From positions 1,550 through 65,549 of the forward strand of contig JAJBWD010000222.1 in assembly GCA_032907345.1 (NCBI GenBank): a stretch of 64,000 nt of DNA, given 5' to 3'. Positions 1 through 64,000 of this stretch are shown in pieces. The notes under the pieces were generated by a model, which searched no databases, was not told the DNA's origin, and worked only from the letters and a program-made list of their open reading frames with translations. This DNA comes from Bacillota bacterium. GTDB lineage: Bacteria > Bacillota > Clostridia > Clostridiales > Clostridiaceae. The translations under genes were made by a program, and so were the position numbers. How positions within the stretch are numbered: the first letter of the stretch is position 1; each line of letters begins with the position of its first letter.

Positions 1-260
1 AAATATTTACCAATGACAGATGTTCCTTTTAATTTTCCACCATGCTTCGCATATTCTTTATCTCTAATCCTGTTCCAAAAAATAGGAACCCATGGAGCGT
101 CCGCTTTCTATATTATCCATAAAAAAGTGCTTTCGTCAAAATTATCAACGTGCAAAGTTATACATTCTTTGCATATCTAAAATTTTTCACCCGTTCGATA
201 AGAAAAAAATTTAACTTCCTACATGGTACGACCGCATTTCTAACATGTTATTTTTGCCAT
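1..260 (-). CDS. Zn-ribbon protein, N-terminal part (gene runs off window start); readable only with TAG=Gln
   Basis: ATG 258-260 just after the stop of the upstream gene. Sequence MAKITC[TAG]KCGRTM[TAG]EVKFF... has 4 in-frame TAG and no TAA/TGA down to position 1. Confidence 0.5.
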
Positions 261-261
261 A

Positions 262-1374
262 TTAATCTCCTTTATACGGTATTCTTTTTACTATTTTTAC
301 TACCTTATTCTTTTTTTTATTACGACAGTCTTTACATATAGAATAAAAACCATCTTTACTGGAGGTATTTTTAGAATAAAAAATATTATGTGCTAGTTTA
401 ATCTATCCGCATTTAGAGCAACGTTTCCATTCACCTTTTTCTTTATTAGTATAGTACCATAAAAGATAATTTTTCGTAGCGGTTTCCGCAATCATTTTAG
501 GAATCTTATTCCGCCAAAGAGAAGATATATACTATATAGAATAGTGAACATTATGTTCTTGCTACAAAAGAGATTGAATCTAAAGATTAGTTTTTCCATC
601 TATTTTATAAATCAAAAGACTATAATAAAGAGGAAAGTCTTTTTCAAAGGTCTAATCCACTATTTTATCTAATGCTTCCATAAGAAAATAACCATCTGTA
701 TAAAATTTACCATAACAACTTTCTTTTAATCGAGAATAATTACACAAAAGAGCAGAAACATGTTTAGGGTTCATAAATGATATTAAACTCTTATCTTCTA
801 TTTCTCCATTTTTCATTGTTATATTATCATCAAAATTTAAAGAATAAAAATTTTTAATACCATTTAAACAATTTATAGGCTGTTTGTATGAGTTTTTTAA
901 AACATATTGATCTTGACGTAATTGAATAACTTGTTGTTTTAATATAAAACGATTTTTCCCTTTAGCCTTTTTCTCGCGGGCTTCGGTTTCCGCTATAGCC
1001 TACTGTAACTGTTTAAGACCAGGAATAGTTTCAATATCTTCTGCCGTAATAGATATTTTAGGTGTAAAAATAATATTTTTATCATCCGTTATTAAATTAT
1101 ATATTCCATCTTCACCGTTCTAAAATTTACTCACTAACCCCTAAAAAGATTTTTCTCTTTTGTTTACCGTAATCATTCTATTACTTGTATTTATTAATTT
1201 ATCTTTTTTCTCTTGTTTTGTCATAGCAAATATAATATAATCAGCCATTACTTCTAAATATTTTTTTGTTATTTTTTCAGGAGGTAGAGAATCTATTATT
1301 TGTTGGACTAAGGCAGTTCGTGCCTATGGAGACTAAATAGTATAATCTAACTTTAAATTTTTTGAATCTTCCAT
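262..1374 (-). CDS. hypothetical protein (370 aa) with C-terminal CxxC...CxxC Zn-ribbon; TAG-recoded
   Basis: RBS AAGGAG + ATG 1372-1374, TAA 262-264, length divisible by 3. 10 in-frame TAG; no long ORF in the standard code. Confidence 0.6.
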
Positions 1375-1527
1375 TTATAAGATTCTCCTTTCTTGACCTT
1401 ATATTTTTAGTATACCAAAAATTTTTGTACAAATCAAAGTAGCTTAAATAGCAAATTGACTTGTTTTTTTGAAATTTTTTTGATATAATATTTTTAGAAA
1501 ATGAAAGACAAGAGAAAGGAAGAAAAA

Positions 1528-2313
1528 ATGGAAATGATTAAAGGTGGCGATTTACATAATAAAATATTAAATTGGAATCCCTGTCTTATATATCAAAAAG
1601 ATGATTTAATTAATTTTAATGGATATATCTTTAAATCTCTCCAAGATTGTAATAGTTGGCATCCTAATTATTACCATGCGTGGAAACGATTAACAAAAAA
1701 AGAAATAAAAAATATTTCTTCTTATAACAATAGTAATATGCAAAAAGGTTGTGTGTTAACATGGCATGGTATTCCTGTAGATTCTTATAAATCTTTTAAA
1801 ATATATACAGAAGGAGACCTTGTTGAATTTAATGGAGATATTTTTAAATCTCTTTATTCTCAAAACACTAATAATCCTATTTATAAATCTTCTTGGAAAC
1901 AATTAACAAGAAATGCAAAAGAAATAGTAGAAGAATGGGAAGAGAATAAACTTTATACTCGATATGATAAAGTAAAATATAAAGGTTTTATTTATGTATG
2001 CGAAGCTCATAAACTAAACGGTTCTACTCCTCCACCTGAATCTCTGTGGTGGAAAATGTGGGGAAATGTTAACGATGACCTCGATGAAAAACCTACTACA
2101 ATTAAAGTAAATAATGATAGAATAGGTGATATAACAGCAGATAATGTTGTTATTTACGGCAACCATACGGGAGACATTTCCGCACCTGGAGAAAAATCTG
2201 TTGTTGTAATTTTTGGTGATGTAACTGGTGATATTACTGCCAATCAGGTAATTCATCTTGATAATTCAGACTCAGAAGAAGTTAAAGCTATGTTTTTAAA
2301 TAAACAAGGCTAG
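1528..2313 (+). CDS. protein with three CBM5/12-like repeats and a bactofilin-like GD(I/V)T-repeat C-terminus
   Basis: ORF track 1501..2313; ATG 1528 has RBS AGAAAGGAAG. Repeats Y..GD.V.FNG.IFKS...W. Tail GDITADNVVIYGNHTGDISA...GDVTGDITAN. Ends in TAG, so the true end may be TGA 2362-2364. Confidence 0.55.
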   Translation: MEMIKGGDLHNKILNWNPCLIYQKDDLINFNGYIFKSLQDCNSWHPNYYHAWKRLTKKEIKNISSYNNSNMQKGCVLTWHGIPVDSYKSFKIYTEGDLVEFNGDIFKSLYSQNTNNPIYKSSWKQLTRNAKEIVEEWEENKLYTRYDKVKYKGFIYVCEAHKLNGSTPPPESLWWKMWGNVNDDLDEKPTTIKVNNDRIGDITADNVVIYGNHTGDISAPGEKSVVVIFGDVTGDITANQVIHLDNSDSEEVKAMFLNKQG

Positions 2314-2363
2314 ACTAAAACGTATCATGATGAACTTTAGGAATCTACGGAGTGTTTGATGTG

Positions 2364-2621
2364 ATGTTAAAAATAGAAGATTTTAGTGAATTTGGAGTTA
2401 GAGAAATTCTTCTTTCTTTTGAGCAATTTACAAGAGAAGGAAAAGATATGGAAATTAATTTGAATTTCTGTGCGGAACCCGCCCGTGATAATGCATGGTA
2501 TCAAATTAATATCGGTGAATGTTTTGAAGATGAATATAAAAATTTAGAGGAGCACCGCTTTAATAGTTTAAAAAAGGCTATTAAATGGTGGAATAAATAT
2601 TTTGAGGAAAATGAAAAATGA
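2364..2621 (+). CDS. hypothetical protein (85 aa)
   Basis: ORF track 2352..2621; first ATG at 2364. Confidence 0.5.
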   Translation: MLKIEDFSEFGVREILLSFEQFTREGKDMEINLNFCAEPARDNAWYQINIGECFEDEYKNLEEHRFNSLKKAIKWWNKYFEENEK

Positions 2622-2817
2622 ATGGATTCCGTTAACGAAGAGACCACCAGAAGATGGCGAAAGAGTACTCATAACCTACGATAAAAATGTTATCAGGGCT
2701 ACATGGGATGAAATGAGAGGATATTTTTACGACACAAGTGCAATGGCTCTTGATAGAGATTTTGTTTCTGCATGGATGCCACTTCCTGAACCGTATAAAG
2801 AGGAGGAAGAAGAATGA
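2611..2817 (+). CDS. DUF551-like small protein
   Basis: ATG 2611 after GAGGAAA. Has NEWIPL...WMPLPEPYK, the pattern typical of DUF551 phage proteins. Confidence 0.55.
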   Translation: MKNEWIPLTKRPPEDGERVLITYDKNVIRATWDEMRGYFYDTSAMALDRDFVSAWMPLPEPYKEEEEE

Positions 2818-2984
2818 ATCACGATTATGCACATTGTTCAGATTTTAAAGAAACTTGTCCGATGAATTGTTTTCGGGCACAGCTTGTAAGAGATTTAAGA
2901 TTCAATCCGCAAAAATTTGTGTCTTGGATTCATTTTCGTGATAGTGGAGAATGTCCACTAGATAAAGCGGAGAAAGAATTATGA
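2814..2984 (+). CDS. small Cys-rich protein (56 aa)
   Basis: ATGA overlap with the upstream stop. MNHDYAHCSDFKETCPMNCFRAQ...; below the 60-aa ORF-track cutoff. Confidence 0.5.
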   Translation: MNHDYAHCSDFKETCPMNCFRAQLVRDLRFNPQKFVSWIHFRDSGECPLDKAEKEL

Positions 2985-3160
2985 CACATAAAGAATTAAT
3001 GATTGAAGTCGATATGCTCAAAGGTAATATCAACCGTATGATGGTTACAAAAGACCCACAAGAATTACAGAAAATGCATGAGATTGCGGAATATAGATTG
3101 TATAAAATCTATAAAGCAAGGGTTATAGAATTAGATAAAGCGGAGGAAGATAATGAGTGA
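2981..3160 (+). CDS. hypothetical protein (59 aa)
   Basis: ATGA overlap with the upstream stop; ends in the AATGAGTGA coupling motif. Confidence 0.45.
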   Translation: MTHKELMIEVDMLKGNINRMMVTKDPQELQKMHEIAEYRLYKIYKARVIELDKAEEDNE

Positions 3161-3320
3161 CACAGAATGGTACGGTGGATATTATTCTCCTAATCCTGAT
3201 TATAAAGACGATGAATCAATTTATCGTGGTTATCACACATATGATTCTTTTGGTTACCAAATGGAGCACATTATGGAATTTGATGATGATGGAAAGGTAG
3301 TGAGGGAAGACAATGAGTGA
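3153..3320 (+). CDS. hypothetical protein (55 aa)
   Basis: The same AATGAGTGA start/stop overlap occurs at both ends. Confidence 0.45.
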   Translation: MSDTEWYGGYYSPNPDYKDDESIYRGYHTYDSFGYQMEHIMEFDDDGKVVREDNE

Positions 3321-3621
3321 TTATATCAGCAGAGAGGATACGATTAATAAAATCAACGAACGGCAGGAAAAGTTGATTTATTGTTTTGGCTCTGAGAATG
3401 ATATGGTCAAGACAATGGATATTGCAAAAAGCATTATAATCGCAGAACCGCCTGCCAATGTTGCTCTAGTGGTACATAGTCAATGGGTACTTGGGGGATA
3501 TGATGATATGTATTATGTCTGTGAAGAATGTGGACATAAGCAGTCAGAATATTATACAAAACCTACAGCGAATTTCTGCCCCAACTGCGGAGCAAAGATG
3601 GATGGAGGTGTGTCTGAATGA
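3313..3621 (+). CDS. Zn-ribbon protein, paralog of 3618..3920
   Basis: ORF track. C-terminus CEECGH...NFCPNCGAKMDGG is shared with the next gene. Confidence 0.65.
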   Translation: MSDYISREDTINKINERQEKLIYCFGSENDMVKTMDIAKSIIIAEPPANVALVVHSQWVLGGYDDMYYVCEECGHKQSEYYTKPTANFCPNCGAKMDGGVSE

Positions 3622-3920
3622 GTGACAGAATGACGTTTCCAGACACAGTAGAAGAATTTATGGATACATACAAGGTAGTTGACCGTGATGGATATTACAT
3701 GAGCAAAGGAACAGAACTTGTACCTGTGTTCCGTATGAAACAGTGGTTTGAGCATTTATCGACTGCCGATGTTGTACCTGTGGTACACGGGGAATGGATA
3801 AGTGAGTGTGAACCTCATTATGAGTGTTCAGAGTGTCACCATTGGTTTCATTTATATCAATATATGAACTATTGCCCAAACTGCGGGGCAAAGATGGATG
3901 GAGAGGAAAGAGTAAGATGA
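3618..3920 (+). CDS. Zn-ribbon protein, paralog of 3313..3621
   Basis: ORF track. C-terminus CSECHH...NYCPNCGAKMDGE. Confidence 0.65.
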   Translation: MSDRMTFPDTVEEFMDTYKVVDRDGYYMSKGTELVPVFRMKQWFEHLSTADVVPVVHGEWISECEPHYECSECHHWFHLYQYMNYCPNCGAKMDGEERVR

Positions 3921-4063
3921 ACTGGAATGTATTTGTAGCGACCGCAAGTTTTATAGCAATGGTTATAAATTTTTTAAAAGTAAAAGAAGCGAACCATTTT
4001 TACAATGCATTAATCAATGCAGTAATATGTGGTGTTTCGATAGCGATGGTAGTTAAAGGATGA
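3917..4063 (+). CDS. small membrane protein (48 aa), paralog of 4511..4681
   Basis: ATGA overlap. MNWNVFVATASFIAMVINFL... Confidence 0.45.
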   Translation: MNWNVFVATASFIAMVINFLKVKEANHFYNALINAVICGVSIAMVVKG

Positions 4064-4066
4064 TAT

Positions 4067-4264
4067 ATGATTAATCTTTTTGAAAAACATAAAAAGAAAC
4101 GAAACGGTTCTCCAATAGGTGTCCAAAGTTTACATAATGAAGAGATGTTTGTTTGTCAATATGATGAAGATATTGAAGATTTTAAATGGATAAAAATAAA
4201 AACTCCTGATTTTGTAAAAGAAAGTTTAAAAGTAAAAACAAAAATGGTAGGAGAAGAAGAATAA
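4067..4264 (+). CDS. hypothetical protein (65 aa)
   Basis: ORF track. Confidence 0.5.
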   Translation: MINLFEKHKKKRNGSPIGVQSLHNEEMFVCQYDEDIEDFKWIKIKTPDFVKESLKVKTKMVGEEE

Positions 4265-4270
4265 TAAAAA

Positions 4271-4495
4271 ATGGAACAGAGAAAATTTTTAAGACTTACT
4301 AAATATAGTACTGGTAAATGTATTTTAATACCAATTGATAATATTATAACGATAGAAGAGCAAGAAGTAATAGAAAAAAATACAAATAATATTATAGTAA
4401 AAGTTGGTTTTCAATCTTTTAATGATATAAGATATGTTTTTGTAAAAGAATCTATTAAAGATATTACTCAAGGTTTTGTATTTACTATATTATAA
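4271..4495 (+). CDS. hypothetical protein (74 aa)
   Basis: ORF track. Confidence 0.5.
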   Translation: MEQRKFLRLTKYSTGKCILIPIDNIITIEEQEVIEKNTNNIIVKVGFQSFNDIRYVFVKESIKDITQGFVFTIL

Positions 4496-4510
4496 AAGGT
4501 TAAATAAAAT

Positions 4511-4681
4511 ATGAATTGGAATGTTCTTATAACAGGGATATGTTCAATGGCGACATTTCTTAATGTAAAATTTTTTTCAGATGAGTCTGAGGATACGCCT
4601 GTTTTTATATGTAATATTATAATTTTTTTAATTATAGCAATAGCATCCGTAATAAATAATGCATTACAAGGAGGTGTATAA
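4511..4681 (+). CDS. small membrane protein (56 aa)
   Basis: MNWNVLITGICSMATFLNV... resembles 3917..4063; TAA 4679-4681. Confidence 0.45.
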   Translation: MNWNVLITGICSMATFLNVKFFSDESEDTPVFICNIIIFLIIAIASVINNALQGGV

Positions 4682-4682
4682 A

Positions 4683-4847
4683 ATGGTATTAAATCCATTA
4701 TTGTTAGTAGTAGTTACTATTGGCGCATTTCTATTATGGTGTGCGCTTAATATTTTCTTTCCTTTTATTGGCAGCGTTATAAATGATATGAAGGAAGATA
4801 TAGAAAGAAGTTTAAATAAAGAAGAAGAAGAAGAAGAGGAGGAGTAA
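4683..4847 (+). CDS. small membrane protein with poly-Glu tail (54 aa)
   Basis: RBS AAGGAGG + ATG 4683; one TM segment, then EEEEEEEE. Confidence 0.5.
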   Translation: MVLNPLLLVVVTIGAFLLWCALNIFFPFIGSVINDMKEDIERSLNKEEEEEEEE

Positions 4848-4855
4848 AAATTTTT

Positions 4856-5794
4856 ATGAGAAAAAATGGAAAAGTAGGCGGAGTTACTATTGCTGCTATT
4901 TTGGTATTGGGGATTCTAGGTCTAATGTTGTTTACGACCAAGATTCCCGCAGGTTACGCAGGTATTGTTTATAATATGAATGGTGGAATTGAAGAGAACG
5001 TCCGCCATCAAGGTTGGTCAATTGTTTCTCCTACTAAAACAGTAACTAAATATACTATAGCAAGAGAACAGTCATATATGACAAAGGATAAGCGCGGAGA
5101 CTCTGAGGAAGATGAGAGTTTTGAGATTCCTACTAGAGAAGGCGCATCTCTTGAAGTAGACGTTGCTTTTGGTTATACTTTTGATATTAATCGTCTGCCT
5201 GATACTTTTAATAGATTTAGAGGACAAAGCGGTAAAGAGATTCTTGATAGTTTTATTAAACCTACTATGCAAGGTTGGATAAAGGAAGTTACTCCTCGTT
5301 ATGGTATGGTTGAAATTGTTAGTAAGCAAAGAGGAGAAGTTAATGCTGCTCTAACTGAAGAAATGCAGAAGAGATTTGATAAATATGGTATTATTATTGA
5401 TACTGTAACGTTGACCGATGTCCGCCCTGATGAAGATACCGATAAGGCTATTAGAAATAAGATTAAGGCACAAGAGGAACTTGAAAAAGCAAAGATAACT
5501 GCGGAAACTGATAAGGTGAACGCGGAACGTGATAAGGCGGTTGCGATTATTAACGCAGAAAAAGAGAAAGAAACTGCCGCAATTGAAGCGGAAAAGGCTA
5601 AGATTAAGGCGGATGGTGCTGCCGCCGCACGGGAGACTGAATCTAAGGCGGAAGCTGAAGCTATTAAGAGAATCTCTGGCGCGCTGACTAATGAATATAA
5701 TGAGTATATTCATAATAAACAGTGGAATGGTGCGGAACCGCAAATTGTTGGCGGAAGTGCAACTCCTATTGTTGATATGAGGAATGGACAATGA
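4856..5794 (+). CDS. SPFH/Band-7 (prohibitin/stomatin-like) membrane protein
   Basis: 312 aa. N-terminal TM, PAGYAGIVYN...SPFH-like core, then a long A/E/K coiled-coil tail. Confidence 0.75.
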   Translation: MRKNGKVGGVTIAAILVLGILGLMLFTTKIPAGYAGIVYNMNGGIEENVRHQGWSIVSPTKTVTKYTIAREQSYMTKDKRGDSEEDESFEIPTREGASLEVDVAFGYTFDINRLPDTFNRFRGQSGKEILDSFIKPTMQGWIKEVTPRYGMVEIVSKQRGEVNAALTEEMQKRFDKYGIIIDTVTLTDVRPDEDTDKAIRNKIKAQEELEKAKITAETDKVNAERDKAVAIINAEKEKETAAIEAEKAKIKADGAAAARETESKAEAEAIKRISGALTNEYNEYIHNKQWNGAEPQIVGGSATPIVDMRNGQ

Positions 5795-5928
5795 TTAGGA
5801 AGATTTTAAAGCGGATTCCTAAGAAGGCTAAGGTATGGCGGCCGGTGTATTGTTGCCCTAGTTGTGAAGCAATCTTGCGGGAGGGTGATACTTCCTGCAA
5901 GCATTGTAAGCAGAAGGTGAGAGTATGA
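5791..5928 (+). CDS. small Zn-ribbon protein (45 aa)
   Basis: ATGA overlap. CCPSC...CKHC. Confidence 0.45.
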   Translation: MIRKILKRIPKKAKVWRPVYCCPSCEAILREGDTSCKHCKQKVRV

Positions 5929-6014
5929 TTGGAATGTAAAAATGGATTATTTTATAATAAGTTCAATATTTTTAAGTGGATTTGCGATAGGTTTTACTTT
6001 AGGAAGATTAATAT

Positions 6015-6140
6015 CTTAAAAATTTTTGGTACAGGGAATGTCGATGATGATTTTTATATTATCCCGTTATTTGATTTTTTAAAAATTTTTGGTGCACGTG
6101 ATTTGAAAACTTAAAAATTTTTGGTACGGGAGATGTCGAG
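6015..6140. repeat. three direct repeats CTTAAAAATTTTTGGT(A/G)C..G..TG..GA
   Basis: Copies at about 6015, 6078 and 6110. Confidence 0.8.
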
Positions 6141-6264
6141 ACCATAATCAATTTTAAAAATCAAAAAAATTTTTTCCCAAAAACCCACCCCCGTTAATAC
6201 CGAGAAAAAGGTTTTGGGAATACTGTGTAGAGACAAAAAACTAAATATAAACGCTGCGTAGAAT

Positions 6265-6310
6265 AGACCGCCCTAAAAATCGTATGATTTTATTTAGGGC
6301 GGTCTTTTTT
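6265..6310 (+). terminator. intrinsic terminator
   Basis: AGACCGCCCTAAA...TTTAGGGCGGTCT followed by TTTTTT. Confidence 0.8.
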
Positions 6311-6436
6311 GTATTTACGTATTTTTGCTCGGCGCGCGCAGGCCAATGCGCGCCGAGCTTTAGTGCGACAGCACGTATCCAGATTTCTGAATCCACAAAT
6401 CTGAAACAGGCAAAACTTATAGTTTTGCCTGTTATT

Positions 6437-6679
6437 TGTTAAATTTTTAACACAGTAAACTTATAGTTTTATTCATTTTGTGTGTTAAATTTTTAACACA
6501 TAAAATCATAGTTTTACCTATTTCGTGTGTTAAATTTTTAACACACGTAAGATAAAACATAGTATCTTCTTTGTTAAATTTTTAACACATCAATCTTATA
6601 GTTTTGTTCATCTCTTGTTAAAAATTTAACATTTTTTAACAAGATAAATTTTAGTATTTTCTTTGTTAAAATTTTAACA
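6437..6679. repeat. six iterons: palindrome TGTTAAA(T/A)TTTTTAACA spaced about 45 bp, each unit also carrying (A/C)TTATAGTTTT
   Basis: Palindromes at 6437-52, 6482-99, 6525-46, 6572-87, 6616-31 and 6664-79. Confidence 0.85.
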
Positions 6680-6789
6680 GACTTTAGCGCGCTAAATCAG
6701 TAAAGGGTAAACTGGATCAGTTAGACAAGGTTAATCGAACGAATGAAACTATCAAAATAAGTCATTTGATCGTTAATGATTTAACAATG

Positions 6790-6813
6790 TAATAATAATA
6801 ATAATAATAATAA
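6790..6813. repeat. (TAA)8 microsatellite
   Basis: Read directly from the sequence. Confidence 0.95.
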
Positions 6814-6816
6814 AGA

Positions 6817-6878
6817 ACAAACATTGTTAAACTATTAACAATCTAACACAGTACAAACATTGTTAAACTATTAACAAT
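6817..6878. repeat. two copies of ACAAACATTGTTAAACTATTAACAAT (contains palindrome ATTGTTAA-N4-TTAACAAT)
   Basis: Copies at about 6817 and 6853. Confidence 0.8.
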
Positions 6879-6897
6879 GTTCTTTAATACGTTAAAG

Positions 6898-6937
6898 CAA
6901 CAGAGTTTGTTTGTTAATTAACAAACAAACTCTGTTG
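6898..6937. repeat. 40-bp perfect palindrome CAACAGAGTTTGTTTGTTAA|TTAACAAACAAACTCTGTTG
   Basis: Read directly from the sequence. Confidence 0.9.
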
Positions 6938-7172
6938 TTCAAGATCAGCCAGAGCGGCCGCTGCAGGCCGAACAATTATACCACACATGAGACCAACTTG
7001 TCAAGAGGGAAAATGAAAAAATTTTAAAAAATTTTTTCATTCCTAAAATGCTATTGCTTGTTAAAAAAATGACACACTTTAGCGCGTTAAAAGATCAAAG
7101 TAAATCGTTTAAAAACGAAGATCTTAAAATTATCTGAAAATTAAAAAAATAGTCTGAAAATTAAAAAAGATG

Positions 7173-7201
7173 TTGACAAGTACGCCTTTTAGCGTTATAA
7201 T
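7173..7201 (+). promoter_or_regulatory. sigma-A type promoter (TTGACA-17-TATAAT)
   Basis: TTGACA 7173-78 and TATAAT 7196-7201, followed by the conserved 5'UTR ...ACCGATCGAGAAAGGGG..AAAATG. Confidence 0.75.
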
Positions 7202-7248
7202 TGATTTATCAAATGAAGCAAAGAACCGATCGAGAAAGGGGTTTTAAA

Positions 7249-7470
7249 ATGACTAACTACTTCGTACTTAATGCTAAAGGTGTTATGGTTGGAAACTTTA
7301 CCAATGAAAAGGAAGCAAAAGAGTATTTAAACAAGGGACTGAAAAGAGGATGGAAATGGACACTTGAAACTGTCACACACAATACTCGCGTTCCTGAAGT
7401 TTGGGAAATGGCAGGTTGTAAACAGGATACGACAAAAGTTGATTGGGGCAGGAATTGGATGCTTCAGTAA
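7249..7470 (+). CDS. hypothetical early protein (73 aa), paralog of 10307..10537
   Basis: RBS + ATG 7249. Shares ...LNKGLKRGW.WTLET..H..R.PEVWEMAGCKQD.TKV.WGRNWMLQ with the paralog. Confidence 0.7.
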   Translation: MTNYFVLNAKGVMVGNFTNEKEAKEYLNKGLKRGWKWTLETVTHNTRVPEVWEMAGCKQDTTKVDWGRNWMLQ

Positions 7471-7601
7471 AATAAAAAGGTTTGGTGAAAAACCAAACCT
7501 TTTTTAAAAATTTTTTTAAAAACCTATTGACTTTAACCTATAATGTGTTATAATAATATCATCAAAGGAAAACAAAAACCGATCGAGAAAAGAGGTACAA
7601 A

Positions 7602-8015
7602 ATGGCAACTTATTACTTTGATGTTGATGGTGTTCTTGCTGATTTTCATAGTGCATACGATGCAAAGAATAGAGGTCTTTCCCTTAGATATGACTTTATT
7701 AGGAATCTGAAACCTTTTGTACAAAATATCCTTTTGGTCAAGGCTTTAATCGAAGCAGGAAATGACGTTTATATTTCTGCCATGGTAGCAAATAAATATA
7801 CTGAAAAGGCAAGAATTGATTGGATTCATGAATTTCTTCCTGAAATAAATGATAGCCATATTATTACAATCATGGGCCATGGTAAAAAGCATGAACACAT
7901 GAAAACAAAAGACGGTATCTTGATTGATGATAAAAAGACTAATTGTAATCAGTGGAAAAAAGCTGGATTCGTAGCTATCTGGTTAGAAGAAAAGGGTGGA
8001 AAAATAAATCTTTAA
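7602..8015 (+). CDS. HAD-superfamily 5'(3')-deoxyribonucleotidase-like phosphatase
   Basis: N-terminal YFDVDGVLADF (DxDG motif) and ...ILIDDK... Second copy at 15223..15672. Confidence 0.65.
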   Translation: MATYYFDVDGVLADFHSAYDAKNRGLSLRYDFIRNLKPFVQNILLVKALIEAGNDVYISAMVANKYTEKARIDWIHEFLPEINDSHIITIMGHGKKHEHMKTKDGILIDDKKTNCNQWKKAGFVAIWLEEKGGKINL

Positions 8016-8025
8016 ATTTAAAAAA

Positions 8026-8059
8026 GGGGGTTGACAAACCTCAACCCCTTTGATATAAT
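8026..8059 (+). promoter_or_regulatory. fused terminator-promoter (hairpin GGGGTTGA-CAAACC-TCAACCCC carries the -35)
   Basis: TTGACA 8031-36, 17-bp spacer, TGaTATAAT ending at 8059. The hairpin is followed by TTTGATAT. Confidence 0.75.
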
Positions 8060-8102
8060 AAATACAGTTAAAGGAAAACACCGATCGAGAAAGGAGTACA
8101 AA

Positions 8103-8324
8103 ATGAAAACAACATTCATCTACATGGTAAACGGAACTGAGCTTTATTCTGAAAAGGCTTTCGGTCAGGAATGGAAAGAAGCTAAAGCAATTGCAAAAGA
8201 AGCCCATTGTGGAATTTACAGGGCAGTTGTTAAGGGCGAGGAAATCCGCTATGAATTCTTTGCTAAGGGCGGTTGCTTCCTGAACGAAAGATTTTATACC
8301 GATGAAAAGATTGAAATCTTTTAA
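8103..8324 (+). CDS. hypothetical early protein (73 aa), paralog of 8576..8797
   Basis: M.T.FIYMVNGTELY..KAFG.EWK.AKA.A..AHCGIYRAV...EE.RYEFFAKGGCFLNERFYTDEKI.IF. Confidence 0.7.
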   Translation: MKTTFIYMVNGTELYSEKAFGQEWKEAKAIAKEAHCGIYRAVVKGEEIRYEFFAKGGCFLNERFYTDEKIEIF

Positions 8325-8575
8325 TTATAAAAGTCTTGCTGTTTTCAGCAAGGCTTTTTGTTTTTTATCTAAGTTTCCGCAGGCGATCCCTGCGGGCCGA
8401 AAAATTATATCACATGCGTCAGCTAATTGTCAAGATGTAAAAATGCACAAATATTAAAGCTATACTGATCCCGTTTTTGGATATATTTTTTTTAAAAATC
8501 TATTGACTTTTTTCTATAGTATGTTATAATAATATCATCAAAGGAAAACAAACCGATCAAAGAAAGGGGTTTAAA

Positions 8576-8797
8576 ATGACTACAGAATTCATCTACATGG
8601 TAAACGGAACTGAACTTTATACTACTAAAGCTTTTGGAGAAGAATGGAAAAAAGCTAAAGCACTTGCAGAGCAGGCACACTGCGGAATCTACAGAGCAGT
8701 TATCAGAAATGAAGAAACTCGTTACGAGTTCTTTGCAAAAGGTGGTTGCTTCCTGAATGAAAGATTTTACACCGATGAAAAGATTAAAATCTTTTAA
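8576..8797 (+). CDS. hypothetical early protein (73 aa), paralog of 8103..8324
   Basis: ORF track; see the paralog. Confidence 0.7.
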   Translation: MTTEFIYMVNGTELYTTKAFGEEWKKAKALAEQAHCGIYRAVIRNEETRYEFFAKGGCFLNERFYTDEKIKIF

Positions 8798-8810
8798 AAA
8801 AAATAAAAAA

Positions 8811-8844
8811 GGGGGTTGACAAAACCTCAACCCCCTGATATAAT
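8811..8844 (+). promoter_or_regulatory. fused terminator-promoter
   Basis: Hairpin GGGGGTTGA...TCAACCCCC; TTGACA 8816-21; TATAAT 8839-44. Confidence 0.75.
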
Positions 8845-8892
8845 ATAATCATCAAAGGAAAACAAAAGCACCGATCAAAAAGGAGATTAAAA

Positions 8893-9090
8893 ATGACTAC
8901 TATCGCTATTAATTCTTTCGTAACTGTTACCTTTACTGAGAAAACTGCTCGCCTTTACAATCAGGCAATTGAGTCTGATAAGACTCTCGACAGGGCTTGG
9001 AAAGCCTATTGTGACGGGGATATGGATTATAACGATTTTGATGATTTCCGTTTTGAAAATTGGCAGATTTGGGAAAAACTTCTTTCCTAA
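8893..9090 (+). CDS. hypothetical early protein (65 aa)
   Basis: ORF track with the conserved 5'UTR. Confidence 0.6.
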   Translation: MTTIAINSFVTVTFTEKTARLYNQAIESDKTLDRAWKAYCDGDMDYNDFDDFRFENWQIWEKLLS

Positions 9091-9100
9091 TCTTAAAAAA

Positions 9101-9133
9101 GGGGTTGACAAACCTCAACCCCTTTGATATAAT
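9101..9133 (+). promoter_or_regulatory. fused terminator-promoter
   Basis: GGGGTTGACAAACCTCAACCCC; TTGACA 9105-10; TATAAT 9128-33. Confidence 0.75.
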
Positions 9134-9184
9134 AAATACAGTTAAAGGAAAGCGAAAGCACCGATCAAAGAAAGGGGTTCTAAA

Positions 9185-9307
9185 ATGACAAAAGAGATTC
9201 AGGCAAAGGTTGACGCATGGTACAAAGAGTATTGCAAAAAGAACGGCAAGGCTCCTACATGGATCGAATTGATAGAAGCCACAAAAAAAATTGAAAAAGG
9301 GGGTTGA
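9185..9307 (+). CDS. hypothetical early protein (40 aa)
   Basis: Conserved 5'UTR + ATG 9185. The TGA stop lies inside the next promoter's TTGACA. Confidence 0.45.
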   Translation: MTKEIQAKVDAWYKEYCKKNGKAPTWIELIEATKKIEKGG

Positions 9308-9360
9308 CAAAAAACTCCCTTTAGGCTATAATATAATCATCAAAGGAAAGGAGATAAAAA

Positions 9361-9525
9361 ATGTTTTATTTAACTTATGACTTAGGAATGTATGATGATG
9401 AAACTATTTGTGAAGCATTTGATACAATAGAAGAACTTCTTGAAAGATATAAAGAAATACAATATGAAGTATGTGAAATAGAAGCATGGAAAGACGATAA
9501 AAAAATTGCTCCATGGTATAAATAA
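9361..9525 (+). CDS. hypothetical early protein (54 aa)
   Basis: RBS AAGGAG + ATG 9361; TAA 9523-25. Confidence 0.5.
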   Translation: MFYLTYDLGMYDDETICEAFDTIEELLERYKEIQYEVCEIEAWKDDKKIAPWYK

Positions 9526-9603
9526 TACTTGACAAAAGCCAAGCCCTTTGATATAATAAATACAGTTAAAGGAAAACAAAACACAAAAGAAAGGTGGTAC
9601 AAA

Positions 9604-9705
9604 ATGTCTCTTAACGAAATGATGAACTGTGGTGCAACTCTTGCGGAACTGCTTGCGGAATGTGGTGTAACTCCTGAGGAATTCAATGGCGAGGACGAGG
9701 ATTAA
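9604..9705 (+). CDS. tiny acidic protein (33 aa), related to 11290..11427
   Basis: Shares ...LAELL.E.G......EDED* with 11290..11427. The stop sits in the terminator stem. Confidence 0.4.
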   Translation: MSLNEMMNCGATLAELLAECGVTPEEFNGEDED

Positions 9706-9719
9706 TCCTCGTCCTTTTT
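9692..9719 (+). terminator. intrinsic terminator
   Basis: AGGACGAGGAT-TA-ATCCTCGTCCT followed by TTTTT. Confidence 0.8.
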
Positions 9720-9915
9720 GCGCGGCGCGCGGCTGGCCGTCCCTTGCCAGGCCGGGCCGGGAATCATTATACCACAGCCGCCAGAAAAAATCAATATCGG
9801 AAATGTGCACAAAGATCAGGCACAAAATTCCTAAAATTTTGTACAATATTTTACTTGACACGACTGCTGTCATGGGGTATAATGTATACATAAGATAAAG
9901 GAAAGGAGATACGAC

Positions 9916-10215
9916 ATGAACAGCAAGCATTGGAGAGCCGACCGCCAGAGACGTAGCCAGATTATCGCCCAGATCGGAATGGGGCAGGTTGTAAAGGAAG
10001 TCACTGTAGACCGTGGTCATAAGAACGGACCTGAAATTCATAAAATTACTACAACTGGACTGGTAGTAATTTATAACAAGCGGACAGGTATTATGATTAC
10101 CATTCTCATTGCAAGACCTAATCAAATTAAACGGTACTACGCAGAGAATGAAGCCCCGCAGGACATTATCAATCTTGCTATTGAGCACATGAGAGCAGGG
10201 TACAACAAAATTTAA
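9916..10215 (+). CDS. hypothetical early protein (99 aa)
   Basis: ORF track; promoter TTGACA..TATAAT about 9857-9885. Confidence 0.6.
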   Translation: MNSKHWRADRQRRSQIIAQIGMGQVVKEVTVDRGHKNGPEIHKITTTGLVVIYNKRTGIMITILIARPNQIKRYYAENEAPQDIINLAIEHMRAGYNKI

Positions 10216-10306
10216 AAAAAATTAAAAAAGGGCTTGACAAAAGCCAAGCCCTTTGATATAATAAATACAGTTAAAGGAAAACACCGATCGAGAAAAGAGG
10301 TTTAAA

Positions 10307-10537
10307 ATGAAAACTTACACAACTTACACTATCCTTAATGCAAAAGGTACAATCGTTGCTCTTTATGATAATGAAGCACAGGCAACAGAAAAATTAAATA
10401 AAGGTTTAAAAAGAGGTTGGAACTGGACACTTGAAACTACAGTCCATACAATCCGCACTCCCGAGGTTTGGGAAATGGCAGGTTGCAAGCAAGACGCAAC
10501 AAAAGTTAACTGGGGTAGGAATTGGATGCTTCAGTAA
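10307..10537 (+). CDS. hypothetical early protein (76 aa), paralog of 7249..7470
   Basis: ORF track; see the paralog. Confidence 0.7.
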   Translation: MKTYTTYTILNAKGTIVALYDNEAQATEKLNKGLKRGWNWTLETTVHTIRTPEVWEMAGCKQDATKVNWGRNWMLQ

Positions 10538-10632
10538 AAATTTTAAAAAAGGGCTTGACAAAAAGCCAAGCCCTTTGATATAATAATATCATCAAAGGAA
10601 AACAATAACACCAATCAAGAGAGGGTTTTAAA

Positions 10633-10815
10633 ATGACAAACATGACTGTAAGAGAAATGATTGAAGCACTTGAAGCCATTGCAAAAGAGTATGGTGATAA
10701 TGTTGAAGTATTAAACACTTGGAAATATAACAGTGAAAATCCCCATGATAGCAGTGTCAAAGAAGTTTATTTTCTTCTTGGAGATGGAGACCGCAAATAT
10801 GCAATGATTCACTAA
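10633..10815 (+). CDS. hypothetical early protein (60 aa)
   Basis: ORF track with the conserved 5'UTR. Confidence 0.55.
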   Translation: MTNMTVREMIEALEAIAKEYGDNVEVLNTWKYNSENPHDSSVKEVYFLLGDGDRKYAMIH

Positions 10816-10895
10816 AAAATTGAAAAAGGGGTTGACAAACTTTAACTCTTTTGATATAATATAATCATCAAGAGAAAGAAAGAGAGGAAATAAAA

Positions 10896-11066
10896 ATGAC
10901 ACACATTAATAATCTTCCTGATTACGCTAAGGATTATGATTTCATCGTAGCAAGAATCTGTGATAACGAATTCTGGTTCTGGGGTGCTTATGAGACTTTC
11001 AACAGAGCACAGGATGTAGCCGATGAAATCAATGGTATCGTAGTTATCAGAATGGAAAAGGGGTGA
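10896..11066 (+). CDS. hypothetical early protein (56 aa)
   Basis: RBS + ATG 10896; TGA 11064-66. Confidence 0.5.
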   Translation: MTHINNLPDYAKDYDFIVARICDNEFWFWGAYETFNRAQDVADEINGIVVIRMEKG

Positions 11067-11070
11067 TAAA

Positions 11071-11208
11071 ATGATGAACGAAAATAAAAAGGTGCGGAAG
11101 GCAAAAAACGCACAGAAACGTGTGCTTGTTCCCTTTAATACAGGAATCCGCACGCACAAGTCTAAAAAGGATTACAACCGTCAGAAATATAAAAAAATTG
11201 ATTTCTGA
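11071..11208 (+). CDS. small basic protein (45 aa)
   Basis: MMNENKKVRKAKNAQKR...THKSKKDYNRQKYKKIDF. Confidence 0.45.
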   Translation: MMNENKKVRKAKNAQKRVLVPFNTGIRTHKSKKDYNRQKYKKIDF

Positions 11209-11289
11209 CGGTTGACAAAAAGAAAAAATTTTGATATAATATAATCATCAAAGGAAAACAAACACACAAAAGAAAGGTGGTATAAAATA

Positions 11290-11427
11290 ATGTATTGTGG
11301 ACTTGCGGAACTGCTTGTGGAATATGGTCCAACTCTTGCGAAACGTGGCGTAGACCTTGCGGAATTTCTTGCAGGATGTAGATATAGCACAACTTCTAAG
11401 GAATCCAATGACGAGGACGAGGATTAA
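11290..11427 (+). CDS. tiny acidic protein (45 aa), related to 9604..9705
   Basis: ...NDEDED*; the stop is embedded in the terminator. Confidence 0.4.
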   Translation: MYCGLAELLVEYGPTLAKRGVDLAEFLAGCRYSTTSKESNDEDED

Positions 11428-11537
11428 TTCTTGTCCTTTTTTGACCGGGCCGCGGCGGTCTGCTTCTCACCGCCGCGGCCCGAAGTTCCATTATATCATA
11501 CCTGCCGCCTTTTTGTCAAGCATTTTTTCAAAAAAAA

Positions 11538-11567
11538 TGCACAAAGATCCATCCTGAATTTTGTGCA
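11538..11567. promoter_or_regulatory. operator-like inverted repeat TGCACAAA-N14-TTTGTGCA
   Basis: One of at least 10 copies lying between divergent promoters. Confidence 0.6.
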
Positions 11568-11715
11568 TTTTGTCTATTGCATTTTTTTGGTCTATCCCTT
11601 ATAATAATAATTGTCAAGGGGAGCGAGCCAAGATGAGGCTCAGGTATCTGCCACCTACATGAACCAGTGGTGCTCCCCTATACGGCGAATAAGAATAAAA
11701 CGAGAGGTGATAAAA

Positions 11716-11898
11716 ATGAGAAAACTTATGTCTGATAAAGAACTGAGAACTGTCATTGAAAAATTTGGTCTTAATCCTGATATTAAGGTTGAGCCTCTTT
11801 ATGTCTTAAACGTTCCTGTTGTTTTCCTTGGCTTTAACAGCAAAGGTCTGGAGATGTGGAAGTCAAAAGACGGAAAAAAACTTTACATTATGTATTGA
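11716..11898 (+). CDS. hypothetical early protein (60 aa) behind a ~100-nt structured leader
   Basis: RBS GAGAGG + ATG 11716. The leader GGGGAGC...GCTCCCC spans 11620-11680. Confidence 0.55.
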   Translation: MRKLMSDKELRTVIEKFGLNPDIKVEPLYVLNVPVVFLGFNSKGLEMWKSKDGKKLYIMY

Positions 11899-11962
11899 CT
11901 TTTTCCTAACTTATGATATAATATAATCATCAAAAGAAAACATCACAAAAGGAGAAAATACT

Positions 11963-12151
11963 ATGAGAAAAGTTGTTTACGGTAACGGTCTTTTTTGCTT
12001 CAACGATATTAAGGATTTGCCTGCTCCTGAGAGATTCGTTAAACTGGTAACTATTATTCCGCCCGATGAAATTGAATCTAAAGAAAAGTTTATGGCGGAA
12101 GCCATTAAAACAGGCCGTATTCATCCTCGGAAACGTCCTAAAGCAATTTAA
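11963..12151 (+). CDS. hypothetical early protein (62 aa)
   Basis: ORF track. Confidence 0.55.
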   Translation: MRKVVYGNGLFCFNDIKDLPAPERFVKLVTIIPPDEIESKEKFMAEAIKTGRIHPRKRPKAI

Positions 12152-12189
12152 AAAATTGCTTGACAATAAACTTTTAATCTGATATAATT

Positions 12190-12600
12190 AAATCATCGAA
12201 AGGGGAAATAAAATGAGAGGTCCACCGATTTAACGCCAAGTGGCTGACGGGCGCCACTAATTTAGCCCAAGCCTATCGAGGGCTATTGCTCACCAAAAAG
12301 AACTACTGCAAGTCCCAGAGCGCAGTGTGAGTGGAGATAGGTCAAAAGGTTCTTAATAAACTCCCTTATTGAAGAAAGAGGTAAATCAAATGGTAAATTA
12401 AAGCACCTTACCTACAAGGGGCAATGACATAAAGGAATGGGATAAAAGAGCGTAGGACAGCTCTCCCCTATGTAACATATTTTTCGATATTCCGGCAATA
12501 GTGGTAATTAATTATGAGAGACCCTCCGAAAGAAAAATAATTTAAAAATTTATATTAGATACGTTAGGCAGATTTGGTCATGTTACCAAATCCGCCTCTA
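12190..12600 (+). ncRNA. promoter-driven ORF-less transcript (~400 nt), unknown class
   Basis: Consensus promoter TTGACA 12161..GATATAAT. No ORF longer than 10 codons even with TAG=Gln. Internal repeat ATGAGAG(G/A)(T/C)CC(A/T)CCG at both ends. Confidence 0.4.
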
Positions 12601-12607
12601 TGTGCGT

Positions 12608-12680
12608 GGCGCGCGCCCGGACGTTCCTTTCCAGCGCGCGCCAAAATTCAATTATATCATACCACCAGCCTTTTTGTCAA
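12608..12680 (-). promoter_or_regulatory. minus-strand consensus promoter firing into a GC-rich hairpin (antisense unit)
   Basis: Reverse complement reads TTGACA (12675-80)-18-TGaTATAAT (12651-56), then GGCGCGCGC...GCGCGCGCC (12608-42). Confidence 0.6.
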
Positions 12681-12804
12681 TAGGAAAATCATACAAAAAT
12701 AAAATATTTTAAATCCCATAATTTGTATAATTTTACATATTGCTTTTTCTATGAGATATGATATAATATAATCATCAAAAGGAAATAATAAAAGGAGAAA
12801 TAAA

Positions 12805-13158
12805 ATGACTTATTATCAGACTAAAAAAGAAATTGATAGACTTACCGCTCTTCTTAATCAGACCTATACAACTGAAATTCCTTATCTTGCTAATAAAACT
12901 CGTTGTGTAGGACATGGAATGTTTATGGACACAGATGAAGTTTGTGTAAAATACAACGTCATTAATACTCCTGTTTACAGAGGACAGACAAGACAAGAAA
13001 TTGAAAAACAAATTAAAATACTTAAAGACAGTATTGCAGACGAGGAAGAAAAACGCCGTATTACCGCCAAATTAAAGAGGTATAAAAAAGAATTCGAAAC
13101 ATTAAATAAAAGAAAAGACTATCTTGAAAAATGGATTGCTGAAAATGAAGAAATTTAA
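12805..13158 (+). CDS. hypothetical early protein (117 aa)
   Basis: ORF track. Confidence 0.6.
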   Translation: MTYYQTKKEIDRLTALLNQTYTTEIPYLANKTRCVGHGMFMDTDEVCVKYNVINTPVYRGQTRQEIEKQIKILKDSIADEEEKRRITAKLKRYKKEFETLNKRKDYLEKWIAENEEI

Positions 13159-13240
13159 AAATTTCTTCTTGACAAAACTCTTTTAATCTAATATAATTAA
13201 ATCATCAAAAGGAAACAAACTTATAAAAAGGAGATAAATC

Positions 13241-13486
13241 ATGAAAGCTATTAGAACAATCCTTGTCCCTGTTGAAAAAGAGTGTGAAATCCTTTTCCGT
13301 ATCCGTTGCAATCCTATTTGCTATGACCCTCATTTTGCTCCAGGAGAACCTTTTTACGTAAAACAGGACGGAAAAGTTCTTTATTTTGAAGATGAAGAGG
13401 ACGCAAAAGCAACTATAAAGAAACTTGAAAAAGATTATCTTTTCGTAAAAATGGAAATTGAAGAGAAAATCATTTCTATTTTTTAA
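13241..13486 (+). CDS. hypothetical early protein (81 aa)
   Basis: ORF track. Confidence 0.6.
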   Translation: MKAIRTILVPVEKECEILFRIRCNPICYDPHFAPGEPFYVKQDGKVLYFEDEEDAKATIKKLEKDYLFVKMEIEEKIISIF

Positions 13487-13555
13487 AAAGGGGTTGACAA
13501 ATAACTATTCCTCTGATATAATATAATCATCAACAAAAGAAAAGGAGATAAAAAA

Positions 13556-13774
13556 ATGTTACGAGCGGAAACACCCTGTGACTTTGGTCCGTGCCCTTAT
13601 GAAGCTGAATATGGATGCACCTGCGCAACCTATTGCTCTGTGGATGAAGAAGCTTATCCCTATGATTCTGATAAAGAGTTCTATGAAGATGAAGAGGATG
13701 ATTGGGATGATGAACCTGATGTAGATGAATGCGGATTCGATCCCTACGAGGGATGTTATACCTACGATTGTTAA
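13556..13774 (+). CDS. acidic Cys-rich protein (72 aa)
   Basis: ORF track. Confidence 0.55.
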   Translation: MLRAETPCDFGPCPYEAEYGCTCATYCSVDEEAYPYDSDKEFYEDEEDDWDDEPDVDECGFDPYEGCYTYDC

Positions 13775-13778
13775 AAAT

Positions 13779-13810
13779 AAGGGGATAGTAAACACTATCC
13801 CCTTATTTTT
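13779..13810. terminator. bidirectional intrinsic terminator
   Basis: AAAAAT-AAGGGGATAG..CTATCCCCTT-ATTTTT. Confidence 0.75.
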
Positions 13811-13815
13811 GCTCG

Positions 13816-13877
13816 CCGCGCGCTCATCCAGGGCGCGCGGAAAAATCATTATATCACACCCGTCAGCTTTTTGTCAA
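13816..13877 (-). promoter_or_regulatory. minus-strand promoter + GC hairpin unit
   Basis: Reverse complement reads TTGACA 13872-77, 18-bp spacer, TGaTATAAT 13848-53. Hairpin CCGCGCGC..GCGCGCGG 13816-40. Terminator 13779-13810 lies downstream in the minus sense. Confidence 0.6.
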
Positions 13878-14270
13878 TAGGAATTTTATACAAAATATAA
13901 TTTTTTCTGATCCCGTAATTTGTGCAATATTACATATTGCATTTTTAACAGTTATCGCTTATAATAATAATTGTCAAGGGGAGAGCTTAAACCAACAGTT
14001 ACCTCATAGAGGTCGGAACGCTCATAAAAAAATCAAAAATAAAGGAAAAACCCCTTGACATAATCACCAAAAGGTGCTATAATAAATACATAAGGTGAGG
14101 GATGGAAGCAAGGGAAAGAACCCAAGACGCCAAGTTGTCGCAGTAAGTCTTCCTGATAAAGTCCCACCACCGCAAGGAGCCTGACTTTGCGGTATATAAA
14201 TGTGAACCAAGCGGTTAAATTCGCAACCCTATAGACTCTGGAAAGGGGTTGGTCAGGCGAGTCATTTTTA

Positions 14271-14357
14271 CGGCAGATATGCAAATGGTGAAGCAAGCGG
14301 TCTGTAAAACCGTGACCCTCAGGGTAAACATTGTAGGTTCAAATCCTACTCTGCCGA
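14271..14357 (+). tRNA. tRNA-Tyr (GUA), type II
   Basis: Acceptor CGGCAGA/TCTGCCG; anticodon arm GCGGT-CTGTAAA-ACCGT; long variable arm; T arm GTAGG-TTCAAAT-CCTAC. Confidence 0.8.
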
Positions 14358-14396
14358 CTATCACTTTTAATATTCCACCAGAAAAGGAGAATCACC

Positions 14397-14579
14397 ATGA
14401 TGAATTTCGCATCTTACATTGTAACCGTTAACGCTTCCTCTAACAAGGTCGCAGTCATCCGCAAGGCAATCGAGGCTACAGGTCTCTATATCCTTGACCT
14501 GAACGGTATCAAGGCGGTTGGAAAGGACTCTTATGAGTGCTCCGGCTGTTTCATCCGCCAGGGCGGGCAGAGGGTATAA
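14397..14579 (+). CDS. hypothetical early protein (60 aa)
   Basis: RBS AAAGGAG + ATG. Confidence 0.55.
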   Translation: MMNFASYIVTVNASSNKVAVIRKAIEATGLYILDLNGIKAVGKDSYECSGCFIRQGGQRV

Positions 14580-14797
14580 ACCCTCTGTTTTTTTGCCTGC
14601 GCCGCGTTGGTGCGTTTCTCTGCCAACGCGGCGCAAAATTTTATTATACCACACCGCTGGCCTTTTTGTCAAGCGAAATCTACAATAAAAATAAACAAAA
14701 TCTGATCCCGAAATTTGTGCATTTTGCCTATTGTATTTTTAAAAGCTATCCCTTATAATTATACTTGTCAAAAGGAAAGCAACAGAAAGGAATAAAT

Positions 14798-14980
14798 ATG
14801 ACACATAAAGAATTTATCAAAGCTACTTTCACTGTTCTTGCTGAAACTGATAACGCTATTTTCTTTGACGCATATGGTGAAAAGGTGGCAGAAATCAATG
14901 GCGCTTCCTTTGATTGTTCTTCCGTAGAAGAGTTTTATGAGATGGTCGAAATGTTTGGCAATGATACTTTTGAGGTATAA
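14798..14980 (+). CDS. hypothetical early protein (60 aa)
   Basis: ATG 14798 after AAAGGAA. Confidence 0.55.
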   Translation: MTHKEFIKATFTVLAETDNAIFFDAYGEKVAEINGASFDCSSVEEFYEMVEMFGNDTFEV

Positions 14981-14983
14981 AAA

Positions 14984-15154
14984 ATGATAGGACAGATTGT
15001 TTTTGTAATTTACCTTATTAGTATGTTAATTATCGGTATTTGTGGAATTGATTATAAACCAAGAAATAAATTTAATTTTAATTGGGTTTTTACCTTATTT
15101 ATAATTTTATTTGTAATAAGTCCTATAATTGCAAAATTTTGTGGATTAACTTAA
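14984..15154 (+). CDS. small membrane protein (56 aa)
   Basis: Two hydrophobic segments; TAA 15152-54. Confidence 0.45.
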   Translation: MIGQIVFVIYLISMLIIGICGIDYKPRNKFNFNWVFTLFIILFVISPIIAKFCGLT

Positions 15155-15222
15155 AATTTTCCTTGACAACTTCTTTAAAATATGATAATATATAATCATC
15201 AAAAGAAAGGAAGGAACAATAA

Positions 15223-15672
15223 ATGAAAACACTTGTATTTGATATGGATGGTACTCTTGCTGATACTTATAGCGTCAATGGATGGCTTCAGATGCTTAGA
15301 GCGGAAAACCCTGCGCCGTACATTAAAGCTAAACCCTTTTATGACATGGTGCTCCTGACCGCTATCCTGTGGGTTCTTAAAAATGACGGTTGGAGAATTG
15401 CCGTTACATCGTGGCTTGCTAAGGATTCTACCCCTGAATATGATGCAAAAGTCAGGCAGGCAAAAATTGATTGGCTTCGCAGATATGACTTCCCTTATGA
15501 TGAACTTCATATTGTAGAATATGGAACTGTTAAAGAAACCTGTACAAAAGACCTCGGCGGTTTTCAGATTCTATTTGATGATGATGAACGTGTGAGAAAA
15601 AGTTGGACACTTGGAGATGCTATTGACGCAAATCAAAATATTATTCCGTTTCTATCGGAACTGATTGCTTAA
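15223..15672 (+). CDS. HAD-superfamily 5'(3')-deoxyribonucleotidase-like phosphatase (second copy)
   Basis: VFDMDGTLADT and ...ILFDDDE. Confidence 0.65.
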   Translation: MKTLVFDMDGTLADTYSVNGWLQMLRAENPAPYIKAKPFYDMVLLTAILWVLKNDGWRIAVTSWLAKDSTPEYDAKVRQAKIDWLRRYDFPYDELHIVEYGTVKETCTKDLGGFQILFDDDERVRKSWTLGDAIDANQNIIPFLSELIA

Positions 15673-15677
15673 AAACC

Positions 15678-15700
15678 AGAGGGCGTATGCCCTCTTTTTT
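15678..15700. terminator. bidirectional intrinsic terminator
   Basis: AAAAACC-AGAGGGC-GTAT-GCCCTCT-TTTTT. Confidence 0.75.
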
Positions 15701-16249
15701 GCTCGTGCCGCGGTCCACAGGGCCGCGGCGAAAATTCCATTATATCATACTCCTGAGATTTTATCAAGTGAAAATCTGCACAAACTTACATCAATTCAGA
15801 TCCCGTAATTTGTGCAATATTCCGATATTGTATTTTTTAAAAATTTTTAGTATAATATAATTGTTCCAAGAGAGAAAGGAATTAAAAAACTCTCCCCTTT
15901 TCGGCAGATTACCGTTTGACAGCCACCTTCAAGGAGTAAGGAAATAACATAAACGGCGTTTCAAGGATTACCTGTCCATTTTCTTTGGCGTGAAAAGAAA
16001 TAAAAGGTAGCAAGCATCGGCGCCGTGCTTGCGAAAAAAATAAAAAAAGTTCTTGACAAAGACAAGAATTTTTGATATAATATCTTTACAAGGTAAGGAA
16101 AAGAAAATAAATGGTTACGGCTATGGGGTAAGGCTCTGGTCAATCATTTAAAAAACTTTTAAAAAAGCCTTGACAAAGAAAAAATCTTATGATATAATAA
16201 ATACATAAGATAAAGAAAACAAATTCATTCATCAAAAAGGAGAAAAAGT

Positions 16250-16654
16250 ATGGCAAATGTTATGACTTATGCAACTGCAATCGAAATCGCAATCAAGGCT
16301 CTCGGTGATACAAATCCTGAAGCCGTTGACCGCCTGAACGCTCTTACTGTACAGCTTGCAAAGCGTGGCTCTAAGGGTGGCATGACCAAAACCCAGAAAG
16401 CCAATGAGGAAATCAAGGCAATCATTCTTGATATTCTGGCAGAGGTAGAGGACTTTGTTCCTATGGCTGACCTGCTTGCAGATGACCGTCTGCCCGAGGG
16501 CATGTCTGTCCAGAAAATGGGTGCTCTGCTTGGTCAGCTTGTAAAGGCTGAAAAGGTCGTCCGTAAGGTCTATAAAAAGCGCACCCTGTACGCTATCGCA
16601 GGCACGGAGTTTGTTGCTCCTGATGCCGAGGTAGCAGAGGGCGAGGACGCCTAA
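16250..16654 (+). CDS. hypothetical protein (134 aa), visibly GC-richer; paralog of 20423..20824
   Basis: MAN.MTY..AI...IKALG.TNPEA..RLNAL.VQL.KRG.KGG.TKTQK.NEEIKA.IL.ILAE.E.F.PMAD...D.RL... Confidence 0.7.
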   Translation: MANVMTYATAIEIAIKALGDTNPEAVDRLNALTVQLAKRGSKGGMTKTQKANEEIKAIILDILAEVEDFVPMADLLADDRLPEGMSVQKMGALLGQLVKAEKVVRKVYKKRTLYAIAGTEFVAPDAEVAEGEDA

Positions 16655-16696
16655 TCTGTCGGGGAGTTTACGGTCTCCCTTATTAAAACCGCCTAT

Positions 16697-16769
16697 GTGC
16701 CCGTAGCTCAGTTGGTAGAGCATTTGACTTTTAATCAAAGGGCCGAGGGTTCAAGTCCCTTCGGGCACA
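16697..16769 (+). tRNA. tRNA-Lys (UUU)
   Basis: Acceptor GTGCCCG/CGGGCAC; anticodon arm TTTGA-CTTTTAA-TCAAA; T arm GAGGG-TTCAAGT-CCCTT. Confidence 0.85.
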
Positions 16770-17049
16770 CTTGACTGACTTTTATTTGTCCTCCTTTCTG
16801 TGTGTGGGCCTGGAATATTCCAGGCCCTATTTTTATGCTTGGCCCGCGCCTGCGCGTAGTGCTCCGGCGCGGGCCAATTTTTTATTATACCATGCCGCCA
16901 GCTTTTTTGTCAATAGAAAATCTATACAAATATTTAATTTAAATATTCCCGTAATTTGTATAATATTACCTATTGCATTTTTAATGGTTATCGCTTATAA
17001 TAATAATTGTCAAGAGGACAGCACAACATCACACAAAGGAGATTCTAAT

Positions 17050-17541
17050 ATGAAAAAATCTTATGAAGAGCGTGGTATTAAGTTCGGTACATATCTTGCG
17101 AAGCTGTTTCAGGATTGTGATTGTTATAATGATTTTAGGAAAATCATTATGGAATATAACAGATGCCATACCCGTAAGTTAAAATGGGCAAGTGGTTTTA
17201 CCCGAATTGCTATTATTCGTGCTGACTATGTAATTAAATTTACATATAGAAAAGGTACTCGTATCGGTGACTGTGAAAGCGAAAGAGCAATATATGTACA
17301 GGCAGAAAAAGCAGGTATGGCTCACCTTTTTGCAAAAACTACTCTTGTCACAGAATATGGCTTAACTTTTGCTGTAATGCCTAAAATCAATGGAATCGGC
17401 AACTATTCTCTTAACTGGAGAGAACATTGCACATGGGAAGAGCAAAAGTGGATTAATGCTCATGTTATCGACTTGCATGAAGATAATGTAGGTTATCGTA
17501 GAGATAAAGTTTGCATTGTTGATTATGCTTATGTCAGATAA
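17050..17541 (+). CDS. protein-kinase-like fold protein (163 aa), distant paralog of 33578..34219
   Basis: RBS AAAGGAG + ATG 17050. VIKF...E...; catalytic-loop-like IDLHEDNVGY and IVDYA. Confidence 0.45.
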   Translation: MKKSYEERGIKFGTYLAKLFQDCDCYNDFRKIIMEYNRCHTRKLKWASGFTRIAIIRADYVIKFTYRKGTRIGDCESERAIYVQAEKAGMAHLFAKTTLVTEYGLTFAVMPKINGIGNYSLNWREHCTWEEQKWINAHVIDLHEDNVGYRRDKVCIVDYAYVR

Positions 17542-17638
17542 AAAAATGCGCCCGATTAGTAATAAAACTGGTCGGGCGCGCATCGACCGGGATGCGCGCC
17601 AAAAATTCTATTATATCATGCCGTGGCATTTTTGTCAA
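17541..17638 (-). ncRNA. predicted ~60-nt antisense sRNA unit (promoter, GC hairpin, terminator)
   Basis: Reverse complement reads TTGACA 17633-38, 17-bp spacer, TGaTATAAT 17610-15. GGCGCGCATC..GATGCGCGCC spans 17575-600. GCGCCCGA..TCGGGCGC + UUUUUUU spans 17541-79. The two hairpins overlap by 5 nt. Confidence 0.55.
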
Positions 17639-17646
17639 GAGAAAAA

Positions 17647-17688
17647 CTGCACAAATTTTGATTTATTTTTATCCCAAAATTTGTGCAG
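17647..17688. promoter_or_regulatory. operator-like perfect inverted repeat CTGCACAAATTTTG-N14-CAAAATTTGTGCAG
   Basis: Read directly from the sequence. Confidence 0.65.
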
Positions 17689-17817
17689 ATTTTTTAAAAA
17701 TTTTGCTTGCGTTTCCGCTTGCTATCCTTTATAATAATACTTGTAAGAAATAAACAACAGCAAACAATAGTAAAGGAGATAGGTAGGGGAAAGTTGGATA
17801 GAAGAATTAAATACCTT

Positions 17818-18489
17818 ATGGGCGTTGACACTGAAACTTGTAATAGTCTTACTCTTGACGGTGATAAATTAGATTTATCACAGTCTCTTGTATATGACAT
17901 TGGTTGGGTTATCACTGACAAAAGAGGTAACATTTATAAAGAACGTTCTTTCTTGATTTATGAAATCTTTGTAGCAATGAAAGACGTTATGGCGTCCGCT
18001 TATTATGCTGATAAAATCCCTATGTATTGGGAAGAAATTAAAAGCGGTCGGCGGAAACTGGTTAGATTCCAGACTATGTATAATGCCTTTTGGAAAGATT
18101 TAAAAGAATTTGGAGTAAAGGCAATTTTTGCCCATAATGCACATTTTGATTATAGGGCTTTAACTAATACCATTCGATGGGTACATAAATCAAAAAAGCG
18201 TTTCTTTTTCCCTTATAAAATGGAAATTTGGGATACTTTGAAAATGGCAAGACAAACAATCGGAAAACAGAAAAGTTACGAGAAATGGTGTATTAAAAAT
18301 GAATACATGACAAAACACAAAACACCTCGTGTTCGTCTTACTGCTGAAATTCTTTACAGGTATATTTCAGGCGATAACACATTTGATGAAGCACATACTG
18401 GCCTTGAAGATGTTTTGATTGAAACTAAAATTATGGTTCATTGTTTTAAACAGCATAAAAAAATGGATTATCGGCTTTTTACTACTTGA
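17818..18489 (+). CDS. DEDDh 3'-5' exonuclease (DnaQ/epsilon-like)
   Basis: GVDTET (Exo I), AHNAHFDYRAL (Exo II) and HTGLEDVLIE (Exo III). The start is uncertain (TTG 17794 or ATG 17818). Confidence 0.7.
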   Translation: MGVDTETCNSLTLDGDKLDLSQSLVYDIGWVITDKRGNIYKERSFLIYEIFVAMKDVMASAYYADKIPMYWEEIKSGRRKLVRFQTMYNAFWKDLKEFGVKAIFAHNAHFDYRALTNTIRWVHKSKKRFFFPYKMEIWDTLKMARQTIGKQKSYEKWCIKNEYMTKHKTPRVRLTAEILYRYISGDNTFDEAHTGLEDVLIETKIMVHCFKQHKKMDYRLFTT

Positions 18490-18544
18490 CAAATAAAAAA
18501 TTTTATGATAAAATTTTTTTAGAAAATAAAGAAAGGGGTACGCT

Positions 18545-19009
18545 ATGAAATATAATTTCAACGGTAAAGACATTAATATCCCCGATGGGGATATTAAAAA
18601 ACTCATGGTCAGCCTTGACATTCCCAAAGATGAAGCCATAGATGTTTGGTTGGATGACCATGATTATACTGATAACGAGGAAGCGGAAGCCATGACAAAA
18701 AAAGCCAAAGAGGTCGGCAGACGCTACGAAAAATCAGACAAGGAACGCAAAAAGGTTGTTAGAGAACGCAAGGTCGATGCGGAAAAAGGCGGTTTACTGA
18801 CTGCCATTAAAACAGCGGTTGAAGCGTTCGGCGGTATCGTTTCCAGTGTTAAGAATGAAGCAGAATTTTCATTCACTTTCAACGGCAATTCGTACACTGT
18901 GAAACTTGTCAAGCACCGTCCCCCGAAAAAAGGGGCGGTGACTCCTGGACCGACAGATAAAGACATTAAAAAACAGGCTTTACTTGATGAAATGGAAAAA
19001 TATAAATAA
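18545..19009 (+). CDS. hypothetical K/E-rich protein (154 aa)
   Basis: ORF track. Confidence 0.6.
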   Translation: MKYNFNGKDINIPDGDIKKLMVSLDIPKDEAIDVWLDDHDYTDNEEAEAMTKKAKEVGRRYEKSDKERKKVVRERKVDAEKGGLLTAIKTAVEAFGGIVSSVKNEAEFSFTFNGNSYTVKLVKHRPPKKGAVTPGPTDKDIKKQALLDEMEKYK

Positions 19010-19061
19010 AAATCAGCAGGTTGCACAAAAGCAACCTGCTGATTTTGTGAAAAATTACCAC

Positions 19062-19120
19062 TTGACAGCCTGGGCGGGAAGTGGTATAATGGACGGGCCG
19101 CGCTCCTTTGTCGCGCGGCC
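19062..19120 (+). promoter_or_regulatory. plus-strand copy of the 'consensus promoter + GC hairpin' unit
   Basis: TTGACA 19062-67, 17-bp spacer, TGgTATAAT 19085-90, then GGCCGCGC..GCGCGGCC 19096-120. Confidence 0.55.
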
Positions 19121-19234
19121 GAATTTTGTCAATACTGTAATATTGCATAATTTTTCGTTTCAATTTTTGTATATTTTGCCTATTGCTTTATTCCTATAAT
19201 CTGATATACTTATATTATTAACAAAGGAGAAAGA

Positions 19235-19438
19235 ATGATAAAAAAAGTTAAACAATTAAGAGATTTAACAGGAATGAGTCTTATTACTTGTAAACATGCA
19301 ATACTTTTTGCCGAAAAAAATATAGATTGTACAGCAATCGGTTATTGTAAAGCACTTTCTTTAGCATTAAATACTCCAAATATGACTTTTTTTGAAAGAG
19401 TTAAACATTTTTCAAATTTAAATAATGATATTCTATAA
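19235..19438 (+). CDS. small protein with EF-Ts N-terminal (UBA-like) motif; paralog of 47615..47860
   Basis: VKQLRDLTGMSLITCKHAI resembles EF-Ts VKELRERTGAGMMDCKKAL. Shares the C-terminus F..RV..FS.L.NDIL with the paralog. Confidence 0.5.
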   Translation: MIKKVKQLRDLTGMSLITCKHAILFAEKNIDCTAIGYCKALSLALNTPNMTFFERVKHFSNLNNDIL

Positions 19439-19450
19439 GGAGAATAAAAC

Positions 19451-19669
19451 ATGACACCTGCTGAAATTCGCCGTATCCGTCAAGTCAGTGCTAAGGCTAT
19501 AATGGAAATAATTAAAGTCTATGAGACTGAAGTTCCTAAAAATCTTCAATGTAATGAAACATTTGATTTTTTTTATGTTTGTTTACTTGGAGAAGTAGCT
19601 AACTCTCTTGATAAATGGGGGTATGAAAAATTAAGAGAATTAGATTTTACTGAAGAAGAAGGAGAATAA
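19451..19669 (+). CDS. hypothetical protein (72 aa)
   Basis: ORF track. Confidence 0.55.
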   Translation: MTPAEIRRIRQVSAKAIMEIIKVYETEVPKNLQCNETFDFFYVCLLGEVANSLDKWGYEKLRELDFTEEEGE

Positions 19670-19672
19670 AAC

Positions 19673-19861
19673 ATGAAAAGAACAATAACTATTAACAAAG
19701 AAATAGATATTGATTTGTTTAGCATTTCCGATGCTATTCTTAATCATATTAATAATTATTTTAAAGACCGTTATGATGTTAATGACCCTGAAACAGAGAT
19801 AGTAGATTACGAAAGTATTATAATAGATGTTCTTGAATTTACTTTAGATGGCTTTCGCTAA
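19673..19861 (+). CDS. hypothetical protein (62 aa)
   Basis: ORF track. Confidence 0.55.
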   Translation: MKRTITINKEIDIDLFSISDAILNHINNYFKDRYDVNDPETEIVDYESIIIDVLEFTLDGFR

Positions 19862-19959
19862 CAAAAATGCGCCCGATTGATATAAAAATTTAGTCGGGCG
19901 CGCAACGGTCGTTGCGCGCCAAAAATTCTATTATACCACACTCCGAGCCTTTTTGTCAA
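19862..19959 (-). ncRNA. predicted antisense sRNA unit (near-copy of 17541..17638)
   Basis: Reverse complement reads TTGACA 19954-59 and TATAAT 19930-35, then GGCGCGCAACG..CGTTGCGCGCC, then GCGCCCGA..TCGGGCGC + UUUUU. Confidence 0.55.
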
Positions 19960-20044
19960 GTCTTTTTTTAAACGAATTTTCGTTAAAAAATTTCCCGATA
20001 TTCGTACTTGCAAAATCAAAAAATTTCTGGTATAATTTAATTAC

Positions 20045-20335
20045 AAAATGAGAGAGGGAGAGAGCCGAAAGTCAAGACGGTTAGCACAGCCCCAAAAAGT
20101 AAATTTGCGCACACGCCATGGAGTCTCCGCAAATGAAACCTTTAAAAATTACTAAAAAAGGCTTGACACGGAACAACAGCTGTGATATACTTATTACAGT
20201 AAACAACAGAAAGGGAGAACAAAGATGCGACTTTGTAGATAAGCGGAAACAGGCTCATCCGCTATGACATAAATGTGGGCAGGGGTAAACGGAAGCGGAT
20301 TGACGTCACCGCTTCTTCTCCCCGAAAAAAAATAA
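20045..20335 (+). ncRNA. two consecutive promoter-driven ORF-less units upstream of 20423
   Basis: Promoters lie at about 20020 and 20167. Only a 5-codon mini-ORF (ATGCGACTTTGTAGATAA) is present. The analogous arrangement is at 15860-16230. Confidence 0.35.
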
Positions 20336-20422
20336 AAAAAGTTCTTGACAAAAAGAAAAAAATAAGATATAATAAATACATAAGATAAAACAAAATATTC
20401 ATTTAAGAAAGGAAGTCCAAAC

Positions 20423-20824
20423 ATGGCAAATCAGATGACTTATGTAGAAGCTATCAACCACGGCATCAAGGCTCTCGGTGAGACTAATCCCGAAGCAATC
20501 GAACGCCTGAACGCTCTGATTGTTCAGCTGAACAAGCGTGGAACTAAGGGCGGTCTTACTAAGACTCAGAAGCTGAATGAGGAAATCAAGGCGGTTATCC
20601 TTGAGATTCTTGCGGAAGCAGAAGAGTTCCTGCCTATGGCTGACATCATGGCAGATGAACGTCTGGCAGACCTGTCTCCGCAGAAGATGGGCGCACTCCT
20701 GGGACAGCTGATTAAGGCTGACAAGGCGCAGAGACACGTCCACAAGAAGCGCACTCTGTACGCTATTAAGGGGGTCGAGTTCGTTGCCCCTGATGCTGAA
20801 CCTGCGGACGGTGAAGCAGAGTAA
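20423..20824 (+). CDS. hypothetical protein (133 aa), paralog of 16250..16654
   Basis: ORF track; see the paralog. Confidence 0.7.
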   Translation: MANQMTYVEAINHGIKALGETNPEAIERLNALIVQLNKRGTKGGLTKTQKLNEEIKAVILEILAEAEEFLPMADIMADERLADLSPQKMGALLGQLIKADKAQRHVHKKRTLYAIKGVEFVAPDAEPADGEAE

Positions 20825-21009
20825 CACACACAGGCTACCACTGTAAAAGGTGGTAGCCTTTTTGGCGCGCGTACAAACCACGCGCGCCAATTTTTTGTCA
20901 ATATGTCACTTTTAACAAATTTTTCATCCATTTTTTGTATATTTTACCTATTGTTTTATTCCTATAATCTGATATAATAATAATTGTCAAGAGGAAAGGA
21001 GATAAAAAA

Positions 21010-21354
21010 ATGTTTAATATTAATAAATGGTTATACAAAATGATTTATGGAGAAAAGAATATTATAACAGCTATTCATTATACTGTATCTTTTACTACTA
21101 TTGATAATGAAAAACATAAATATTCTTATTTTTCTCATGTAAATCCCGATAGTATTGTTTGTTCTATTCCTGAATATCTTATGCTTTTTATTAAAAAAGA
21201 TGGTTACATAAAAGATGACGCAGGAATCATGTATCCTCTTCAAAATATTATTTCAATTGAATGGACTATGGATTCTACAATAAAAGCGATTGAAACTAAT
21301 CCTTATGAAGCTTGTTATCATTTATCAGATGCTATTAATGAACAGGAGAAATAA
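21010..21354 (+). CDS. hypothetical protein (114 aa)
   Basis: ORF track. Confidence 0.6.
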   Translation: MFNINKWLYKMIYGEKNIITAIHYTVSFTTIDNEKHKYSYFSHVNPDSIVCSIPEYLMLFIKKDGYIKDDAGIMYPLQNIISIEWTMDSTIKAIETNPYEACYHLSDAINEQEK

Positions 21355-21357
21355 AAA

Positions 21358-21651
21358 ATGATTACATACGATATGATTATTGAAGCACAGAATTATCTTG
21401 TAGAAAACTGGGGCGAAGATGGTAAAAAAGTCATCGAAGCCGCTTTCACTGTTAATCCTTTTAATGGAAATACAAAGGCTTTTCTTGACCATTGTTCTGC
21501 ATGTGGCGGAAATTGGGGCGGAATGTTTCTTACTGGAATTAAAAGACTTTACCCTAATGTTTATGACGCTATTCCTAATGATATGGGGGTTTTCGCTTTT
21601 ACTTGTATCGCTATGACTATGAGACTTTGCGGTGTCGATACTTCAAAATAA
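21358..21651 (+). CDS. hypothetical protein (97 aa)
   Basis: ORF track. Confidence 0.6.
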   Translation: MITYDMIIEAQNYLVENWGEDGKKVIEAAFTVNPFNGNTKAFLDHCSACGGNWGGMFLTGIKRLYPNVYDAIPNDMGVFAFTCIAMTMRLCGVDTSK

Positions 21652-21713
21652 AGTATTGACAAAATAAAAATTTTATTATATAATAATATTATCAAAAGAA
21701 AGGAAATAAAAAA

Positions 21714-21812
21714 ATGTATTATTATTACCCTGGAACACAGCCACATCTTGGAACTTTAGTAATCTTTTGTGCAGTTTTTGTAGCTTTTGTTTTAACATGG
21801 AAAGGAAGGTAA
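21714..21812 (+). CDS. tiny membrane protein (32 aa)
   Basis: Promoter 21656, RBS, MYYYYPGTQPHLGTLVIFCAVFVAFVLTWKGR. Confidence 0.35.
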   Translation: MYYYYPGTQPHLGTLVIFCAVFVAFVLTWKGR

Positions 21813-21815
21813 AAT

Positions 21816-22019
21816 ATGAATTTTCCTATTACTCTTGGTTTTGTTTGTCCTATGTGTAGTACTTATCATACTCTTACTGTCGAGTTAGAGCAGTATCTTA
21901 ATTATCAGGACGGTGAACTTGTACAGGATGCTTTTCCCAAAATGTCGCCTACTGACCGCGAGCGTATTCTTTCTGGTTTTTGTCCTGATTGTCAGGAAAA
22001 AATTTTTATGGAGTTTTAA
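21816..22019 (+). CDS. Zn-ribbon protein (67 aa)
   Basis: CPMC...CPDC. Confidence 0.55.
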   Translation: MNFPITLGFVCPMCSTYHTLTVELEQYLNYQDGELVQDAFPKMSPTDRERILSGFCPDCQEKIFMEF

Positions 22020-22198
22020 GATGGTCGCCTCTTCCAGAAATGGTCGGGGCGCTGACCATTGAGTCAGCACCGAATTTTTGTCAATATGTAATATTCAACA
22101 AAAATTAATCTACATTTTTGTGCAACATTACCTATTGCATTTTCCCGATAATCTGATATAATAATAATTGTCAAGAGGAAAGCAAGAAAGGAAATAAC

Positions 22199-22375
22199 AT
22201 GACTGAAATCGAAAAAACCATTTTAGAAAATCAAGAGGTTATTCTTAGTGCGCTTGCACAATTTGCAGTTTCAAAAGTATCCAAAAACCAAAAATATGCT
22301 AAACATGTAAATGCATTGATAGATAATTACCATAAAACCAGAAAACTTTTAGGAAAAACATATATTCAACGATAA
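22199..22375 (+). CDS. hypothetical protein (58 aa)
   Basis: RBS AAAGGAA + ATG 22199; TAA 22373-75. Confidence 0.5.
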   Translation: MTEIEKTILENQEVILSALAQFAVSKVSKNQKYAKHVNALIDNYHKTRKLLGKTYIQR

Positions 22376-22394
22376 TAATTTAAAAAGGGGAACT

Positions 22395-22619
22395 TTGATT
22401 ATGATAACTATGAATGACGTTAGAGAGTTTGTAGAAAAAATGCTTACCCATGCAAAAGAGTGTTCTTCCGCAGACATGGTTATGAATTGCCGTGCACAGG
22501 CTTTTGGTGTTATCATGTTTGCGCAAAAGTTTATTCCTTATGATGAACTTATTGATTATTGGGAAAATCAAGGCATTTGGCAGAAATTTAATGATATTGC
22601 AGGGGAGAAAAACAAATGA
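22395..22619 (+). CDS. hypothetical protein (74 aa)
   Basis: ORF track. Confidence 0.55.
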   Translation: MIMITMNDVREFVEKMLTHAKECSSADMVMNCRAQAFGVIMFAQKFIPYDELIDYWENQGIWQKFNDIAGEKNK

Positions 22620-22792
22620 TGAATTGGAAAGACAAAATGAAAAAAGCTATGAAAGCTATTAAAGAAGCAAGTGGAGAGAATGCATCATGGGATAACTGTT
22701 ATCATTGTCCCTTTTTAGCTTGTTGTAATGCTATGGGGCATGAGGGATTAAGTGCTCCTGATGGATGGGAAATTAAAAATGAAGATAATTAA
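22616..22792 (+). CDS. Cys-rich protein (58 aa), paralog of 23088..23276
   Basis: M.W K..MK.AMKAIK.A.......W......C.CPF..CCN.....GLS.PD.W. Confidence 0.55.
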   Translation: MMNWKDKMKKAMKAIKEASGENASWDNCYHCPFLACCNAMGHEGLSAPDGWEIKNEDN

Positions 22793-22890
22793 ACTACCAA
22801 CAAAAGAAAAGGATAAAATAAGAATTGGTTGGCATATTTATAAAGTTTTATTTCGAATTGGTTATATCCATATTTTAAGAGAGATTTAAA

Positions 22891-23109
22891 ATGGCAAAAT
22901 ATCTTATTATGAAATGTAATGAACTTTCTGACCAGTATGAATGTGATGCTGACCGCTTCCCTGTTTGTCTTGTTGATAATTGGACATATTATAATGAATA
23001 CGGTTATGAGGTTTATGAAGTTTTAAAAAATAATACTTTTAAATTGATTAAAAGTTATGAACAGACAGAAAAAAGAAAAGGTAAAAAATGGATTGGAAAG
23101 AAGAAATGA
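22891..23109 (+). CDS. hypothetical protein (72 aa)
   Basis: ORF track. Confidence 0.55.
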   Translation: MAKYLIMKCNELSDQYECDADRFPVCLVDNWTYYNEYGYEVYEVLKNNTFKLIKSYEQTEKRKGKKWIGKKK

Positions 23110-23276
23110 AAGAAGCTATGAAAGCTATTAAAAGAGCATGTGAAAAAAATACAACATGGATAGGCGAAAAAAGAGAGGATTGTTGCCAATGTCCATTTTT
23201 TATTTGCTGTAATATTATTGAACTTGCGGGATTAAGTATCCCTGATGAGTGGGGGCCGAATGTAGATGAATTTTAA
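23088..23276 (+). CDS. Cys-rich protein (62 aa), paralog of 22616..22792
   Basis: ORF track. Confidence 0.55.
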   Translation: MDWKEEMKEAMKAIKRACEKNTTWIGEKREDCCQCPFFICCNIIELAGLSIPDEWGPNVDEF

Positions 23277-23421
23277 AATTGATGTTATAAGAACTATTAT
23301 TTGGTTTTTTATTCTTATTCCAGTTTCTAATTATTATTTTCCCAAGCCTGTTCATTATTGGCCAATAATTCTTATAATGCAAGTGTTAATTAGTATATAC
23401 ATGACAATAACAATTTATTAA
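23266..23421 (+). CDS. small membrane protein (51 aa)
   Basis: Two TM segments; TAA 23419-21. Confidence 0.4.
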   Translation: MNFKIDVIRTIIWFFILIPVSNYYFPKPVHYWPIILIMQVLISIYMTITIY

Positions 23422-23444
23422 CAGGCGGAAACGCCTGTTTTTTT
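23421..23444 (+). terminator. intrinsic terminator ending the early array
   Basis: ACAGGCG-GAAA-CGCCTGT followed by TTTTTTT. Confidence 0.8.
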
Positions 23445-23456
23445 ATACCTACATAC

Positions 23457-23472
23457 TGTTAAATATTTAACA
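23457..23472. repeat. isolated copy of the iteron palindrome TGTTAAATATTTAACA
   Basis: Same motif as 6437-6679, here at the far end of the early array. Confidence 0.7.
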
Positions 23473-23738
23473 ATCGCCGGCGCGGTGTCTCTGACCCGCG
23501 CCCAATTATACCACAAAATCTACCCTTTGTCAATATTTTTTTCAAAAAAAATTGCACAAAAATTACCTCAAAATTCCCGAAATTTTTGTGCAAATTGCAC
23601 AAAGGGGGTTCCGCATCTACCTTCTATTTCACTTTTTTATATGGTCATATGGCACAGATCGAGAGACCGAGACATATGGCTTTGCCGCCGAGACCGCACT
23701 TGACTTTATTAAAATATTATAATATAATATTAAAAAAA

Positions 23739-23756
23739 GGCTCACCGAAGTGAGCC
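23739..23756 (-). terminator. intrinsic terminator for minus-strand module
   Basis: A7 on the plus strand precedes GGCTCAC-CGAA-GTGAGCC. Confidence 0.65.
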
Positions 23757-23813
23757 TCGTTTAATGAGAAATCGTATTTGATTTCTCATAAATTTTTTAT
23801 TATAATTATAATG

Positions 23814-23847
23814 GGGGAGAATTTTTTTTATAAAAAAAATTCTCCCC
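23814..23847. terminator. long A/T-looped hairpin GGGGAGAATTTTTTTT-A-TAAAAAAAATTCTCCCC
   Basis: Lies between convergent modules. Confidence 0.5.
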
Positions 23848-23954
23848 GTTAATATTCGTTGAAGATAATTTGGATGTGATATAGGAGGTAGGTAGGTCGG
23901 CCACCACACCTCCCCAATTTACATCAATTTTACATAATTATATCAATTATCTTC

Positions 23955-24071
23955 TTAATCTAAATTAAAAAAATGCTTTTCCTTCTCATCCTTCTTATAA
24001 AAATAATAACCCACACCATATAAAACCAGCGTAAACCCAATTATAATTCCAATACTTATTATCTTAATCAT
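23955..24071 (-). CDS. tiny membrane protein (38 aa)
   Basis: MIKIISIGIIIGFTLVLYGVGYYFYKK...; overlaps the upstream stop. Confidence 0.3.
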   Translation of the reverse strand: MIKIISIGIIIGFTLVLYGVGYYFYKKDEKEKHFFNLD

Positions 24072-24147
24072 TTTTCTTAATCCAACCAAAATAAATAATA
24101 AAAATTCCTATCCATACTAATCCACTAATTCTAATCCATTCTGTCAT
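24064..24147 (-). CDS. tiny membrane protein (27 aa)
   Basis: TAATGA overlap. MTEWIRISGLVWIGIFIIYFGWIKKND. Confidence 0.3.
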   Translation of the reverse strand: MTEWIRISGLVWIGIFIIYFGWIKKND

Positions 24148-24857
24148 TAAAACGCTCCTTCAATTCTATCCACCTGAGTCCCTTTTATCACCTTACAACC
24201 AATCTTCTCTTGTAACTCTCTCAAAAATGTATAAAATCCAACACCTTTCATATTTGTCATTTCCGTCAAAACATCCCAAGCTTCTTCCTTACTAATCTCT
24301 CCTGCCTAAACCATTCCTTGTACTAAAATCTGCTTCTCAGTAGCATCTCCAAAATACTTCTTAATCAACTTCTGTTTAATCTCTTCCTCTTCAAAAGTTA
24401 ACTGTCTTAAATCTCCATCTTCTGTTTCTTTACACCATAAATATCTACATTTACCCAATATTCCACCTTTCTAATCAAAAGGTCTACCATACAATGCATC
24501 TCTACTCTTCAATGTATAATTATACACAGTACTCTCCGCAATAGCTAAAGCATATTTACCATTTTCAATAATTTTCTAACTTACTCTTTTACATGTATCC
24601 AACCCACTATCATCCCACACTTCATCAACTTGACTTTGAATCTTTCTAAAATTCTAACTCCCCTGTTTATAATAAACAGGCTAATAAATACGAATTATCT
24701 TAATCTTCTTTTGTTTATTACCAACTTCCTCAAAATCAGCAAAAGCCTTCAACTCCTACAACTTCTTCTATTTATTTTTACTAAAAGAACTTGGAGCAAT
24801 ACCAAACCACTCCGCCAACTCTTTATTAGTATAAACCTTTAATTCTAACTATTTCAC
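24147..24857 (-). CDS. HTH-containing protein (236 aa), TAG-recoded
   Basis: RBS AAAGGAG-N9-GTG 24855-57; TAA 24147-49; 8 in-frame TAG. N-terminus ...YTNKELAEWFGIAPSSFSKNK. Confidence 0.55.
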
Positions 24858-25238
24858 TATACAAAACTCCTTTCATTAATAGTTATTCTAATATAATATA
24901 AAAACTAAAATAACCAAATGAAAAAAGTTTGCCCAAACTTTTTTCATTACTTCATTCATGAAACTTTTGCCTTTTTTTTCACTGGGGAGTATATATTAGC
25001 GGTGAAAAAATTGAAAAAAGTTACATAAAGTAAATTACATATAGCACCAAAATTTTAACACAATTTTTTAACAATCAAACAAAAATGCTATCCGAAAATT
25101 CACATACTAATATTATAGAAAGCGAATTTTGGGATAGCATTTTTACATCAATCAAACAAATTTCATGACCAAAAAATGCAAAAAGGTTCCCCCATGCGGG
25201 ATCCGCACCTTAATCAGGAAATACTCTACCCCCTATTT

Positions 25239-25601
25239 TCAGAGAATCTAATCCAATTTAACCTACCCCCCATAAAAACCTTCATAAATCTATCCTCTTT
25301 TATATCTATAACCTCTTTCAAAAGTAAAATCCTAAGTAACAACAGTAGGCTAAATTACATAATTAAAAATATCTGAATCTCTTATTCCCGGTTCCAAATA
25401 AGCTACATGCATCTTATGACCCCGGGAATTATCTGATGCGGGAATACCCCTAATATAATTACCATTCTTCATCATTATCCTAGGCGGCTATATCTTAGAT
25501 CTAATAACCCTATAAACCGCATCATAATTAATCTTACTTAAAAAATCTACAAACCATTTTTCACACCACTATCTACTTTTAAACCAAACTCCAACAATCA
25601 T
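25239..25601 (-). CDS. hypothetical protein (120 aa), TAG-recoded
   Basis: RBS AAAGGAGG + ATG 25599-601; TGA 25239-41; 7 in-frame TAG. Confidence 0.5.
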
Positions 25602-25731
25602 GCGGCGGCCCCTCCTTTTCCAGATTAACTCTACTCCTCATCATCCTCTTCATCTGCTTCCCGCTCTTCATTCTTTTCTCTTGTTCTTTCATATTCCAAC
25701 ATTGTATTTAATATTGCACCAAAAGGCATTA

Positions 25732-26202
25732 TCATATAGGCCTCCTATTTATCTCCGCACCTCGCGCAGGTATCTTAAAAACTTCAACAGGCTTCCCTTT
25801 CTCAAGAGCATACTTATAAGTATAATAGGTCCCCCCATTTTTAACACCATCCCACACAACTAACAACACATCACAATCATCAACAATGCGGCGGTCCCTG
25901 GTTAAATACACACCGGAACTATATTCATTCTGTTCAAACCTAGTGACTTCCGCATTTGTTAAGACATAATCTTCTAAATTACTAAACTTGCGCGGAAAAG
26001 GATAATAACATCTTACACCTACCCCCTTATTTAAGGCAGTAACTGCGGCAATCTGGTCAACACCTCGCGCCATTCCGCTTATTAAACTGACTTTTTCTCC
26101 TCTTGCTTTATATTCTTCTAACTTTTCAGCTATCCATTTTTCTACTACAAACCAATTAGTTCCTAATCTTTCTGGTCTATGTCCTGTGATTCCTACTAAC
26201 AC
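25732..26202 (-). CDS. SLOG-fold protein (YpsA/DUF1273/DUF2493-like)
   Basis: LVGITGHRPERL... and SGMARGVDQIAA... with DVLLVVWDG..NGGT. Confidence 0.6.
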   Translation of the reverse strand: MLVGITGHRPERLGTNWFVVEKWIAEKLEEYKARGEKVSLISGMARGVDQIAAVTALNKGVGVRCYYPFPRKFSNLEDYVLTNAEVTRFEQNEYSSGVYLTRDRRIVDDCDVLLVVWDGVKNGGTYYTYKYALEKGKPVEVFKIPARGAEINRRPI

Positions 26203-26360
26203 TATCTATAACCCTCCATAAATTTTTCCTAAACTGGTTCCCGCCAGTTCCTCATAGTTAATCTTTTACAAATACCCTATTTAGTAATTACAACTAATCT
26301 ATTTTTACAAAAGCGGCCTCTGTTATAAGGGCAAGCTGTACAATCACATACTATTGTCAT
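26202..26360 (-). CDS. DUF1540-like Cys-rich protein; 3' end ambiguous (open to TAA 26082-84 if every TAG is read)
   Basis: MTIVCDCTACPYNRGRFCKNRLVVITK[TAG]GICKRL. A TAG sits inside the Cys motif. Confidence 0.45.
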
Positions 26361-26396
26361 ACTACTACCCCCTATTTTTATCCTATATAATAATTG

Positions 26397-26455
26397 GTTG
26401 AGCGGAATTTAGCAGAATTTGCACGAAGTGCAAATTTGCTGAATTAACGCTCAAC
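26397..26455. repeat. 59-nt imperfect hairpin GTTGAGCG...TTTGCAC-GAA-GTGCAAA...CGCTCAAC
   Basis: 8-bp outer and 9-bp inner perfect segments. Confidence 0.7.
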
Positions 26456-26645
26456 TCGGCAATGCGAAGCATTGCCGATCCCGCAAGTATAACACAAATG
26501 ACTATTAATACTATATTCATACCTTATCTCCTTTTATTTTCTTATTCTATTATATCAAAAAATCTCTATAAAATCAAGTTGCAATTTTTAAAATTTTATA
26601 ATATAATATATTTAGAAAATAAAACAATAGAAAGGAAGTAATAAC

Positions 26646-26876
26646 ATGGATTTTAAGCAAACCCGCGCATTTAATCTGGCATCAAATTATTTAGAAGCCC
26701 GCAATGCTTCCCAGGATTCTTTTTCTCTTGAAAATCGTATTCTTTATTGGGATAGCAAATTTCCAAGCATTTCTGCTTTAGAATTAGCTTCTCTTACTAT
26801 TGTAAATCCCATCGCATATTTCTCAATTTCGGATTCTGATATTCGAGAATTTTGTATGCGCATTTTTCCTCATTAA
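26646..26876 (+). CDS. hypothetical protein (76 aa)
   Basis: ORF track; AT-rich promoter about 26575-26615. Confidence 0.5.
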   Translation: MDFKQTRAFNLASNYLEARNASQDSFSLENRILYWDSKFPSISALELASLTIVNPIAYFSISDSDIREFCMRIFPH

Positions 26877-26950
26877 ATTTATAAACTAATAAAAATGCGG
26901 CGGCACCTTTAATCCTGACATAACCTACCGTCCGCAAGAAAGGAGTAGAT

Positions 26951-36439: not shown

Positions 36440-36625
36440 AGGTCAAAATTGATTTGCGAATTTTGAAAAATTTTGATATAATATTACTATAAAAAATAAA
36501 AACTGTTATTAAGTGCGTGCCGCATACCACCAATAAAACGTACTTTTAATAGTTTTTATGCTAAGACTATTAAAACACCTACACCCGCCATCCACAAAGT
36601 GTATTTTTTAATAGTCTTTATATTT

Positions 36626-36697
36626 GTCCCATTGATTTATCGGCTAAAATGCTAGCCTTCCAAGCTAGATAGGTGGGTTCGATTCCCACATGGGGCT
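36626..36697 (+). tRNA. tRNA-Gly (UCC)
   Basis: Acceptor GTCCCAT/ATGGGGC; anticodon arm CTAGC-CTTCCAA-GCTAG; T arm GTGGG-TTCGATT-CCCAC. Confidence 0.8.
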
Positions 36698-36895
36698 GAC
36701 CCTTCTCGGGTTGAGATTTAACAGAGACGTTTCTCCTTACTGAAAAAGGTTAAAGTGAGTAAGGTGTTATTGGACAAAAAACCAATCCTGCGGTATGGTG
36801 AACACGCGGCCAATTGCACATGGTAACTAAAATAAGGGCGGCCTGGTAAGGTGCTAAAATATATCTAGGTAAGTTGGCCATATATCCTAGTTCAA

Positions 36896-36967
36896 GCAGG
36901 CATCATATAACGGCTAATATATTAGCTTGCCAAGCTAAAAATGTGGGTTCGATTCCCATTGTCTGCT
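36896..36967 (+). tRNA. tRNA-Gly (GCC)
   Basis: Acceptor GCAGGCA/TGTCTGC; anticodon arm TTAGC-TTGCCAA-GCTAA; T arm GTGGG-TTCGATT-CCCAT. Confidence 0.8.
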
Positions 36968-37072
36968 TTATTTGAAATTTTAAAAAATTTTTGTTATAAT
37001 ATTTATACAAAGTGAGGGAATAAAAAATGAAACGAAAACGTAAGCCTACGGGCATTTATAAAAATTTAATAA

Positions 37073-37144
37073 GCGTCCGTAGCCAAGCGGTATGGCAACA
37101 GGCTTTTAACCTGTATATCGTGGGTTCAACTCCCACCGGACGCA
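37073..37144 (+). tRNA. tRNA-Lys (UUU)
   Basis: Acceptor GCGTCCG/CGGACGC; anticodon arm ACAGG-CTTTTAA-CCTGT; T arm GTGGG-TTCAACT-CCCAC. Confidence 0.85.
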
Positions 37145-37254
37145 TGTTATACAGGGGCCATAACACTATATAATGTAAAATCATAACATACTAAGAAAAA
37201 CTTAGAAAATCAGAGTAATGTCCTGATATAGTAGGTATGTAGCTGTATAAACCT

Positions 37255-37328
37255 GGATTACTGGTGTTAACGGTTAACATAGCAGACTCTTAATCTGTCA
37301 GATTAGGGTTCGAATCCCTAGTGGTCCA
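37255..37328 (+). tRNA. tRNA-Lys (CUU)
   Basis: Acceptor GGATTAC/GTGGTCC; anticodon arm GCAGA-CTCTTAA-TCTGT; T arm TAGGG-TTCGAAT-CCCTA. Confidence 0.8.
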
Positions 37329-37331
37329 TAT

Positions 37332-37402
37332 GCCCCTGTCCGCTAATGGTAGGCGAGGTGACCTGTAATCACTCAATCTCAGTTCGAATCTGAGCGGGGG
37401 CT
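37332..37402 (+). tRNA. tRNA, probably Thr (UGU), with C at position 33
   Basis: Acceptor GCCCCTG/CGGGGGC; anticodon arm GGTGA-CCTGTAA-TCACT; T arm CTCAG-TTCGAAT-CTGAG. Confidence 0.6.
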
Positions 37403-37526
37403 TAATGAGATTTCTCATTTAATCTGTTGACTTGAAAAAATGAAAATTTTTTGATATAATATTTATATCGTAAGAAAAAGAAACGAAAACAAACTAAAAA
37501 ATATCATTTCAGGGGGTCTTTAAATT

Positions 37527-37700
37527 ATGAAAAATGAGAGAACAGCTGTTATCTACATGGTTGAGTATTTTGACGATGTAAATCAGAAGCATATGACATT
37601 CGTTGAAGGCTTCTCTGCTGTGAGATTTTTGGAAGATAGATTTGGTTGGATTCATTATGAAGTAACAGAAAATTATGTACGTACAGAATATAAGGATTAA
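37527..37700 (+). CDS. hypothetical protein (57 aa)
   Basis: Promoter about 37430, ATG 37527, TAA 37698-700. Confidence 0.5.
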   Translation: MKNERTAVIYMVEYFDDVNQKHMTFVEGFSAVRFLEDRFGWIHYEVTENYVRTEYKD

Positions 37701-37709
37701 TTAATCCGT

Positions 37710-37784
37710 CGTCCCTTCGTCTAGTTCGGTTCAGGACACAAGATTCTCAATCTTGAAACACAGGTTCAAAGCCTGTAGGGATGA
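37710..37784 (+). tRNA. tRNA-Glu (CUC)
   Basis: Acceptor CGTCCCT/AGGGATG; anticodon arm CAAGA-TTCTCAA-TCTTG; T arm ACAGG-TTCAAAG-CCTGT. Confidence 0.75.
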
Positions 37785-37912
37785 TTAAGACCGTTATCAT
37801 GGATTTTGAGGGTAAACTACCACTGGCGGCTTAGTCGGACGAAAGTCCCAAGACCCGATATGTGGCTTTAGTGGGAAACGGTATATAAGGACGCAAAGTA
37901 ACCCTCATATTT

Positions 37913-37985
37913 GGCCCTATAGCTCAGTAGGCAGAGCGGTTGGCTGTTAACCAATGTGTCGAAGGTTCGAACCCTTCTGGGGCCG
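37913..37985 (+). tRNA. tRNA-Asn (GUU)
   Basis: Acceptor GGCCCTA/TGGGGCC; anticodon arm GTTGG-CTGTTAA-CCAAT; T arm GAAGG-TTCGAAC-CCTTC. Confidence 0.85.
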
Positions 37986-38448
37986 CTACATAAATAGCAA
38001 TGGTGACTTGATTTAATAGTGCGCATAAAAATCAAGAGAGTCCACCAAATCACGGCGGTCGGGAGAGTGAGACCATAGTGAACTACCTAGAGTGACAGGA
38101 GTCATGACCTGTGGAATTCAGGCTATAGTGAGAAAGGGAGCCTAAAAAATGGACTAAGCTATTTAATGTTTACTCTCGAAGAGAAACAGCAGACTCGCGT
38201 CCCTGTCACGGACGAGATAGTGGGGGCAGCACCCATCGGGAGTGTTAGGAAGTAGATTTACCTTCCGCCAATTGTAAATCTAAGCTGTTGATAAATAGCC
38301 GCTTTACTTTTTTGGGGTGTTACAGGAAAAAGTCCTTGTAGGTGCAGGTTCAACCTATCTCACAATTTTCGGGAGTAAAACGAAAAGAGGGAACGTGGTT
38401 TTCCCGTGTCTGGATGGCAAAAGCATTGGCAAAGCAAATCACTTATAT

Positions 38449-38480
38449 GGGGGGCTGGTGGAATTGGTAGACACCCTAAT
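38449..38480 (+). pseudogene. 5' half of a split type-II (Leu-like) tRNA
   Basis: GGGGGGC-TG-GTG-GAATTGGTAGA-CAC-C-CTAAT, then AT-rich insert. Complements the 3' half at 39112-39153. Confidence 0.4.
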
Positions 38481-38565
38481 TATATGGACAAGAGTGTTAA
38501 ATATTAAAAATATTTTTTTTAAAAATAGTGTAAGAAAAAATATTTTTAGAAAGGACATTTTTAAT

Positions 38566-39027
38566 ATGAGAAGAACAGACATTTTAGAAAGAAAAGAAGA
38601 TATATTAAAATGGATTGATTTACATCAATCTAAAGCCTATATGTGTAAGCAACTTCATTGTAAACCTGACACTTTAAATAGTTATTTGTAGAAAATGGGA
38701 ATTTCTTATACTGGAAATAAGGGAGGAAAAGGTATAAAAAATAGTCCTACTTATAAAACAGCTTAGGAATATATTAAACAAGATTATGTTAAATCTCATG
38801 TTTTAAAACAAAAACTAATTAGAGATGGTATAAAATCAAATAAATGTGAAATTTGTGGAATTTCTATTTGGCAAGGTGTGTAGTTACCTTTAGAACTTCA
38901 TCACAAAGATGGAAATCATTTTAATAATAATTTTGATAATTTACAGATTTTATGTCCAAATTGTCATTCTATACAATAGGGAAATTCTGGAGCAAATATA
39001 GGAAAATATACAAAAATAGCCGAGTGA
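38566..39027 (+). CDS. HNH homing-type endonuclease (153 aa), TAG-recoded
   Basis: CEICG...LELHHKDGNHFNNNFDNLQILCPNCH. 4 in-frame TAG, 3 of them upstream of the HNH core. The TGA 39025-27 overlaps the next tRNA. Confidence 0.75.
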
Positions 39028-39091
39028 TGGAATTGGCATACATGTTACTCTTAGAAAGTAAATTTTACGAGTTCAAGTCTCGTCTCGGCTA
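39018..39091 (+). tRNA. tRNA with anticodon UAG (Leu codons CUN) but short variable loop
   Basis: Acceptor AGCCGAG/CTCGGCT; Leu-like D loop GAATTGGCATA; anticodon arm TTACT-CTTAGAA-AGTAA; T arm ACGAG-TTCAAGT-CTCGT. Confidence 0.65.
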
Positions 39092-39111
39092 TTCTATCTT
39101 GTTCTAATATA

Positions 39112-39153
39112 GTTAGTGCCCTGTGCGTGTGGGTTCGAGTCCCACGTCCCCTA
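39112..39153 (+). pseudogene. 3' half of the split type-II tRNA
   Basis: GTTAG (pairs with CTAAT), 12-nt variable arm, T arm GTGGG-TTCGAGT-CCCAC, then GTCCCCT-A (pairs with GGGGGGC using 2 G-U pairs). Confidence 0.4.
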
Positions 39154-39341
39154 CTTATCTTTATAGCAGGGTAGGAAAACATGCGTCCATAGCTAATTAA
39201 TTGATGTATACTAAATTTTTTAGAATCCTAACATAAAATATGTAAATATGACTTTAGATGCAGTGTCATACGTTATAAAGATAAAGATTTGCATTTTTAA
39301 AAAATTTTTATTATAATATTTATAGAAAGTGAAAGAAATAT

Positions 39342-39415
39342 GGCTCCTTCTTCTAAAAGGACAGGATATGACCCTTTCAAGGTCAAGATGGCGGGTTCAA
39401 TTCCCCCAGGGGCTA
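39342..39415 (+). tRNA. tRNA-Glu (UUC)
   Basis: Acceptor GGCTCCT/AGGGGCT (2 G-U pairs); anticodon arm TGACC-CTTTCAA-GGTCA; T arm GCGGG-TTCAATT-CCCCC (1 mismatch). Confidence 0.65.
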
Positions 39416-39494
39416 CTTGATACGTATCATATTTCCTCTTTTCAGAGCATTATTTTTTGGCTCTTTTAAAATATAAGAGAGATAAAAGGAGACT

Positions 39495-39551
39495 GCTCTA
39501 TTATGATGGAACTTACTTCTGTGAGTGTAGGTTCGACTCCTACATAGAGCA
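39495..39551 (+). ncRNA. 57-nt tRNA-like mini-RNA: perfect acceptor and T arm, no D arm, tetraloop hairpin instead of anticodon arm
   Basis: GCTCTAT...CTTAC-TTCT-GTGAG-T-GTAGG-TTCGACT-CCTAC-ATAGAGC-A. Confidence 0.45.
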
Positions 39552-39869
39552 TTTACTGAAAGTATTAATATAACCTTAGGCAATGATATTAATATAAGTA
39601 AGTTGACTGTTTGTCTGTCGGAAAGGGTGTTTTAGTAAAGAGTAAAAACATCAGCAAGGCTCCTAAAGCTAACCTGAACGGAAAATGGTAAGCGGTGTGG
39701 TAAAACCTTATAGACCAATACGGTAGATGCATATGCCGTATTTGATTTTTAAAAAATTTTTTGTTATAATATTTTTAGAAAGTGAAAGGCAGGAACAGCA
39801 AATTATAAACTTTCTTAACAAATCTTCCAAATTTGTAACCAGAATAAGTTAAACTGTCTTGATTAATAT

Positions 39870-39943
39870 TGCGGAGTGGACTGGAGAGGTACCAGCGCGG
39901 TCTCATACGCCGTATCACGTGGGTTCGAATCCCACCTCCGCTA
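39870..39943 (+). tRNA. tRNA with anticodon CAU (Met or Ile2), irregular 5' region/1-72 mismatch
   Basis: Acceptor (T)GCGGAG/CTCCGC(T); D arm CTGG-AGAGGTA-CCAG; anticodon arm GCGGT-CTCATAC-GCCGT; T arm GTGGG-TTCGAAT-CCCAC. Confidence 0.6.
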
Positions 39944-40152
39944 CGAGGTTCAGGCTACCATATAAGCCCTGTGATGGATTACGAGATTAAGCACTTTCCA
40001 ATATATCAAATAAGTCCTTTTGGCGAAATTCCAAAACAAAAACTAGGGAGAACATAGATGATAGTGCTACACGCTACTCCCCTTTGCATTGTTATAAATG
40101 GGTTTATCCCTTTTTATATTCACTTCCTTTCTGATGATATACATAGATAGGC

Positions 40153-40225
40153 GTCTTAGTAACATATAGGTAATGTGATTCTCAAAAGAGATGAGTAAGT
40201 AAGGTTCGATTCCTTACCTAAGACT
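40153..40225 (+). ncRNA. tRNA-length RNA with perfect acceptor, D and T arms but collapsed anticodon arm (TTCT-CAAA-AGAG)
   Basis: Acceptor GTCTTAG/CTAAGAC; TA; D arm ACAT-ATAGGTA-ATGT; T arm (G)TAAGG-TTCGATT-CCTTA(C). Confidence 0.45.
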
Positions 40226-40229
40226 TTCG

Positions 40230-40870
40230 TTGAATTATCAACAAAAGAACATTGACAATTGAATAATTTAGTTATATTTATGAAGCAACTCAGTGATAAA
40301 CGTCAATTCCATGACGCTGAGGTATTGGCTTTACGAATAACCAGAATAAGGAAGGATACTTTCTTAGGAGAAAAGATTTTATGCGGCAACGTATAAAACG
40401 CCAGGTCTAAAGAAATGGTTTAGTCAATAGCACTGGGGTAATCGCTCTTAAAGACACTGTTCCAATCGGCTCCATAATATAGGGTTCTTTAACGAGAGCA
40501 CTAATCCAAGTTAGGTGAAGCGTGGAAAACTTTGCAAACCTTGGAATTTCCATAAGGGGTTAATGCACTTGAAGCGGCGGAAGCCGTGTATAAGATTGGG
40601 TCAAGGTACGAGTAGGCTAAATGTGCGTAGACAAAAAGTTTGGATAACTTCTTATACAGGTTATAAAATTTTGCTGAAAGGTAGCTGAAAGTTAGAGGTA
40701 TACAAAATCCTCTACAAGATTTGTCTGTCTTGAACAGATGGGGCATATAGCGGTGAGGTCGCTCCTAATCGCTCAGGTATGTCTCCTTGGTGGTCGAATA
40801 TAAGAGAAGGTTATTACCAGCAACCCGAAGGGGTGTTATTCATAGATATAATTAAGTTATTCAATTGTTG
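40230..40870 (+). ncRNA. ~600-nt ORF-free region bracketed by a 27-nt inverted repeat; candidate large structured RNA
   Basis: CAATTGAATAATTTAGTTATATTTATG (about 40255) pairs with CATAGATATAATTAAGTTATTCAATTG (about 40842). There is no ORF in either code. It lies inside the tRNA array. Confidence 0.4.
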
Positions 40871-40937
40871 ACAAAATAAAAAATTTTTAGTATAATATAT
40901 TTATAGAATTAAGAAACAAGAGTAAAAAGGAGTAAAT

Positions 40938-41306
40938 ATGGATAAGAAACAGATTGAAGGTTTGATTTTCGTTTTTGAAAATTCAGACAGAGTAGATGAA
41001 GGTATTCGTGAACAGGCCCTTGATGCTTTTAGAGCAATGCTTGCTCGTATTGAGGAAGATGAGGCGGCAGCCGCTCGTAAGCGTAAGAGTCCCAATAAGT
41101 CAGGTGTTCTTCAGCTTGATCCCGATACTTTTGAGGTTATTGCAGAATTTGCAACACAGAAGGACGCACTTGCCGCAGTTGGACAGGAAGGCAAGTCAGG
41201 TATCGGTGATGCTTTGAATGGAAGAACCAAGACTCATAAGGCTTATGGATTTGCTTGGTGTTTTAAGAACGAACTTCCTGAATTTCTTGCTTCTCGTGAG
41301 CAGTAA
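40938..41306 (+). CDS. protein with NUMOD1/IENR1-type homing-endonuclease DNA-binding module, no nuclease domain seen (122 aa); GC-richer
   Basis: ...GVLQLDPDTFEVIAEFATQKDA...GIGDALNGRTKTHKAYGFAWCFK. Confidence 0.5.
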   Translation: MDKKQIEGLIFVFENSDRVDEGIREQALDAFRAMLARIEEDEAAAARKRKSPNKSGVLQLDPDTFEVIAEFATQKDALAAVGQEGKSGIGDALNGRTKTHKAYGFAWCFKNELPEFLASREQ

Positions 41307-41613
41307 TCATTATTAAATTGTTAAGCAGGCTTTTATTATTTTTCCCTGTTAAAATAGAAAAATAATAAATTTTTATCTTTATAGCCGTTTAAATTAAAAC
41401 GAAAACGAGATTTGCATTTATAAAAAATTTTTGATATAATATATTTATAAGATAAAGGAAATGGCAACGCCTTTTAAAAAATAGATTGCAGGATTCGCCA
41501 TCCGGTCCGGAAAAGCAAAGCTAGAAGCATGGCGTAATGACTACACAAGCCTAAACTGTGAAACCTTCTTCGTGTGAGAGATTTTAAAATCTTTAGTGTG
41601 GGAGAAGTTATAT

Positions 41614-41697
41614 GGGGGCGTGGCGGAACTGGCATACGCGACGGACTTAAAATCCGTTTCCGATATAGGATTGTGGGTTCAAATCCCATTGCCCCCA
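41614..41697 (+). tRNA. tRNA-Leu (UAA), type II
   Basis: Acceptor GGGGGCG/TGCCCCC; anticodon arm ACGGA-CTTAAAA-TCCGT; long variable arm; T arm GTGGG-TTCAAAT-CCCAT. Confidence 0.85.
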
Positions 41698-41783
41698 CGA
41701 GATATAAAAGGTCGATTAAACCCCACGCACATCAATAATCGTTTTATTATATCTTATCTTTAATTCCTGCGTAAGCAGGATAT

Positions 41784-41865
41784 GATTCTGTGGCGGAATT
41801 GGTATACGCAACAGGCTCAAACCCTGTGGTTGAAAAACATGTGGGTTCAAATCCCACCAGAATTA
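41784..41865 (+). tRNA. tRNA-Leu (CAA), type II
   Basis: Acceptor GATTCTG/CAGAATT; anticodon arm ACAGG-CTCAAAC-CCTGT; T arm GTGGG-TTCAAAT-CCCAC. Confidence 0.8.
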
Positions 41866-41930
41866 CTGTTGGCTTATGTGGATTTAGGCGGATAATGCAC
41901 CAACATCAAATAAAATCAAGAATCCACAAT

Positions 41931-42073
41931 ATAGAAAGACATATACAGCAACTTCTTACTTTTGTAAGTTTACAGGTTCGAATCCTGTCACAAGCATTGT
42001 CGCTTATGTAGTCAAATGGTTAAGACAACTGTCTCGTAAACAGTCATTATTTACAAATTATATGTCTTGTTAT
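41931..42073 (+). ncRNA. circularly permuted tRNA-like RNA (T arm, closed acceptor hairpin, D arm, anticodon-like arm CGU) clamped by a 10-bp terminal stem
   Basis: AAGACATATA (41936-45) pairs with TATATGTCTT (42059-68). Inside are ACAGG-TTCGAAT-CCTGT, CACAAGC-ATTGTC-GCTTATG, TA, GTC-AAATGGTTAA-GAC, A and ACTGT-CTCGTAA-ACAGT. Confidence 0.55.
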
Positions 42074-42147
42074 GCTCAGATAGCTCTAATTGGGAGAGCG
42101 GAGGACTGAAGATCCTCGCGTTACTAGTTCAAGTCTAGTTCTGAGCA
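42074..42147 (+). tRNA. tRNA-Phe (GAA)
   Basis: Acceptor GCTCAGA/TCTGAGC; anticodon arm GAGGA-CTGAAGA-TCCTC; T arm ACTAG-TTCAAGT-CTAGT. Confidence 0.9.
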
Positions 42148-42153
42148 TTTTTA

Positions 42154-42239
42154 TCCTGGTGTAGACCAATAAGGAGGTGGGGTGGACTGTAAATCCATCT
42201 GCTTCGGCACCGAGTGGGTTCGATTCCCTCTACCAGGAC
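42154..42239 (+). tRNA. tRNA-Tyr (GUA), type II
   Basis: Acceptor TCCTGGT/ACCAGGA; anticodon arm GTGGA-CTGTAAA-TCCAT; long variable arm; T loop TTCGATT. Confidence 0.7.
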
Positions 42240-42457
42240 TAAGCGGGACGCCGCAAAAAGCCTTGAAGCAAAAAGTAAAGGTGTTTAACTTGATAAGGAG
42301 ACAGGATATAGTTTAAAGTAGCGATACAAGAAAACATTCTTATCCATACGCAATATTCTAGTCAGGGCTAGGCAGACGTAAAAGTTAAACGGTTAATTGA
42401 GAGAGGTTATTCAATGAAAGAAAAACGCGTTTCTTCCTTTCCTTTTAATCCTAATTT

Positions 42458-42531
42458 ACTACGATAATTCAGCAGGTTAGAATGCTTCTCTGATAAGGAA
42501 GTCGTCAGTGGTTCGAGTCCACTTCGTAGTA
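42458..42531 (+). tRNA. tRNA-Ile (GAU)
   Basis: Acceptor ACTACGA/TCGTAGT; anticodon arm CTTCT-CTGATAA-GGAAG; T arm AGTGG-TTCGAGT-CCACT. Confidence 0.85.
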
Positions 42532-42756
42532 TTCTATTGTCTTCTTACCATCTATACACAATAGAAAATTGGGAGAATATTATAGAAACGCGTCTATAAT
42601 ATGATAAAGGTATATACCTCTTTGCGGTAATGTGATTATACAAAGATACCCTGGAAACCGTGTTTTAGCAAATAAATGTGCGGGCGGCGGACCTAAAACG
42701 TCATTGGCAAGCAGGATTAAACTGCTACAAAGGGGGTAATCAGGCCTCTTAGTACT

Positions 42757-42832
42757 GGGCTGTGGGACTGCACGGGGTGGTCATCTGTCTTGCACACAGA
42801 AAATCAGGTGGGTTCAATTCCCACACGGTCCA
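42757..42832 (+). tRNA. tRNA-Ala (UGC)
   Basis: Acceptor GGGCTGT/ACGGTCC with G3-U70; anticodon arm TCTGT-CTTGCAC-ACAGA; T arm GTGGG-TTCAATT-CCCAC. Confidence 0.75.
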
Positions 42833-43027
42833 TTTATTCTATATCAATATACACGTGCGATATGGAAGACCCTCATGTTTGTCAGTTTCTCCGAGAAGTG
42901 AAAAGAAACTGTCTTTTCCCTTAATAAAAGGAGGATTATAATTATAATCCTCCTGATTACGACCAATAGGATTATTTATCTATAAAAAATTTAATTTTAA
43001 AAAGGATATTTTTTAATATCCTTTTTT

Positions 43028-43100
43028 GCACGGTTAACTCAGCTGGGAGAGTGCTATCCTTACAAGTTAGAAGTCATTGGTTCGAGTCCAATACCGTGCA
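43028..43100 (+). tRNA. tRNA-Val (UAC)
   Basis: Acceptor GCACGGT/ACCGTGC; anticodon arm CTATC-CTTACAA-GTTAG; T arm ATTGG-TTCGAGT-CCAAT. Confidence 0.8.
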
Positions 43101-43136
43101 TTCCATCTTAAAAATATATTTTAAAGGAGAGAAAAT

Positions 43137-43679
43137 ATGACTGATGTAAGATTAAAACTTTCACCCCCATGGATTACGGCAATTCATAAATTTTAGGCAT
43201 TATTTGATGGTGATCCGCAAATTGCTTGTAATGTAAAAGTAGATTCAGGTGAAGAACCTATTCTTGCTCTTGCTTGTAACAATGGAGATAAAGTAGCAGC
43301 TTTACTTCAAATTCTTCCTACTGAAATAATTTTTGGTAATATTCCATTACATATTTTAGTAGATGGTCTTCCAAGCAATAGAGCATTTAAAACAAAAAAA
43401 GAATTATTTGAAACTGCTTTTTCAGGAAATCCTGCTTTTGCTTATGCAGTATGTCCAGTAGAAGAAGGTGCTACATGGTTTGATATGACCTATGTTGTAT
43501 TTAAAAACTGCGTTGTTCAATTTTTTAATGATAATTTAAATGATTGTCATGGTGTAATTAGTACCCTATATGAAGATATTGCTAGAGATATTTTAACTGG
43601 AGAAGCTGTTAACGGAGTATATTTTAATACTGATATTGAAGTTGGTAAATTAGGAAAACCATTAGGTGAATGGCCATAA
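43137..43679 (+). CDS. hypothetical protein (180 aa) with one in-frame TAG (43194-96)
   Basis: RBS AAAGGAG + ATG 43137. In frame with track ORF 43485..43679. Confidence 0.6.
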
Positions 43680-43689
43680 TTAATATAAA

Positions 43690-43806
43690 GATGCGGTGGC
43701 GGAATATGTAGACGCTTAGGAGTAAGGGCAGTGAAAACGAAAAGGCAAACGGGTGTGAGTAACGATTGCTTCTGTCCATGTAAGGTGTAAATCCTTACCC
43801 GCATCT
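43690..43806 (+). ncRNA. 117-nt tRNA-like RNA: acceptor + Leu-like D arm, tetraloop hairpin CTTA-GGAG-TAAG, long inserted helix, atypical T arm
   Basis: Acceptor GATGCGG/CCGCATC; D arm GCGG-AATATGTAGA-CGC; helix GGGCAG...CTGTCC; T arm GTAAGG-TGTAAAT-CCTTAC. Confidence 0.4.
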
Positions 43807-43815
43807 AAAAATTTT

Positions 43816-43844
43816 TTGATTTTTTAAAAAAATTATTATATAAT
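43816..43844 (+). promoter_or_regulatory. promoter of the transcription unit that starts with the CUA tRNA
   Basis: TTGATT 43816-21, 17-bp spacer, TATAAT 43839-44. A leader with the AAGACAGA/TCTGTCTT clamp spans 43866-43940. Confidence 0.6.
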
Positions 43845-43942
43845 ATATTTATAAGATGAAAGAAAGACAGAAACAGCAATTTATTTTAATTTTTGTATTA
43901 GACTGTTAATCTAATTTAAGCAATTTTTAATCTGTCTTGGTA

Positions 43943-44016
43943 TGGCTCGGTGGTCAAACGGTTTAAGACGCTGGTCTCTAAAACCAGAAATCGGAGTTCG
44001 ATTCTCCGGCGGGCTA
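43943..44016 (+). tRNA. suppressor tRNA, anticodon CUA (reads UAG); Gln-like
   Basis: Perfect anticodon arm CTGGT-CTCTAAA-ACCAG. D arm GTC-AAACGGTTTAA-GAC nearly matches tRNA-Gln(UUG) at 46045. T arm CGGAG-TTCGATT-CTCCG. Acceptor TGGCTCG/CGGGCTA (U1-A72). Confidence 0.8.
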
Positions 44017-44025
44017 TCCCAATTT

Positions 44026-44113
44026 GCGGATGTGGCAGAGAGGTTTAATGCGGTACCCTGCTAAGGTATTGATCCTACATTAGGGTCCGGTGGTTCGAAT
44101 CCACTCATCCGCG
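44026..44113 (+). tRNA. tRNA-Ser (GCU), type II
   Basis: Acceptor GCGGATG/CATCCGC; anticodon arm GTACC-CTGCTAA-GGTAT; T arm GGTGG-TTCGAAT-CCACT. Confidence 0.8.
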
Positions 44114-44314
44114 CTAAGGCTTATACGGCAATTTTATTTTTAATGGGTTTACAAAGTATAACATTTTAAGAAAAGTCGGCAATTGGAGAGCCGTGTAATT
44201 AAAGCCGTGTCTCATGTAAAGTTCTCTTTTATTTTGAAAGTTTTCTATTTCTTCCTTAATAAGGGTGGCTTCCCGAAAAATAAGTAAAGATGAAAACTTT
44301 TTAAGCCTTGATAT

Positions 44315-44397
44315 GGTGCGGACCTGGCTGGATGAAGACGCAGTCTTGAAAACTGTCGGGCGTAACTGCCTTGGGGGTTCGAGTCCCTCCCGCATCG
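44315..44397 (+). tRNA. tRNA-Ser (UGA), type II
   Basis: Acceptor GGTGCGG/CCGCATC; anticodon arm GCAGT-CTTGAAA-ACTGT; T arm GGGGG-TTCGAGT-CCCTC. Confidence 0.8.
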
Positions 44398-44442
44398 CTA
44401 ATTGTTAAATGTTTCGTTAATCAAGTTTCAAAGGAGTTTATC

Positions 44443-44742
44443 ATGTGTAGAACTTTAGCAGAAAAAAGACACAATAGCGTAACAAAAGCAATTAGAAAAA
44501 AAAATATTTCAGAACAGGTTTACCATTTCTCATGGTATAATAACTTGCATCAATATAGTAAAAATAAAGTTCATTGCTCTTGTCCTCTTTGTAGCGGGAA
44601 AACTAAAAAACATAGACCTGCTTTTGGTGCAGAAAAAGGTAGACGAGGTGGTAAACATTGGTATCATTCAGATGTAAAACGCCTTGTTGCAATGGCAGAA
44701 AGGGAAAGAGAATATGAGTTAGCAATCAGTAATGCAAGTTAA
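44443..44742 (+). CDS. hypothetical basic protein (99 aa)
   Basis: RBS AAAGGAG + ATG 44443. The upstream part of track ORF 44371.. overlaps the tRNA. Confidence 0.6.
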   Translation: MCRTLAEKRHNSVTKAIRKKNISEQVYHFSWYNNLHQYSKNKVHCSCPLCSGKTKKHRPAFGAEKGRRGGKHWYHSDVKRLVAMAEREREYELAISNAS

Positions 44743-44869
44743 TTAGTAGAAAACTGATTTTTCAGTTGTTTTAAACAAAGAATATCTTGAAGCTGTTAAT
44801 AATGGATTTAAGGGAACATTTGATGAATATTGCGCTTATAGAGATTATATAAAAGCGTAACAAAAAAAC

Positions 44870-44983
44870 AGGCACATACAGCAATTTATACTTCCAAGTA
44901 TATGTTATCGGTTCAAGTCCGATTTTATCCGCCAAGATAGGATAGATAGATCAATAGGTAGATCAATACTTATTTGTGTGCCT
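44870..44983 (+). ncRNA. Y-RNA/YrlA-like permuted tRNA mimic: ends pair, anticodon-stem equivalent opens to the termini, acceptor stem closed by a loop
   Basis: AGGCACA (44870-76) pairs with TGTGCCT (44977-83). AGTAT (44897-901) pairs with ATACT (44966-70). Variable ATGTT; T arm ATCGG-TTCAAGT-CCGAT; TTTATCC-GCCAAGATA-GGATAGA; TA; D arm GATC-AATAGGTA-GATC; A. Confidence 0.6.
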
Positions 44984-44990
44984 TGTATAT

Positions 44991-45064
44991 TGGGGTGTAA
45001 TTCAGTTGGCTAGAATGCGTGATTTGGGATCACGATGCCGTGAGTTCGAGTCTCACCACTCCAA
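44991..45064 (+). tRNA. tRNA-Pro (UGG)
   Basis: Acceptor TGGGGTG/CACTCCA; anticodon arm CGTGA-TTTGGGA-TCACG; T arm GTGAG-TTCGAGT-CTCAC. Confidence 0.8.
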
Positions 45065-45066
45065 CT

Positions 45067-45140
45067 GTGGTTATAGGACAATTTGGTAGTCCAGCGGTTT
45101 GTGGTACCGCTTGTTACGGGTTCAAGTCCCGTTAGCCACC
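45067..45140 (+). tRNA. tRNA-His (GUG)
   Basis: Acceptor GTGGTTA/TAGCCAC; anticodon arm GCGGT-TTGTGGT-ACCGC; T arm ACGGG-TTCAAGT-CCCGT. Confidence 0.85.
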
Positions 45141-45178
45141 TTTCGTCAATAAAATATTTTAAAAAGAGAGGAAAAAAA

Positions 45179-45559
45179 ATGAAATTTTATAGTGAAGTTC
45201 TGGATGAATTTTTTGATTCAGAAAAGGAATGCATTGAAGCTGAATTTGACAGAAAAAAGAAACAAGAGGAAGCTGAAGAGAAGCGTCGTAAAGAGTTGCA
45301 GGAACGCATGGAAAAACATAAGTTTCATGCAGAAAAGGCTCTTGCAAAACAAAATCTTGAGAAAAAGATTGAAGCCCTTAACAAGGAAATTCTTGAATAT
45401 GTTAAAACATATGAGAAGGAAACTCCTTGGTTGGCAGATTTAGTAGAAGCAATCTTTGAACAGCCTTCAGAAAAAAAGACAAAAGAAGAGAAGAGACCTG
45501 CGGCAACTCCTGTTACCCGCAATGAATTTGAAAAAATTTTGGAAGGTTTCCTTAACTAA
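45179..45559 (+). CDS. hypothetical K/E-rich coiled-coil protein (126 aa)
   Basis: RBS GAGAGGAAA + ATG 45179. The track ORF N-terminus overlaps tRNA-His. Confidence 0.6.
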   Translation: MKFYSEVLDEFFDSEKECIEAEFDRKKKQEEAEEKRRKELQERMEKHKFHAEKALAKQNLEKKIEALNKEILEYVKTYEKETPWLADLVEAIFEQPSEKKTKEEKRPAATPVTRNEFEKILEGFLN

Positions 45560-45571
45560 AGGAGTTTGTTA

Positions 45572-45760
45572 ATGTCTAAGTGGAAAACAATAGGCACTAA
45601 TGCATTAGAATCTTTCAATCCTATTAATGATATTGAGGATAAAAAGGAACGAGATGAAGCCAGGCGGAAAGCACGTTTCTGCATGTTCCAGACAACTCAT
45701 GCGCTTCGAAAACAGATTCTAATTAAGCCTAAATACATCGAAGTAAAATCGGCCGATTAA
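45572..45760 (+). CDS. hypothetical protein (62 aa)
   Basis: RBS AAGGAG + ATG 45572. Confidence 0.55.
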   Translation: MSKWKTIGTNALESFNPINDIEDKKERDEARRKARFCMFQTTHALRKQILIKPKYIEVKSAD

Positions 45761-45806
45761 TTTTTAAAAGGGCATGAAATTTATACGTTTCATATCCCTT
45801 TCTTTT

Positions 45807-45881
45807 GCACGGATGGCGCAGTCTGGTTACCGCAACGGTCTGCAAAACCGTTATTCGTGGGTTCAAATCCCACTCTGTGCT
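45807..45881 (+). tRNA. tRNA-Cys (GCA)
   Basis: Acceptor GCACGGA/TCTGTGC; anticodon arm ACGGT-CTGCAAA-ACCGT; T arm GTGGG-TTCAAAT-CCCAC. Confidence 0.85.
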
Positions 45882-46044
45882 TATTTGAAAAAAATAAAAA
45901 TTTTTATTATAATATATATAGAAAAGAGACTTACAGCAAAATATAATAAATAATAAATAACAAACATAATCTAAGGGGAGGATGTAAAATTGCGGATTTT
46001 AAATTATTAGTTCGAGTCCGTTTGTGAAAAAGCCTCTTGAATAC

Positions 46045-46116
46045 AGGGCCGTAGTCAAACGGTAAGACACAGGATTTTGATTCCTGCATTTGTGGGTTCG
46101 AACCCCGCCGGCCCTG
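46045..46116 (+). tRNA. tRNA-Gln (UUG)
   Basis: Acceptor AGGGCCG/CGGCCCT; D arm GTC-AAACGGTAA-GAC; anticodon arm CAGGA-TTTTGAT-TCCTG; T arm GTGGG-TTCGAAC-CCCGC. Confidence 0.85.
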
Positions 46117-46125
46117 CTAAAAAAT

Positions 46126-46209
46126 GTCAGTATAGCTTAATTGGTAAAGCGGCTCCCCCCAAGGAGTGTAAGGCCTAAGACGATATAGGTTCGAACCCTA
46201 TTGCTGGCT
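46126..46209 (+). ncRNA. 84-nt type-II-like tRNA with irregular anticodon arm (G-CTCC/CCCCAA/GGAG-T, 6-nt loop)
   Basis: Acceptor GTCAGTA/TGCTGGC; D arm GCTT-AATTGGTAA-AGC; 17-nt variable region; T arm ATAGG-TTCGAAC-CCTAT. Confidence 0.4.
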
Positions 46210-46255
46210 TATTGTATTAATAAATTAAAAAGGAGAATAAATATGCTTTATGCAG

Positions 46256-46328
46256 ATGGCTCTAGTGTTAGCGGATAGCACGGTGGTCTCCAAAACCACA
46301 AGGCAGAGTTCGAATCTCTGGGGTCGTG
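46256..46328 (+). tRNA. tRNA-Trp (CCA)
   Basis: Anticodon arm GTGGT-CTCCAAA-ACCAC; T arm CAGAG-TTCGAAT-CTCTG; weak acceptor ATGGCTC/GGGTCGT (3 G-U pairs). Confidence 0.7.
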
Positions 46329-46465
46329 TTTAATACAAAAGTTAATTAATGTATTGTATTAACATTTATCAAAAAAGTTGTCCAGGGATAGTATTCATTA
46401 GTGTGATACGTCGGGTTGGGGCGGAGTAGCTAACCGTGAACAGACAAAAAATATGATAAATGTTC

Positions 46466-46537
46466 GCGCTGTGGTGTATTATGGTAACATACCTCCTTGC
46501 ATACGGGGGAGCTTTACGTTCGATTCGTAACGGCGCA
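46466..46537 (+). tRNA. tRNA-like with apparent 8-nt anticodon loop UUGCAUAC (CAU/GCA?)
   Basis: Acceptor GCGCTGT/ACGGCGC; stem CCTCC/GGGGG around TTGCATAC; T arm (T)TACG-TTCGATT-CGTA(A). Confidence 0.45.
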
Positions 46538-46542
46538 ATTAT

Positions 46543-46614
46543 ATCCCATTAGTCTAATGGATAGAATATCTGGCTACGAACCAGAAGATATAAGTTCGAT
46601 TCTTATATGGGATA
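46543..46614 (+). tRNA. tRNA-Arg (ACG)
   Basis: Acceptor ATCCCAT/ATGGGAT; anticodon arm TCTGG-CTACGAA-CCAGA; T arm ATAAG-TTCGATT-CTTAT. Confidence 0.85.
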
Positions 46615-46710
46615 TTTAACATAAGGTAATTCTGAAAATCTGAAGCGAACCTCCGTGCAAGTACCATCACTCAGAAGGTTGGGAAAAGAAGTAGCAAAGA
46701 GCCTTATTAT

Positions 46711-46782
46711 GCTCCTGTAGTTTAATGGATAGAATACGGGACTTCTAATCCCATGATGAGGGTTCGATTCCCTCTGGGAGTG
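46711..46782 (+). tRNA. tRNA-Arg (UCU)
   Basis: Acceptor GCTCCTG/TGGGAGT; anticodon arm CGGGA-CTTCTAA-TCCCA; T arm GAGGG-TTCGATT-CCCTC. Confidence 0.75.
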
Positions 46783-46805
46783 CTAACAAAAGAAAGGAAA
46801 TAATT

Positions 46806-47576
46806 ATGAGAGACCCAAGGTATGCATTAACTGAACATTTTCAAAAAATTATTATAGATTATCCTAATTATAGATTTTTAGGAATTTTTCTTTACGGTTC
46901 TCAAAATTATGGTCTTGCAACAGAAGATTCTGATGTTGACAGTATTGCTATTGTTATTCCAACAATAGAAGATATTATCCTCAGAAAACCTATTTGTAAA
47001 GAAATTATTTTTGAAAACGGTGAACATTGTAATATAAAAGATATTCGAGAAGTTGTTAAAGAATGGAAGAAACAAAGTCTTCAGGCTCTTGAAATTCTTT
47101 TTACAGATTATTTTATAATTAGACCCAAATATGTTTCTTATTGGAATAACTTTCTTAATATTAGAAATGATATTGCTCATTATGATGTAAAAAGAACTTT
47201 TAAGTCTATTTCAGGACAAGCGAAACAAACTTATCTTCGAAATCCTTCAGATAGAAAACAAATCGCCAATACTTATAGACTATATTATTTTTTAAGGTCT
47301 TATTTGATGGGTTGTTCTTATAAAACTTGTCTTACATCAAATAGTATTGCAACATTAGGAGTTAAGACAGGAGAAATTCCTCTTAATGATTCTCTTAATA
47401 AAGATATTGCAGATATTGTTTTTAATCGTTTTCCAAAACTTGAAGATACATCTTGGAAAGTTAGAAATGTTCCTGAAATAGGACAAAAGATAGATGAATA
47501 TCTTGTAAAATTAATTAAAGGAGTAGAATATGAAGAGGATGTCAAAACTATTCTTGATAAAATGGAAAATATTTAA
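46806..47576 (+). CDS. Pol-beta-superfamily nucleotidyltransferase, RlaP/'Nuc-transf'-like
   Basis: IFLYGSQNYGLATEDSDVDSIAIV (GS-x10-D.D motif); 256 aa. Confidence 0.65.
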   Translation: MRDPRYALTEHFQKIIIDYPNYRFLGIFLYGSQNYGLATEDSDVDSIAIVIPTIEDIILRKPICKEIIFENGEHCNIKDIREVVKEWKKQSLQALEILFTDYFIIRPKYVSYWNNFLNIRNDIAHYDVKRTFKSISGQAKQTYLRNPSDRKQIANTYRLYYFLRSYLMGCSYKTCLTSNSIATLGVKTGEIPLNDSLNKDIADIVFNRFPKLEDTSWKVRNVPEIGQKIDEYLVKLIKGVEYEEDVKTILDKMENI

Positions 47577-47614
47577 GTAGATAGAAAAACAAAGGATAAA
47601 ATTTATTTTTTAAA

Positions 47615-47860
47615 ATGAAAGATTTAGATAAAGAATTAGAAAAAGCAACAACTCTTATTGAAAAAACAAAAATTCTTAGAGAATATACTAATTGTTCCAT
47701 ATCTGACGCTGTAAGTGCAATGAAATATAAAAATACTCATTCTAAATGCACAGCATGTGGTTATTTAAGAGCAATTATTGGGGATACAAGTCAATTTTCT
47801 AATAAACAATTTTATAAACGAGTTGAAAAATTTTCAGACTTAGATAATGATATACTTTGA
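47615..47860 (+). CDS. small protein with EF-Ts-N/UBA-like motif; paralog of 19235..19438
   Basis: ILREYTNCSISDAVSAMKY. Shares the C-terminus FYKRVEKFSDLDNDIL with the paralog. Confidence 0.5.
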   Translation: MKDLDKELEKATTLIEKTKILREYTNCSISDAVSAMKYKNTHSKCTACGYLRAIIGDTSQFSNKQFYKRVEKFSDLDNDIL

Positions 47861-47885
47861 CAAAAGTAAAGGAGATAAAAGGATT

Positions 47886-49394
47886 ATGAATACATTTATG
47901 AATCAGCTTTCAAACGATTTTAATTACAAGAGAACAGAGAATGGAGCACTCGCTCACCGTACTACTAACTCAGCGGTTTATGATATGTTTGCTATGGGCG
48001 CTGCATATCGTTCACGTTCAGATGAAGATTGTATTCTTCTTTTCAAAAACGCCTTCGAAGAGGACTCAGTTCTTGCGCTGAAGTGTCTATTCTATATTCG
48101 TGACTGCCGCGGCGGTCAGGGTGAACGTAGATTCTTCCGTACATGCTTCCGCTGGTTGGCAGAGAACAAGCCTGTGCGCGCCCGTAATTTGATTGAGTAT
48201 CTTCCTGAGTATGGTAGATATGATGACCTGTTTGAACTTTTCGGCACTCCTGTTGAAAAGAATGTAATGGCTCTTATTGAAAAGCAGCTTCGTGAGGATA
48301 TGGCGTGCGAGAAGAATGGTATTAGCCTTATCGCTAAGTGGCTTCCTTCAGAAAATGCTTCAAATGCAGATACGATTGCAAGAGCAAGAAAGATTAGACG
48401 TTCACTTGGAATCACCTCCAGACAGTATCGTCAGATGCTTTCAAAACTAAGAGCTAAGATTAATGTTCTTGAAAGACTGATGTCCGCCAATAGATGGGAC
48501 AAGATTGAGTTTGATAAGATTCCTTCTCGCGCAGGTATTATTTATCGTAATGCTTTTGCAAGACGTGATATTATCGCTAAGAAGTATGAGTCTTTTGCAA
48601 AGGATAAGAATACAAAGGTTAATGCTTCTGTACTTTATCCTTACGAAGTAGTAGCTAAGGCTGTTAAGACTTCAGGATGGTCTTACCGTTTTGATACTCT
48701 TAGTGAAACTGAGCGTGCTATGATTAATAAGTATTGGGATAATCTTCCTGATTATCTTAATGGTAAGGATTGTAGCATGATGTGTGTTGTAGATACTTCT
48801 GGTTCTATGACTGGTGTTGGTGCGGCAGCACCTATTAATGTAGCAATTAGTCTAGGTCTGTATTGTGCAGAACGTATTGGTGGACCTTTTAAGAATCACT
48901 ATATCAGTTTTGCTTCACAGCCTCAGCTAATTAAGACCGTAGGAATTGATTTTGTAGATAAGGCTCGCCGTATCTATCAGACAAATCTTTGCGATAATAC
49001 TAATTTGGAAGCTGTTTTTGATTTACTTCTAAAGACAGCAACCAAGAAGGGTGTTAAGCAGGACGATATTCCTAAGACCATTGTAGTTATTTCTGATATG
49101 GAAATTGACAGTGGTACTGGTGGATGGTATCGAGAAAGTAGATGGACAAAGCATTCTGCTTCTACAGAGGTGGAGAAGATTCGTCAAAAGTGGGCAGCAT
49201 ATGGACTTCAGCTTCCTAAGTTAATCTATTGGAATGTAGATGCCCGCCAGAATACAATCTTGGATGCAGGCCCTAATATATCCTTTGTAAGCGGTATGTC
49301 CCCTACTATTTTCAAGCAGGTTCTTACTGGTAAGACTGGTTATGATTTGATGCTTGAAGCTATTAATAGTGAAAGATATGCCGTAATCAGATAA
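47886..49394 (+). CDS. DUF2828-family protein with C-terminal vWA domain (possible TROVE/Ro60-like RNA-binding protein)
   Basis: RBS AAAGGAG + ATG 47886. RTENGALAHRTT..VYDMF...LFYIRDCRGGQGER. MIDAS motif VVDTSGSMTG and ...VVISDME. Confidence 0.6.
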   Translation: MNTFMNQLSNDFNYKRTENGALAHRTTNSAVYDMFAMGAAYRSRSDEDCILLFKNAFEEDSVLALKCLFYIRDCRGGQGERRFFRTCFRWLAENKPVRARNLIEYLPEYGRYDDLFELFGTPVEKNVMALIEKQLREDMACEKNGISLIAKWLPSENASNADTIARARKIRRSLGITSRQYRQMLSKLRAKINVLERLMSANRWDKIEFDKIPSRAGIIYRNAFARRDIIAKKYESFAKDKNTKVNASVLYPYEVVAKAVKTSGWSYRFDTLSETERAMINKYWDNLPDYLNGKDCSMMCVVDTSGSMTGVGAAAPINVAISLGLYCAERIGGPFKNHYISFASQPQLIKTVGIDFVDKARRIYQTNLCDNTNLEAVFDLLLKTATKKGVKQDDIPKTIVVISDMEIDSGTGGWYRESRWTKHSASTEVEKIRQKWAAYGLQLPKLIYWNVDARQNTILDAGPNISFVSGMSPTIFKQVLTGKTGYDLMLEAINSERYAVIR

Positions 49395-49401
49395 AAAAAT
49401 A

Positions 49402-49439
49402 AAGCCTCGATATGAATCATATTCATATCGAGGCTTTTT
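49402..49439. terminator. bidirectional terminator between convergent modules
   Basis: AAAAAAAT-AAGCCTCGATATGAAT..ATTCATATCGAGGCTT-TTTG. Confidence 0.8.
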
Positions 49440-49589
49440 GTGTTATTAAGGTGCTTGGCGCGCACTCTGCCAACATACCGAATCTAAAATCAGTCTTGGA
49501 TTTTTTTATTTCAATTTTGATTTTACTCTTTTACATCTATATATAAAAAATACGGCTATTGGTCATTAAATACCAATAGCCGTACAGTG

Positions 49590-49904
49590 TTAAATATTTC
49601 CTAATTTATTAAAAATCTTATTTGTTATATAAATAATTTCATCTCCATATGTGGAAATTAAATCAGCTATTAATTCCTATTGCTCAAGAGAAAGATTAAC
49701 ATTATAAGAAAACATTGCGGCATGTGTTATTTCGTGGCATAATACCTTCCGTAATAAATCTCCTTGTAATGTTTCATTTATATAAATTGTTCGAGTAAGA
49801 TTGTCACACGCTCCTATTGAAAATTCTCCATTTAACCTTTGCAATAAAGGAAAGTTAGGAGCAACAAAAGAGAGTTTCCAATAAACATTGTTAATTAAAA
49901 ACAT
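49590..49904 (-). CDS. small HExxH metallopeptidase-like protein (104 aa), TAG at 49677-79
   Basis: VLCHEITHAAMF. The frame continues 28 codons past the TAG to TAA 49590-92. Confidence 0.55.
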
Positions 49905-49906
49905 AA

Positions 49907-50473
49907 TTAATTAATTTTATTTGCTAATGTAGTCATTTTTTGACGTAATGTAGTTCTCTCTTCTGGCGACGCATCTTTAATCATTTCAGTAATATCTGAA
50001 GAAAGTTCTTGAAGGTATGCTTCTAATTCGTGAAGTTGAGAACTTGTATCTTTATGTTTCTCTTTGCCTTCCATATACATCCTTCTTCTCATTGGAGATC
50101 TTCCCTAACGGGGATCCCTCATCATTTCTGTATAATAAGAGGTAGTTCCGCCATTAGAGCTAGAATTACCTCCCATATTACCACCATTTCCGCCAGAATA
50201 ATACATATATCCGTTATTACGTTCTATATTTCTATACTCTGGATACATTGGAGTGGTGTAATAATTAATATTATTAACAGAAGTTTTTTCTTTTTCTTCT
50301 GCTTTTTCCATTGAATCAGTAATAGTACAATAGTATATCGCTTCAGACAAGTCTTTTATCATATCAACAGCTTCACCAAGTTCATGGGCATCCGCCTTTG
50401 ATATATCACCAAGTTGGCTCTGTACACAACTCATTAACTGGTCTTTCATCATTTTTAATGCTTCAGTTCCCAT
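49907..50473 (-). CDS. hypothetical protein with G/N-rich segment, TAG at 50105-07
   Basis: RBS AAGGAGG + ATG 50471-73. Track ORFs 50105..50518 and 49907..50092 are in one frame across the TAG. Confidence 0.55.
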
Positions 50474-50483
50474 TTTTCCCTCC

Positions 50484-50939
50484 TTATGCTGTTCTTGTAA
50501 TCTATATTGAGGCTCCACGTCTTACTTGAATAGAAGGCGTTGGAGTAGTAGCAGGATCATCTTCAGTTCCATCTGCATATGTACCTGATACAGTTACGCA
50601 ACATCCACAAGGAACTGTAACTGAAGCTTCAGTAGCAATATGCCAATATTCTCCTACTGCGGCAGGAGTAACAATTGCTACGCTTTCTGGAATTATAACT
50701 CCATTAAGAGTAATTCCAAGCGCAATAGGAGTAACTGCACCCCCAGTAGGAATTTGGATATTCCCCTGAATTAAAACATTATATCTTGCAAAACGATTAG
50801 GAGTATTACCATTTAAGTTAAGAACCCCAGGAACAAGAGGAACAACATTCCCTTTGTTACAAGGAATAGAAACACTATTAAATGGAATTGTTCCATTTAA
50901 TGCGACTACATTGTCTGTAGTTGTTACATAACTAGCCAT
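50484..50939 (-). CDS. hypothetical beta-rich structural protein, TAG at 50502-04
   Basis: RBS AAGGAGG + ATG 50937-39. TAA lies 5 codons after the TAG. Confidence 0.55.
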
Positions 50940-50953
50940 GAGCAACCTCCTTA

Positions 50954-51718
50954 TTAATTATAAAAACCGTTGCCGCCACATCCGTTCCAGTTTCCGCAAT
51001 TACATCCATTAGGATTTGCAACCACATAAGCAGGAATCGGTGTAGGATTTAAAGCTTGACGTAATGTAGCTGTTTGGGCTGCATTATCTGCAAGAATTTG
51101 TCCAGTTTGAGCATTCTGAGAAGCTGCTAAATTAGCAAGATAACCTTGCATTTGAAGCTGTTGGTTTTGAGCCTTAAGGGCTTCAATCTATTGCTGACAA
51201 AGTTTATCAAGAATGGCCTGTGTATTTGCTGTATTTGATGCTATTACATCTCGTAAAGCGTCTGTAACTGCTGAGCGGTCTGCACATGCTTCTGTAGCTA
51301 CAGTATACTTCAAATCAGCTAATCCCGCTCTATTTTCACAACAACAATTTTGTTGATTCATTGCTATTGTATTTAATTGAGTAGATAGATTTGCTTGATT
51401 GTTGTTTAATGTTTGTAGGATATTCGCTTGTGAGTTACAACGAGAAACTTCTGCATTTGAAAAGCCAGTATTTATTGCGGTAGTCACACCGTTTAAGCTA
51501 TTCATAAGGGCGCTCTGGTCAAATCCGCGTTGAACATCAGCTATAATAGCAGGTTGTCCATTTCCGCCGAAACCGTTATTATTCCAACCGCCCGCAAGCA
51601 TTAAAATAAATAAAAAGAAAATCCAGGCTCCATCACCATTAAATCCAAAACCATTATTATTGCCTGTTGCTGCTGCAATATCAGATAAGGAATATCCATT
51701 AGTATTATTATTAAACAT
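50954..51718 (-). CDS. N/G/Q-rich membrane-anchored protein, TAG at 51188-90
   Basis: Track ORFs 51188..51718 and 50954..51151 join in frame: ...KLCQQ[TAG]IEALKAQNQQLQMQGY... Confidence 0.6.
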
Positions 51719-51730
51719 TTGTATCTCCCA

Positions 51731-51961
51731 TTATTGATTTAAATAATTTTTAAATTTTGCAAATTCTGTATCAAAATCCAAACCTCTTTGTTGCGCTAAA
51801 TTTCGAGCAATCATCTCTAAAGCAGATGTATTTCCATTTTGCGCTAGATTCATTGCATTCTCAAGAATAGGATTATTTTGTCCTAAAATATTCATCATAA
51901 GTTGTTGAGGATTTTGACCGTTTTTTATCATATTTATTAATTGAATCGGATTTACATTCAT
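51731..51961 (-). CDS. hypothetical protein (76 aa)
   Basis: ORF track. Confidence 0.55.
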   Translation of the reverse strand: MNVNPIQLINMIKNGQNPQQLMMNILGQNNPILENAMNLAQNGNTSALEMIARNLAQQRGLDFDTEFAKFKNYLNQ

Positions 51962-51966
51962 AATAA

Positions 51967-52467
51967 TTATACCCTCTTAACTATAAAATTACTATTACTG
52001 CTTTGTCCAGTATTTTTATTATTCTATACGGATTCAGTCTAAGTTTTTTGCGTTATTGTTTGAGACTGAATTGCCGCCATTAAATTTTGTATAACATTAT
52101 TAAATTCATCTTTTGTAACATATTCAGAAGAATTATAAGGATTTTCATCAGCAGTTAAAGCATAGGTTTTAAAAGTTGCTGTTCCATCATAATTTATTTG
52201 TTTAGTATAAATTTTCTAATTTCCAACATCAATAAAAACCCATAAAGAGCCATCTAAATCTATTTGTGCGGCTCTTGCCTATTCTTTTGATGCAACTGGT
52301 CTACATTTTAAAAATTGATTTGAATAATTTTGATTATTTGCGTTTACAGTTACATTATTTCTCCCTAAATAATTATCATAGGGAGTATTCATTATTAAAT
52401 TGTTAGTATAAGGATATTGAACTGGTATCATGCCACCATTCATTCCTTGCTGATTAAAATTGGCCAT
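51967..52467 (-). CDS. hypothetical protein (166 aa), 4 in-frame TAG
   Basis: Extends track ORF 52279..52467 by 104 codons to TAA 51967-69. Confidence 0.55.
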
Positions 52468-52607
52468 TTTAATTTTTCTCCTTTTATCTCTAAAAATGTA
52501 TACATTTTGTTGGAGAGAAGTTTTATTCTTCTCCCCAACTATATATAATTTTTAAATTTAATAAGTTTTTAAAATTTGTCCATTAAAGTAAAAATTTTTA
52601 TTTAATT

Positions 52608-52877
52608 TTATTCACCTTCAACTGGCTCTTCTTCTGGTTCAACCTGCGGAATTGCATGTACGTATCTTTGATTCATAATCGGCACACCTTCAGATGTAAA
52701 CATAATCGCCGCATGTACAGGCAATTCACTAATAGCTGCCGCAGATAAAACTTCATAAAATTTGCTCTCTGCTTTAAGTCTTGCTTTTGTAGGATCTTCG
52801 TCCCATACTACGTGCTTAATATCACCATAAGACCCGTCTACATATTTTTGTAGTTCAATAACGTAATATTGAGTCAT
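52608..52877 (-). CDS. hypothetical protein (89 aa)
   Basis: ORF track. Confidence 0.6.
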   Translation of the reverse strand: MTQYYVIELQKYVDGSYGDIKHVVWDEDPTKARLKAESKFYEVLSAAAISELPVHAAIMFTSEGVPIMNQRYVHAIPQVEPEEEPVEGE

Positions 52878-52929
52878 AATTGTTTCCTCCTTTTTTCAGC
52901 CGTCACAGCTTATATGTCAGCCTTCAACT

Positions 52930-53235
52930 TCATTTAAGACCCCCTTTAATGTGAAGATTTTCTACTTCTTTCATAATTTTGGTTCCAGAGCCATTACCTC
53001 CGAGCTTTACATAAGGTTTGTACAATTCACATAAAGTGTCGTATTCGTCCTGAGTAATCCAGCCGCGTTCTATATACTGCATTCCAAAGAACACGATTTC
53101 GATGTGACAGATACCCATCAGAATCTCTTTTTCGGCGGTATGACGGTCGAACCGAGAACTCAGAAATGCCCATAAACCAGAGGACGCCAGAACTGATGTA
53201 AATATAGTTAGTATTATTTGTGACCAGAATTCCAT
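52930..53235 (-). CDS. membrane protein (101 aa), possible holin-like
   Basis: N-terminal TM MEFWSQIILTIFTSVLASSGLWAFL. Confidence 0.45.
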   Translation of the reverse strand: MEFWSQIILTIFTSVLASSGLWAFLSSRFDRHTAEKEILMGICHIEIVFFGMQYIERGWITQDEYDTLCELYKPYVKLGGNGSGTKIMKEVENLHIKGGLK

Positions 53236-53348
53236 TTATTTAATTCCTTTCTATTATATGGTGCTAATATATGTCCTGTTTGAGTTACTGTATCTTCTGT
53301 TAAATCCATTTGCGTAATTCCATTTAATATTATTTTACTTATTGCCAT
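53214..53348 (-). CDS. orphan 44-aa copy of the tail-fibre N-terminal anchor motif
   Basis: MAISKIILNGITQMDLTEDTVTQTG... resembles the N-termini of 53363.., 54874.., 56711.. and 58186.. Confidence 0.35.
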   Translation of the reverse strand: MAISKIILNGITQMDLTEDTVTQTGHILAPYNRKELNKWNSGHK

Positions 53349-53362
53349 ATATAATCACCTTC

Positions 53363-64000: not shown

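What the first reader, a model, noticed from the sequence alone, without database searches (positions are those of the whole stretch)
6955..23533. Family of >=12 minus-strand 'consensus promoter + GC-rich hairpin' units at the 3' ends of plus-strand early operons
On the minus strand, TTGACA-17/18-TG(n)TATAAT recurs. The -10 positions on plus coordinates are 6975, 8404, 9766, 11490, 12651, 13848, 14643, 15739, 16884, 17610, 19930 and 23505. The hexamers and the TG are conserved while the spacers differ, which is the signature of selection for promoter function. No minus-strand gene exists in this region.

Each promoter fires, after an AAUUUU stretch, into an 8-12-bp almost pure G/C hairpin whose sequence differs between copies. 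The transcript then runs into the reverse side of the plus-strand terminator. At 13779-13877, 15678-15767, 17541-17638 and 19862-19959 the downstream hairpin is followed by a U run in the minus sense. This predicts discrete ~60-100-nt sRNAs antisense to early mRNA 3' ends. In the 17.5 kb and 19.9 kb copies the two hairpins overlap by 5 nt and so exclude each other.

One copy (19062-19120) is in plus orientation. Truncated copies lie at about 20870 and 22060. Possible roles are antisense shut-off of early mRNAs, transcriptional roadblocks, or put-like RNA elements.
Basis: seen in the sequence. Interest (0 to 1): 0.7.

Follow-up and report, generated by a model that had tools for sequence, protein, structure and literature searches.

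The report
Backward promoter-hairpin units ending phage operons
In this large uncultivated gut or rumen phage, most early operons end with a perfect host-type promoter that points backwards and starts its RNA with a very stable GC hairpin. Many related phages keep the same design, which most likely makes long-lived antisense RNAs that fence off or shut down early transcription.

Summary
The window holds 31 perfect TTGACA-N16-19-TATAAT sites, against 0.13 expected. Ten are on the minus strand between 6.9 and 23.5 kb, and two more have an imperfect -35. Each is followed by a GC-rich hairpin; none of the gene-driving promoters is.

In 15 related phage loci, hairpin-type promoters run antisense to the genes 57:16, and ordinary promoters run sense 154:3. 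At orthologous sites the hexamers are 97-100% identical. The hairpin region is only 54% identical yet always folds, with compensatory changes. The stem starts 7-9 nt after the -10, at the predicted 5' end of the RNA.

- a sense terminator;
- the GC hairpin;
- the antisense promoter;
- a TGCACAAA / ATCCCGnAATTTGTGCA box at fixed spacing;
- a second, weaker sense promoter about 60 bp away.

Best reading (confidence 0.4): these are dedicated non-coding units making 5'-hairpin-stabilised antisense RNAs against the 3' ends of early operons, with head-on interference as a by-effect. No Rfam family, annotated phage or paper found describes them. The closest known kinds are T4-type PeSL cassettes and oop/sar-type antisense RNAs. 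I rate it a new variant of a known kind.

The parts
6943..7004 (-). Unit 1. Promoter TTGACA-18-TATAAT at 6975-7004. Weak, irregular GC-rich stem at 6943-6973. It fires towards the AT palindrome at 6888-6930 and the TTAACA palindrome array.
   Evidence: (z -0.9). The orthologue L131:13881 keeps both hexamers.
8377..8433 (-). Unit 2. Promoter at 8404-8433. Hairpin CCGCAGG/CCTGCGG at 8377-8395. The sense terminator at 8329-8358 also looks like a terminator on the minus strand.
9706..9794 (-). Unit 3. Promoter with degenerate -35 (TTGATT-17-TATAAT) at 9766-9794. Irregular GC-rich structure at 9706-9762, abutting the sense terminator at about 9691-9719.
   Evidence: (z +0.5)
11446..11519 (-). Unit 4. 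Promoter at 11490-11519. Hairpin with a 13-14 bp stem at 11446-11482.
   Evidence: (-36.5 kcal/mol, z -6.8). Compensatory changes against L131 and L130.
12607..12680 (-). Unit 5. Promoter at 12651-12680. Hairpin at 12607-12643. An ORF-free, structured-looking stretch lies upstream, not a gene.
   Evidence: (z -3.6)
13775..13877 (-). Unit 6. Promoter at 13848-13877. Hairpin at 13816-13840. A bidirectional terminator at about 13779-13811 gives a predicted RNA of about 65 nt.
   Evidence: (z -6.1)
14596..14672 (-). Unit 7. Promoter at 14643-14672. Hairpin at 14596-14637. Sense terminator at 14565-14590.
   Evidence: (z -4.3)
15672..15767 (-). Unit 8. Promoter TTGATA-17-TATAAT at 15739-15767; the -35 is TTGACA in L131 and L130. 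Hairpin at 15707-15729. A bidirectional terminator at 15678-15695 gives a predicted RNA of about 60 nt.
   Evidence: (z -3.6)
16839..16913 (-). Unit 9. Promoter at 16884-16913. Hairpin at 16839-16877. The sense terminator at 16806-16827 lies behind tRNA-Lys.
   Evidence: (z -9.9)
17541..17638 (-). Unit 10. Promoter at 17610-17638. Hairpin 1 at 17575-17600. An overlapping hairpin 2 plus a U run reaches to about 17541, giving a predicted RNA of about 63 nt.
   Evidence: (z -3.3)
19862..19959 (-). Unit 11, a paralogue of unit 10. Promoter at 19930-19959. Hairpin 1 at 19897-19920. Hairpin 2 plus a U run reaches to about 19862.
   Evidence: (z -2.1)
23479..23533 (-). Unit 12. Promoter at 23505-23533. 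Hairpin at 23479-23502. Sense terminator at 23420-23439.
   Evidence: (z -4.5)
19062..19133 (+). Sense-oriented copy. Promoter at 19062-19090. Hairpin at 19096-19120, followed by GAATTTTGTCAAT, which holds a retained minus-sense -35 without a -10.
   Evidence: z -3.6. The L131 orthologue has no promoter at this site.
20862..20899 (.). Cassette without a promoter. A GC hairpin at 20862-20890 is followed directly by TTTTTTGTCAAT, which reads as a sense terminator. The -10 and spacer are absent.
   Evidence: Conserved in L131.
22047..22085 (.). Second cassette without a promoter. The hairpin GGCGCTGAC..GTCAGCACC is followed by GAATTTTTGTCAAT.
   Evidence: compensatory A:T to T:A change in L131
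6327..6358 (.). Orphan GC hairpin (11 bp stem) behind a sense terminator. No promoter, and none of the other cassette elements was seen next to it.
11538..11605 (+). Right arm of cassette 4. TGCACAAA at 11538 and TTTGTGCA at 11560. Second sense promoter TTGCAT-17-TATAAT at 11577-11605.
13911..13965 (+). Right arm of cassette 6. Box TCCCGTAATTTGTGCA at 13911-13926. Promoter TTGCAT-17-TATAAT at 13937-13965.
14706..14759 (+). Right arm of cassette 7. Box at 14706-14721. Promoter TTGTAT-17-TATAAT at 14731-14759.
15777..15856 (+). Right arm of cassette 8. TGCACAAA at 15777. Box at 15801-15816. Promoter at 15828-15856.
16947..17001 (+). Right arm of cassette 9. Box at 16947-16962. Promoter TTGCAT-17-TATAAT at 16973-17001.
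17648..17735 (+). Right arm of cassette 10. TGCACAAA at 17648. Box at 17672-17687. Promoter at 17707-17735.
12714..12767 (+). Right arm of cassette 5. Box at 12714-12729. Promoter TTGCTT..TATAAT at 12740-12767.
23553..23603 (+). Right arm of cassette 12. Three TGCACAAA/TTTGTGCA boxes, at 23553, 23585 and 23596, plus a degenerate box at 23575.

Best explanation
**What it is.** Each unit is a dedicated, strongly expressed, non-coding transcription unit read by the host's primary-sigma RNA polymerase.

- The promoter has a perfect -35, a TGn-extended -10 and a GG discriminator.
- It sits face-to-face with the end of an early operon.
- It starts its RNA at the foot of a 7-16 bp, almost pure G/C stem, so the 5' end is buried in a hairpin of about -15 to -36 kcal/mol.

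**How it probably works (inferred).**
1. The hairpin acts as a 5' stabiliser against 5'-end-dependent decay, making the RNA long-lived.
2. The polymerase then reads the sense terminator backwards. The RNA is therefore exactly complementary to the terminator stem and U tail of the upstream early mRNA.
3. Where no U run follows, the RNA also covers the 3' part of the last gene. In four or five copies a bidirectional terminator instead cuts it to about 60-70 nt.
4. Pairing with the mRNA 3' end exposes it to double-strand-specific cleavage and 3' exonucleases, as with oop or RatA.
5. Head-on transcription also stops any polymerase that leaks through the terminator. This insulates the next cassette arm, which holds a conserved box and a weaker sense promoter.

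**Shown:** promoter and hairpin conservation, hairpin position, orientation bias and cassette anatomy.

**Inferred:** that the RNA is made, that it is stable, and what it does to the mRNA.
For: - The excess of consensus promoters is 31 against 0.13 expected.
- There is a strict dichotomy. Promoters that point at an RBS and gene have A-rich starts with a purine at position 7 in 138 of 144 cases. Hairpin-type promoters have GGAATTT(T/C)CG and no gene downstream.
- The stem begins 7-9 nt after the -10 in 38 of 50 non-redundant units from many phages.
- Identity at orthologous sites is 97% for the -35, 100% for the -10, 77% for the spacer, 79% upstream, and 54% for the hairpin region, which still always folds.
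- Compensatory pairs are seen.
- Orientation is 57 antisense to 16 sense for hairpin promoters, against 3 to 154 for ordinary promoters.
- By eye, about 70% of units have an A run plus a second hairpin, the reverse of a sense terminator, within about 5-25 nt downstream of the GC hairpin.
- Loops are purine-rich in the promoter sense, 221 of 368 nt, which runs against the genome's strand skew.
- Large loops of 9-15 nt in about half the units fit RNA hairpins better than DNA cruciforms.
- Convergent promoter pairs share one palindromic hairpin placed correctly for both starts, at L109:9955/10048 and 6475/6570, L251:92/196 and L132:5173.
Against: - There is no transcript evidence of any kind.
- The hairpins fold equally well in both senses, at -22.0 against -22.4 kcal/mol, and hold almost no G-U pairs. 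The strand that matters cannot be read from them.
- 16 of 73 hairpin promoters are in sense orientation, and the promoter can be absent or flipped at orthologous sites while the hairpin and the rest of the cassette stay. Antisense pairing therefore cannot be the only role of the hairpin.
- Only 4-5 of 12 units have a terminator for the antisense RNA.
- The antisense promoters have the same sigma-A consensus as the early promoters, so a delay between the two is not explained by the promoter sequence.
- The predicted start region is pyrimidine-rich (T at position 7 in 38 of 50 units), which is unusual for a start site.
Confidence: 0.4

Rival explanations
1. Boundary insulator by polymerase traffic alone. 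The face-to-face promoter exists to load polymerases that collide with, or sit in the way of, sense polymerases leaking through the terminator. This protects the regulated promoter and box downstream. The RNA is a by-product, and the hairpin only stops the antisense polymerase from backtracking.
For: - Units lie exactly between a sense terminator and the next promoter arm.
- The upstream units are heterogeneous, including proteins, a tRNA and non-coding stretches, so the role looks positional rather than gene-specific.
- A perfect consensus with a GG discriminator predicts very stable polymerase binding.
- Face-to-face pairs occur in L109, L057, L251 and phAss-1.
Against: - The distance from the -10 to the sense T run varies from about 37 to 68 nt.
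- Interference alone does not need a palindromic stem kept by compensatory changes at a fixed distance from the -10.
- The sense terminators already look strong.
- Cassettes without the promoter are conserved.
Confidence: 0.2
2. The hairpin RNA itself is the product. A short, 5'-triphosphate, GC-clamped stem acts by shape alone, whatever the orientation. It could be a decoy or sponge for a host nuclease or RNA-sensing defence, or a ligand for a phage protein.
For: - Only the structure is conserved, not the sequence.
- The hairpin is flush with the predicted start.
- Orientation is flexible, and sense copies are followed by (A)AUUUU, which could release an RNA of about 30-45 nt.
- Up to 12 or more copies sit in the earliest-expressed region.
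Against: - No known bacterial or phage protein with such a specificity was found in the literature searches.
- The strong antisense bias of 57:16 and the tight coupling to sense terminators are not needed for this role.
- Most antisense copies have no terminator right after the hairpin.
Confidence: 0.12
3. Mobile regulatory cassettes of the PeSL type. The repeated promoter-hairpin modules persist mainly because they are recombination linkers that shuffle small early genes. The antisense promoters are inverted or decaying copies with little physiological role.
For: - The cassettes are paralogous repeats.
- Hairpins and flanking genes are swapped between the window, L131 and L130 at cassette borders. 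For example, the hairpin of window 16884 sits at L131:7816, which is syntenic to window 14643, and a 1.4 kb block at 12151-13520 is missing in L131.
- The sense promoters with a terminator stem in the spacer match the PeSL description.
Against: - 97-100% identity of the hexamers against 54-79% around them at orthologous sites points to selection on promoter function, not on homology length.
- The hairpin region, the least conserved part, would be the poorest recombination substrate.
- The antisense orientation is the majority state across distant phages.
- This role is evolutionary and does not exclude a physiological one.
Confidence: 0.1
4. A DNA-level element. The GC palindromes work as DNA, for example as a cruciform, a topoisomerase or gyrase site, or another protein-binding site at junctions of convergent transcription, like REP/BIME elements. 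The promoter only drives the local supercoiling.
For: - The stems are perfect Watson-Crick pairs with no wobble and fold equally in both senses.
- The hairpins persist without the promoter.
- They sit where positive supercoils from convergent transcription would build up (inference).
Against: - Loops of 9-15 nt are common, and these disfavour cruciform extrusion.
- The hairpins share no sequence that a site-specific protein could read.
- The fixed distance to the -10 is not explained.
Confidence: 0.07
5. A put-like antitermination RNA, or a chance or neutral feature.
For: Two stem-loops directly behind a strong early promoter resemble the layout of HK022 put (abstract shown).
Against: - There is no sequence or detailed structure conservation between copies.
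- Nothing downstream needs to be read through.
- The orientation is against the genes.
- Chance is excluded.
Confidence: 0.02

Closest known systems
PeSL (promoter-early stem-loop) cassettes of T4-type phages (Arbiol et al. 2010, PMC2839356; Comeau et al. 2014, PMC4122927)
   Same: - They are short repeated composites of a very strong sigma-70-type early promoter and a G/C-rich stem-loop.
- They are concentrated in the region of small early genes of unknown function.
- The stem-loop can lie between the -35 and -10 or just downstream of the -10.
- They are linked to shuffling of gene modules.
- The sense promoters of this window, with a terminator stem inside the spacer, fit the description well.
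   Different: - PeSL promoters point at the gene they drive, with an SD and ATG at their 3' edge. Their stem-loop terminates transcription arriving from upstream.
- The units studied here point away from all genes, carry the whole hairpin inside their own transcript, and have no U run behind it.
- They also form one arm of a larger cassette with a fixed-distance box and a divergent promoter.
- The host is Gram-positive-like and the phage clade is unrelated.
Short cis-antisense RNAs of temperate phages: lambda oop RNA (77 nt, against the 3' end of cII mRNA) and P22 sar RNA (about 69 nt, from a promoter facing Pant). From my own knowledge.
   Same: - Each has its own constitutive promoter on the opposite strand, convergent with an early transcript.
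- The RNA is a discrete species of 60-80 nt ending at a terminator.
- oop is complementary to the mRNA 3' end and acts through RNase III.
   Different: - There is one copy per phage, a specific target gene and a conserved sequence.
- There is no 5'-terminal GC clamp.
- Here there are 12 or more copies with unrelated sequences at operon ends of all kinds, and most lack their own terminator.
3'-overlapping antisense RNAs of Bacillus type I toxin-antitoxin loci (RatA/txpA, SR4/bsrG). From my own knowledge.
   Same: - They occur in Firmicutes.
- Transcription is convergent.
- The overlap covers the terminator region of the mRNA.
- The duplex is cut by RNase III.
   Different: Those target toxin mRNAs. 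Here the upstream genes show no toxin features and include a tRNA and non-coding stretches.
Face-to-face promoter switch of coliphage 186 (pR/pL) and engineered antisense promoters. From my own knowledge; the modelling paper PMC4519249 was listed but not read.
   Same: - A strong promoter fires into oncoming transcription.
- Interference works by collision or by the 'sitting duck' effect.
- Face-to-face pairs about 40 bp apart exist in relatives (L109, L251, phAss-1).
   Different: In this window the opposing sense promoter lies hundreds of bases away, behind a gene and a terminator. There is also no lysis-lysogeny decision here.
5'-terminal stabiliser hairpins (ompA leader, ermC, phage SP82 early RNA stabiliser). 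From my own knowledge.
   Same: A stable stem within a few nucleotides of the 5' end protects the RNA from 5'-end-dependent decay.
   Different: Those stabilise coding mRNAs. Here the stabilised RNA is non-coding and antisense.

Membership tests
PeSL cassettes (T4-type phages) | Strong sigma-70-type early promoter | tested here: met
   Perfect hexamers with TGn. This is sequence only; activity was not measured.
PeSL cassettes (T4-type phages) | Adjacent G/C-rich stem-loop | tested here: met
PeSL cassettes (T4-type phages) | The promoter drives the ORF immediately downstream, with an SD and ATG at the 3' edge | tested here: not met
   No RBS or ORF lies behind the minus-strand promoters, and they run against all genes. 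The feature is met by the window's ordinary sense promoters.
PeSL cassettes (T4-type phages) | The stem-loop terminates transcription coming from upstream of the cassette | tested here: not met
   In full units the GC hairpin has no U run in either sense. A U run is present only in the promoter-less copies at 20862 and 22047.
PeSL cassettes (T4-type phages) | Repeats mark the borders of insertions, deletions or replacements between close relatives | tested here: inconclusive
   Hairpin and gene swaps occur next to cassettes in the window, L131 and L130. Junctions were not mapped systematically.
oop/sar-type cis-antisense sRNA | Own promoter on the strand opposite the target | tested here: met
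   (sequence level)
oop/sar-type cis-antisense sRNA | Own terminator giving a discrete small RNA | tested here: inconclusive
   Present in 4-5 of 12 window units and in 8 of 50 family units by the heuristic scan.
oop/sar-type cis-antisense sRNA | The RNA is made, and it lowers the target mRNA through RNase III or a translation block | not testable with these tools
   Needs RNA mapping and genetics.
HK022 put RNA | Conserved two-stem RNA, in sense orientation, that makes the transcribing polymerase resistant to terminators for downstream genes | tested here: not met
   Hairpin sequences are unrelated between copies (33% identity). The units are antisense with no downstream genes. No Rfam match was found.
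Intrinsic (bidirectional) terminator | G/C-rich stem directly followed by a U run | tested here: not met
   Full units have AAAATT after the stem in the sense direction and an A run after it in the antisense direction. The feature is met only by the truncated copies.
REP/BIME-type extragenic palindromes | A family-wide conserved palindrome sequence | tested here: not met
   Only the structure and G+C content are shared.
Any Rfam family | Covariance-model match | tested here: not met
   Searches found only tRNAs and ROOL above the gathering score. Nothing matched at the units.

The most novel reading that the evidence does not exclude
The cassette is a regulated two-way switch that makes a new class of product. 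A conserved regulator, from the phage or the host, binds the fixed-distance box (TGCACAAATTnCGGGAT, 38 nt from the antisense -35) and decides between two promoters. One is the antisense consensus promoter and the other is the divergent sense promoter. The antisense product is a 5'-triphosphate, sequence-free GC-clamp RNA that works by shape alone, for example by sequestering a host nuclease or blinding an RNA-sensing defence, rather than by base pairing. That would be a structure-only family of phage early RNAs, encoded a dozen times per genome across a wide clade of gut and rumen phages.
Probability: 0.12. Interest if true: 0.8.

Novelty: new variant of a known kind. Interest (0 to 1): 0.6.

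Why it matters
If the units work as proposed, they would be a general, modular way for a lytic phage to end and time its early transcription, using only host polymerase, a backward promoter and a 5' clamp. They recur a dozen times per genome and are conserved across many uncultivated phages of gut and rumen Firmicutes, a group with TAG recoding, ROOL RNA and large tRNA sets for which nothing is known about gene regulation.

The design also gives directly testable parts: perfect promoters, a sequence-free stabiliser hairpin, and a conserved 17-nt box at fixed spacing. It would extend the PeSL idea of mobile regulatory cassettes from T4-type phages to an unrelated clade, and add an antisense arm to it.

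For annotation, it shows that consensus promoters pointing away from genes are not noise in these genomes.

Tried and rejected
1. **Rfam.** Searches at gathering and permissive thresholds found nothing at the units or at the other ORF-free stretches.
2. **Annotated phage records.**
   - Megablast and blastn found only tRNA matches.
   - A protein search led to phAss-1 and the Enterococcus EF1 group. phAss-1 has one convergent pair. EF1 has two weak analogues with TAAAAT -10 boxes.
   - Enterocloster phage PMBT24 has none, so there is no good cultured model.
3. **First pattern scan of viral contigs.** The promoter consensus used was too generic, giving more than 120 mostly unrelated loci, but about 15 true relatives could be picked out of it.
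4. **Scan of bacterial genomes for the box ATCCCGnAATTTGTGCA.** It returned roughly the number of hits expected by chance for 16 specified bases in 596 Gb. Only three loci, from metagenome-assembled genome bins (L151, L202, L251), were real relatives. No host regulon emerged.
5. **Strand test by G-U against A-C mismatches and by folding both strands.** This was uninformative. There was 1 G-U against 6 C-A or A-C mismatches, five of them C-A in copies of one hairpin type and explicable by an alternative fold. The energies were equal, with Wilcoxon p of 0.1.
6. **Fixed-geometry roadblock.** Rejected, because the distance from the promoter to the terminator varies.
7. **Resemblances considered from the sequence and set aside.** UTP-sensitive reiterative transcription was dropped because the A residues lie too close to the -10 to be the start. 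A sigma-54 promoter and a CodY, Rex or cre site were considered for the box, but the spacings and consensus do not fit.
8. **Other roles considered and found unlikely from the anatomy.** Replication-origin priming was dropped because the region is GC-rich rather than an unwinding element. Also considered were integron attC sites, CRISPR-repeat mimics and restriction decoys.
9. **Literature.** Four searches found no description of such units.

Full report

An exact search for TTGACA-N16-19-TATAAT finds 31 sites in the 64 kb window, against 0.13 expected from shuffles. Thirty of them lie between 6.9 and 23.6 kb. The other two reported sites have one or two mismatches in the -35: TTGATA at 15767 and TTGATT at 9794.

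All genes with a ribosome-binding site in this region are on the plus strand. The long minus-strand ORFs have no Pfam match and lie antisense to plus-strand genes.

The sequence downstream splits the promoters into two clean classes:
- The plus-strand promoters run into ATAATCATCAAAGGAAA-type leaders, an RBS and an ATG. Their best 24-mer reaches at most 0.58 G+C.
- Every minus-strand promoter, plus the single plus-strand copy at 19062, runs into a 24-mer of 0.71-0.83 G+C.

RNA folding gives stable hairpins for nine of the twelve units, with z from -2.05 to -9.9 against dinucleotide shuffles. Some folded segments include the adjacent terminator hairpin. Units 6975, 8404 and 9766 are weaker or irregular.

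Perfect GC-rich stems of at least 7 bp occur only 12 times in the whole window, all between 6.3 and 23.5 kb.

**2. Anatomy.**

Aligned on the -10, the units read as follows. First comes TTGACA. Then a spacer with residual consensus AAAAAGGCTGGCGGTRTG, then RTATAAT, then GGAATTT(T/C)C, then the stem.

Within the window, pairwise identity is 92% for the -35 and 100% for the -10. It is only 50% for the spacer, 39% for the stretch after the -10, and 33% for the hairpin region. The units are therefore diverged paralogues in which only the hexamers have been held.

In 50 non-redundant units from the window and related loci, the stem starts 7, 8 or 9 nt after the -10 in 38 cases. Gene-driving promoters of the same phages have a purine at position 7 in 138 of 144 cases. 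The hairpin promoters have T there in 38 of 50 and G at position 10 in 42 of 50.

By inference, the RNA begins at or within a few bases of the stem foot.

Downstream of the GC hairpin, in the promoter's sense, most units show an A run and then a second hairpin. This is the reverse complement of the sense terminator of the upstream unit. A U run follows it in units 13848, 15739, 17610 and 19930, and weakly in 8404. That predicts RNAs of about 60-70 nt. In the other units the transcript would run on into the 3' end of the upstream gene.

**3. The units are one arm of a larger cassette.**

Reading rightwards on the plus strand, each copy continues as follows:
- TTTTTGTCAA, which is the antisense -35;
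- a TGCACAAA box;
- about 24 nt further on, the box ATCCCGnAATTTGTGCA;
- a second sense promoter, cTATTGCAT-17-TATAAT-AATAATTGTCAAGAGGA.

Of the 17 TGCACAAA sites in the window, 15 lie between 8.4 and 23.6 kb. Most of them sit in these inter-promoter regions, against 3.3 expected in the window by chance.

The two -35 hexamers lie back-to-back. In most cassettes they are about 60 bp apart, with a range of 49-70.

Across many, often distant, phages the YGGGAW end of the box lies exactly 38 nt from the antisense -35. This holds in 27 of the 35 units where the box is recognisable. Such fixed spacing suggests a protein site shared by the divergent promoters. I could not identify the protein.

Conserved variants exist:
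- Cassettes at 20862 and about 22047 lack the antisense -10 and spacer. The GC hairpin is then followed directly by TTTTTGTCAAT, which reads as a sense terminator. The same form is kept at the orthologous sites in L131.
- The copy at 19062 has the promoter in sense orientation, whereas its L131 orthologue has no promoter.
- An orphan hairpin lies at 6327-6358.

**4. Relatives.**

No annotated phage record shares DNA with the region except at tRNAs. Pattern scans of IMG/VR and of genome bins recovered a syntenic relative (L131, IMGVR_UViG_3300021399_000006, 85-90% identical) and a more distant one (L130, about 75-80%). They also recovered about a dozen further phages with 27-42% G+C that carry the same architecture.

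At 13 orthologous pairs the identities are as follows:

| Region | Identity |
|---|---|
| -35 | 97% |
| -10 | 100% |
| Spacer | 77% |
| Upstream 40 nt | 79% |
| 7 nt after the -10 | 80% |
| Hairpin region | 54% |

Every orthologue still forms a hairpin. The window's imperfect TTGATA is TTGACA in both relatives.

Compensatory changes are seen in the 11490 family, where G:C is replaced by C:G, U:A or A:U. They are also seen in the truncated copy at 22060. Whole hairpins have been exchanged between sites. For example, the hairpin of window 16884 sits at the L131 site syntenic to window 14643.

Across 15 loci, hairpin-type promoters are antisense to the gene direction 57 times and sense 16 times. 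Ordinary consensus promoters are sense 154 times and antisense 3 times.

In L109, L057, L251 and phAss-1, two consensus promoters converge on a single palindromic hairpin that is correctly spaced for both.

Protein similarity places the clade near phAss-1 and the Enterococcus EF1 group. phAss-1 belongs to the 'code 15 clade', which reads TAG as a sense codon, and the window carries a tRNA with anticodon CTA. EF1 has only weak analogues and Enterocloster phage PMBT24 has none.

**5. What it most likely is.**

Several features point to real sigma-A promoters whose transcript begins with a clamped 5' end:
- selective retention of the hexamers;
- a hairpin maintained by compensation at a fixed distance from the -10;
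- the absence of any gene downstream;
- the strong antisense bias;
- the tight coupling to sense terminators.

A stem within a few nucleotides of the 5' end is the classical design of a 5' stabiliser (from my own knowledge: ompA, ermC, SP82). What lies behind the clamp in the majority orientation is only the complement of the upstream operon's terminator and 3' end.

I therefore commit to stable cis-antisense RNAs directed at early mRNA 3' ends. These would act like oop or RatA, with head-on interference as an unavoidable second effect that insulates the next cassette arm. My confidence is 0.4, because every step after 'promoter and hairpin are under selection' is inferred.

**6. What argues against it, and the rivals.**

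- The hairpins fold equally in both senses and carry practically no G-U pairs.
- The hairpin and the rest of the cassette persist without the antisense promoter or with it flipped.
- One in five hairpin promoters is in sense orientation.

The hairpin therefore has some role beyond capping an antisense RNA, or it works in both senses. It could be a second terminator, or a 3' barrier for sense read-through.

The rivals and my confidence in each:

| Rival | Confidence |
|---|---|
| Pure traffic insulator | 0.2 |
| Structure-only hairpin RNA product | 0.12 |
| PeSL-like recombination linkers with little physiology | 0.1; not exclusive |
| DNA-level palindrome | 0.07 |
| put-like element or chance | 0.02 |

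A roadblock with fixed geometry is not supported, because the distance from the -10 to the sense T run varies from about 37 to 68 nt. The purine-rich loops in the promoter sense (221 of 368 nt) run against the genome's strand skew. This is a weak hint that the promoter-sense RNA is the selected one.

**7. Comparison with what is known.**

The nearest described elements are the PeSL cassettes of T4-type phages. These are strong early promoters fused to G/C stem-loops, repeated in the regions of small orphan genes, and linked to module shuffling.

The window's ordinary sense promoters carry a terminator stem inside the -35 and spacer, for example aaaaaaGGGGTTGACAaaccTCAACCCCtttGATATAAT at 8021-8059. 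They fit that description.

The antisense units fail two defining features of PeSLs. They drive no gene, and their stem does not terminate incoming transcription.

oop and sar RNAs and the Bacillus 3'-overlapping antisense RNAs share the proposed mode of action, but not the multiplicity, the 5' clamp or the cassette context. No Rfam family matches, and four literature searches found no description.

I rate the finding a new variant of a known kind, with interest 0.6.

Noticed in passing
window 8021-8059, 8806-8844, 9095-9133, 9519-9557, 10224-10262, 10545-10584: The ordinary sense promoters carry a terminator stem that includes the -35 hexamer (GGGGTTGACAaaccTCAACCCC followed by TTTGATATAAT). 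The scan calls several of these stems terminator-like on the minus strand, and their flanking A and T runs would make them bidirectional. They are compact terminator-promoter composites like the PeSLs of T4-type phages.
   Followed up: partly
window 11538-11567, 13911-13926, 14706-14721, 15777-15816, 16947-16962, 17648-17687, 23553-23603; also L059, L070, L112, L010, L019, L072: A conserved asymmetric box, TGCACAAATTnCGGGAT, lies exactly 38 nt from the antisense -35 in 27 of 35 units from many phages. It often has a second TTTGTGCA about 32 bp away. It is probably the site of an unidentified regulator shared by the divergent promoters.
   Followed up: partly
window 6400-6930: An array of about eight copies of the palindrome TGTTAAATTTTTAACA is followed by two copies of AACATTGTTAAACTATTAACAAT and a 42-nt perfect AT-rich palindrome. 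All lie just left of the first early promoter. They could be an origin, a partition site or operator sites. The half-sites resemble Rex boxes, a link I recall from memory only.
   Followed up: no
window 12213-12233 and 12514-12540; L070 about 8085, L112 about 8420, L089 about 11000: Tiny ORFs, MRGPPI* and MRDPPKEK*, flank a gene-free, structured-looking stretch of about 280 nt. Mini-ORFs of the MR(D/S)PPK type sit directly behind consensus promoters in other phages of the clade. They could be arrest-peptide-like leaders.
   Followed up: no
window 11606-11700, 13966-14050, 14084-14270, 15857-16040, 16082-16150, 20037-20150, 20192-20340: Several promoter-driven stretches hold no ORF. One runs into tRNA-Tyr. 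They are candidate small RNAs or leaders, and none matches Rfam.
   Followed up: partly
window 35843-46783, 43943-44019, 40265-40868: There is an array of about 30 tRNAs, including a suppressor with anticodon CTA, which fits TAG recoding as in the phAss-1 'code 15' clade. A ROOL RNA lies at 40265-40855 (280 bits). It is followed at 40868 by the only consensus promoter outside the early region.
   Followed up: partly
window 24001-26000: GC skew is extreme here, at -0.52, where the gene direction flips after the last unit.
   Followed up: no
L070:10807, L112:681, L089:8923, L109:12111: A conserved sRNA-like unit occurs in relatives. A consensus promoter is followed by GGGCCGCGGGC...GGCCCG and then ...CCCATATGGGCTTTTTT. 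It is absent from this window.
   Followed up: partly
window 12151-13520 against L131 9785-9791: A 1.4 kb block is absent from the close relative L131 and is bounded by two sense promoters. It holds the ORF-free structured-looking stretch, unit 5 and two genes. This is an example of cassette-bounded module gain or loss.
   Followed up: partly
window 7602-8015 and 15223-15672: Two early genes encode HAD or 5'-nucleotidase-like proteins. NT5C scores 25.3 bits, just above its cut-off. They may act on host nucleotide pools.
   Followed up: no

What the first reader, a model, noticed from the sequence alone, without database searches (positions are those of the whole stretch)
41931..49394. Acceptor-closed, permuted tRNA mimics (Y-RNA/YrlA-like) next to RlaP-type NTase and a DUF2828/vWA (possibly Ro60-like) protein: candidate RNA surveillance/repair module
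Two RNAs have tRNA parts in permuted order.

Element 44870-44983:
- The termini pair (AGGCACA/TGTGCCT).
- A 5-bp anticodon-stem equivalent forms (AGTAT/ATACT).
- A 5-nt variable loop and T arm ATCGG-TTCAAGT-CCGAT follow.
- A 7-bp acceptor stem is closed by a 9-nt loop (TTTATCC...GGATAGA).
- Next come TA, D arm GATC-AATAGGTA-GATC and A26.
- This is a complete tRNA core whose acceptor end is sealed and whose anticodon end opens into the terminal helix. That is the architecture described for bacterial YrlA Y RNAs that bind Ro60/Rsr.

Element 41931-42073:
- It has a T arm, a closed acceptor (CACAAGC-ATTGTC-GCTTATG), TA, a D arm and a full anticodon-like arm (CGU).
- It is clamped by a 10-bp stem (AAGACATATA/TATATGTCTT).

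Both elements share an ATACAGCAA.TT leader motif.

Immediately after the tRNA array lie three genes:
- A Pol-beta NTase with GS-x10-DxD (RlaP-like).
- A UBA/EF-Ts-N-like small protein.
- A 502-aa DUF2828 + vWA (DTSGSM) protein. I suspect this family is TROVE-like.

I am not aware of a phage-borne Ro-like protein paired with permuted tRNA mimics inside a recoding tRNA array having been described.
Basis: partly seen in the sequence, partly recalled or inferred. Interest (0 to 1): 0.85.

Follow-up and report, generated by a model that had tools for sequence, protein, structure and literature searches.

The report
Phage Ro-like protein with tRNA-mimic RNAs
The two odd "scrambled tRNAs" are real, conserved small RNAs of a large, apparently uncatalogued phage RNA family, each built from a shared "handle" plus a tRNA-like part, and these RNAs lie next to a Ro60-like protein gene in 7 of 9 cultured phage lineages checked and in many metagenomic phage contigs, which points to a second, widespread kind of Ro/Y-RNA particle that can now be tested.

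Summary
**Observation:** confirmed. Elements 41936-42069 and 44870-44985 are permuted tRNA cores (T arm, closed 7-bp acceptor, D arm) clamped by a terminal helix. All five helices covary in 25 relatives.

**What it is:**
- They are two of five RNAs in the window that share a "handle". This is a 7-10 bp terminal helix, then 2 nt, then invariant ACAGCAA, with a G after the 3' strand.
- The variable cores mimic tRNA or anticodon stem-loops.
- The handle tracks the DUF2828-vWA gene. In IMG/VR chunks that hold the gene, 51 of 51 motif copies are co-oriented with it. In 7 of 9 cultured phage lineages tested, 2-6 copies flank the gene.
- A canonical TROVE Ro60 phage carries a classical GNCGAA-type YrlA instead.

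**Proteins:**
- The DUF2828 model's nine best PDB matches are all Ro60/Rsr. Sequence profiles align only the vWA/MIDAS domain.
- RlaP membership of the NTase is inconclusive.
- The UBA-like call for the small ORF has no support.

**Best reading (about 0.65):** a Ro60-like RNP with its own Y-like RNA family, acting on tRNA or RNA quality control or repair.

**Novelty:** a new variant of a known kind. Phage Ro60 with YrlA was already described in 2014 and 2025.

The parts
39786..39861 (+). Handle RNA E0. Terminal helix AAGGCAG/CTGTCTT, ACAGCAA 39795-39801, 3' G. The core holds an anticodon-stem-loop mimic, ACAAAT-CTTCCAA-ATTTGT, at 39818-39836. It follows a TTGATT-N17-TATAAT promoter at 39742 and precedes tRNA-Met.
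   Evidence: Weak R1 match, 22.5 bits.
41936..42069 (+). A complete tRNA cloverleaf permuted at the variable region. Order: helix 41936-41945 / 42059-42068; ACAGCAA 41945-41951; local hairpin 41955-41968; T arm 41972-41988; closed acceptor 41989-41995 / 42002-42008; D arm 42011-42026; anticodon-like arm 42028-42044 (loop CUCGUAA).
   Evidence: R1 match 49.9 bits. Relatives carry covarying anticodon arms.
43864..43939 (+). Handle RNA E3. Helix AAGACAGA/TCTGTCTT, ACAGCAA 43873-43879. The core holds an anticodon-stem-loop mimic, ATTAGA-CTGTTAA-TCTAAT, at 43897-43915 (tRNA-Asn-type loop). It follows the promoter at 43816 and precedes the suppressor tRNA-CUA.
   Evidence: R1 match 32.1 bits. 95% identical copy in L004.
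44870..44985 (+). YrlA-like permuted tRNA core. Order: helix 44870-44876 / 44977-44983; ACAGCAA 44878-44884; alternative hairpin arm 44888-44893; anticodon-stem equivalent 44897-44901 / 44966-44970; T arm 44907-44923; 7-bp acceptor 44924-44930 / 44940-44946 whose closing loop starts with G-CCA (44931-44934); D arm 44949-44964.
45926..46039 (+). Handle RNA E4. Helix GAGAC(T)/(A)GCCTCT with one mismatch, ACAGCAA 45933-45939. The core is a tRNA-like element in normal order (D arm, 5-bp arm with a 7-nt loop, degenerate T arm, 3-bp acceptor). It follows the promoter at 45885 and precedes tRNA-Gln.
   Evidence: (Rfam tRNA 28.4 bits, model positions 5-66).
46806..47576 (+). Pol-beta-fold nucleotidyltransferase, 256 aa, with GS-x10-DxD. 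RlaP membership is unresolved.
   Evidence: (PHROG 388, E = 4e-16).
47615..47860 (+). Small ORF, 81 aa, no recognisable family. Detectably conserved only in L003 and L004 among the related loci.
47886..49394 (+). DUF2828 + DUF7788 (vWA with a full MIDAS) protein, 502 aa. An upstream ATG at 47847 would give 515 aa. Predicted Ro60-like fold. Proposed protein partner of the handle RNAs.
   Evidence: (PHROG 850 'RNA-binding protein', E = 3e-124).

Best explanation
The window encodes a Ro60-like ribonucleoprotein system of a second type.

Components:
- The protein is the DUF2828-vWA gene product (47886-49394).
- The RNAs are five 'handle RNAs' (E0-E4), transcribed within the tRNA array on the same strand.
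- Each RNA closes its two ends into a 7-10 bp helix. The helix is followed on the 5' side by two free bases and the invariant ACAGCAA, and on the 3' side by a G.
- This handle is proposed to be the protein's binding site. It would play the role that the GNCGAA-containing helix plays for canonical Ro60.
- Between the handle strands sits a variable module that copies tRNA:
  - a whole elbow-plus-acceptor core with the acceptor end sealed (E2);
  - a complete cloverleaf opened at the variable region (E1);
  - a normal-order tRNA-like core (E4);
  - just an anticodon stem-loop (E0, E3).

Proposed mechanism, by analogy with Ro60-Y RNA particles: the module tethers the ring-shaped protein to tRNA-binding enzymes or gates its cavity. 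The particle would then act on tRNA or RNA quality control or repair during infection.

Shown here:
- the RNA structures and their covariation;
- the shared handle;
- the tight, co-oriented genomic linkage of handle RNAs with DUF2828 genes in distant phages;
- the Ro60-like predicted fold and intact MIDAS.

Inferred only:
- physical binding;
- the handle as the binding site;
- the identity of the recruited factor;
- the repair or surveillance role;
- processing of E2-type RNAs by RNase P to expose the encoded CCA.
For: RNA structure:
- Rfam YrlA aligns E2 over the full model with T arm, closed acceptor and D arm in register.
- 25 relatives give 95.9% pairing and 26 of 29 pairs with double changes. 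The covariation score is 0.81, against 0.21 for shuffles and at most 0.17 for slid partners.
- 65 of 72 unique members keep an acceptor helix with at least 6 of 7 pairs.

Family and handle:
- All five window copies carry the helix plus ACAGCAA.
- In 66 related loci plus the window there are 184 helix-plus-CAGCAA elements on the gene's strand and 23 on the other.
- All 173 covariance-model matches lie on the gene's strand.

Linkage found from the RNA side:
- An exact 16-mer of the handle finds 120 IMG/VR chunks. 43 of them hold a DUF2828 gene.
- 51 of 51 motif copies there are co-oriented with the gene. Most lie 80-3300 nt upstream or just after it.

Linkage in cultured phages with 30-41% protein identity:
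- 2-6 handle RNAs lie next to the gene in Felix O1, Mycobacterium phage Lewan, Listeria LP-083-2, Campylobacter CPX, Staphylococcus S-CoN_Ph4, Enterococcus PEf771 and Bacillus MrDarsey.
- 26 of the 28 elements tabulated have G as the first base after the tabulated 3' end (one includes it as its last base and window E2 has it one base further), and all carry A-CAGCAA.
- In Lewan and the Staphylococcus phage no tRNA gene is adjacent to the handle RNAs. The handle therefore follows the protein gene rather than tRNA genes.

Control:
- Mycobacterium phage McGee has a canonical TROVE Ro60.
- It has an Rfam YrlA hit (36 bits) with GGCCGAAGG and GGCCGAGAG motifs and no match to the handle model.
- Lewan shows the reverse pattern.

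Protein:
- The nine best Foldseek PDB hits are all Ro60/Rsr, including phage phiLo Ro60, over about 500 columns with E = 1.5e-6 to 1.5e-3. Generic vWA hits cover about 200 columns with E of at least 5e-3.
- The MIDAS residues D303, S305, S307, T372 and D404 are invariant in 109 diverse members.
- The vWA aligns with the Ro60 vWA (hhalign probability 68.5%, E = 4.6e-5).
- Depositors annotate homologues as 'Ro-like RNA binding protein'.

Context:
- The gene abuts tRNA arrays in Felix O1, CPX, MrDarsey and Listeria phage.
- RtcB, RNA ligase and phosphoesterase genes follow it in Listeria phage. A band-7 gene precedes it in Lewan.
- LeBron, whose gp53 is this family, also has an RNA ligase and a polynucleotide kinase (PMC13148394).
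- An NTase homologue lies within the fetched locus (up to 10 kb either side of the gene) in 39 of 66 related loci.
Against: - No binding or expression data exist.
- Sequence methods do not link the N-domain to TROVE. There is no Pfam TROVE hit and no PDB sequence hit. hhalign aligns only the vWA domain.
- The AF2 model is of moderate quality (pLDDT 70, pTM 0.49) and TM-scores to Ro60 are only 0.34-0.40.
- Neither RNA reaches the Rfam YrlA gathering score (29.4 and 19.9 against 69), and the YrlA GNCGAA motif is absent.
- In the window, E0, E3 and E4 sit directly between a promoter and a tRNA. This also fits a leader or processing role.
- Two T4-like phages with the protein (Aeh1, phi-Grn1) show no handle RNA within 4 kb.
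- 77 of the 120 motif-bearing chunks show no DUF2828 gene within the stored stretch, which is uninformative either way.
- Co-orientation is partly expected in strand-biased phage gene blocks.
- No RNA ligase was found among the ten larger window proteins tested.
Confidence: 0.65

Rival explanations
1. The handle is a transcript-leader, processing or stability element of phage tRNA operons. A 5'-3' clamp would protect the leader and present the downstream tRNA to RNase P. Its neighbourhood with DUF2828 would only reflect both being parked in the tRNA region.
For: - E0, E3 and E4 begin 10-20 nt after TTGnnn-N17-TATAAT promoters and end a few bases before a tRNA.
- E1 ends one base before tRNA-Phe.
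- Many relatives lie inside tRNA arrays.
Against: - In Mycobacterium phage Lewan and Staphylococcus phage S-CoN_Ph4, three tandem handle RNAs directly follow the DUF2828 gene with no tRNA adjacent. In Lewan they end at a terminator.
- In Listeria and Campylobacter phages they fill the gap just before the gene.
- A leader would not need a covarying tRNA-like core or an invariant heptamer kept across Actinobacteria, Firmicutes and Proteobacteria phages.
Confidence: 0.1
2. The RNAs are decoys or baits for host enzymes that attack or read tRNAs, such as anticodon nucleases. They would show tRNA elbows or anticodon loops to soak up or sense the attack. The Ro-like protein would be at most a stabiliser.
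For: - 24 of 173 short members carry a stem of at least 5 bp with a CUNNNAA loop, against 0.44 expected from shuffles. 18 of these are CUGUUAA (Asn type) or CUUUUAA (Lys type).
- E1-type members carry covarying anticodon arms with real-looking loops.
- From my own knowledge, tRNA-Lys and tRNA-Asn are classic anticodon-nuclease targets (PrrC/RloC, colicin E5).
Against: - No nuclease or defence gene is linked here.
- The E2 type, the largest tRNA-like class, has no anticodon loop at all.
- The idea does not explain the invariant handle or its linkage to the protein. It may be a sub-function of the main explanation rather than a true rival.
Confidence: 0.12
3. They are genuine circularly permuted (or split) tRNA genes. 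After cleavage in the acceptor loop by RNase P and 3' trimming or CCA addition, they would give working tRNAs, with the handle helix acting as a long variable arm or being removed.
For: - The 3' half precedes the 5' half, with a 7-bp acceptor.
- 16 of 72 members encode N-CCA right after the acceptor 3' strand, against about 1 expected by chance.
- E1-type members have all four arms and a canonical 7-nt anticodon loop.
- M. smegmatis YrlA is cut by RNase P and receives CCA (PMC4201824).
Against: - E2-type RNAs have no anticodon loop.
- 54 of 72 members have neither CCA nor CC at that place, and many of those (about 30) close the acceptor with only 3-7 nt.
- The same handle carries non-tRNA cores of 50-100 nt.
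- No BHB motif is present, and no bacterial splicing endonuclease/ligase route is known for this (10.1101/312249).
- The window already has ordinary tRNAs for most amino acids.
Confidence: 0.05
4. They are decayed or rearranged tRNA pseudogenes, for example the remains of tandem tRNAs, without function.
For: - They lie in a tRNA array.
- Rfam tRNA gives partial hits (33.1 bits at 42002-42066 and 28.4 bits at 45964-46025).
- Tandem tRNAs can mimic YrlA: a control hit of 22.4 bits spans tRNA-Pro/tRNA-His.
Against: - All five helices show compensatory changes in relatives.
- The architecture and handle are kept in phages whose partner proteins share only about 30-40% identity.
- All matches are on one strand.
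Confidence: 0.02

Closest known systems
Bacterial and mycobacteriophage YrlA Y RNAs bound by Ro60/Rsr (Chen et al. 2014, PMC4201824; structure in 10.1101/312249)
   Same: - The ends pair into a helix.
- The tRNA-like module has the order T arm, closed acceptor stem, D arm, with the anticodon-stem equivalent leading to the protein-binding helix.
- The RNA is encoded within a few kb of, and on the strand of, a ring-plus-vWA protein gene.
- There are often two or more RNAs per locus.
   Different: - The 5' motif is ACAGCAA after the helix, not GNCGAAN0-1G.
- Scores are below the Rfam threshold (29.4 and 19.9 against 69).
- The partner protein is Pfam DUF2828/DUF7788, not TROVE/vWA_Ro60.
- There are up to five or six copies per genome.
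- Many members replace the tRNA core with an anticodon stem-loop mimic or another short core.
- They are embedded in phage tRNA arrays.
Thermus phage phiLo phiRo60 with Yrl1 and Yrl2 (PMC12135203; PDB 9KOP, 9L5Y)
   Same: A phage-encoded Ro60-fold protein with phage-encoded Y-like RNAs just upstream of the gene. 9l5y is the second-best structural match of the window protein's model.
   Different: - phiRo60 is a canonical TROVE protein whose RNAs carry the CGAA motif.
- Binding and a PNPase complex were shown experimentally there.
- Nothing is shown experimentally for the DUF2828 branch.
M. smegmatis YrlA processing: RNase P cleavage in the closed acceptor and CCA addition (PMC4201824)
   Same: E2-type RNAs have the 7-bp acceptor stem that made M. 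smegmatis YrlA an RNase P substrate. 16 of 72 members even encode N-CCA at the right place.
   Different: CCA is encoded here rather than added. Cleavage is untested. Most family members lack CCA.
Circularly permuted tRNA genes of Cyanidioschyzon merolae and some archaea (as summarised in 10.1101/312249)
   Same: [quoted passage not shown]
   Different: No BHB splice motif is present. There is no anticodon loop in the E2 type. The terminal region is a conserved handle shared with non-tRNA cores. No maturation pathway is known in bacteria.

Membership tests
YrlA (Rfam RF02553) / bacterial Y RNA | tRNA-like module in the order T arm, closed acceptor stem, D arm, flanked by an anticodon-stem equivalent | tested here: met
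   - The cmscan alignment of E2 covers model positions 1-114 with all arms in register.
- Covariation is seen in 25 relatives.
YrlA (Rfam RF02553) / bacterial Y RNA | Score at or above the Rfam gathering threshold (69 bits) | tested here: not met
   E2 scores 29.4 bits and E1 19.9 bits. A tandem-tRNA control scores 22.4 bits.
YrlA (Rfam RF02553) / bacterial Y RNA | GNCGAAN0-1G motif near the 5' end (proposed Ro60 contact; PMC4201824) | tested here: not met
   - All five window RNAs and all 28 tabulated elements, cultured-phage copies included, have ACAGCAA instead.
- The control phage McGee, with a true TROVE Ro60, has GGCCGAAGG.
YrlA (Rfam RF02553) / bacterial Y RNA | Encoded within about 4 kb of, and on the same strand as, a Ro60 orthologue | tested here: inconclusive
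   - E2 ends 2.9 kb and E4 1.85 kb upstream of the DUF2828 gene on the same strand. E1 is 5.8 kb upstream.
- The neighbour is Ro60-like by predicted fold only.
YrlA (Rfam RF02553) / bacterial Y RNA | Physically bound by the Ro60 orthologue | not testable with these tools
   This needs immunoprecipitation or gel-shift assays.
Ro60 / Rsr (TROVE + vWA) | Pfam TROVE (PF05731) and vWA_Ro60 (PF25045) domains | tested here: not met
   - The window protein hits DUF2828 (102.9 bits), DUF7788 (123.2 bits) and, below threshold, VWA_2 and DUF2570, but not TROVE or vWA_Ro60.
- McGee gp233 hits TROVE (170.5 bits) and vWA_Ro60 (183.3 bits).
Ro60 / Rsr (TROVE + vWA) | C-terminal vWA domain with a MIDAS motif | tested here: met
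   - DTSGSM is present. D303, S305, S307, T372 and D404 are invariant in 109 members.
- hhalign aligns the whole vWA with the Ro60 vWA (probability 68.5%, E = 4.6e-5).
Ro60 / Rsr (TROVE + vWA) | N-terminal alpha-helical (HEAT-like) repeat ring | tested here: inconclusive
   - The model's N-domain is all-helical.
- The nine best Foldseek PDB hits are Ro60/Rsr over 500-565 columns, with E down to 1.5e-6.
- TM-scores are only 0.34-0.40, pLDDT is 70, and no sequence-profile match exists outside the vWA. Ring closure was not verified.
RlaP nucleotidyltransferase (PF10127) | Pfam RlaP score above the gathering threshold (23 bits) | tested here: not met
   - The score is 15.3 bits over residues 29-58 only. 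NTP_transf_2 and Polbeta score about the same.
- 9 of 46 homologues hit RlaP at E <= 1e-3, and 11 and 10 hit the two generic NTase families.
RlaP nucleotidyltransferase (PF10127) | Pol-beta NTase catalytic motif G[SG]-x9-13-DxD | tested here: met
   G31-S32-x10-D43-V-D45. All are invariant in 46 homologues. The motif is generic to the superfamily.
RlaP nucleotidyltransferase (PF10127) | Fold match to a solved RlaP, and gene linkage to an RNA ligase | tested here: inconclusive
   - The AF2 model has pLDDT 93. Its best PDB matches are ANT(4') kanamycin NTase and HalB (TM 0.40-0.44). No RlaP entry appears in the library copy.
- No ligase was found among the ten window proteins scanned.
Circularly permuted tRNA genes | Ends that can be joined, via a BHB motif and ligation, to restore an intact anticodon or other loop, giving a normal tRNA | tested here: not met
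   - By inspection, the E2 ends leave the anticodon stem straight into a 7-bp helix plus ACAGCAA, with no anticodon loop.
- The same handle carries non-tRNA cores.

The most novel reading that the evidence does not exclude
Phages carry a modular toolkit. One Ro60-like protein is loaded, through a universal ACAGCAA handle, with interchangeable RNA 'adapters' that display chosen parts of tRNAs. These include whole elbows, CCA-bearing acceptors and specific anticodon loops (Asn, Lys, Ile, Tyr and others). The particle could then intercept host tRNA-directed defences such as anticodon nucleases, or deliver particular damaged tRNAs to repair enzymes. In the boldest form, E1-type members are cut in the acceptor loop and serve as two-piece tRNAs.
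Probability: 0.15. Interest if true: 0.9.

Novelty: new variant of a known kind. Interest (0 to 1): 0.75.

Why it matters
**What this adds.** Ro60-Y RNA particles are known from animals, about 5% of bacteria and a few phages, but what the tRNA-like part of bacterial Y RNAs recruits is still open. The results point to a second, much more widespread branch.
- DUF2828-vWA proteins occur in 705 cultured phage records, including Felix O1, Listeria P100-type, Staphylococcus, Campylobacter, Enterococcus, Bacillus and Mycobacterium phages.
- The protein search found 7781 protein clusters.
- This branch has its own RNA family, recognisable from a simple handle.

**What becomes testable.** These questions can be addressed in tractable model phages:
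- Does the protein bind the handle?
- What do the tRNA-elbow and anticodon-loop modules recruit?
- Is the particle part of the phage answer to tRNA-targeting host defences?

**Annotation.** Tiny 'hypothetical proteins' and odd tRNAs annotated near these genes deserve a second look. In Staphylococcus phage S-CoN_Ph4 and Mycobacterium phage McGee, short annotated ORFs overlap such RNAs.

Tried and rejected
- **Sequence searches of the DUF2828 protein against PDB chains.** A single sequence and two profiles found no Ro60 match. The only trace was an insignificant hit at the MIDAS region of phiLo Ro60.
- **hhalign against one canonical Ro60 and against a 40-sequence Ro60 profile.** Only the vWA aligned. 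The Ro60 profile is shallow (Neff 2.8), so this is a weak negative for the N-domain.
- **Rfam at permissive thresholds.** No other family covers E0, E3 or E4, and nothing was found in the Listeria, Felix O1 or Lewan gaps.
- **NTase.** There was no PDB sequence hit, NCBIfam gave only noise, and Foldseek gave generic two-domain NTases.
- **Self-cleaving ribozymes.** I considered hammerhead, twister, pistol, hatchet and HDV-like ribozymes as an explanation for the conserved ends. No Rfam hit and no core motifs were found, so I dropped this.
- **Alternative hairpin.** I looked at whether the hairpin upstream of the T arm is significant. It recurs in most members, but each case alone is weak in this AT-rich sequence. 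It is left as unexplained.
- **Literature.**
  - Five papers mention DUF2828, none about phages or RNA.
  - 'Ro-like RNA binding protein' appears only in genome announcements and one overexpression screen.
  - A search for the heptamer was uninformative.
  - Burroughs & Aravind 2016 and the 2020 Ro60 review are not held. Prior recognition of DUF2828 as TROVE-like there cannot be excluded.
  - The supplementary phage list of Chen et al. 2014 is not held.

Full report
**1. The observation**

Both elements are in the sequence exactly as described.

- E2 (44870-44985) has, in order:
  - a 7-bp terminal helix;
  - ACAGCAA;
  - a 5-bp anticodon-stem equivalent;
  - a 5-nt variable stretch;
  - a canonical T arm;
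  - a 7-bp acceptor helix closed by 9 nt;
  - TA;
  - a 4-bp D arm.
- E1 (41936-42069) has a 10-bp terminal helix, T arm, closed acceptor (one A.C mismatch), TA, D arm and a complete anticodon-like arm with loop CUCGUAA.
- E2 folds far better than shuffles (z = -4.5). E1 does not on its own (z = -1.6).
- Rfam's YrlA model aligns E2 over its whole length with all arms in register. The score is only 29.4 bits against a gathering score of 69. E1 scores 19.9 bits, and a pair of adjacent true tRNAs scores 22.4 bits. Rfam alone therefore does not settle the matter.

**2. There are five, and they share a handle**

- ACAGCAA occurs 18 times in the window against 8.3 expected.
- Five copies lie on the + strand inside the tRNA array, at 39795, 41945, 43873, 44878 and 45933.
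- Each comes one to three bases after the 5' strand of a helix whose 3' strand lies 60-125 nt downstream and is followed by G.
- E0, E3 and E4 start just after copies of the array's repeated promoter (TTGnnn-N17-TATAAT). All five end shortly before a tRNA.
- The cores differ:
  - E2 is a permuted tRNA core without an anticodon loop.
  - E1 is a full cloverleaf opened at the variable region.
  - E4 is a normal-order tRNA-like core (Rfam tRNA 28.4 bits, positions 5-66).
  - E0 and E3 are little more than a 6-bp stem with a 7-nt anticodon-type loop (CUUCCAA, CUGUUAA).

**3. Relatives and covariation**

- 66 IMG/VR loci encoding relatives of the DUF2828 protein were fetched. BLAST found homologues of E1, E2 and E3 in them.
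- A covariance model built from eight E2-type sequences gave 173 matches at E <= 1, every one on the strand of the protein gene.
- On the 25 best matches:
  - 95.9% of cells form standard pairs.
  - 26 of 29 pairs have changes on both sides.
  - The covariation score is 0.81. Column shuffles give 0.21 (0 of 500 reach the observed value) and slid partners give 0.09-0.17.
  - All five helices, the terminal one included, carry compensatory changes.
  - The alignment is fitted to the model, which inflates such numbers somewhat. The gap to the slid controls is still very large.
- In 72 unique members from all loci, 65 keep an acceptor helix with at least 6 of 7 pairs directly after the T arm. 16 have N-CCA immediately after its 3' strand, E2 among them (G-CCA at 44931-44934). 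About one would be expected by chance.
- E1-type members from several lineages carry anticodon arms whose stems covary: ACUGU/ACAGU, GAUUGA/UCAAUU, GAAUGA/UCAUUU, AUCGU/ACGAU and GCAGU/ACUGU. Their loops look like real anticodon loops.
- The 'decayed tRNA' alternative is therefore excluded for practical purposes.

**4. The handle follows the DUF2828 gene**

- In the 66 loci plus the window, a simple finder (CAGCAA preceded by a helix strand whose partner lies 20-240 nt downstream, at least 7 bp) gives 184 elements on the gene's strand and 23 on the other.
  - 43 of these chunks contain a DUF2828 homologue.
  - In them 51 of 51 motif copies are co-oriented with the gene.
  - Most lie 80-3300 nt upstream or directly after it.
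- The protein is present in 705 cultured-phage records. Nine lineages with 30-41% identity to the window protein were inspected. Seven have two to six handle RNAs beside the gene on its strand:

| Phage | Handle RNAs beside the gene |
|---|---|
| Felix O1 | 4 |
| Mycobacterium phage Lewan | 3, directly after the gene and before a terminator |
| Listeria LP-083-2 | 3, directly before the gene |
| Campylobacter CPX | 2 |
| Staphylococcus S-CoN_Ph4 | 3 |
| Enterococcus PEf771 | 3 |
| Bacillus MrDarsey | 5 |

- Across the 28 tabulated elements, A-CAGCAA is invariant; the G after the 3' strand is the next base in 26, is counted as the last base in one, and lies one base further in window E2. The helix sequence varies and covaries.
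- Lewan and the Staphylococcus phage have no tRNA gene adjacent to the handle RNAs. The handle therefore goes with the protein gene rather than with tRNAs.
- Two T4-like phages (Aeh1, phi-Grn1) have the protein but no handle RNA within 4 kb.

**5. A control with canonical Ro60**

- Mycobacterium phage McGee gp233 is a true TROVE + vWA_Ro60 protein.
- Just upstream lies an Rfam YrlA hit (36 bits), with GGCCGAGAG and GGCCGAAGG motifs near the starts of two RNAs.
- The handle model finds nothing in 22 kb of that phage.
- Lewan, a mycobacteriophage with the DUF2828 protein, shows the opposite: a handle-model hit of 39.5 bits and no Rfam YrlA hit.
- Two protein families thus go with two RNA handle types in phages of the same host. 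This is the strongest argument that the handle is the protein's recognition element.

**6. The protein**

- Pfam gives DUF2828 plus DUF7788, a vWA domain. PHROG 850 is labelled 'RNA-binding protein'.
- The AF2 model is moderate (pLDDT 70, pTM 0.49). It has an all-helical N-terminal two-thirds and an alpha/beta C-domain.
- Against the PDB, the nine best Foldseek matches are all Ro60/Rsr: D. radiodurans, Thermus phage phiLo, Xenopus and human.
  - They are aligned over 500-565 columns with E = 1.5e-6 to 1.5e-3.
  - Generic vWA domains follow with about 200 columns and E of at least 5e-3.
  - TM-scores are low (0.34-0.40).
- MIDAS residues are invariant in 109 diverse members.
- Sequence profiles do not reach TROVE. 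hhalign against a Ro60 profile aligns only the vWA (probability 68.5%, E = 4.6e-5).
- Depositors already call homologues 'Ro-like RNA binding protein' (PMC13148394), so the protein's likeness to Ro60 is not new.
- Genomic context fits RNA repair:
  - The gene lies next to tRNA arrays in Felix O1, CPX, MrDarsey and Listeria phage.
  - RtcB, RNA ligase and phosphoesterases follow it in Listeria phage.
  - A band-7 gene lies two genes upstream in Lewan.
  - LeBron also has an RNA ligase and a polynucleotide kinase (PMC13148394).

**7. The other two genes**

- The NTase has the Pol-beta catalytic motif and a confident model (pLDDT 93). Its best structural matches are kanamycin nucleotidyltransferase and HalB.
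- Its Pfam RlaP score is 15.3 against a cut-off of 23. 9 of 46 homologues hit RlaP weakly, about as many as hit the two generic NTase families.
- A homologue lies within the fetched locus (up to 10 kb either side of the DUF2828 gene) in 39 of 66 related loci, at variable positions.
- RlaP proteins add one or two nucleotides to damaged RNA 3' ends (PMC12776372). That would fit, but membership is not established.
- The 81-aa ORF matches nothing.

**8. Mechanism**

The best-supported reading is a Ro60-type RNP.

- The protein binds the handle.
- The variable module mimics tRNA or part of it and brings in a tRNA-binding partner, or gates the ring. This is as proposed for Ro60-Y RNA (PMC4201824, PMC12135203).
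- The particle serves tRNA or RNA quality control or repair during infection.
- E2-type members, with a 7-bp acceptor and an encoded CCA, are likely cut by RNase P as M. smegmatis YrlA is.

These steps are inferred from analogy and linkage. None is shown.

The rivals are laid out with their evidence in the dedicated fields:
- a leader or processing element;
- a decoy for tRNA-targeting nucleases;
- a true permuted or split tRNA;
- a pseudogene.

The decoy idea may be a sub-function rather than a rival. 24 of 173 short members carry an anticodon-loop mimic against 0.44 expected, and 18 of them have the tRNA-Asn or tRNA-Lys loop.

**9. Comparison and novelty**

- The thing works like Ro60-YrlA, but it fails two defining tests of YrlA (the GNCGAA motif and the Rfam threshold) and one of Ro60 (the TROVE sequence signature).
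- It is therefore best filed as a new variant: a sister system with its own protein family and its own RNA handle.
- Phage Ro60 with Y-like RNAs is already known (22 phages in 2014, phiLo in 2025).
- Neither Rfam 15 nor the searchable literature describes the handle RNAs. Two relevant papers could not be read.

**10. Limits**

- There are no expression or binding data.
- The protein model is of moderate quality.
- The helix finder requires pairing, so only its strand bias and location, not its pairing, count as evidence.
- Co-orientation is partly expected in phage gene blocks.
- The IMG/VR chunks are short, so absence of the gene there says nothing.

Noticed in passing
window 40265-40855 (+); L189 6471-7022: A full-length ROOL RNA (280 bits, E = 4e-63) sits inside the tRNA/handle-RNA region of the window. 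A sub-threshold ROOL-like match (87 bits against 99) lies 640 nt upstream of the handle RNAs and the DUF2828 gene in Listeria phage LP-083-2.
   Followed up: partly
window 43943-44019; ORFs such as 30523-32271, 29689-30510, 38566-39027, 43137-43679: The phage appears to read TAG as a sense codon. Many long ORFs carry in-frame TAGs (8 in 30523-32271), and the array holds a tRNA with anticodon CUA.
   Followed up: partly
window 36053-36124, 46126-46209, 46464-46539: ARAGORN reports three tRNAs with irregular anticodon loops ('tctg', 'cc', 'gcat'). Rfam still scores them as tRNAs at 48.9, 43.1 and 35.6 bits.
   Followed up: no
window 35691, 36972, 37432, 39289, 39742, 40868, 41412, 43816, 45885: A near-identical promoter-like repeat (TTGnnTTTTTAAAAAATTTTTnnTATAAT) occurs about nine times through the tRNA/ncRNA region. 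It splits the region into many short transcription units.
   Followed up: partly
window 35725-35842: Another promoter-proximal leader is clamped by a terminal helix (GATAAAGATAAA / TTTATCTTTAT). It has no ACAGCAA and contains a duplicated TGAGCACC. It sits just before tRNA-Ile.
   Followed up: no
window 38566-39027: An ORF with an HNH-type motif (HHKDGNH...CPNCH) and four in-frame TAGs lies inside the tRNA array, with tRNA-like fragments on either side (38440-38480 and 39100-39160). It may be a homing endonuclease.
   Followed up: no
window 44888-44901 and 44966-44971; relatives in A5: The strand that forms the anticodon-stem equivalent can instead pair with an upstream copy of its partner, giving a local hairpin with a 3-5 nt loop. 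Both partners change together across relatives. This suggests two exclusive folds.
   Followed up: partly
related loci, e.g. L075 5026 region, L068 6093, L155 2793, L148 4077, L119 3427: A subclass of 57-65 nt handle RNAs carries only a 5-bp stem with the loop CUGUUAA or CUUUUAA. These are the anticodon loops of tRNA-Asn(GUU) and tRNA-Lys(UUU).
   Followed up: partly
L192 5532-5739 (Staphylococcus phage S-CoN_Ph4); L196 240-317 (Mycobacterium phage McGee): Short annotated 'hypothetical protein' CDSs overlap these RNAs. Examples are 5519-5608 and 5738-5866 in the Staphylococcus phage, and gp231/gp232 over the YrlA hit in McGee. They are probably mis-annotations.
   Followed up: no
L190 7920-8320 (Aeromonas phage Aeh1): About 2.5 kb downstream of the DUF2828 gene lie unusual long tRNA-like elements. 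One is annotated as a 122-nt tRNA-Val and another has two T arms. No ACAGCAA handle is seen.
   Followed up: no
L008 9231-9342, L052 9217-9328, L009 and L010 equivalents: The same handle encloses a tRNA-like core in normal, non-permuted order. This shows that the handle is a portable module.
   Followed up: partly
BFVD hits to the model of window 47886-49394: DUF2828-type proteins also occur in giant viruses (Pithovirus, Marseillevirus, Mimiviridae, Cafeteria roenbergensis virus) with TM up to 0.55. The Aeh1 record's own note calls its protein similar to an Arabidopsis hypothetical protein.
   Followed up: no

What the first reader, a model, noticed from the sequence alone, without database searches (positions are those of the whole stretch)
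43816..44016. Amber-suppressor tRNA(CUA) of apparent Gln ancestry at the head of its own promoter unit
The RNA at 43943-44016 folds as a cloverleaf with a perfect anticodon arm CTGGT-CUCUAAA-ACCAG, giving anticodon CUA. Its D arm (GTC-AAACGGTTTAA-GAC) is almost identical to that of tRNA-Gln(UUG) at 46045 (GTC-AAACGGTAA-GAC). It can form a U1-A72 first pair, a weak first pair like the A1-U72 of tRNA-Gln(UUG) and U1-A72 of the Gln-like tRNA at 36053. It is the first tRNA after promoter TTGATT-17-TATAAT (43816-44) and a clamped leader (AAGACAGA...TCTGTCTT, 43866-43940). Its timing could therefore be set transcriptionally. The acceptor/T junction is irregular: either a G7-G66 mismatch or a 6-bp T stem.
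Basis: partly seen in the sequence, partly recalled or inferred. Interest (0 to 1): 0.7.

Follow-up and report, generated by a model that had tools for sequence, protein, structure and literature searches.

The report
Phage amber suppressor tRNA reading UAG as glutamate
A phage of gut or rumen Gram-positive bacteria carries a real tRNA that reads the stop codon UAG, but both the tRNA body and the proteins it helps to make indicate glutamate, not the glutamine assumed for all such phages so far.

Summary
Positions 43944-44016 (+) are a real tRNA with anticodon CUA (ARAGORN; Rfam 53.4 bits). It is conserved in eight related phage contigs, with compensatory T-stem changes. The window is a phage with more than 32 tRNA genes. 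TAG is a sense codon in at least 17 of its genes, including a sigma factor with 10 TAGs and two lysis enzymes with 7 and 8.

The "Gln ancestry" reading does not hold. The D arm is the hallmark of Bacillota tRNA-Glu: all 113 bacterial tRNAs carrying that motif are tRNA-Glu. Isotype models with the anticodon masked rank Glu first, and Gln is not in the top six. G1·U72, A73 and a 4-nt variable loop match Clostridia tRNA-Glu(CUC), which is one anticodon base away.

Independently, 25 TAG columns in three protein families favour Glu (log-likelihood E -35.9, Q -85.7). Among close relatives TAG exchanges mainly with GAA/GAG. The "Q" seen in database homologs is TAG translated under code 15.

Best explanation: a tRNA-Glu(CUA), probably charged by host GluRS, that makes UAG mean Glu.

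The promoter and leader are conserved but not suppressor-specific. I found no report of phage TAG→Glu in the literature searched. It needs proteomic confirmation.

The parts
43816..43844 (+). Sigma-70-like promoter TTGATT-17-TATAAT
   Evidence: Consensus scan, 10 of 12 positions. The block 43813-43862 is identical in 6 of 7 relatives whose DNA upstream of the -35 is unrelated. The same promoter sequence recurs at 39742-39770 ahead of tRNA-Met. Activity was not tested.
43864..43938 (+). Conserved 75-nt leader. It has an 8-bp clamp (AAGACAGA 43864-71 with TCTGTCTT 43931-38) and a central 6-bp hairpin (43897-43915) whose loop is CUNNNAA. The shape is tRNA-like but it is not called as a tRNA.
   Evidence: Present in 7 of 7 relatives. 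The hairpin keeps pairing through an A-to-G change (G·U), and the loop triplet varies GUU/UGU/UUU. The fold is a cloverleaf-like shape but not significant (z = -0.97). A homologous leader lies at about 39786-39866 ahead of tRNA-Met, with its clamp kept through a G·U pair. Function unknown.
43944..44016 (+). Amber-suppressor tRNA, anticodon CUA at 43978-43980, with the body of Bacillota tRNA-Glu(CUC). Features: G1·U72, A73, G7·G66 mismatch, 4-nt variable loop.
   Evidence: ARAGORN. Rfam 53.4 bits. Two compensatory T-stem pairs and a U·G to C-G change among relatives. Cloverleaf 98.9% paired on the joint alignment with tRNA-Glu(CUC). Glu isotype by D-arm motif and HMMs.
44026..44113 (+). tRNA-Ser(GCU), the constant downstream partner of the suppressor in the same unit
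   Evidence: ARAGORN and Rfam. It follows the suppressor after 6-9 nt in all relatives that extend that far.
262..1374 (-). Phage sigma-factor gene with 10 in-frame TAG codons
   Evidence: The phrog_5767 'sigma factor' match (E = 5e-46) covers residues 27-354 and spans the TAGs. TAG columns in 106 representatives at 30-52% identity are E 38%, Q 11%. Column log-likelihood E -12.9, Q -24.2.
29689..30510 (+). GH114 glycoside hydrolase (lysis module) with 7 in-frame TAG codons
   Evidence: The Pfam PF03537 match spans all the TAGs. In 90 homologs below 66% identity the TAG columns are E 66%, Q 2%, and the first column is E in 89 of 89.
30523..32271 (+). Lysin with two CW_7 repeats and a metallo-beta-lactamase domain; 8 in-frame TAG codons
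   Evidence: Pfam CW_7 and Lactamase_B on either side of TAGs. The TAG-column profile (E .21-.24, D .13-.15, Q at most .09) matches the profile of true Glu columns, not of Gln columns.
49590..58156 (-). Block of structural and accessory genes on the - strand, each with 1-4 in-frame TAGs. It includes 50954-51718 (phrog_16490), 51967-52467, and the tail-fibre-like genes 54874-56115, 56130-56714 and 56711-58156.
   Evidence: phrog_16490 spans its TAG. Codon-level exchanges TAG↔GAA/GAG with relatives, including a TAG at the Glu of the HExxH motif of 49590-49904 in L017. Two TAGs align with Gln in a paralog.
59442..63977 (-). Large tail protein whose 1435-aa reading frame ends in TAG at 59693-59691 and continues in frame for 82 more codons
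   Evidence: ORF analysis. Similar to tail proteins of Bacillus, Staphylococcus and Mammaliicoccus phages. Whether this TAG is read through was not tested.
24147..24857 (-). Gene of unknown function with 8 in-frame TAG codons
   Evidence: ORF analysis. No PHROG family matched.
38317..39027 (+). HNH endonuclease gene inserted in the tRNA array, with 4 in-frame TAG codons
   Evidence: Pfam HNH, weak. Absent from the close relative L012. Its four TAGs align with AAA (Lys) in L067, which is the exception to the Glu pattern.

Best explanation
The gene at 43944-44016 encodes an amber-suppressor tRNA that descends from a Clostridia/Bacillota-type tRNA-Glu(CUC). The anticodon changed from CUC to CUA by a C36-to-A change, and C38 also became A.

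Proposed mechanism:
1. The tRNA is transcribed together with tRNA-Ser(GCU) from a conserved host-type (sigma-70-like) promoter, through a conserved structured leader.
2. It is processed to a tRNA that starts at G43944.
3. It is most likely charged with glutamate by the host glutamyl-tRNA synthetase, because it keeps the D-arm, variable-loop and acceptor features of tRNA-Glu.
4. It then competes with release factor 1 and inserts Glu at UAG.

This lets the phage translate its TAG-containing genes: a sigma factor (10 TAGs), the lysis enzymes (7 and 8 TAGs), tail-fibre genes and others. In this phage lineage UAG therefore means Glu, not stop and not Gln.

Shown here: the tRNA, its conservation, its Glu-type body, TAG used as a sense codon, and the Glu-like residue profile at TAG positions.

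Inferred, not shown: charging by GluRS, no conversion to Gln by the GatCAB amidotransferase (the tRNA lacks U1-A72), promoter activity, and any timing role.
For: The tRNA is real:
- ARAGORN and Rfam both call it.
- The same tRNA occurs in 8 related contigs. The T stem changes from CGGAG/CUCCG to UUGAG/CUCAA (two compensatory pairs) and one acceptor pair changes from U·G to C-G.

The body is Glu-type:
- The motif GGTCAANCGGTT(N)AAGAC, scanned across GTDB genomes, lies only in tRNA-Glu: 88 UUC, 24 CUC, 1 ambiguous.
- The nearest cellular tRNAs are tRNA-Glu(CUC) of Lachnospiraceae and other Clostridia, at 55 of 73 bases.
- The 3' part alone (positions 26-73) is still closest to Glu(CUC).
- Isotype HMMs with the anticodon masked give Glu 29 bits in two independent training sets. 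Gln is not in the top six, and the controls are classified correctly.
- G1·U72 occurs in 12 of 24 tRNA-Glu(CUC), A73 in 18 of 24, and a 4-nt variable loop in 112 of 112. The suppressor shares all three.
- The joint cloverleaf is 98.9% paired.

TAG is a sense codon:
- Pfam and PHROG matches span in-frame TAGs in the GH114 gene, the sigma factor and the phrog_16490 gene.

TAG means Glu:
- GH114 far homologs: E 66%, Q 2% at TAG columns. True Gln columns give Q 43%, E 4%.
- Combined over 25 columns: log-likelihood E -35.9, D -75.3, K -76.7, Q -85.7. E is the commonest residue in 16 of 25 columns and Q in 1.
- Codon level, alignments at 70% identity or more: TAG↔Glu codons in 21 of 39 cases, K 5, Q 3. 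Log-likelihood E -92, K -141, Q -164.
- A relative has TAG at the Glu of an HExxH motif.
- The 'Q' in database homologs is TAG translated with code 15, checked on the DNA of two contigs.
Against: - No biochemical or proteomic data. The amino acid is inferred only from alignments.
- Two TAGs in tail-fibre paralogs align with genuine Gln codons.
- The four TAGs of the HNH gene align with Lys codons in their closest homolog.
- In more distant relatives (45-70% identity) E and Q are not separable: log-likelihood -255 against -256.
- From established knowledge of E. coli: C36 is a GluRS identity element, and CUA-anticodon tRNAs are prone to charging by GlnRS through U35. In a host with GlnRS some Gln insertion is therefore plausible.
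- The G7·G66 mismatch is not a tRNA-Glu feature.
- The bacterial Glu training set was selected by the D-arm motif, so that comparison is partly circular. The phage-locus set was not selected that way, and there the margin over the next isotype is small: Glu 29.2 against Cys 24.5.
- The host, and whether it has a GlnRS, are unknown.
Confidence: 0.8

Rival explanations
1. It is an ordinary code-15 suppressor. The tRNA(CUA) is Gln-like, or is at least charged with Gln, either by a host GlnRS through U35 or through GluRS followed by GatCAB amidation. TAG then means Gln, as in crAss-like and Lak phages.
For: - TAG→Gln is the only TAG reassignment reported for phages (Borges et al.; Peters et al.).
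- The D arm is nearly identical to that of the window's tRNA-Gln(UUG).
- One register allows U1-A72.
- Two TAGs align with Gln in paralogs.
- Gene callers already translate the homologs with Q.
Against: - Isotype models do not place Gln in the top six, and the D arm is the tRNA-Glu hallmark.
- TAG columns are E-rich and Q-poor even though database artefacts inflate Q: log-likelihood gap of about 50 over 25 columns and about 72 at the codon level.
- Some of these positions are invariant acidic residues: E in 89 of 89 GH114 homologs, and the Glu of an HExxH motif.
Confidence: 0.1
2. Decoding is ambiguous. The tRNA is charged partly with Glu and partly with Gln (or Lys), so UAG gives a mixture. 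The phage tolerates this because TAG is placed at E/Q/K-tolerant sites.
For: - Minority alignments of TAG with Q and K.
- From established knowledge: engineered tRNA-Glu amber suppressors in E. coli are mischarged with Gln.
- E and Q are indistinguishable in the 45-70% identity band.
Against: TAG also sits at invariant Glu positions, where a mixture would be costly. The minority Q and K alignments are no more frequent than at true Glu codons: query-E columns show Q 6-23% and K 10-15%.
Confidence: 0.07
3. The tRNA is an inactive relic. In-frame TAGs are read through by a host suppressor or by another factor, or the TAG-containing genes are pseudogenes.
For: - The MFE fold of the sequence alone is not a cloverleaf.
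- There is a G7·G66 mismatch.
- No CCA is encoded in the window copy.
Against: - Strong covariance-model score.
- Compensatory changes and conservation across contigs that are only 78-93% identical elsewhere.
- The TAG-containing genes keep full-length domain matches and conserved TAG positions.
Confidence: 0.03

Closest known systems
Phage stop-codon recoding with suppressor tRNA(CUA), 'genetic code 15' (crAss-like, Lak, Garnet and other clades; Borges et al. 2021/22; Peters et al. 2022; phAss-1 group, Babkin et al. 2023)
   Same: - A phage-encoded CUA tRNA inside a tRNA array.
- TAG is absent from many early-type genes and concentrated in lysis, structural and regulatory genes.
- The host presumably uses the standard code.
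- No dedicated synthetase was found.
   Different: - Those systems are inferred to read TAG as Gln, and in two crAss-like phages this was shown by proteomics. Borges et al. state that only TAG→Q and TGA→W were seen.
- Here the tRNA body is Glu-type and TAG positions behave as Glu.
- No theta ribozyme can follow the tRNA, because tRNA-Ser starts 9 nt after it. Kienbeck et al. report such a ribozyme for 85% of the suppressor tRNAs in their phage set.
Bacillota/Clostridia tRNA-Glu(CUC)
   Same: - D arm GGUCAAxCGGUU(U)AAGAC.
- U8 and G9.
- 4-nt variable loop.
- T loop UUCGAUU.
- G1·U72 and A73.
- Anticodon loop CUCU..A.
- Gapless alignment except for one extra U in the D loop.
   Different: - Anticodon CUA instead of CUC.
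- A38 instead of C38.
- G7·G66 instead of a paired 7-66.
- All stems carry different, though paired, sequences.
Peritrich ciliate nuclear code (NCBI table 30: UAA and UAG = Glu), cited from my own knowledge
   Same: UAG is decoded as glutamate by a tRNA derived from tRNA-Glu.
   Different: That is a eukaryotic nuclear code that affects UAA as well and applies genome-wide. Here a virus imposes the meaning on a host with the standard code, for UAG only, and in a subset of genes.
Engineered E. coli tRNA-Glu amber suppressors (Kleina and Normanly, 1990), cited from my own knowledge
   Same: A tRNA-Glu body carrying a CUA anticodon.
   Different: Those suppressors are inefficient and partly mischarged with Gln in E. 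coli. This one is a natural, conserved tRNA, and its genome-wide TAG usage is consistent with Glu.
tRNA-Pyl (the label ARAGORN gives)
   Same: The CUA anticodon only.
   Different: This tRNA has G18-G19, a T-loop UUCGAUU, a 5-bp anticodon stem, a normal D loop and a 4-nt variable loop. None of the tRNA-Pyl peculiarities are present.

Membership tests
tRNA (Rfam RF00005) | Cloverleaf with conserved U8, A14, G18-G19, T-loop UUCRANY and a 7-nt anticodon loop with U33 | tested here: met
   53.4 bits against a gathering score of 29, full model 1-71. ARAGORN also calls it. 98.9% of cells are paired on the joint alignment.
tRNA (Rfam RF00005) | Stems maintained by compensatory change in homologs | tested here: met
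   Two double changes in the T stem and one U·G to C-G change in the acceptor stem among 8 phage copies. On the alignment with tRNA-Glu(CUC), 15 of 20 pairs show changes on both sides.
Amber suppressor tRNA | Anticodon CUA at positions 34-36 of a standard 7-nt loop | tested here: met
   Loop C-U-CUA-A-A at 43976-43982. ARAGORN and Rfam agree on the register.
Amber suppressor tRNA | Suppression of UAG in vivo | not testable with these tools
   Indirect evidence only: at least 17 genes need TAG read-through, and domain matches span the TAGs.
tRNA-Gln-type suppressor (code 15) | The body is classified as the Gln isotype | tested here: not met
   Gln is not among the six best isotype HMMs. The window's tRNA-Gln(UUG) control scores 43 bits on the Gln model.
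tRNA-Gln-type suppressor (code 15) | A weak U1-A72 (or A1-U72) first pair, and G73 in the E. coli GlnRS identity set | tested here: inconclusive
   U43943-A44016 can pair, which is the ARAGORN register. Homology with tRNA-Glu, and a CCA placed after A44016 in L017 and L088, favour G1·U72 with A73. The mature ends are unknown.
tRNA-Gln-type suppressor (code 15) | In-frame TAG aligns with Gln in homologs | tested here: not met
   Q is the commonest residue in 1 of 25 TAG columns and E in 16 of 25. Log-likelihood Q -85.7 against E -35.9.
tRNA-Glu (Bacillota type) | D arm G10-U11-C12-A13 / A22-G23-A24-C25 with loop AAxCGGUU(U)A | tested here: met
   The motif occurs only in tRNA-Glu among the bacterial tRNAs recovered, 113 of 113.
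tRNA-Glu (Bacillota type) | 4-nt variable loop (no residue 47), A73 discriminator, G1 paired with C72 or U72 | tested here: met
   The suppressor has variable loop AAAU, A73 and G1·U72. The bacterial set has a 4-nt loop in 112 of 112, and among the CUC isoacceptors G·U in 12 of 24 and A73 in 18 of 24.
tRNA-Glu (Bacillota type) | Anticodon YUC | tested here: not met
   The anticodon is CUA. This single-base difference from CUC is what makes it a suppressor.
tRNA-Glu (Bacillota type) | Aminoacylated with Glu by GluRS and not amidated by GatCAB | not testable with these tools
   Inferred from the retained body features and the Glu-like TAG columns.
tRNA-Pyl | 6-bp anticodon stem, 3-nt variable loop, small D loop without G18-G19, one base between acceptor and D stems | tested here: not met
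   5-bp anticodon stem, 4-nt variable loop, G18-G19 present, two bases (U8, G9) between the acceptor and D stems.
Phage stop-codon recoding system | In-frame reassigned stop codons in otherwise intact genes, concentrated in late, lysis and structural genes | tested here: met
   Lysis genes carry 7 and 8 TAGs, the sigma factor 10, and structural genes 1-4. Most small + strand genes at 2-24 kb carry none.
Phage stop-codon recoding system | Accessory factors such as RF2 or a dedicated aaRS (present in some members only) | tested here: inconclusive
   None were found among the roughly 45 ORFs scanned. The window is only part of a genome of about 135-145 kb.

The most novel reading that the evidence does not exclude
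A lineage of about 135-145 kb phages of rumen or gut Clostridia uses a genetic code in which UAG = Glu. The code is installed by a tRNA-Glu(CUC)-derived suppressor.

The proposed route is as follows. The host's GluRS tolerates the change at position 36; non-discriminating GluRS enzymes already accept C or G there. The Glu-type acceptor end and D loop then keep the tRNA away from the GatCAB amidotransferase.

This would be a second, independent solution to phage TAG recoding. It would not be in the NCBI code tables for prokaryotes or viruses. Current pipelines would mistranslate it systematically as Gln under code 15.
Probability: 0.7. Interest if true: 0.85.

Novelty: new variant of a known kind. 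Interest (0 to 1): 0.78.

Why it matters
- **A broader rule.** Phage stop-codon recoding is treated as TAG→Gln or TGA→Trp only. The usual rationale is that GlnRS and TrpRS are unusually easy to hijack. A Glu-type amber suppressor would show that a third synthetase can be co-opted and that TAG recoding has arisen by more than one route.
- **Annotation errors.** Gene callers that switch to code 15 write Q at these codons. I verified this on the DNA of two related contigs. For this clade that puts the wrong residue at conserved acidic positions, some of them probably catalytic. The error then feeds into annotation, structure prediction and metaproteomic searches.
- **A synthetic-biology part.** A natural amber suppressor that carries Glu has been hard to engineer, so this one could be useful.
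- **A testable gate.** The heavy TAG load of the phage sigma factor suggests that late transcription depends on the suppressor.

Tried and rejected
- **Single-sequence folding.** The MFE fold of the tRNA is not a cloverleaf and is not significant. It says nothing for or against a tRNA.
- **Other stop-codon reassignments.** Reading TGA or TAA as sense does not restore known genes any better than reading TAG as sense.
- **Ancestry from the window's own tRNAs.** The best in-window neighbour is Trp(CCA) at 54 of 67 bases, with Gln second. This pointed towards a Trp origin. Comparison with bacterial tRNAs replaced it with Glu.
- **Close annotated relatives.** The INPHARED phage collection gave only tRNA-level hits.
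- **Exact-protein look-up.** The neighbouring ORF is not on record.
- **Solved GH114 structures.** They align too weakly to say which residues the TAG positions correspond to.
- **Control on other loci.** Applying the codon-exchange method to loci carrying other suppressor types was spoiled by ORFs running through conserved tRNA genes. I do not use it. The working control is the contrast between true Gln columns and true Glu columns in the same alignments.
- **More sensitive tRNA search.** ARAGORN with introns allowed and a lowered threshold found no further tRNA in the leader or the upstream structured element.
- **tRNA-Pyl.** Rejected on structure.
- **Theta ribozyme after the tRNA.** Rejected because tRNA-Ser starts 9 nt downstream and Rfam found nothing there.
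Full report
**1. What is at the coordinates**

ARAGORN finds 32 tRNA genes in the window. Thirty of them form one + strand array at 35.8-46.8 kb. One, at 43943-44019, has anticodon CTA. Rfam's tRNA model matches 43944-44016 over its full length at 53.4 bits (gathering score 29). The only non-standard pair it marks is 7-66, G·G.

The anticodon arm, the D arm, the TTGATT-17-TATAAT motif at 43816-44 and the clamp AAGACAGA/TCTGTCTT are all present.

ARAGORN's label 'tRNA-Pyl' only names the anticodon. The molecule has G18-G19, a UUCGAUU T loop, a 5-bp anticodon stem and a 4-nt variable loop, so it is not a tRNA-Pyl.

**2. Context: a phage that uses TAG as a sense codon**

The window has 34.5% G+C. 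Its contents identify it as a phage of a Gram-positive host:
- tail proteins related to those of Bacillus, Staphylococcus and Mammaliicoccus phages;
- a lysis module with CW_7 repeats;
- a phage sigma factor;
- a ROOL RNA inside the tRNA array.

Read with the standard code, several genes are broken by TAG. Read through TAG, they become full-length proteins, and the family matches span the TAGs:
- Pfam GH114 across 7 TAGs;
- PHROG 'sigma factor' across most of its 10 TAGs;
- phrog_16490 across its single TAG.

In a rough gene set, at least 17 credible genes carry in-frame TAG. Most small + strand genes at 2-24 kb carry none.

**3. The tRNA is conserved and under structural constraint**

The same tRNA occurs in three IMG/VR contigs and five metagenome contigs. 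Elsewhere these contigs are 78-93% identical to the window.

The variants differ in three ways:
- two compensatory T-stem pairs, CGGAG/CUCCG to UUGAG/CUCAA;
- a U·G to C-G change in the acceptor stem;
- one change in the D loop.

The G·G at 7-66 is kept in all of them.

**4. Ancestry and identity of the tRNA: Glu, not Gln**

Within the window the closest tRNA overall is Trp(CCA). tRNA-Gln(UUG) resembles the suppressor only in the D arm.

I scanned one genome per GTDB species for the D-arm motif GGTCAANCGGTT(N)AAGAC. Every tRNA that contains the motif is a tRNA-Glu: 88 UUC, 24 CUC and 1 ambiguous.

The best cellular neighbours are tRNA-Glu(CUC) of Lachnospiraceae and other Clostridia, at 55 of 73 bases. 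They align with the suppressor without gaps apart from one extra U in the D loop.

That bacterial set was chosen by the D arm, so I repeated the comparison in two ways that do not rest on the D arm:
- Using only positions 26-73, tRNA-Glu(CUC) is still the best isotype.
- I built isotype HMMs, with anticodons masked, from the tRNAs of the phage loci, which were not chosen by that motif. There Glu scores 29.2 bits, Cys 24.5 and Trp 17.1, and Gln is not in the top six. The window's tRNA-Gln and tRNA-Glu controls are classified correctly. The margin over Cys is small.

Feature by feature, the suppressor shares three traits with Bacillota tRNA-Glu:
- the 4-nt variable loop, present in 112 of 112;
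- A73, present in 18 of 24 tRNA-Glu(CUC);
- G1·U72, present in 12 of 24 of the CUC isoacceptors but only 2 of 87 of the UUC isoacceptors.

The canonical cloverleaf fits the joint alignment with 98.9% of cells paired. Its only unpaired cells in the suppressors are their own G7·G66.

This also settles the acceptor register as far as sequence can. In L017 and L088 a CCA follows A44016 directly.

CUC to CUA is a single base change.

**5. What TAG encodes: four independent counts point to Glu**

(a) GH114 gene, 7 TAGs. In 90 homologs below 66% identity the TAG columns are E 66%, K 11%, D 7%, Q 2%. The first column is E in 89 of 89. In the same alignment, true Gln columns of the query give Q 43%, E 4%, and true Glu columns give E 83%.

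The closer homologs show 'Q' at these columns. On the DNA of two such contigs those Qs are TAG codons that the database translated with code 15. The artefact can only inflate Q.

(b) Lysin, 8 TAGs. The TAG profile is E .21-.24, D .13-.15, Q at most .09. This is the profile of true Glu columns, not of true Gln columns.

(c) Sigma factor, 10 TAGs. Against 106 cluster representatives at 30-52% identity the TAG columns are E 38%, Q 11%, K 10%. Column log-likelihood is E -12.9, Q -24.2.

Combining (a) to (c) gives 25 columns. Log-likelihood is E -35.9, D -75.3, K -76.7, Q -85.7. E is the commonest residue in 16 columns and Q in 1.

(d) Codon-level comparison of window genes with related loci. In alignments at 70% identity or more, TAG exchanges with GAA/GAG in 21 of 39 cases, with Lys codons in 5 and with Gln codons in 3. 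I built an empirical substitution model from the same alignments. It gives E -92, K -141, Q -164.

The individual cases lie in well-aligned real genes, for example YRLSKL[TAG]DWPHEY against YRLSKLEDWPHEW. One relative has TAG at the Glu of the HExxH motif of a small putative metallopeptidase.

Exceptions:
- Two TAGs in tail-fibre paralogs align with genuine Gln codons.
- The four TAGs of the mobile HNH gene align with AAA in its closest homolog.
- At 45-70% identity E and Q cannot be separated. Some of those relatives carry other, Gln- or Trp-like, CUA tRNAs.

**6. How it most likely works**

Shown:
- a conserved CUA tRNA with a tRNA-Glu(CUC) body;
- TAG used as a sense codon;
- a Glu-like residue profile at TAG positions.

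Inferred, from established knowledge of GluRS and GatCAB recognition:
- GluRS recognition rests largely on the 'augmented D helix', the missing residue 47, and U35 and A37. All of these are retained.
- The altered position 36 is the one that non-discriminating GluRS enzymes already read loosely, since they accept C36 in tRNA-Glu and G36 in tRNA-Gln. This would explain why a Bacillota host could charge a CUA variant.
- GatCAB requires U1-A72 and a tRNA-Gln-type D loop. The suppressor has G1·U72 and a Glu-type, even enlarged, D loop, so the Glu should stay Glu.

No aaRS or release-factor gene was found among the ORFs I scanned. The window is only part of the genome.

**7. Promoter and leader**

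The block from TTGATT to the start of the leader is identical in 6 of 7 relatives, although the DNA upstream of the -35 is unrelated in several of them. The leader is conserved in all 7. This supports a functional cassette.

The cassette is not specific to the suppressor:
- tRNA-Ser(GCU) always follows in the same unit.
- A homologous promoter-plus-leader cassette precedes tRNA-Met at 39870.
- About a dozen comparable + strand sites occur across the array, in a region where such motifs are only slightly above chance.

Both leaders have a 7-8 bp clamp and a central 6-bp hairpin with a CUNNNAA loop. This gives them a tRNA-like outline without D or T arms. What they do is unknown.

A more specific timing idea comes from codon usage. 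The sigma-factor gene has the highest TAG density in the window, 10 in 370 codons. Its synthesis, and hence any late transcription it directs, should depend on the suppressor. This is inference only.

**8. Comparison with what is known, and novelty**

Suppressor-tRNA-based TAG recoding in phages is well described, but always as TAG→Gln:
- Borges et al. write that only TAG→Q and TGA→W were observed.
- Peters et al. validated Gln in two crAss-like phages.
- Babkin et al. infer Gln for a 136-kb phage group.
- Kienbeck et al. predict Gln, Trp, Ile and Tyr isotypes for suppressor tRNAs, and no Glu.

Seven full-text searches found no report of TAG→Glu in a phage or a prokaryote. The library does not hold everything, so I treat novelty as probable rather than certain.

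The nearest precedent for the meaning itself is the peritrich ciliate code, which I cite from my own knowledge.

I file the finding as a new variant of a known kind.

**9. Verdict**

| Claim | My estimate |
|---|---|
| The amber-suppressor tRNA is real | about 0.95 |
| It is Glu-derived and TAG = Glu in this lineage | about 0.8 |
| It is charged by host GluRS and escapes GatCAB | plausible but untested |

The Gln interpretation is not supported. The 'own promoter unit' idea is only partly supported.

Noticed in passing
window 40265-40855 (+): A full-length ROOL RNA (RF03087, 280 bits, model positions 1-574 of 574) is embedded in the tRNA array. A perfect TTGACA-17-TATAAT lies just downstream at 40868-40896.
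   Followed up: partly
window 43864-43938 and about 39786-39866 (+): Two homologous 75-80 nt leaders lie between a shared promoter and the first tRNA of a unit (the suppressor and tRNA-Met). Each has a 7-8 bp terminal clamp and a central 6-bp hairpin with a CUNNNAA loop. The outline is tRNA-like without D or T arms. The loop triplet differs among relatives (GUU, UGU, UUU). A weaker third copy of the 5' motif is at 41936.
   Followed up: partly
window 43689-43808 (+): A structured element lies just upstream of the promoter (MFE -36.3 kcal/mol, z = -2.85, no shuffle as stable). It has an 8-bp closing stem, a type-II-tRNA-like 5' part (GCGGTGGCGGAATATGTAGACGC) and a T-arm-like hairpin with loop UGUAAAU. 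It is conserved with a G·U change in L021 and L089. Neither ARAGORN nor Rfam calls it a tRNA. It may be a decayed or interrupted tRNA.
   Followed up: partly
window 38317-39027 (+): An HNH endonuclease gene is inserted in the tRNA array and is absent from the close relative L012. All four of its in-frame TAGs align with AAA (Lys) in the nearest homolog (L067, 72% identity), unlike the Glu pattern elsewhere. Unexplained. It may have been acquired from a phage with a different TAG meaning, or it may be chance.
   Followed up: no
window 36053-36124, 46464-46539, 46126-46209 (+): Three tRNAs have non-standard anticodon loops by ARAGORN: 'tctg' and 'gcat' (8-nt loops, possible four-base anticodons) and 'cc'. 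All three pass the Rfam tRNA threshold. Rfam also calls two tRNAs that ARAGORN misses, at 39342-39415 and 42002-42066.
   Followed up: no
window 47847-49394 (+) and loci L018-L081: A 515-aa DUF2828/DUF7788/vWA protein (PHROG 850, 'RNA-binding protein') sits at the end of the tRNA array, next to a nucleotidyltransferase-like gene at 46806-47576. Relatives of it mark 65 viral contigs, many with tRNA arrays. Across all the viral loci fetched, ARAGORN found 30 CUA tRNAs, with quite different bodies (Gln-, Trp- and Ser-like, some with long variable arms).
   Followed up: partly
loci L082 10001-10756 and L083 3001-3759; proteins P0001-P0030: Public protein collections translate the in-frame TAGs of this phage clade as Q (code 15). 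On the DNA these Qs are TAG codons. For this clade that is probably the wrong residue, including at invariant acidic positions.
   Followed up: yes
window 2000-27000; 24000-26000: ORF density is low under every stop-codon scheme across 2-27 kb, with many short + strand ORFs. There is a sharp GC-skew excursion of -0.52 at 24-26 kb. Two TAG-rich - strand ORFs lie there: 24147-24857 with 8 TAGs and 25239-25601 with 7.
   Followed up: no
window 34248-35045, 33554-34270, 1498-2364 (+), 50502-50957 (-): Some genes end in TAG with a TAA or TGA stop 0-16 codons later, for example TAG-TAA at 35040-35045. This is as if TAG serves as the stop before the suppressor accumulates, with a backup stop afterwards.
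   Followed up: partly
locus L007 6903-6975; locus L006 149-240: Other CUA tRNAs were picked up by the anticodon-arm search. One begins GUCCUAUUCGUCUAG, which from my own knowledge resembles Gram-negative tRNA-Glu. One is a type-II tRNA with a long variable arm that scores best as Ser. Both hint that non-Gln amber suppressors may be more widespread in phages.
   Followed up: no
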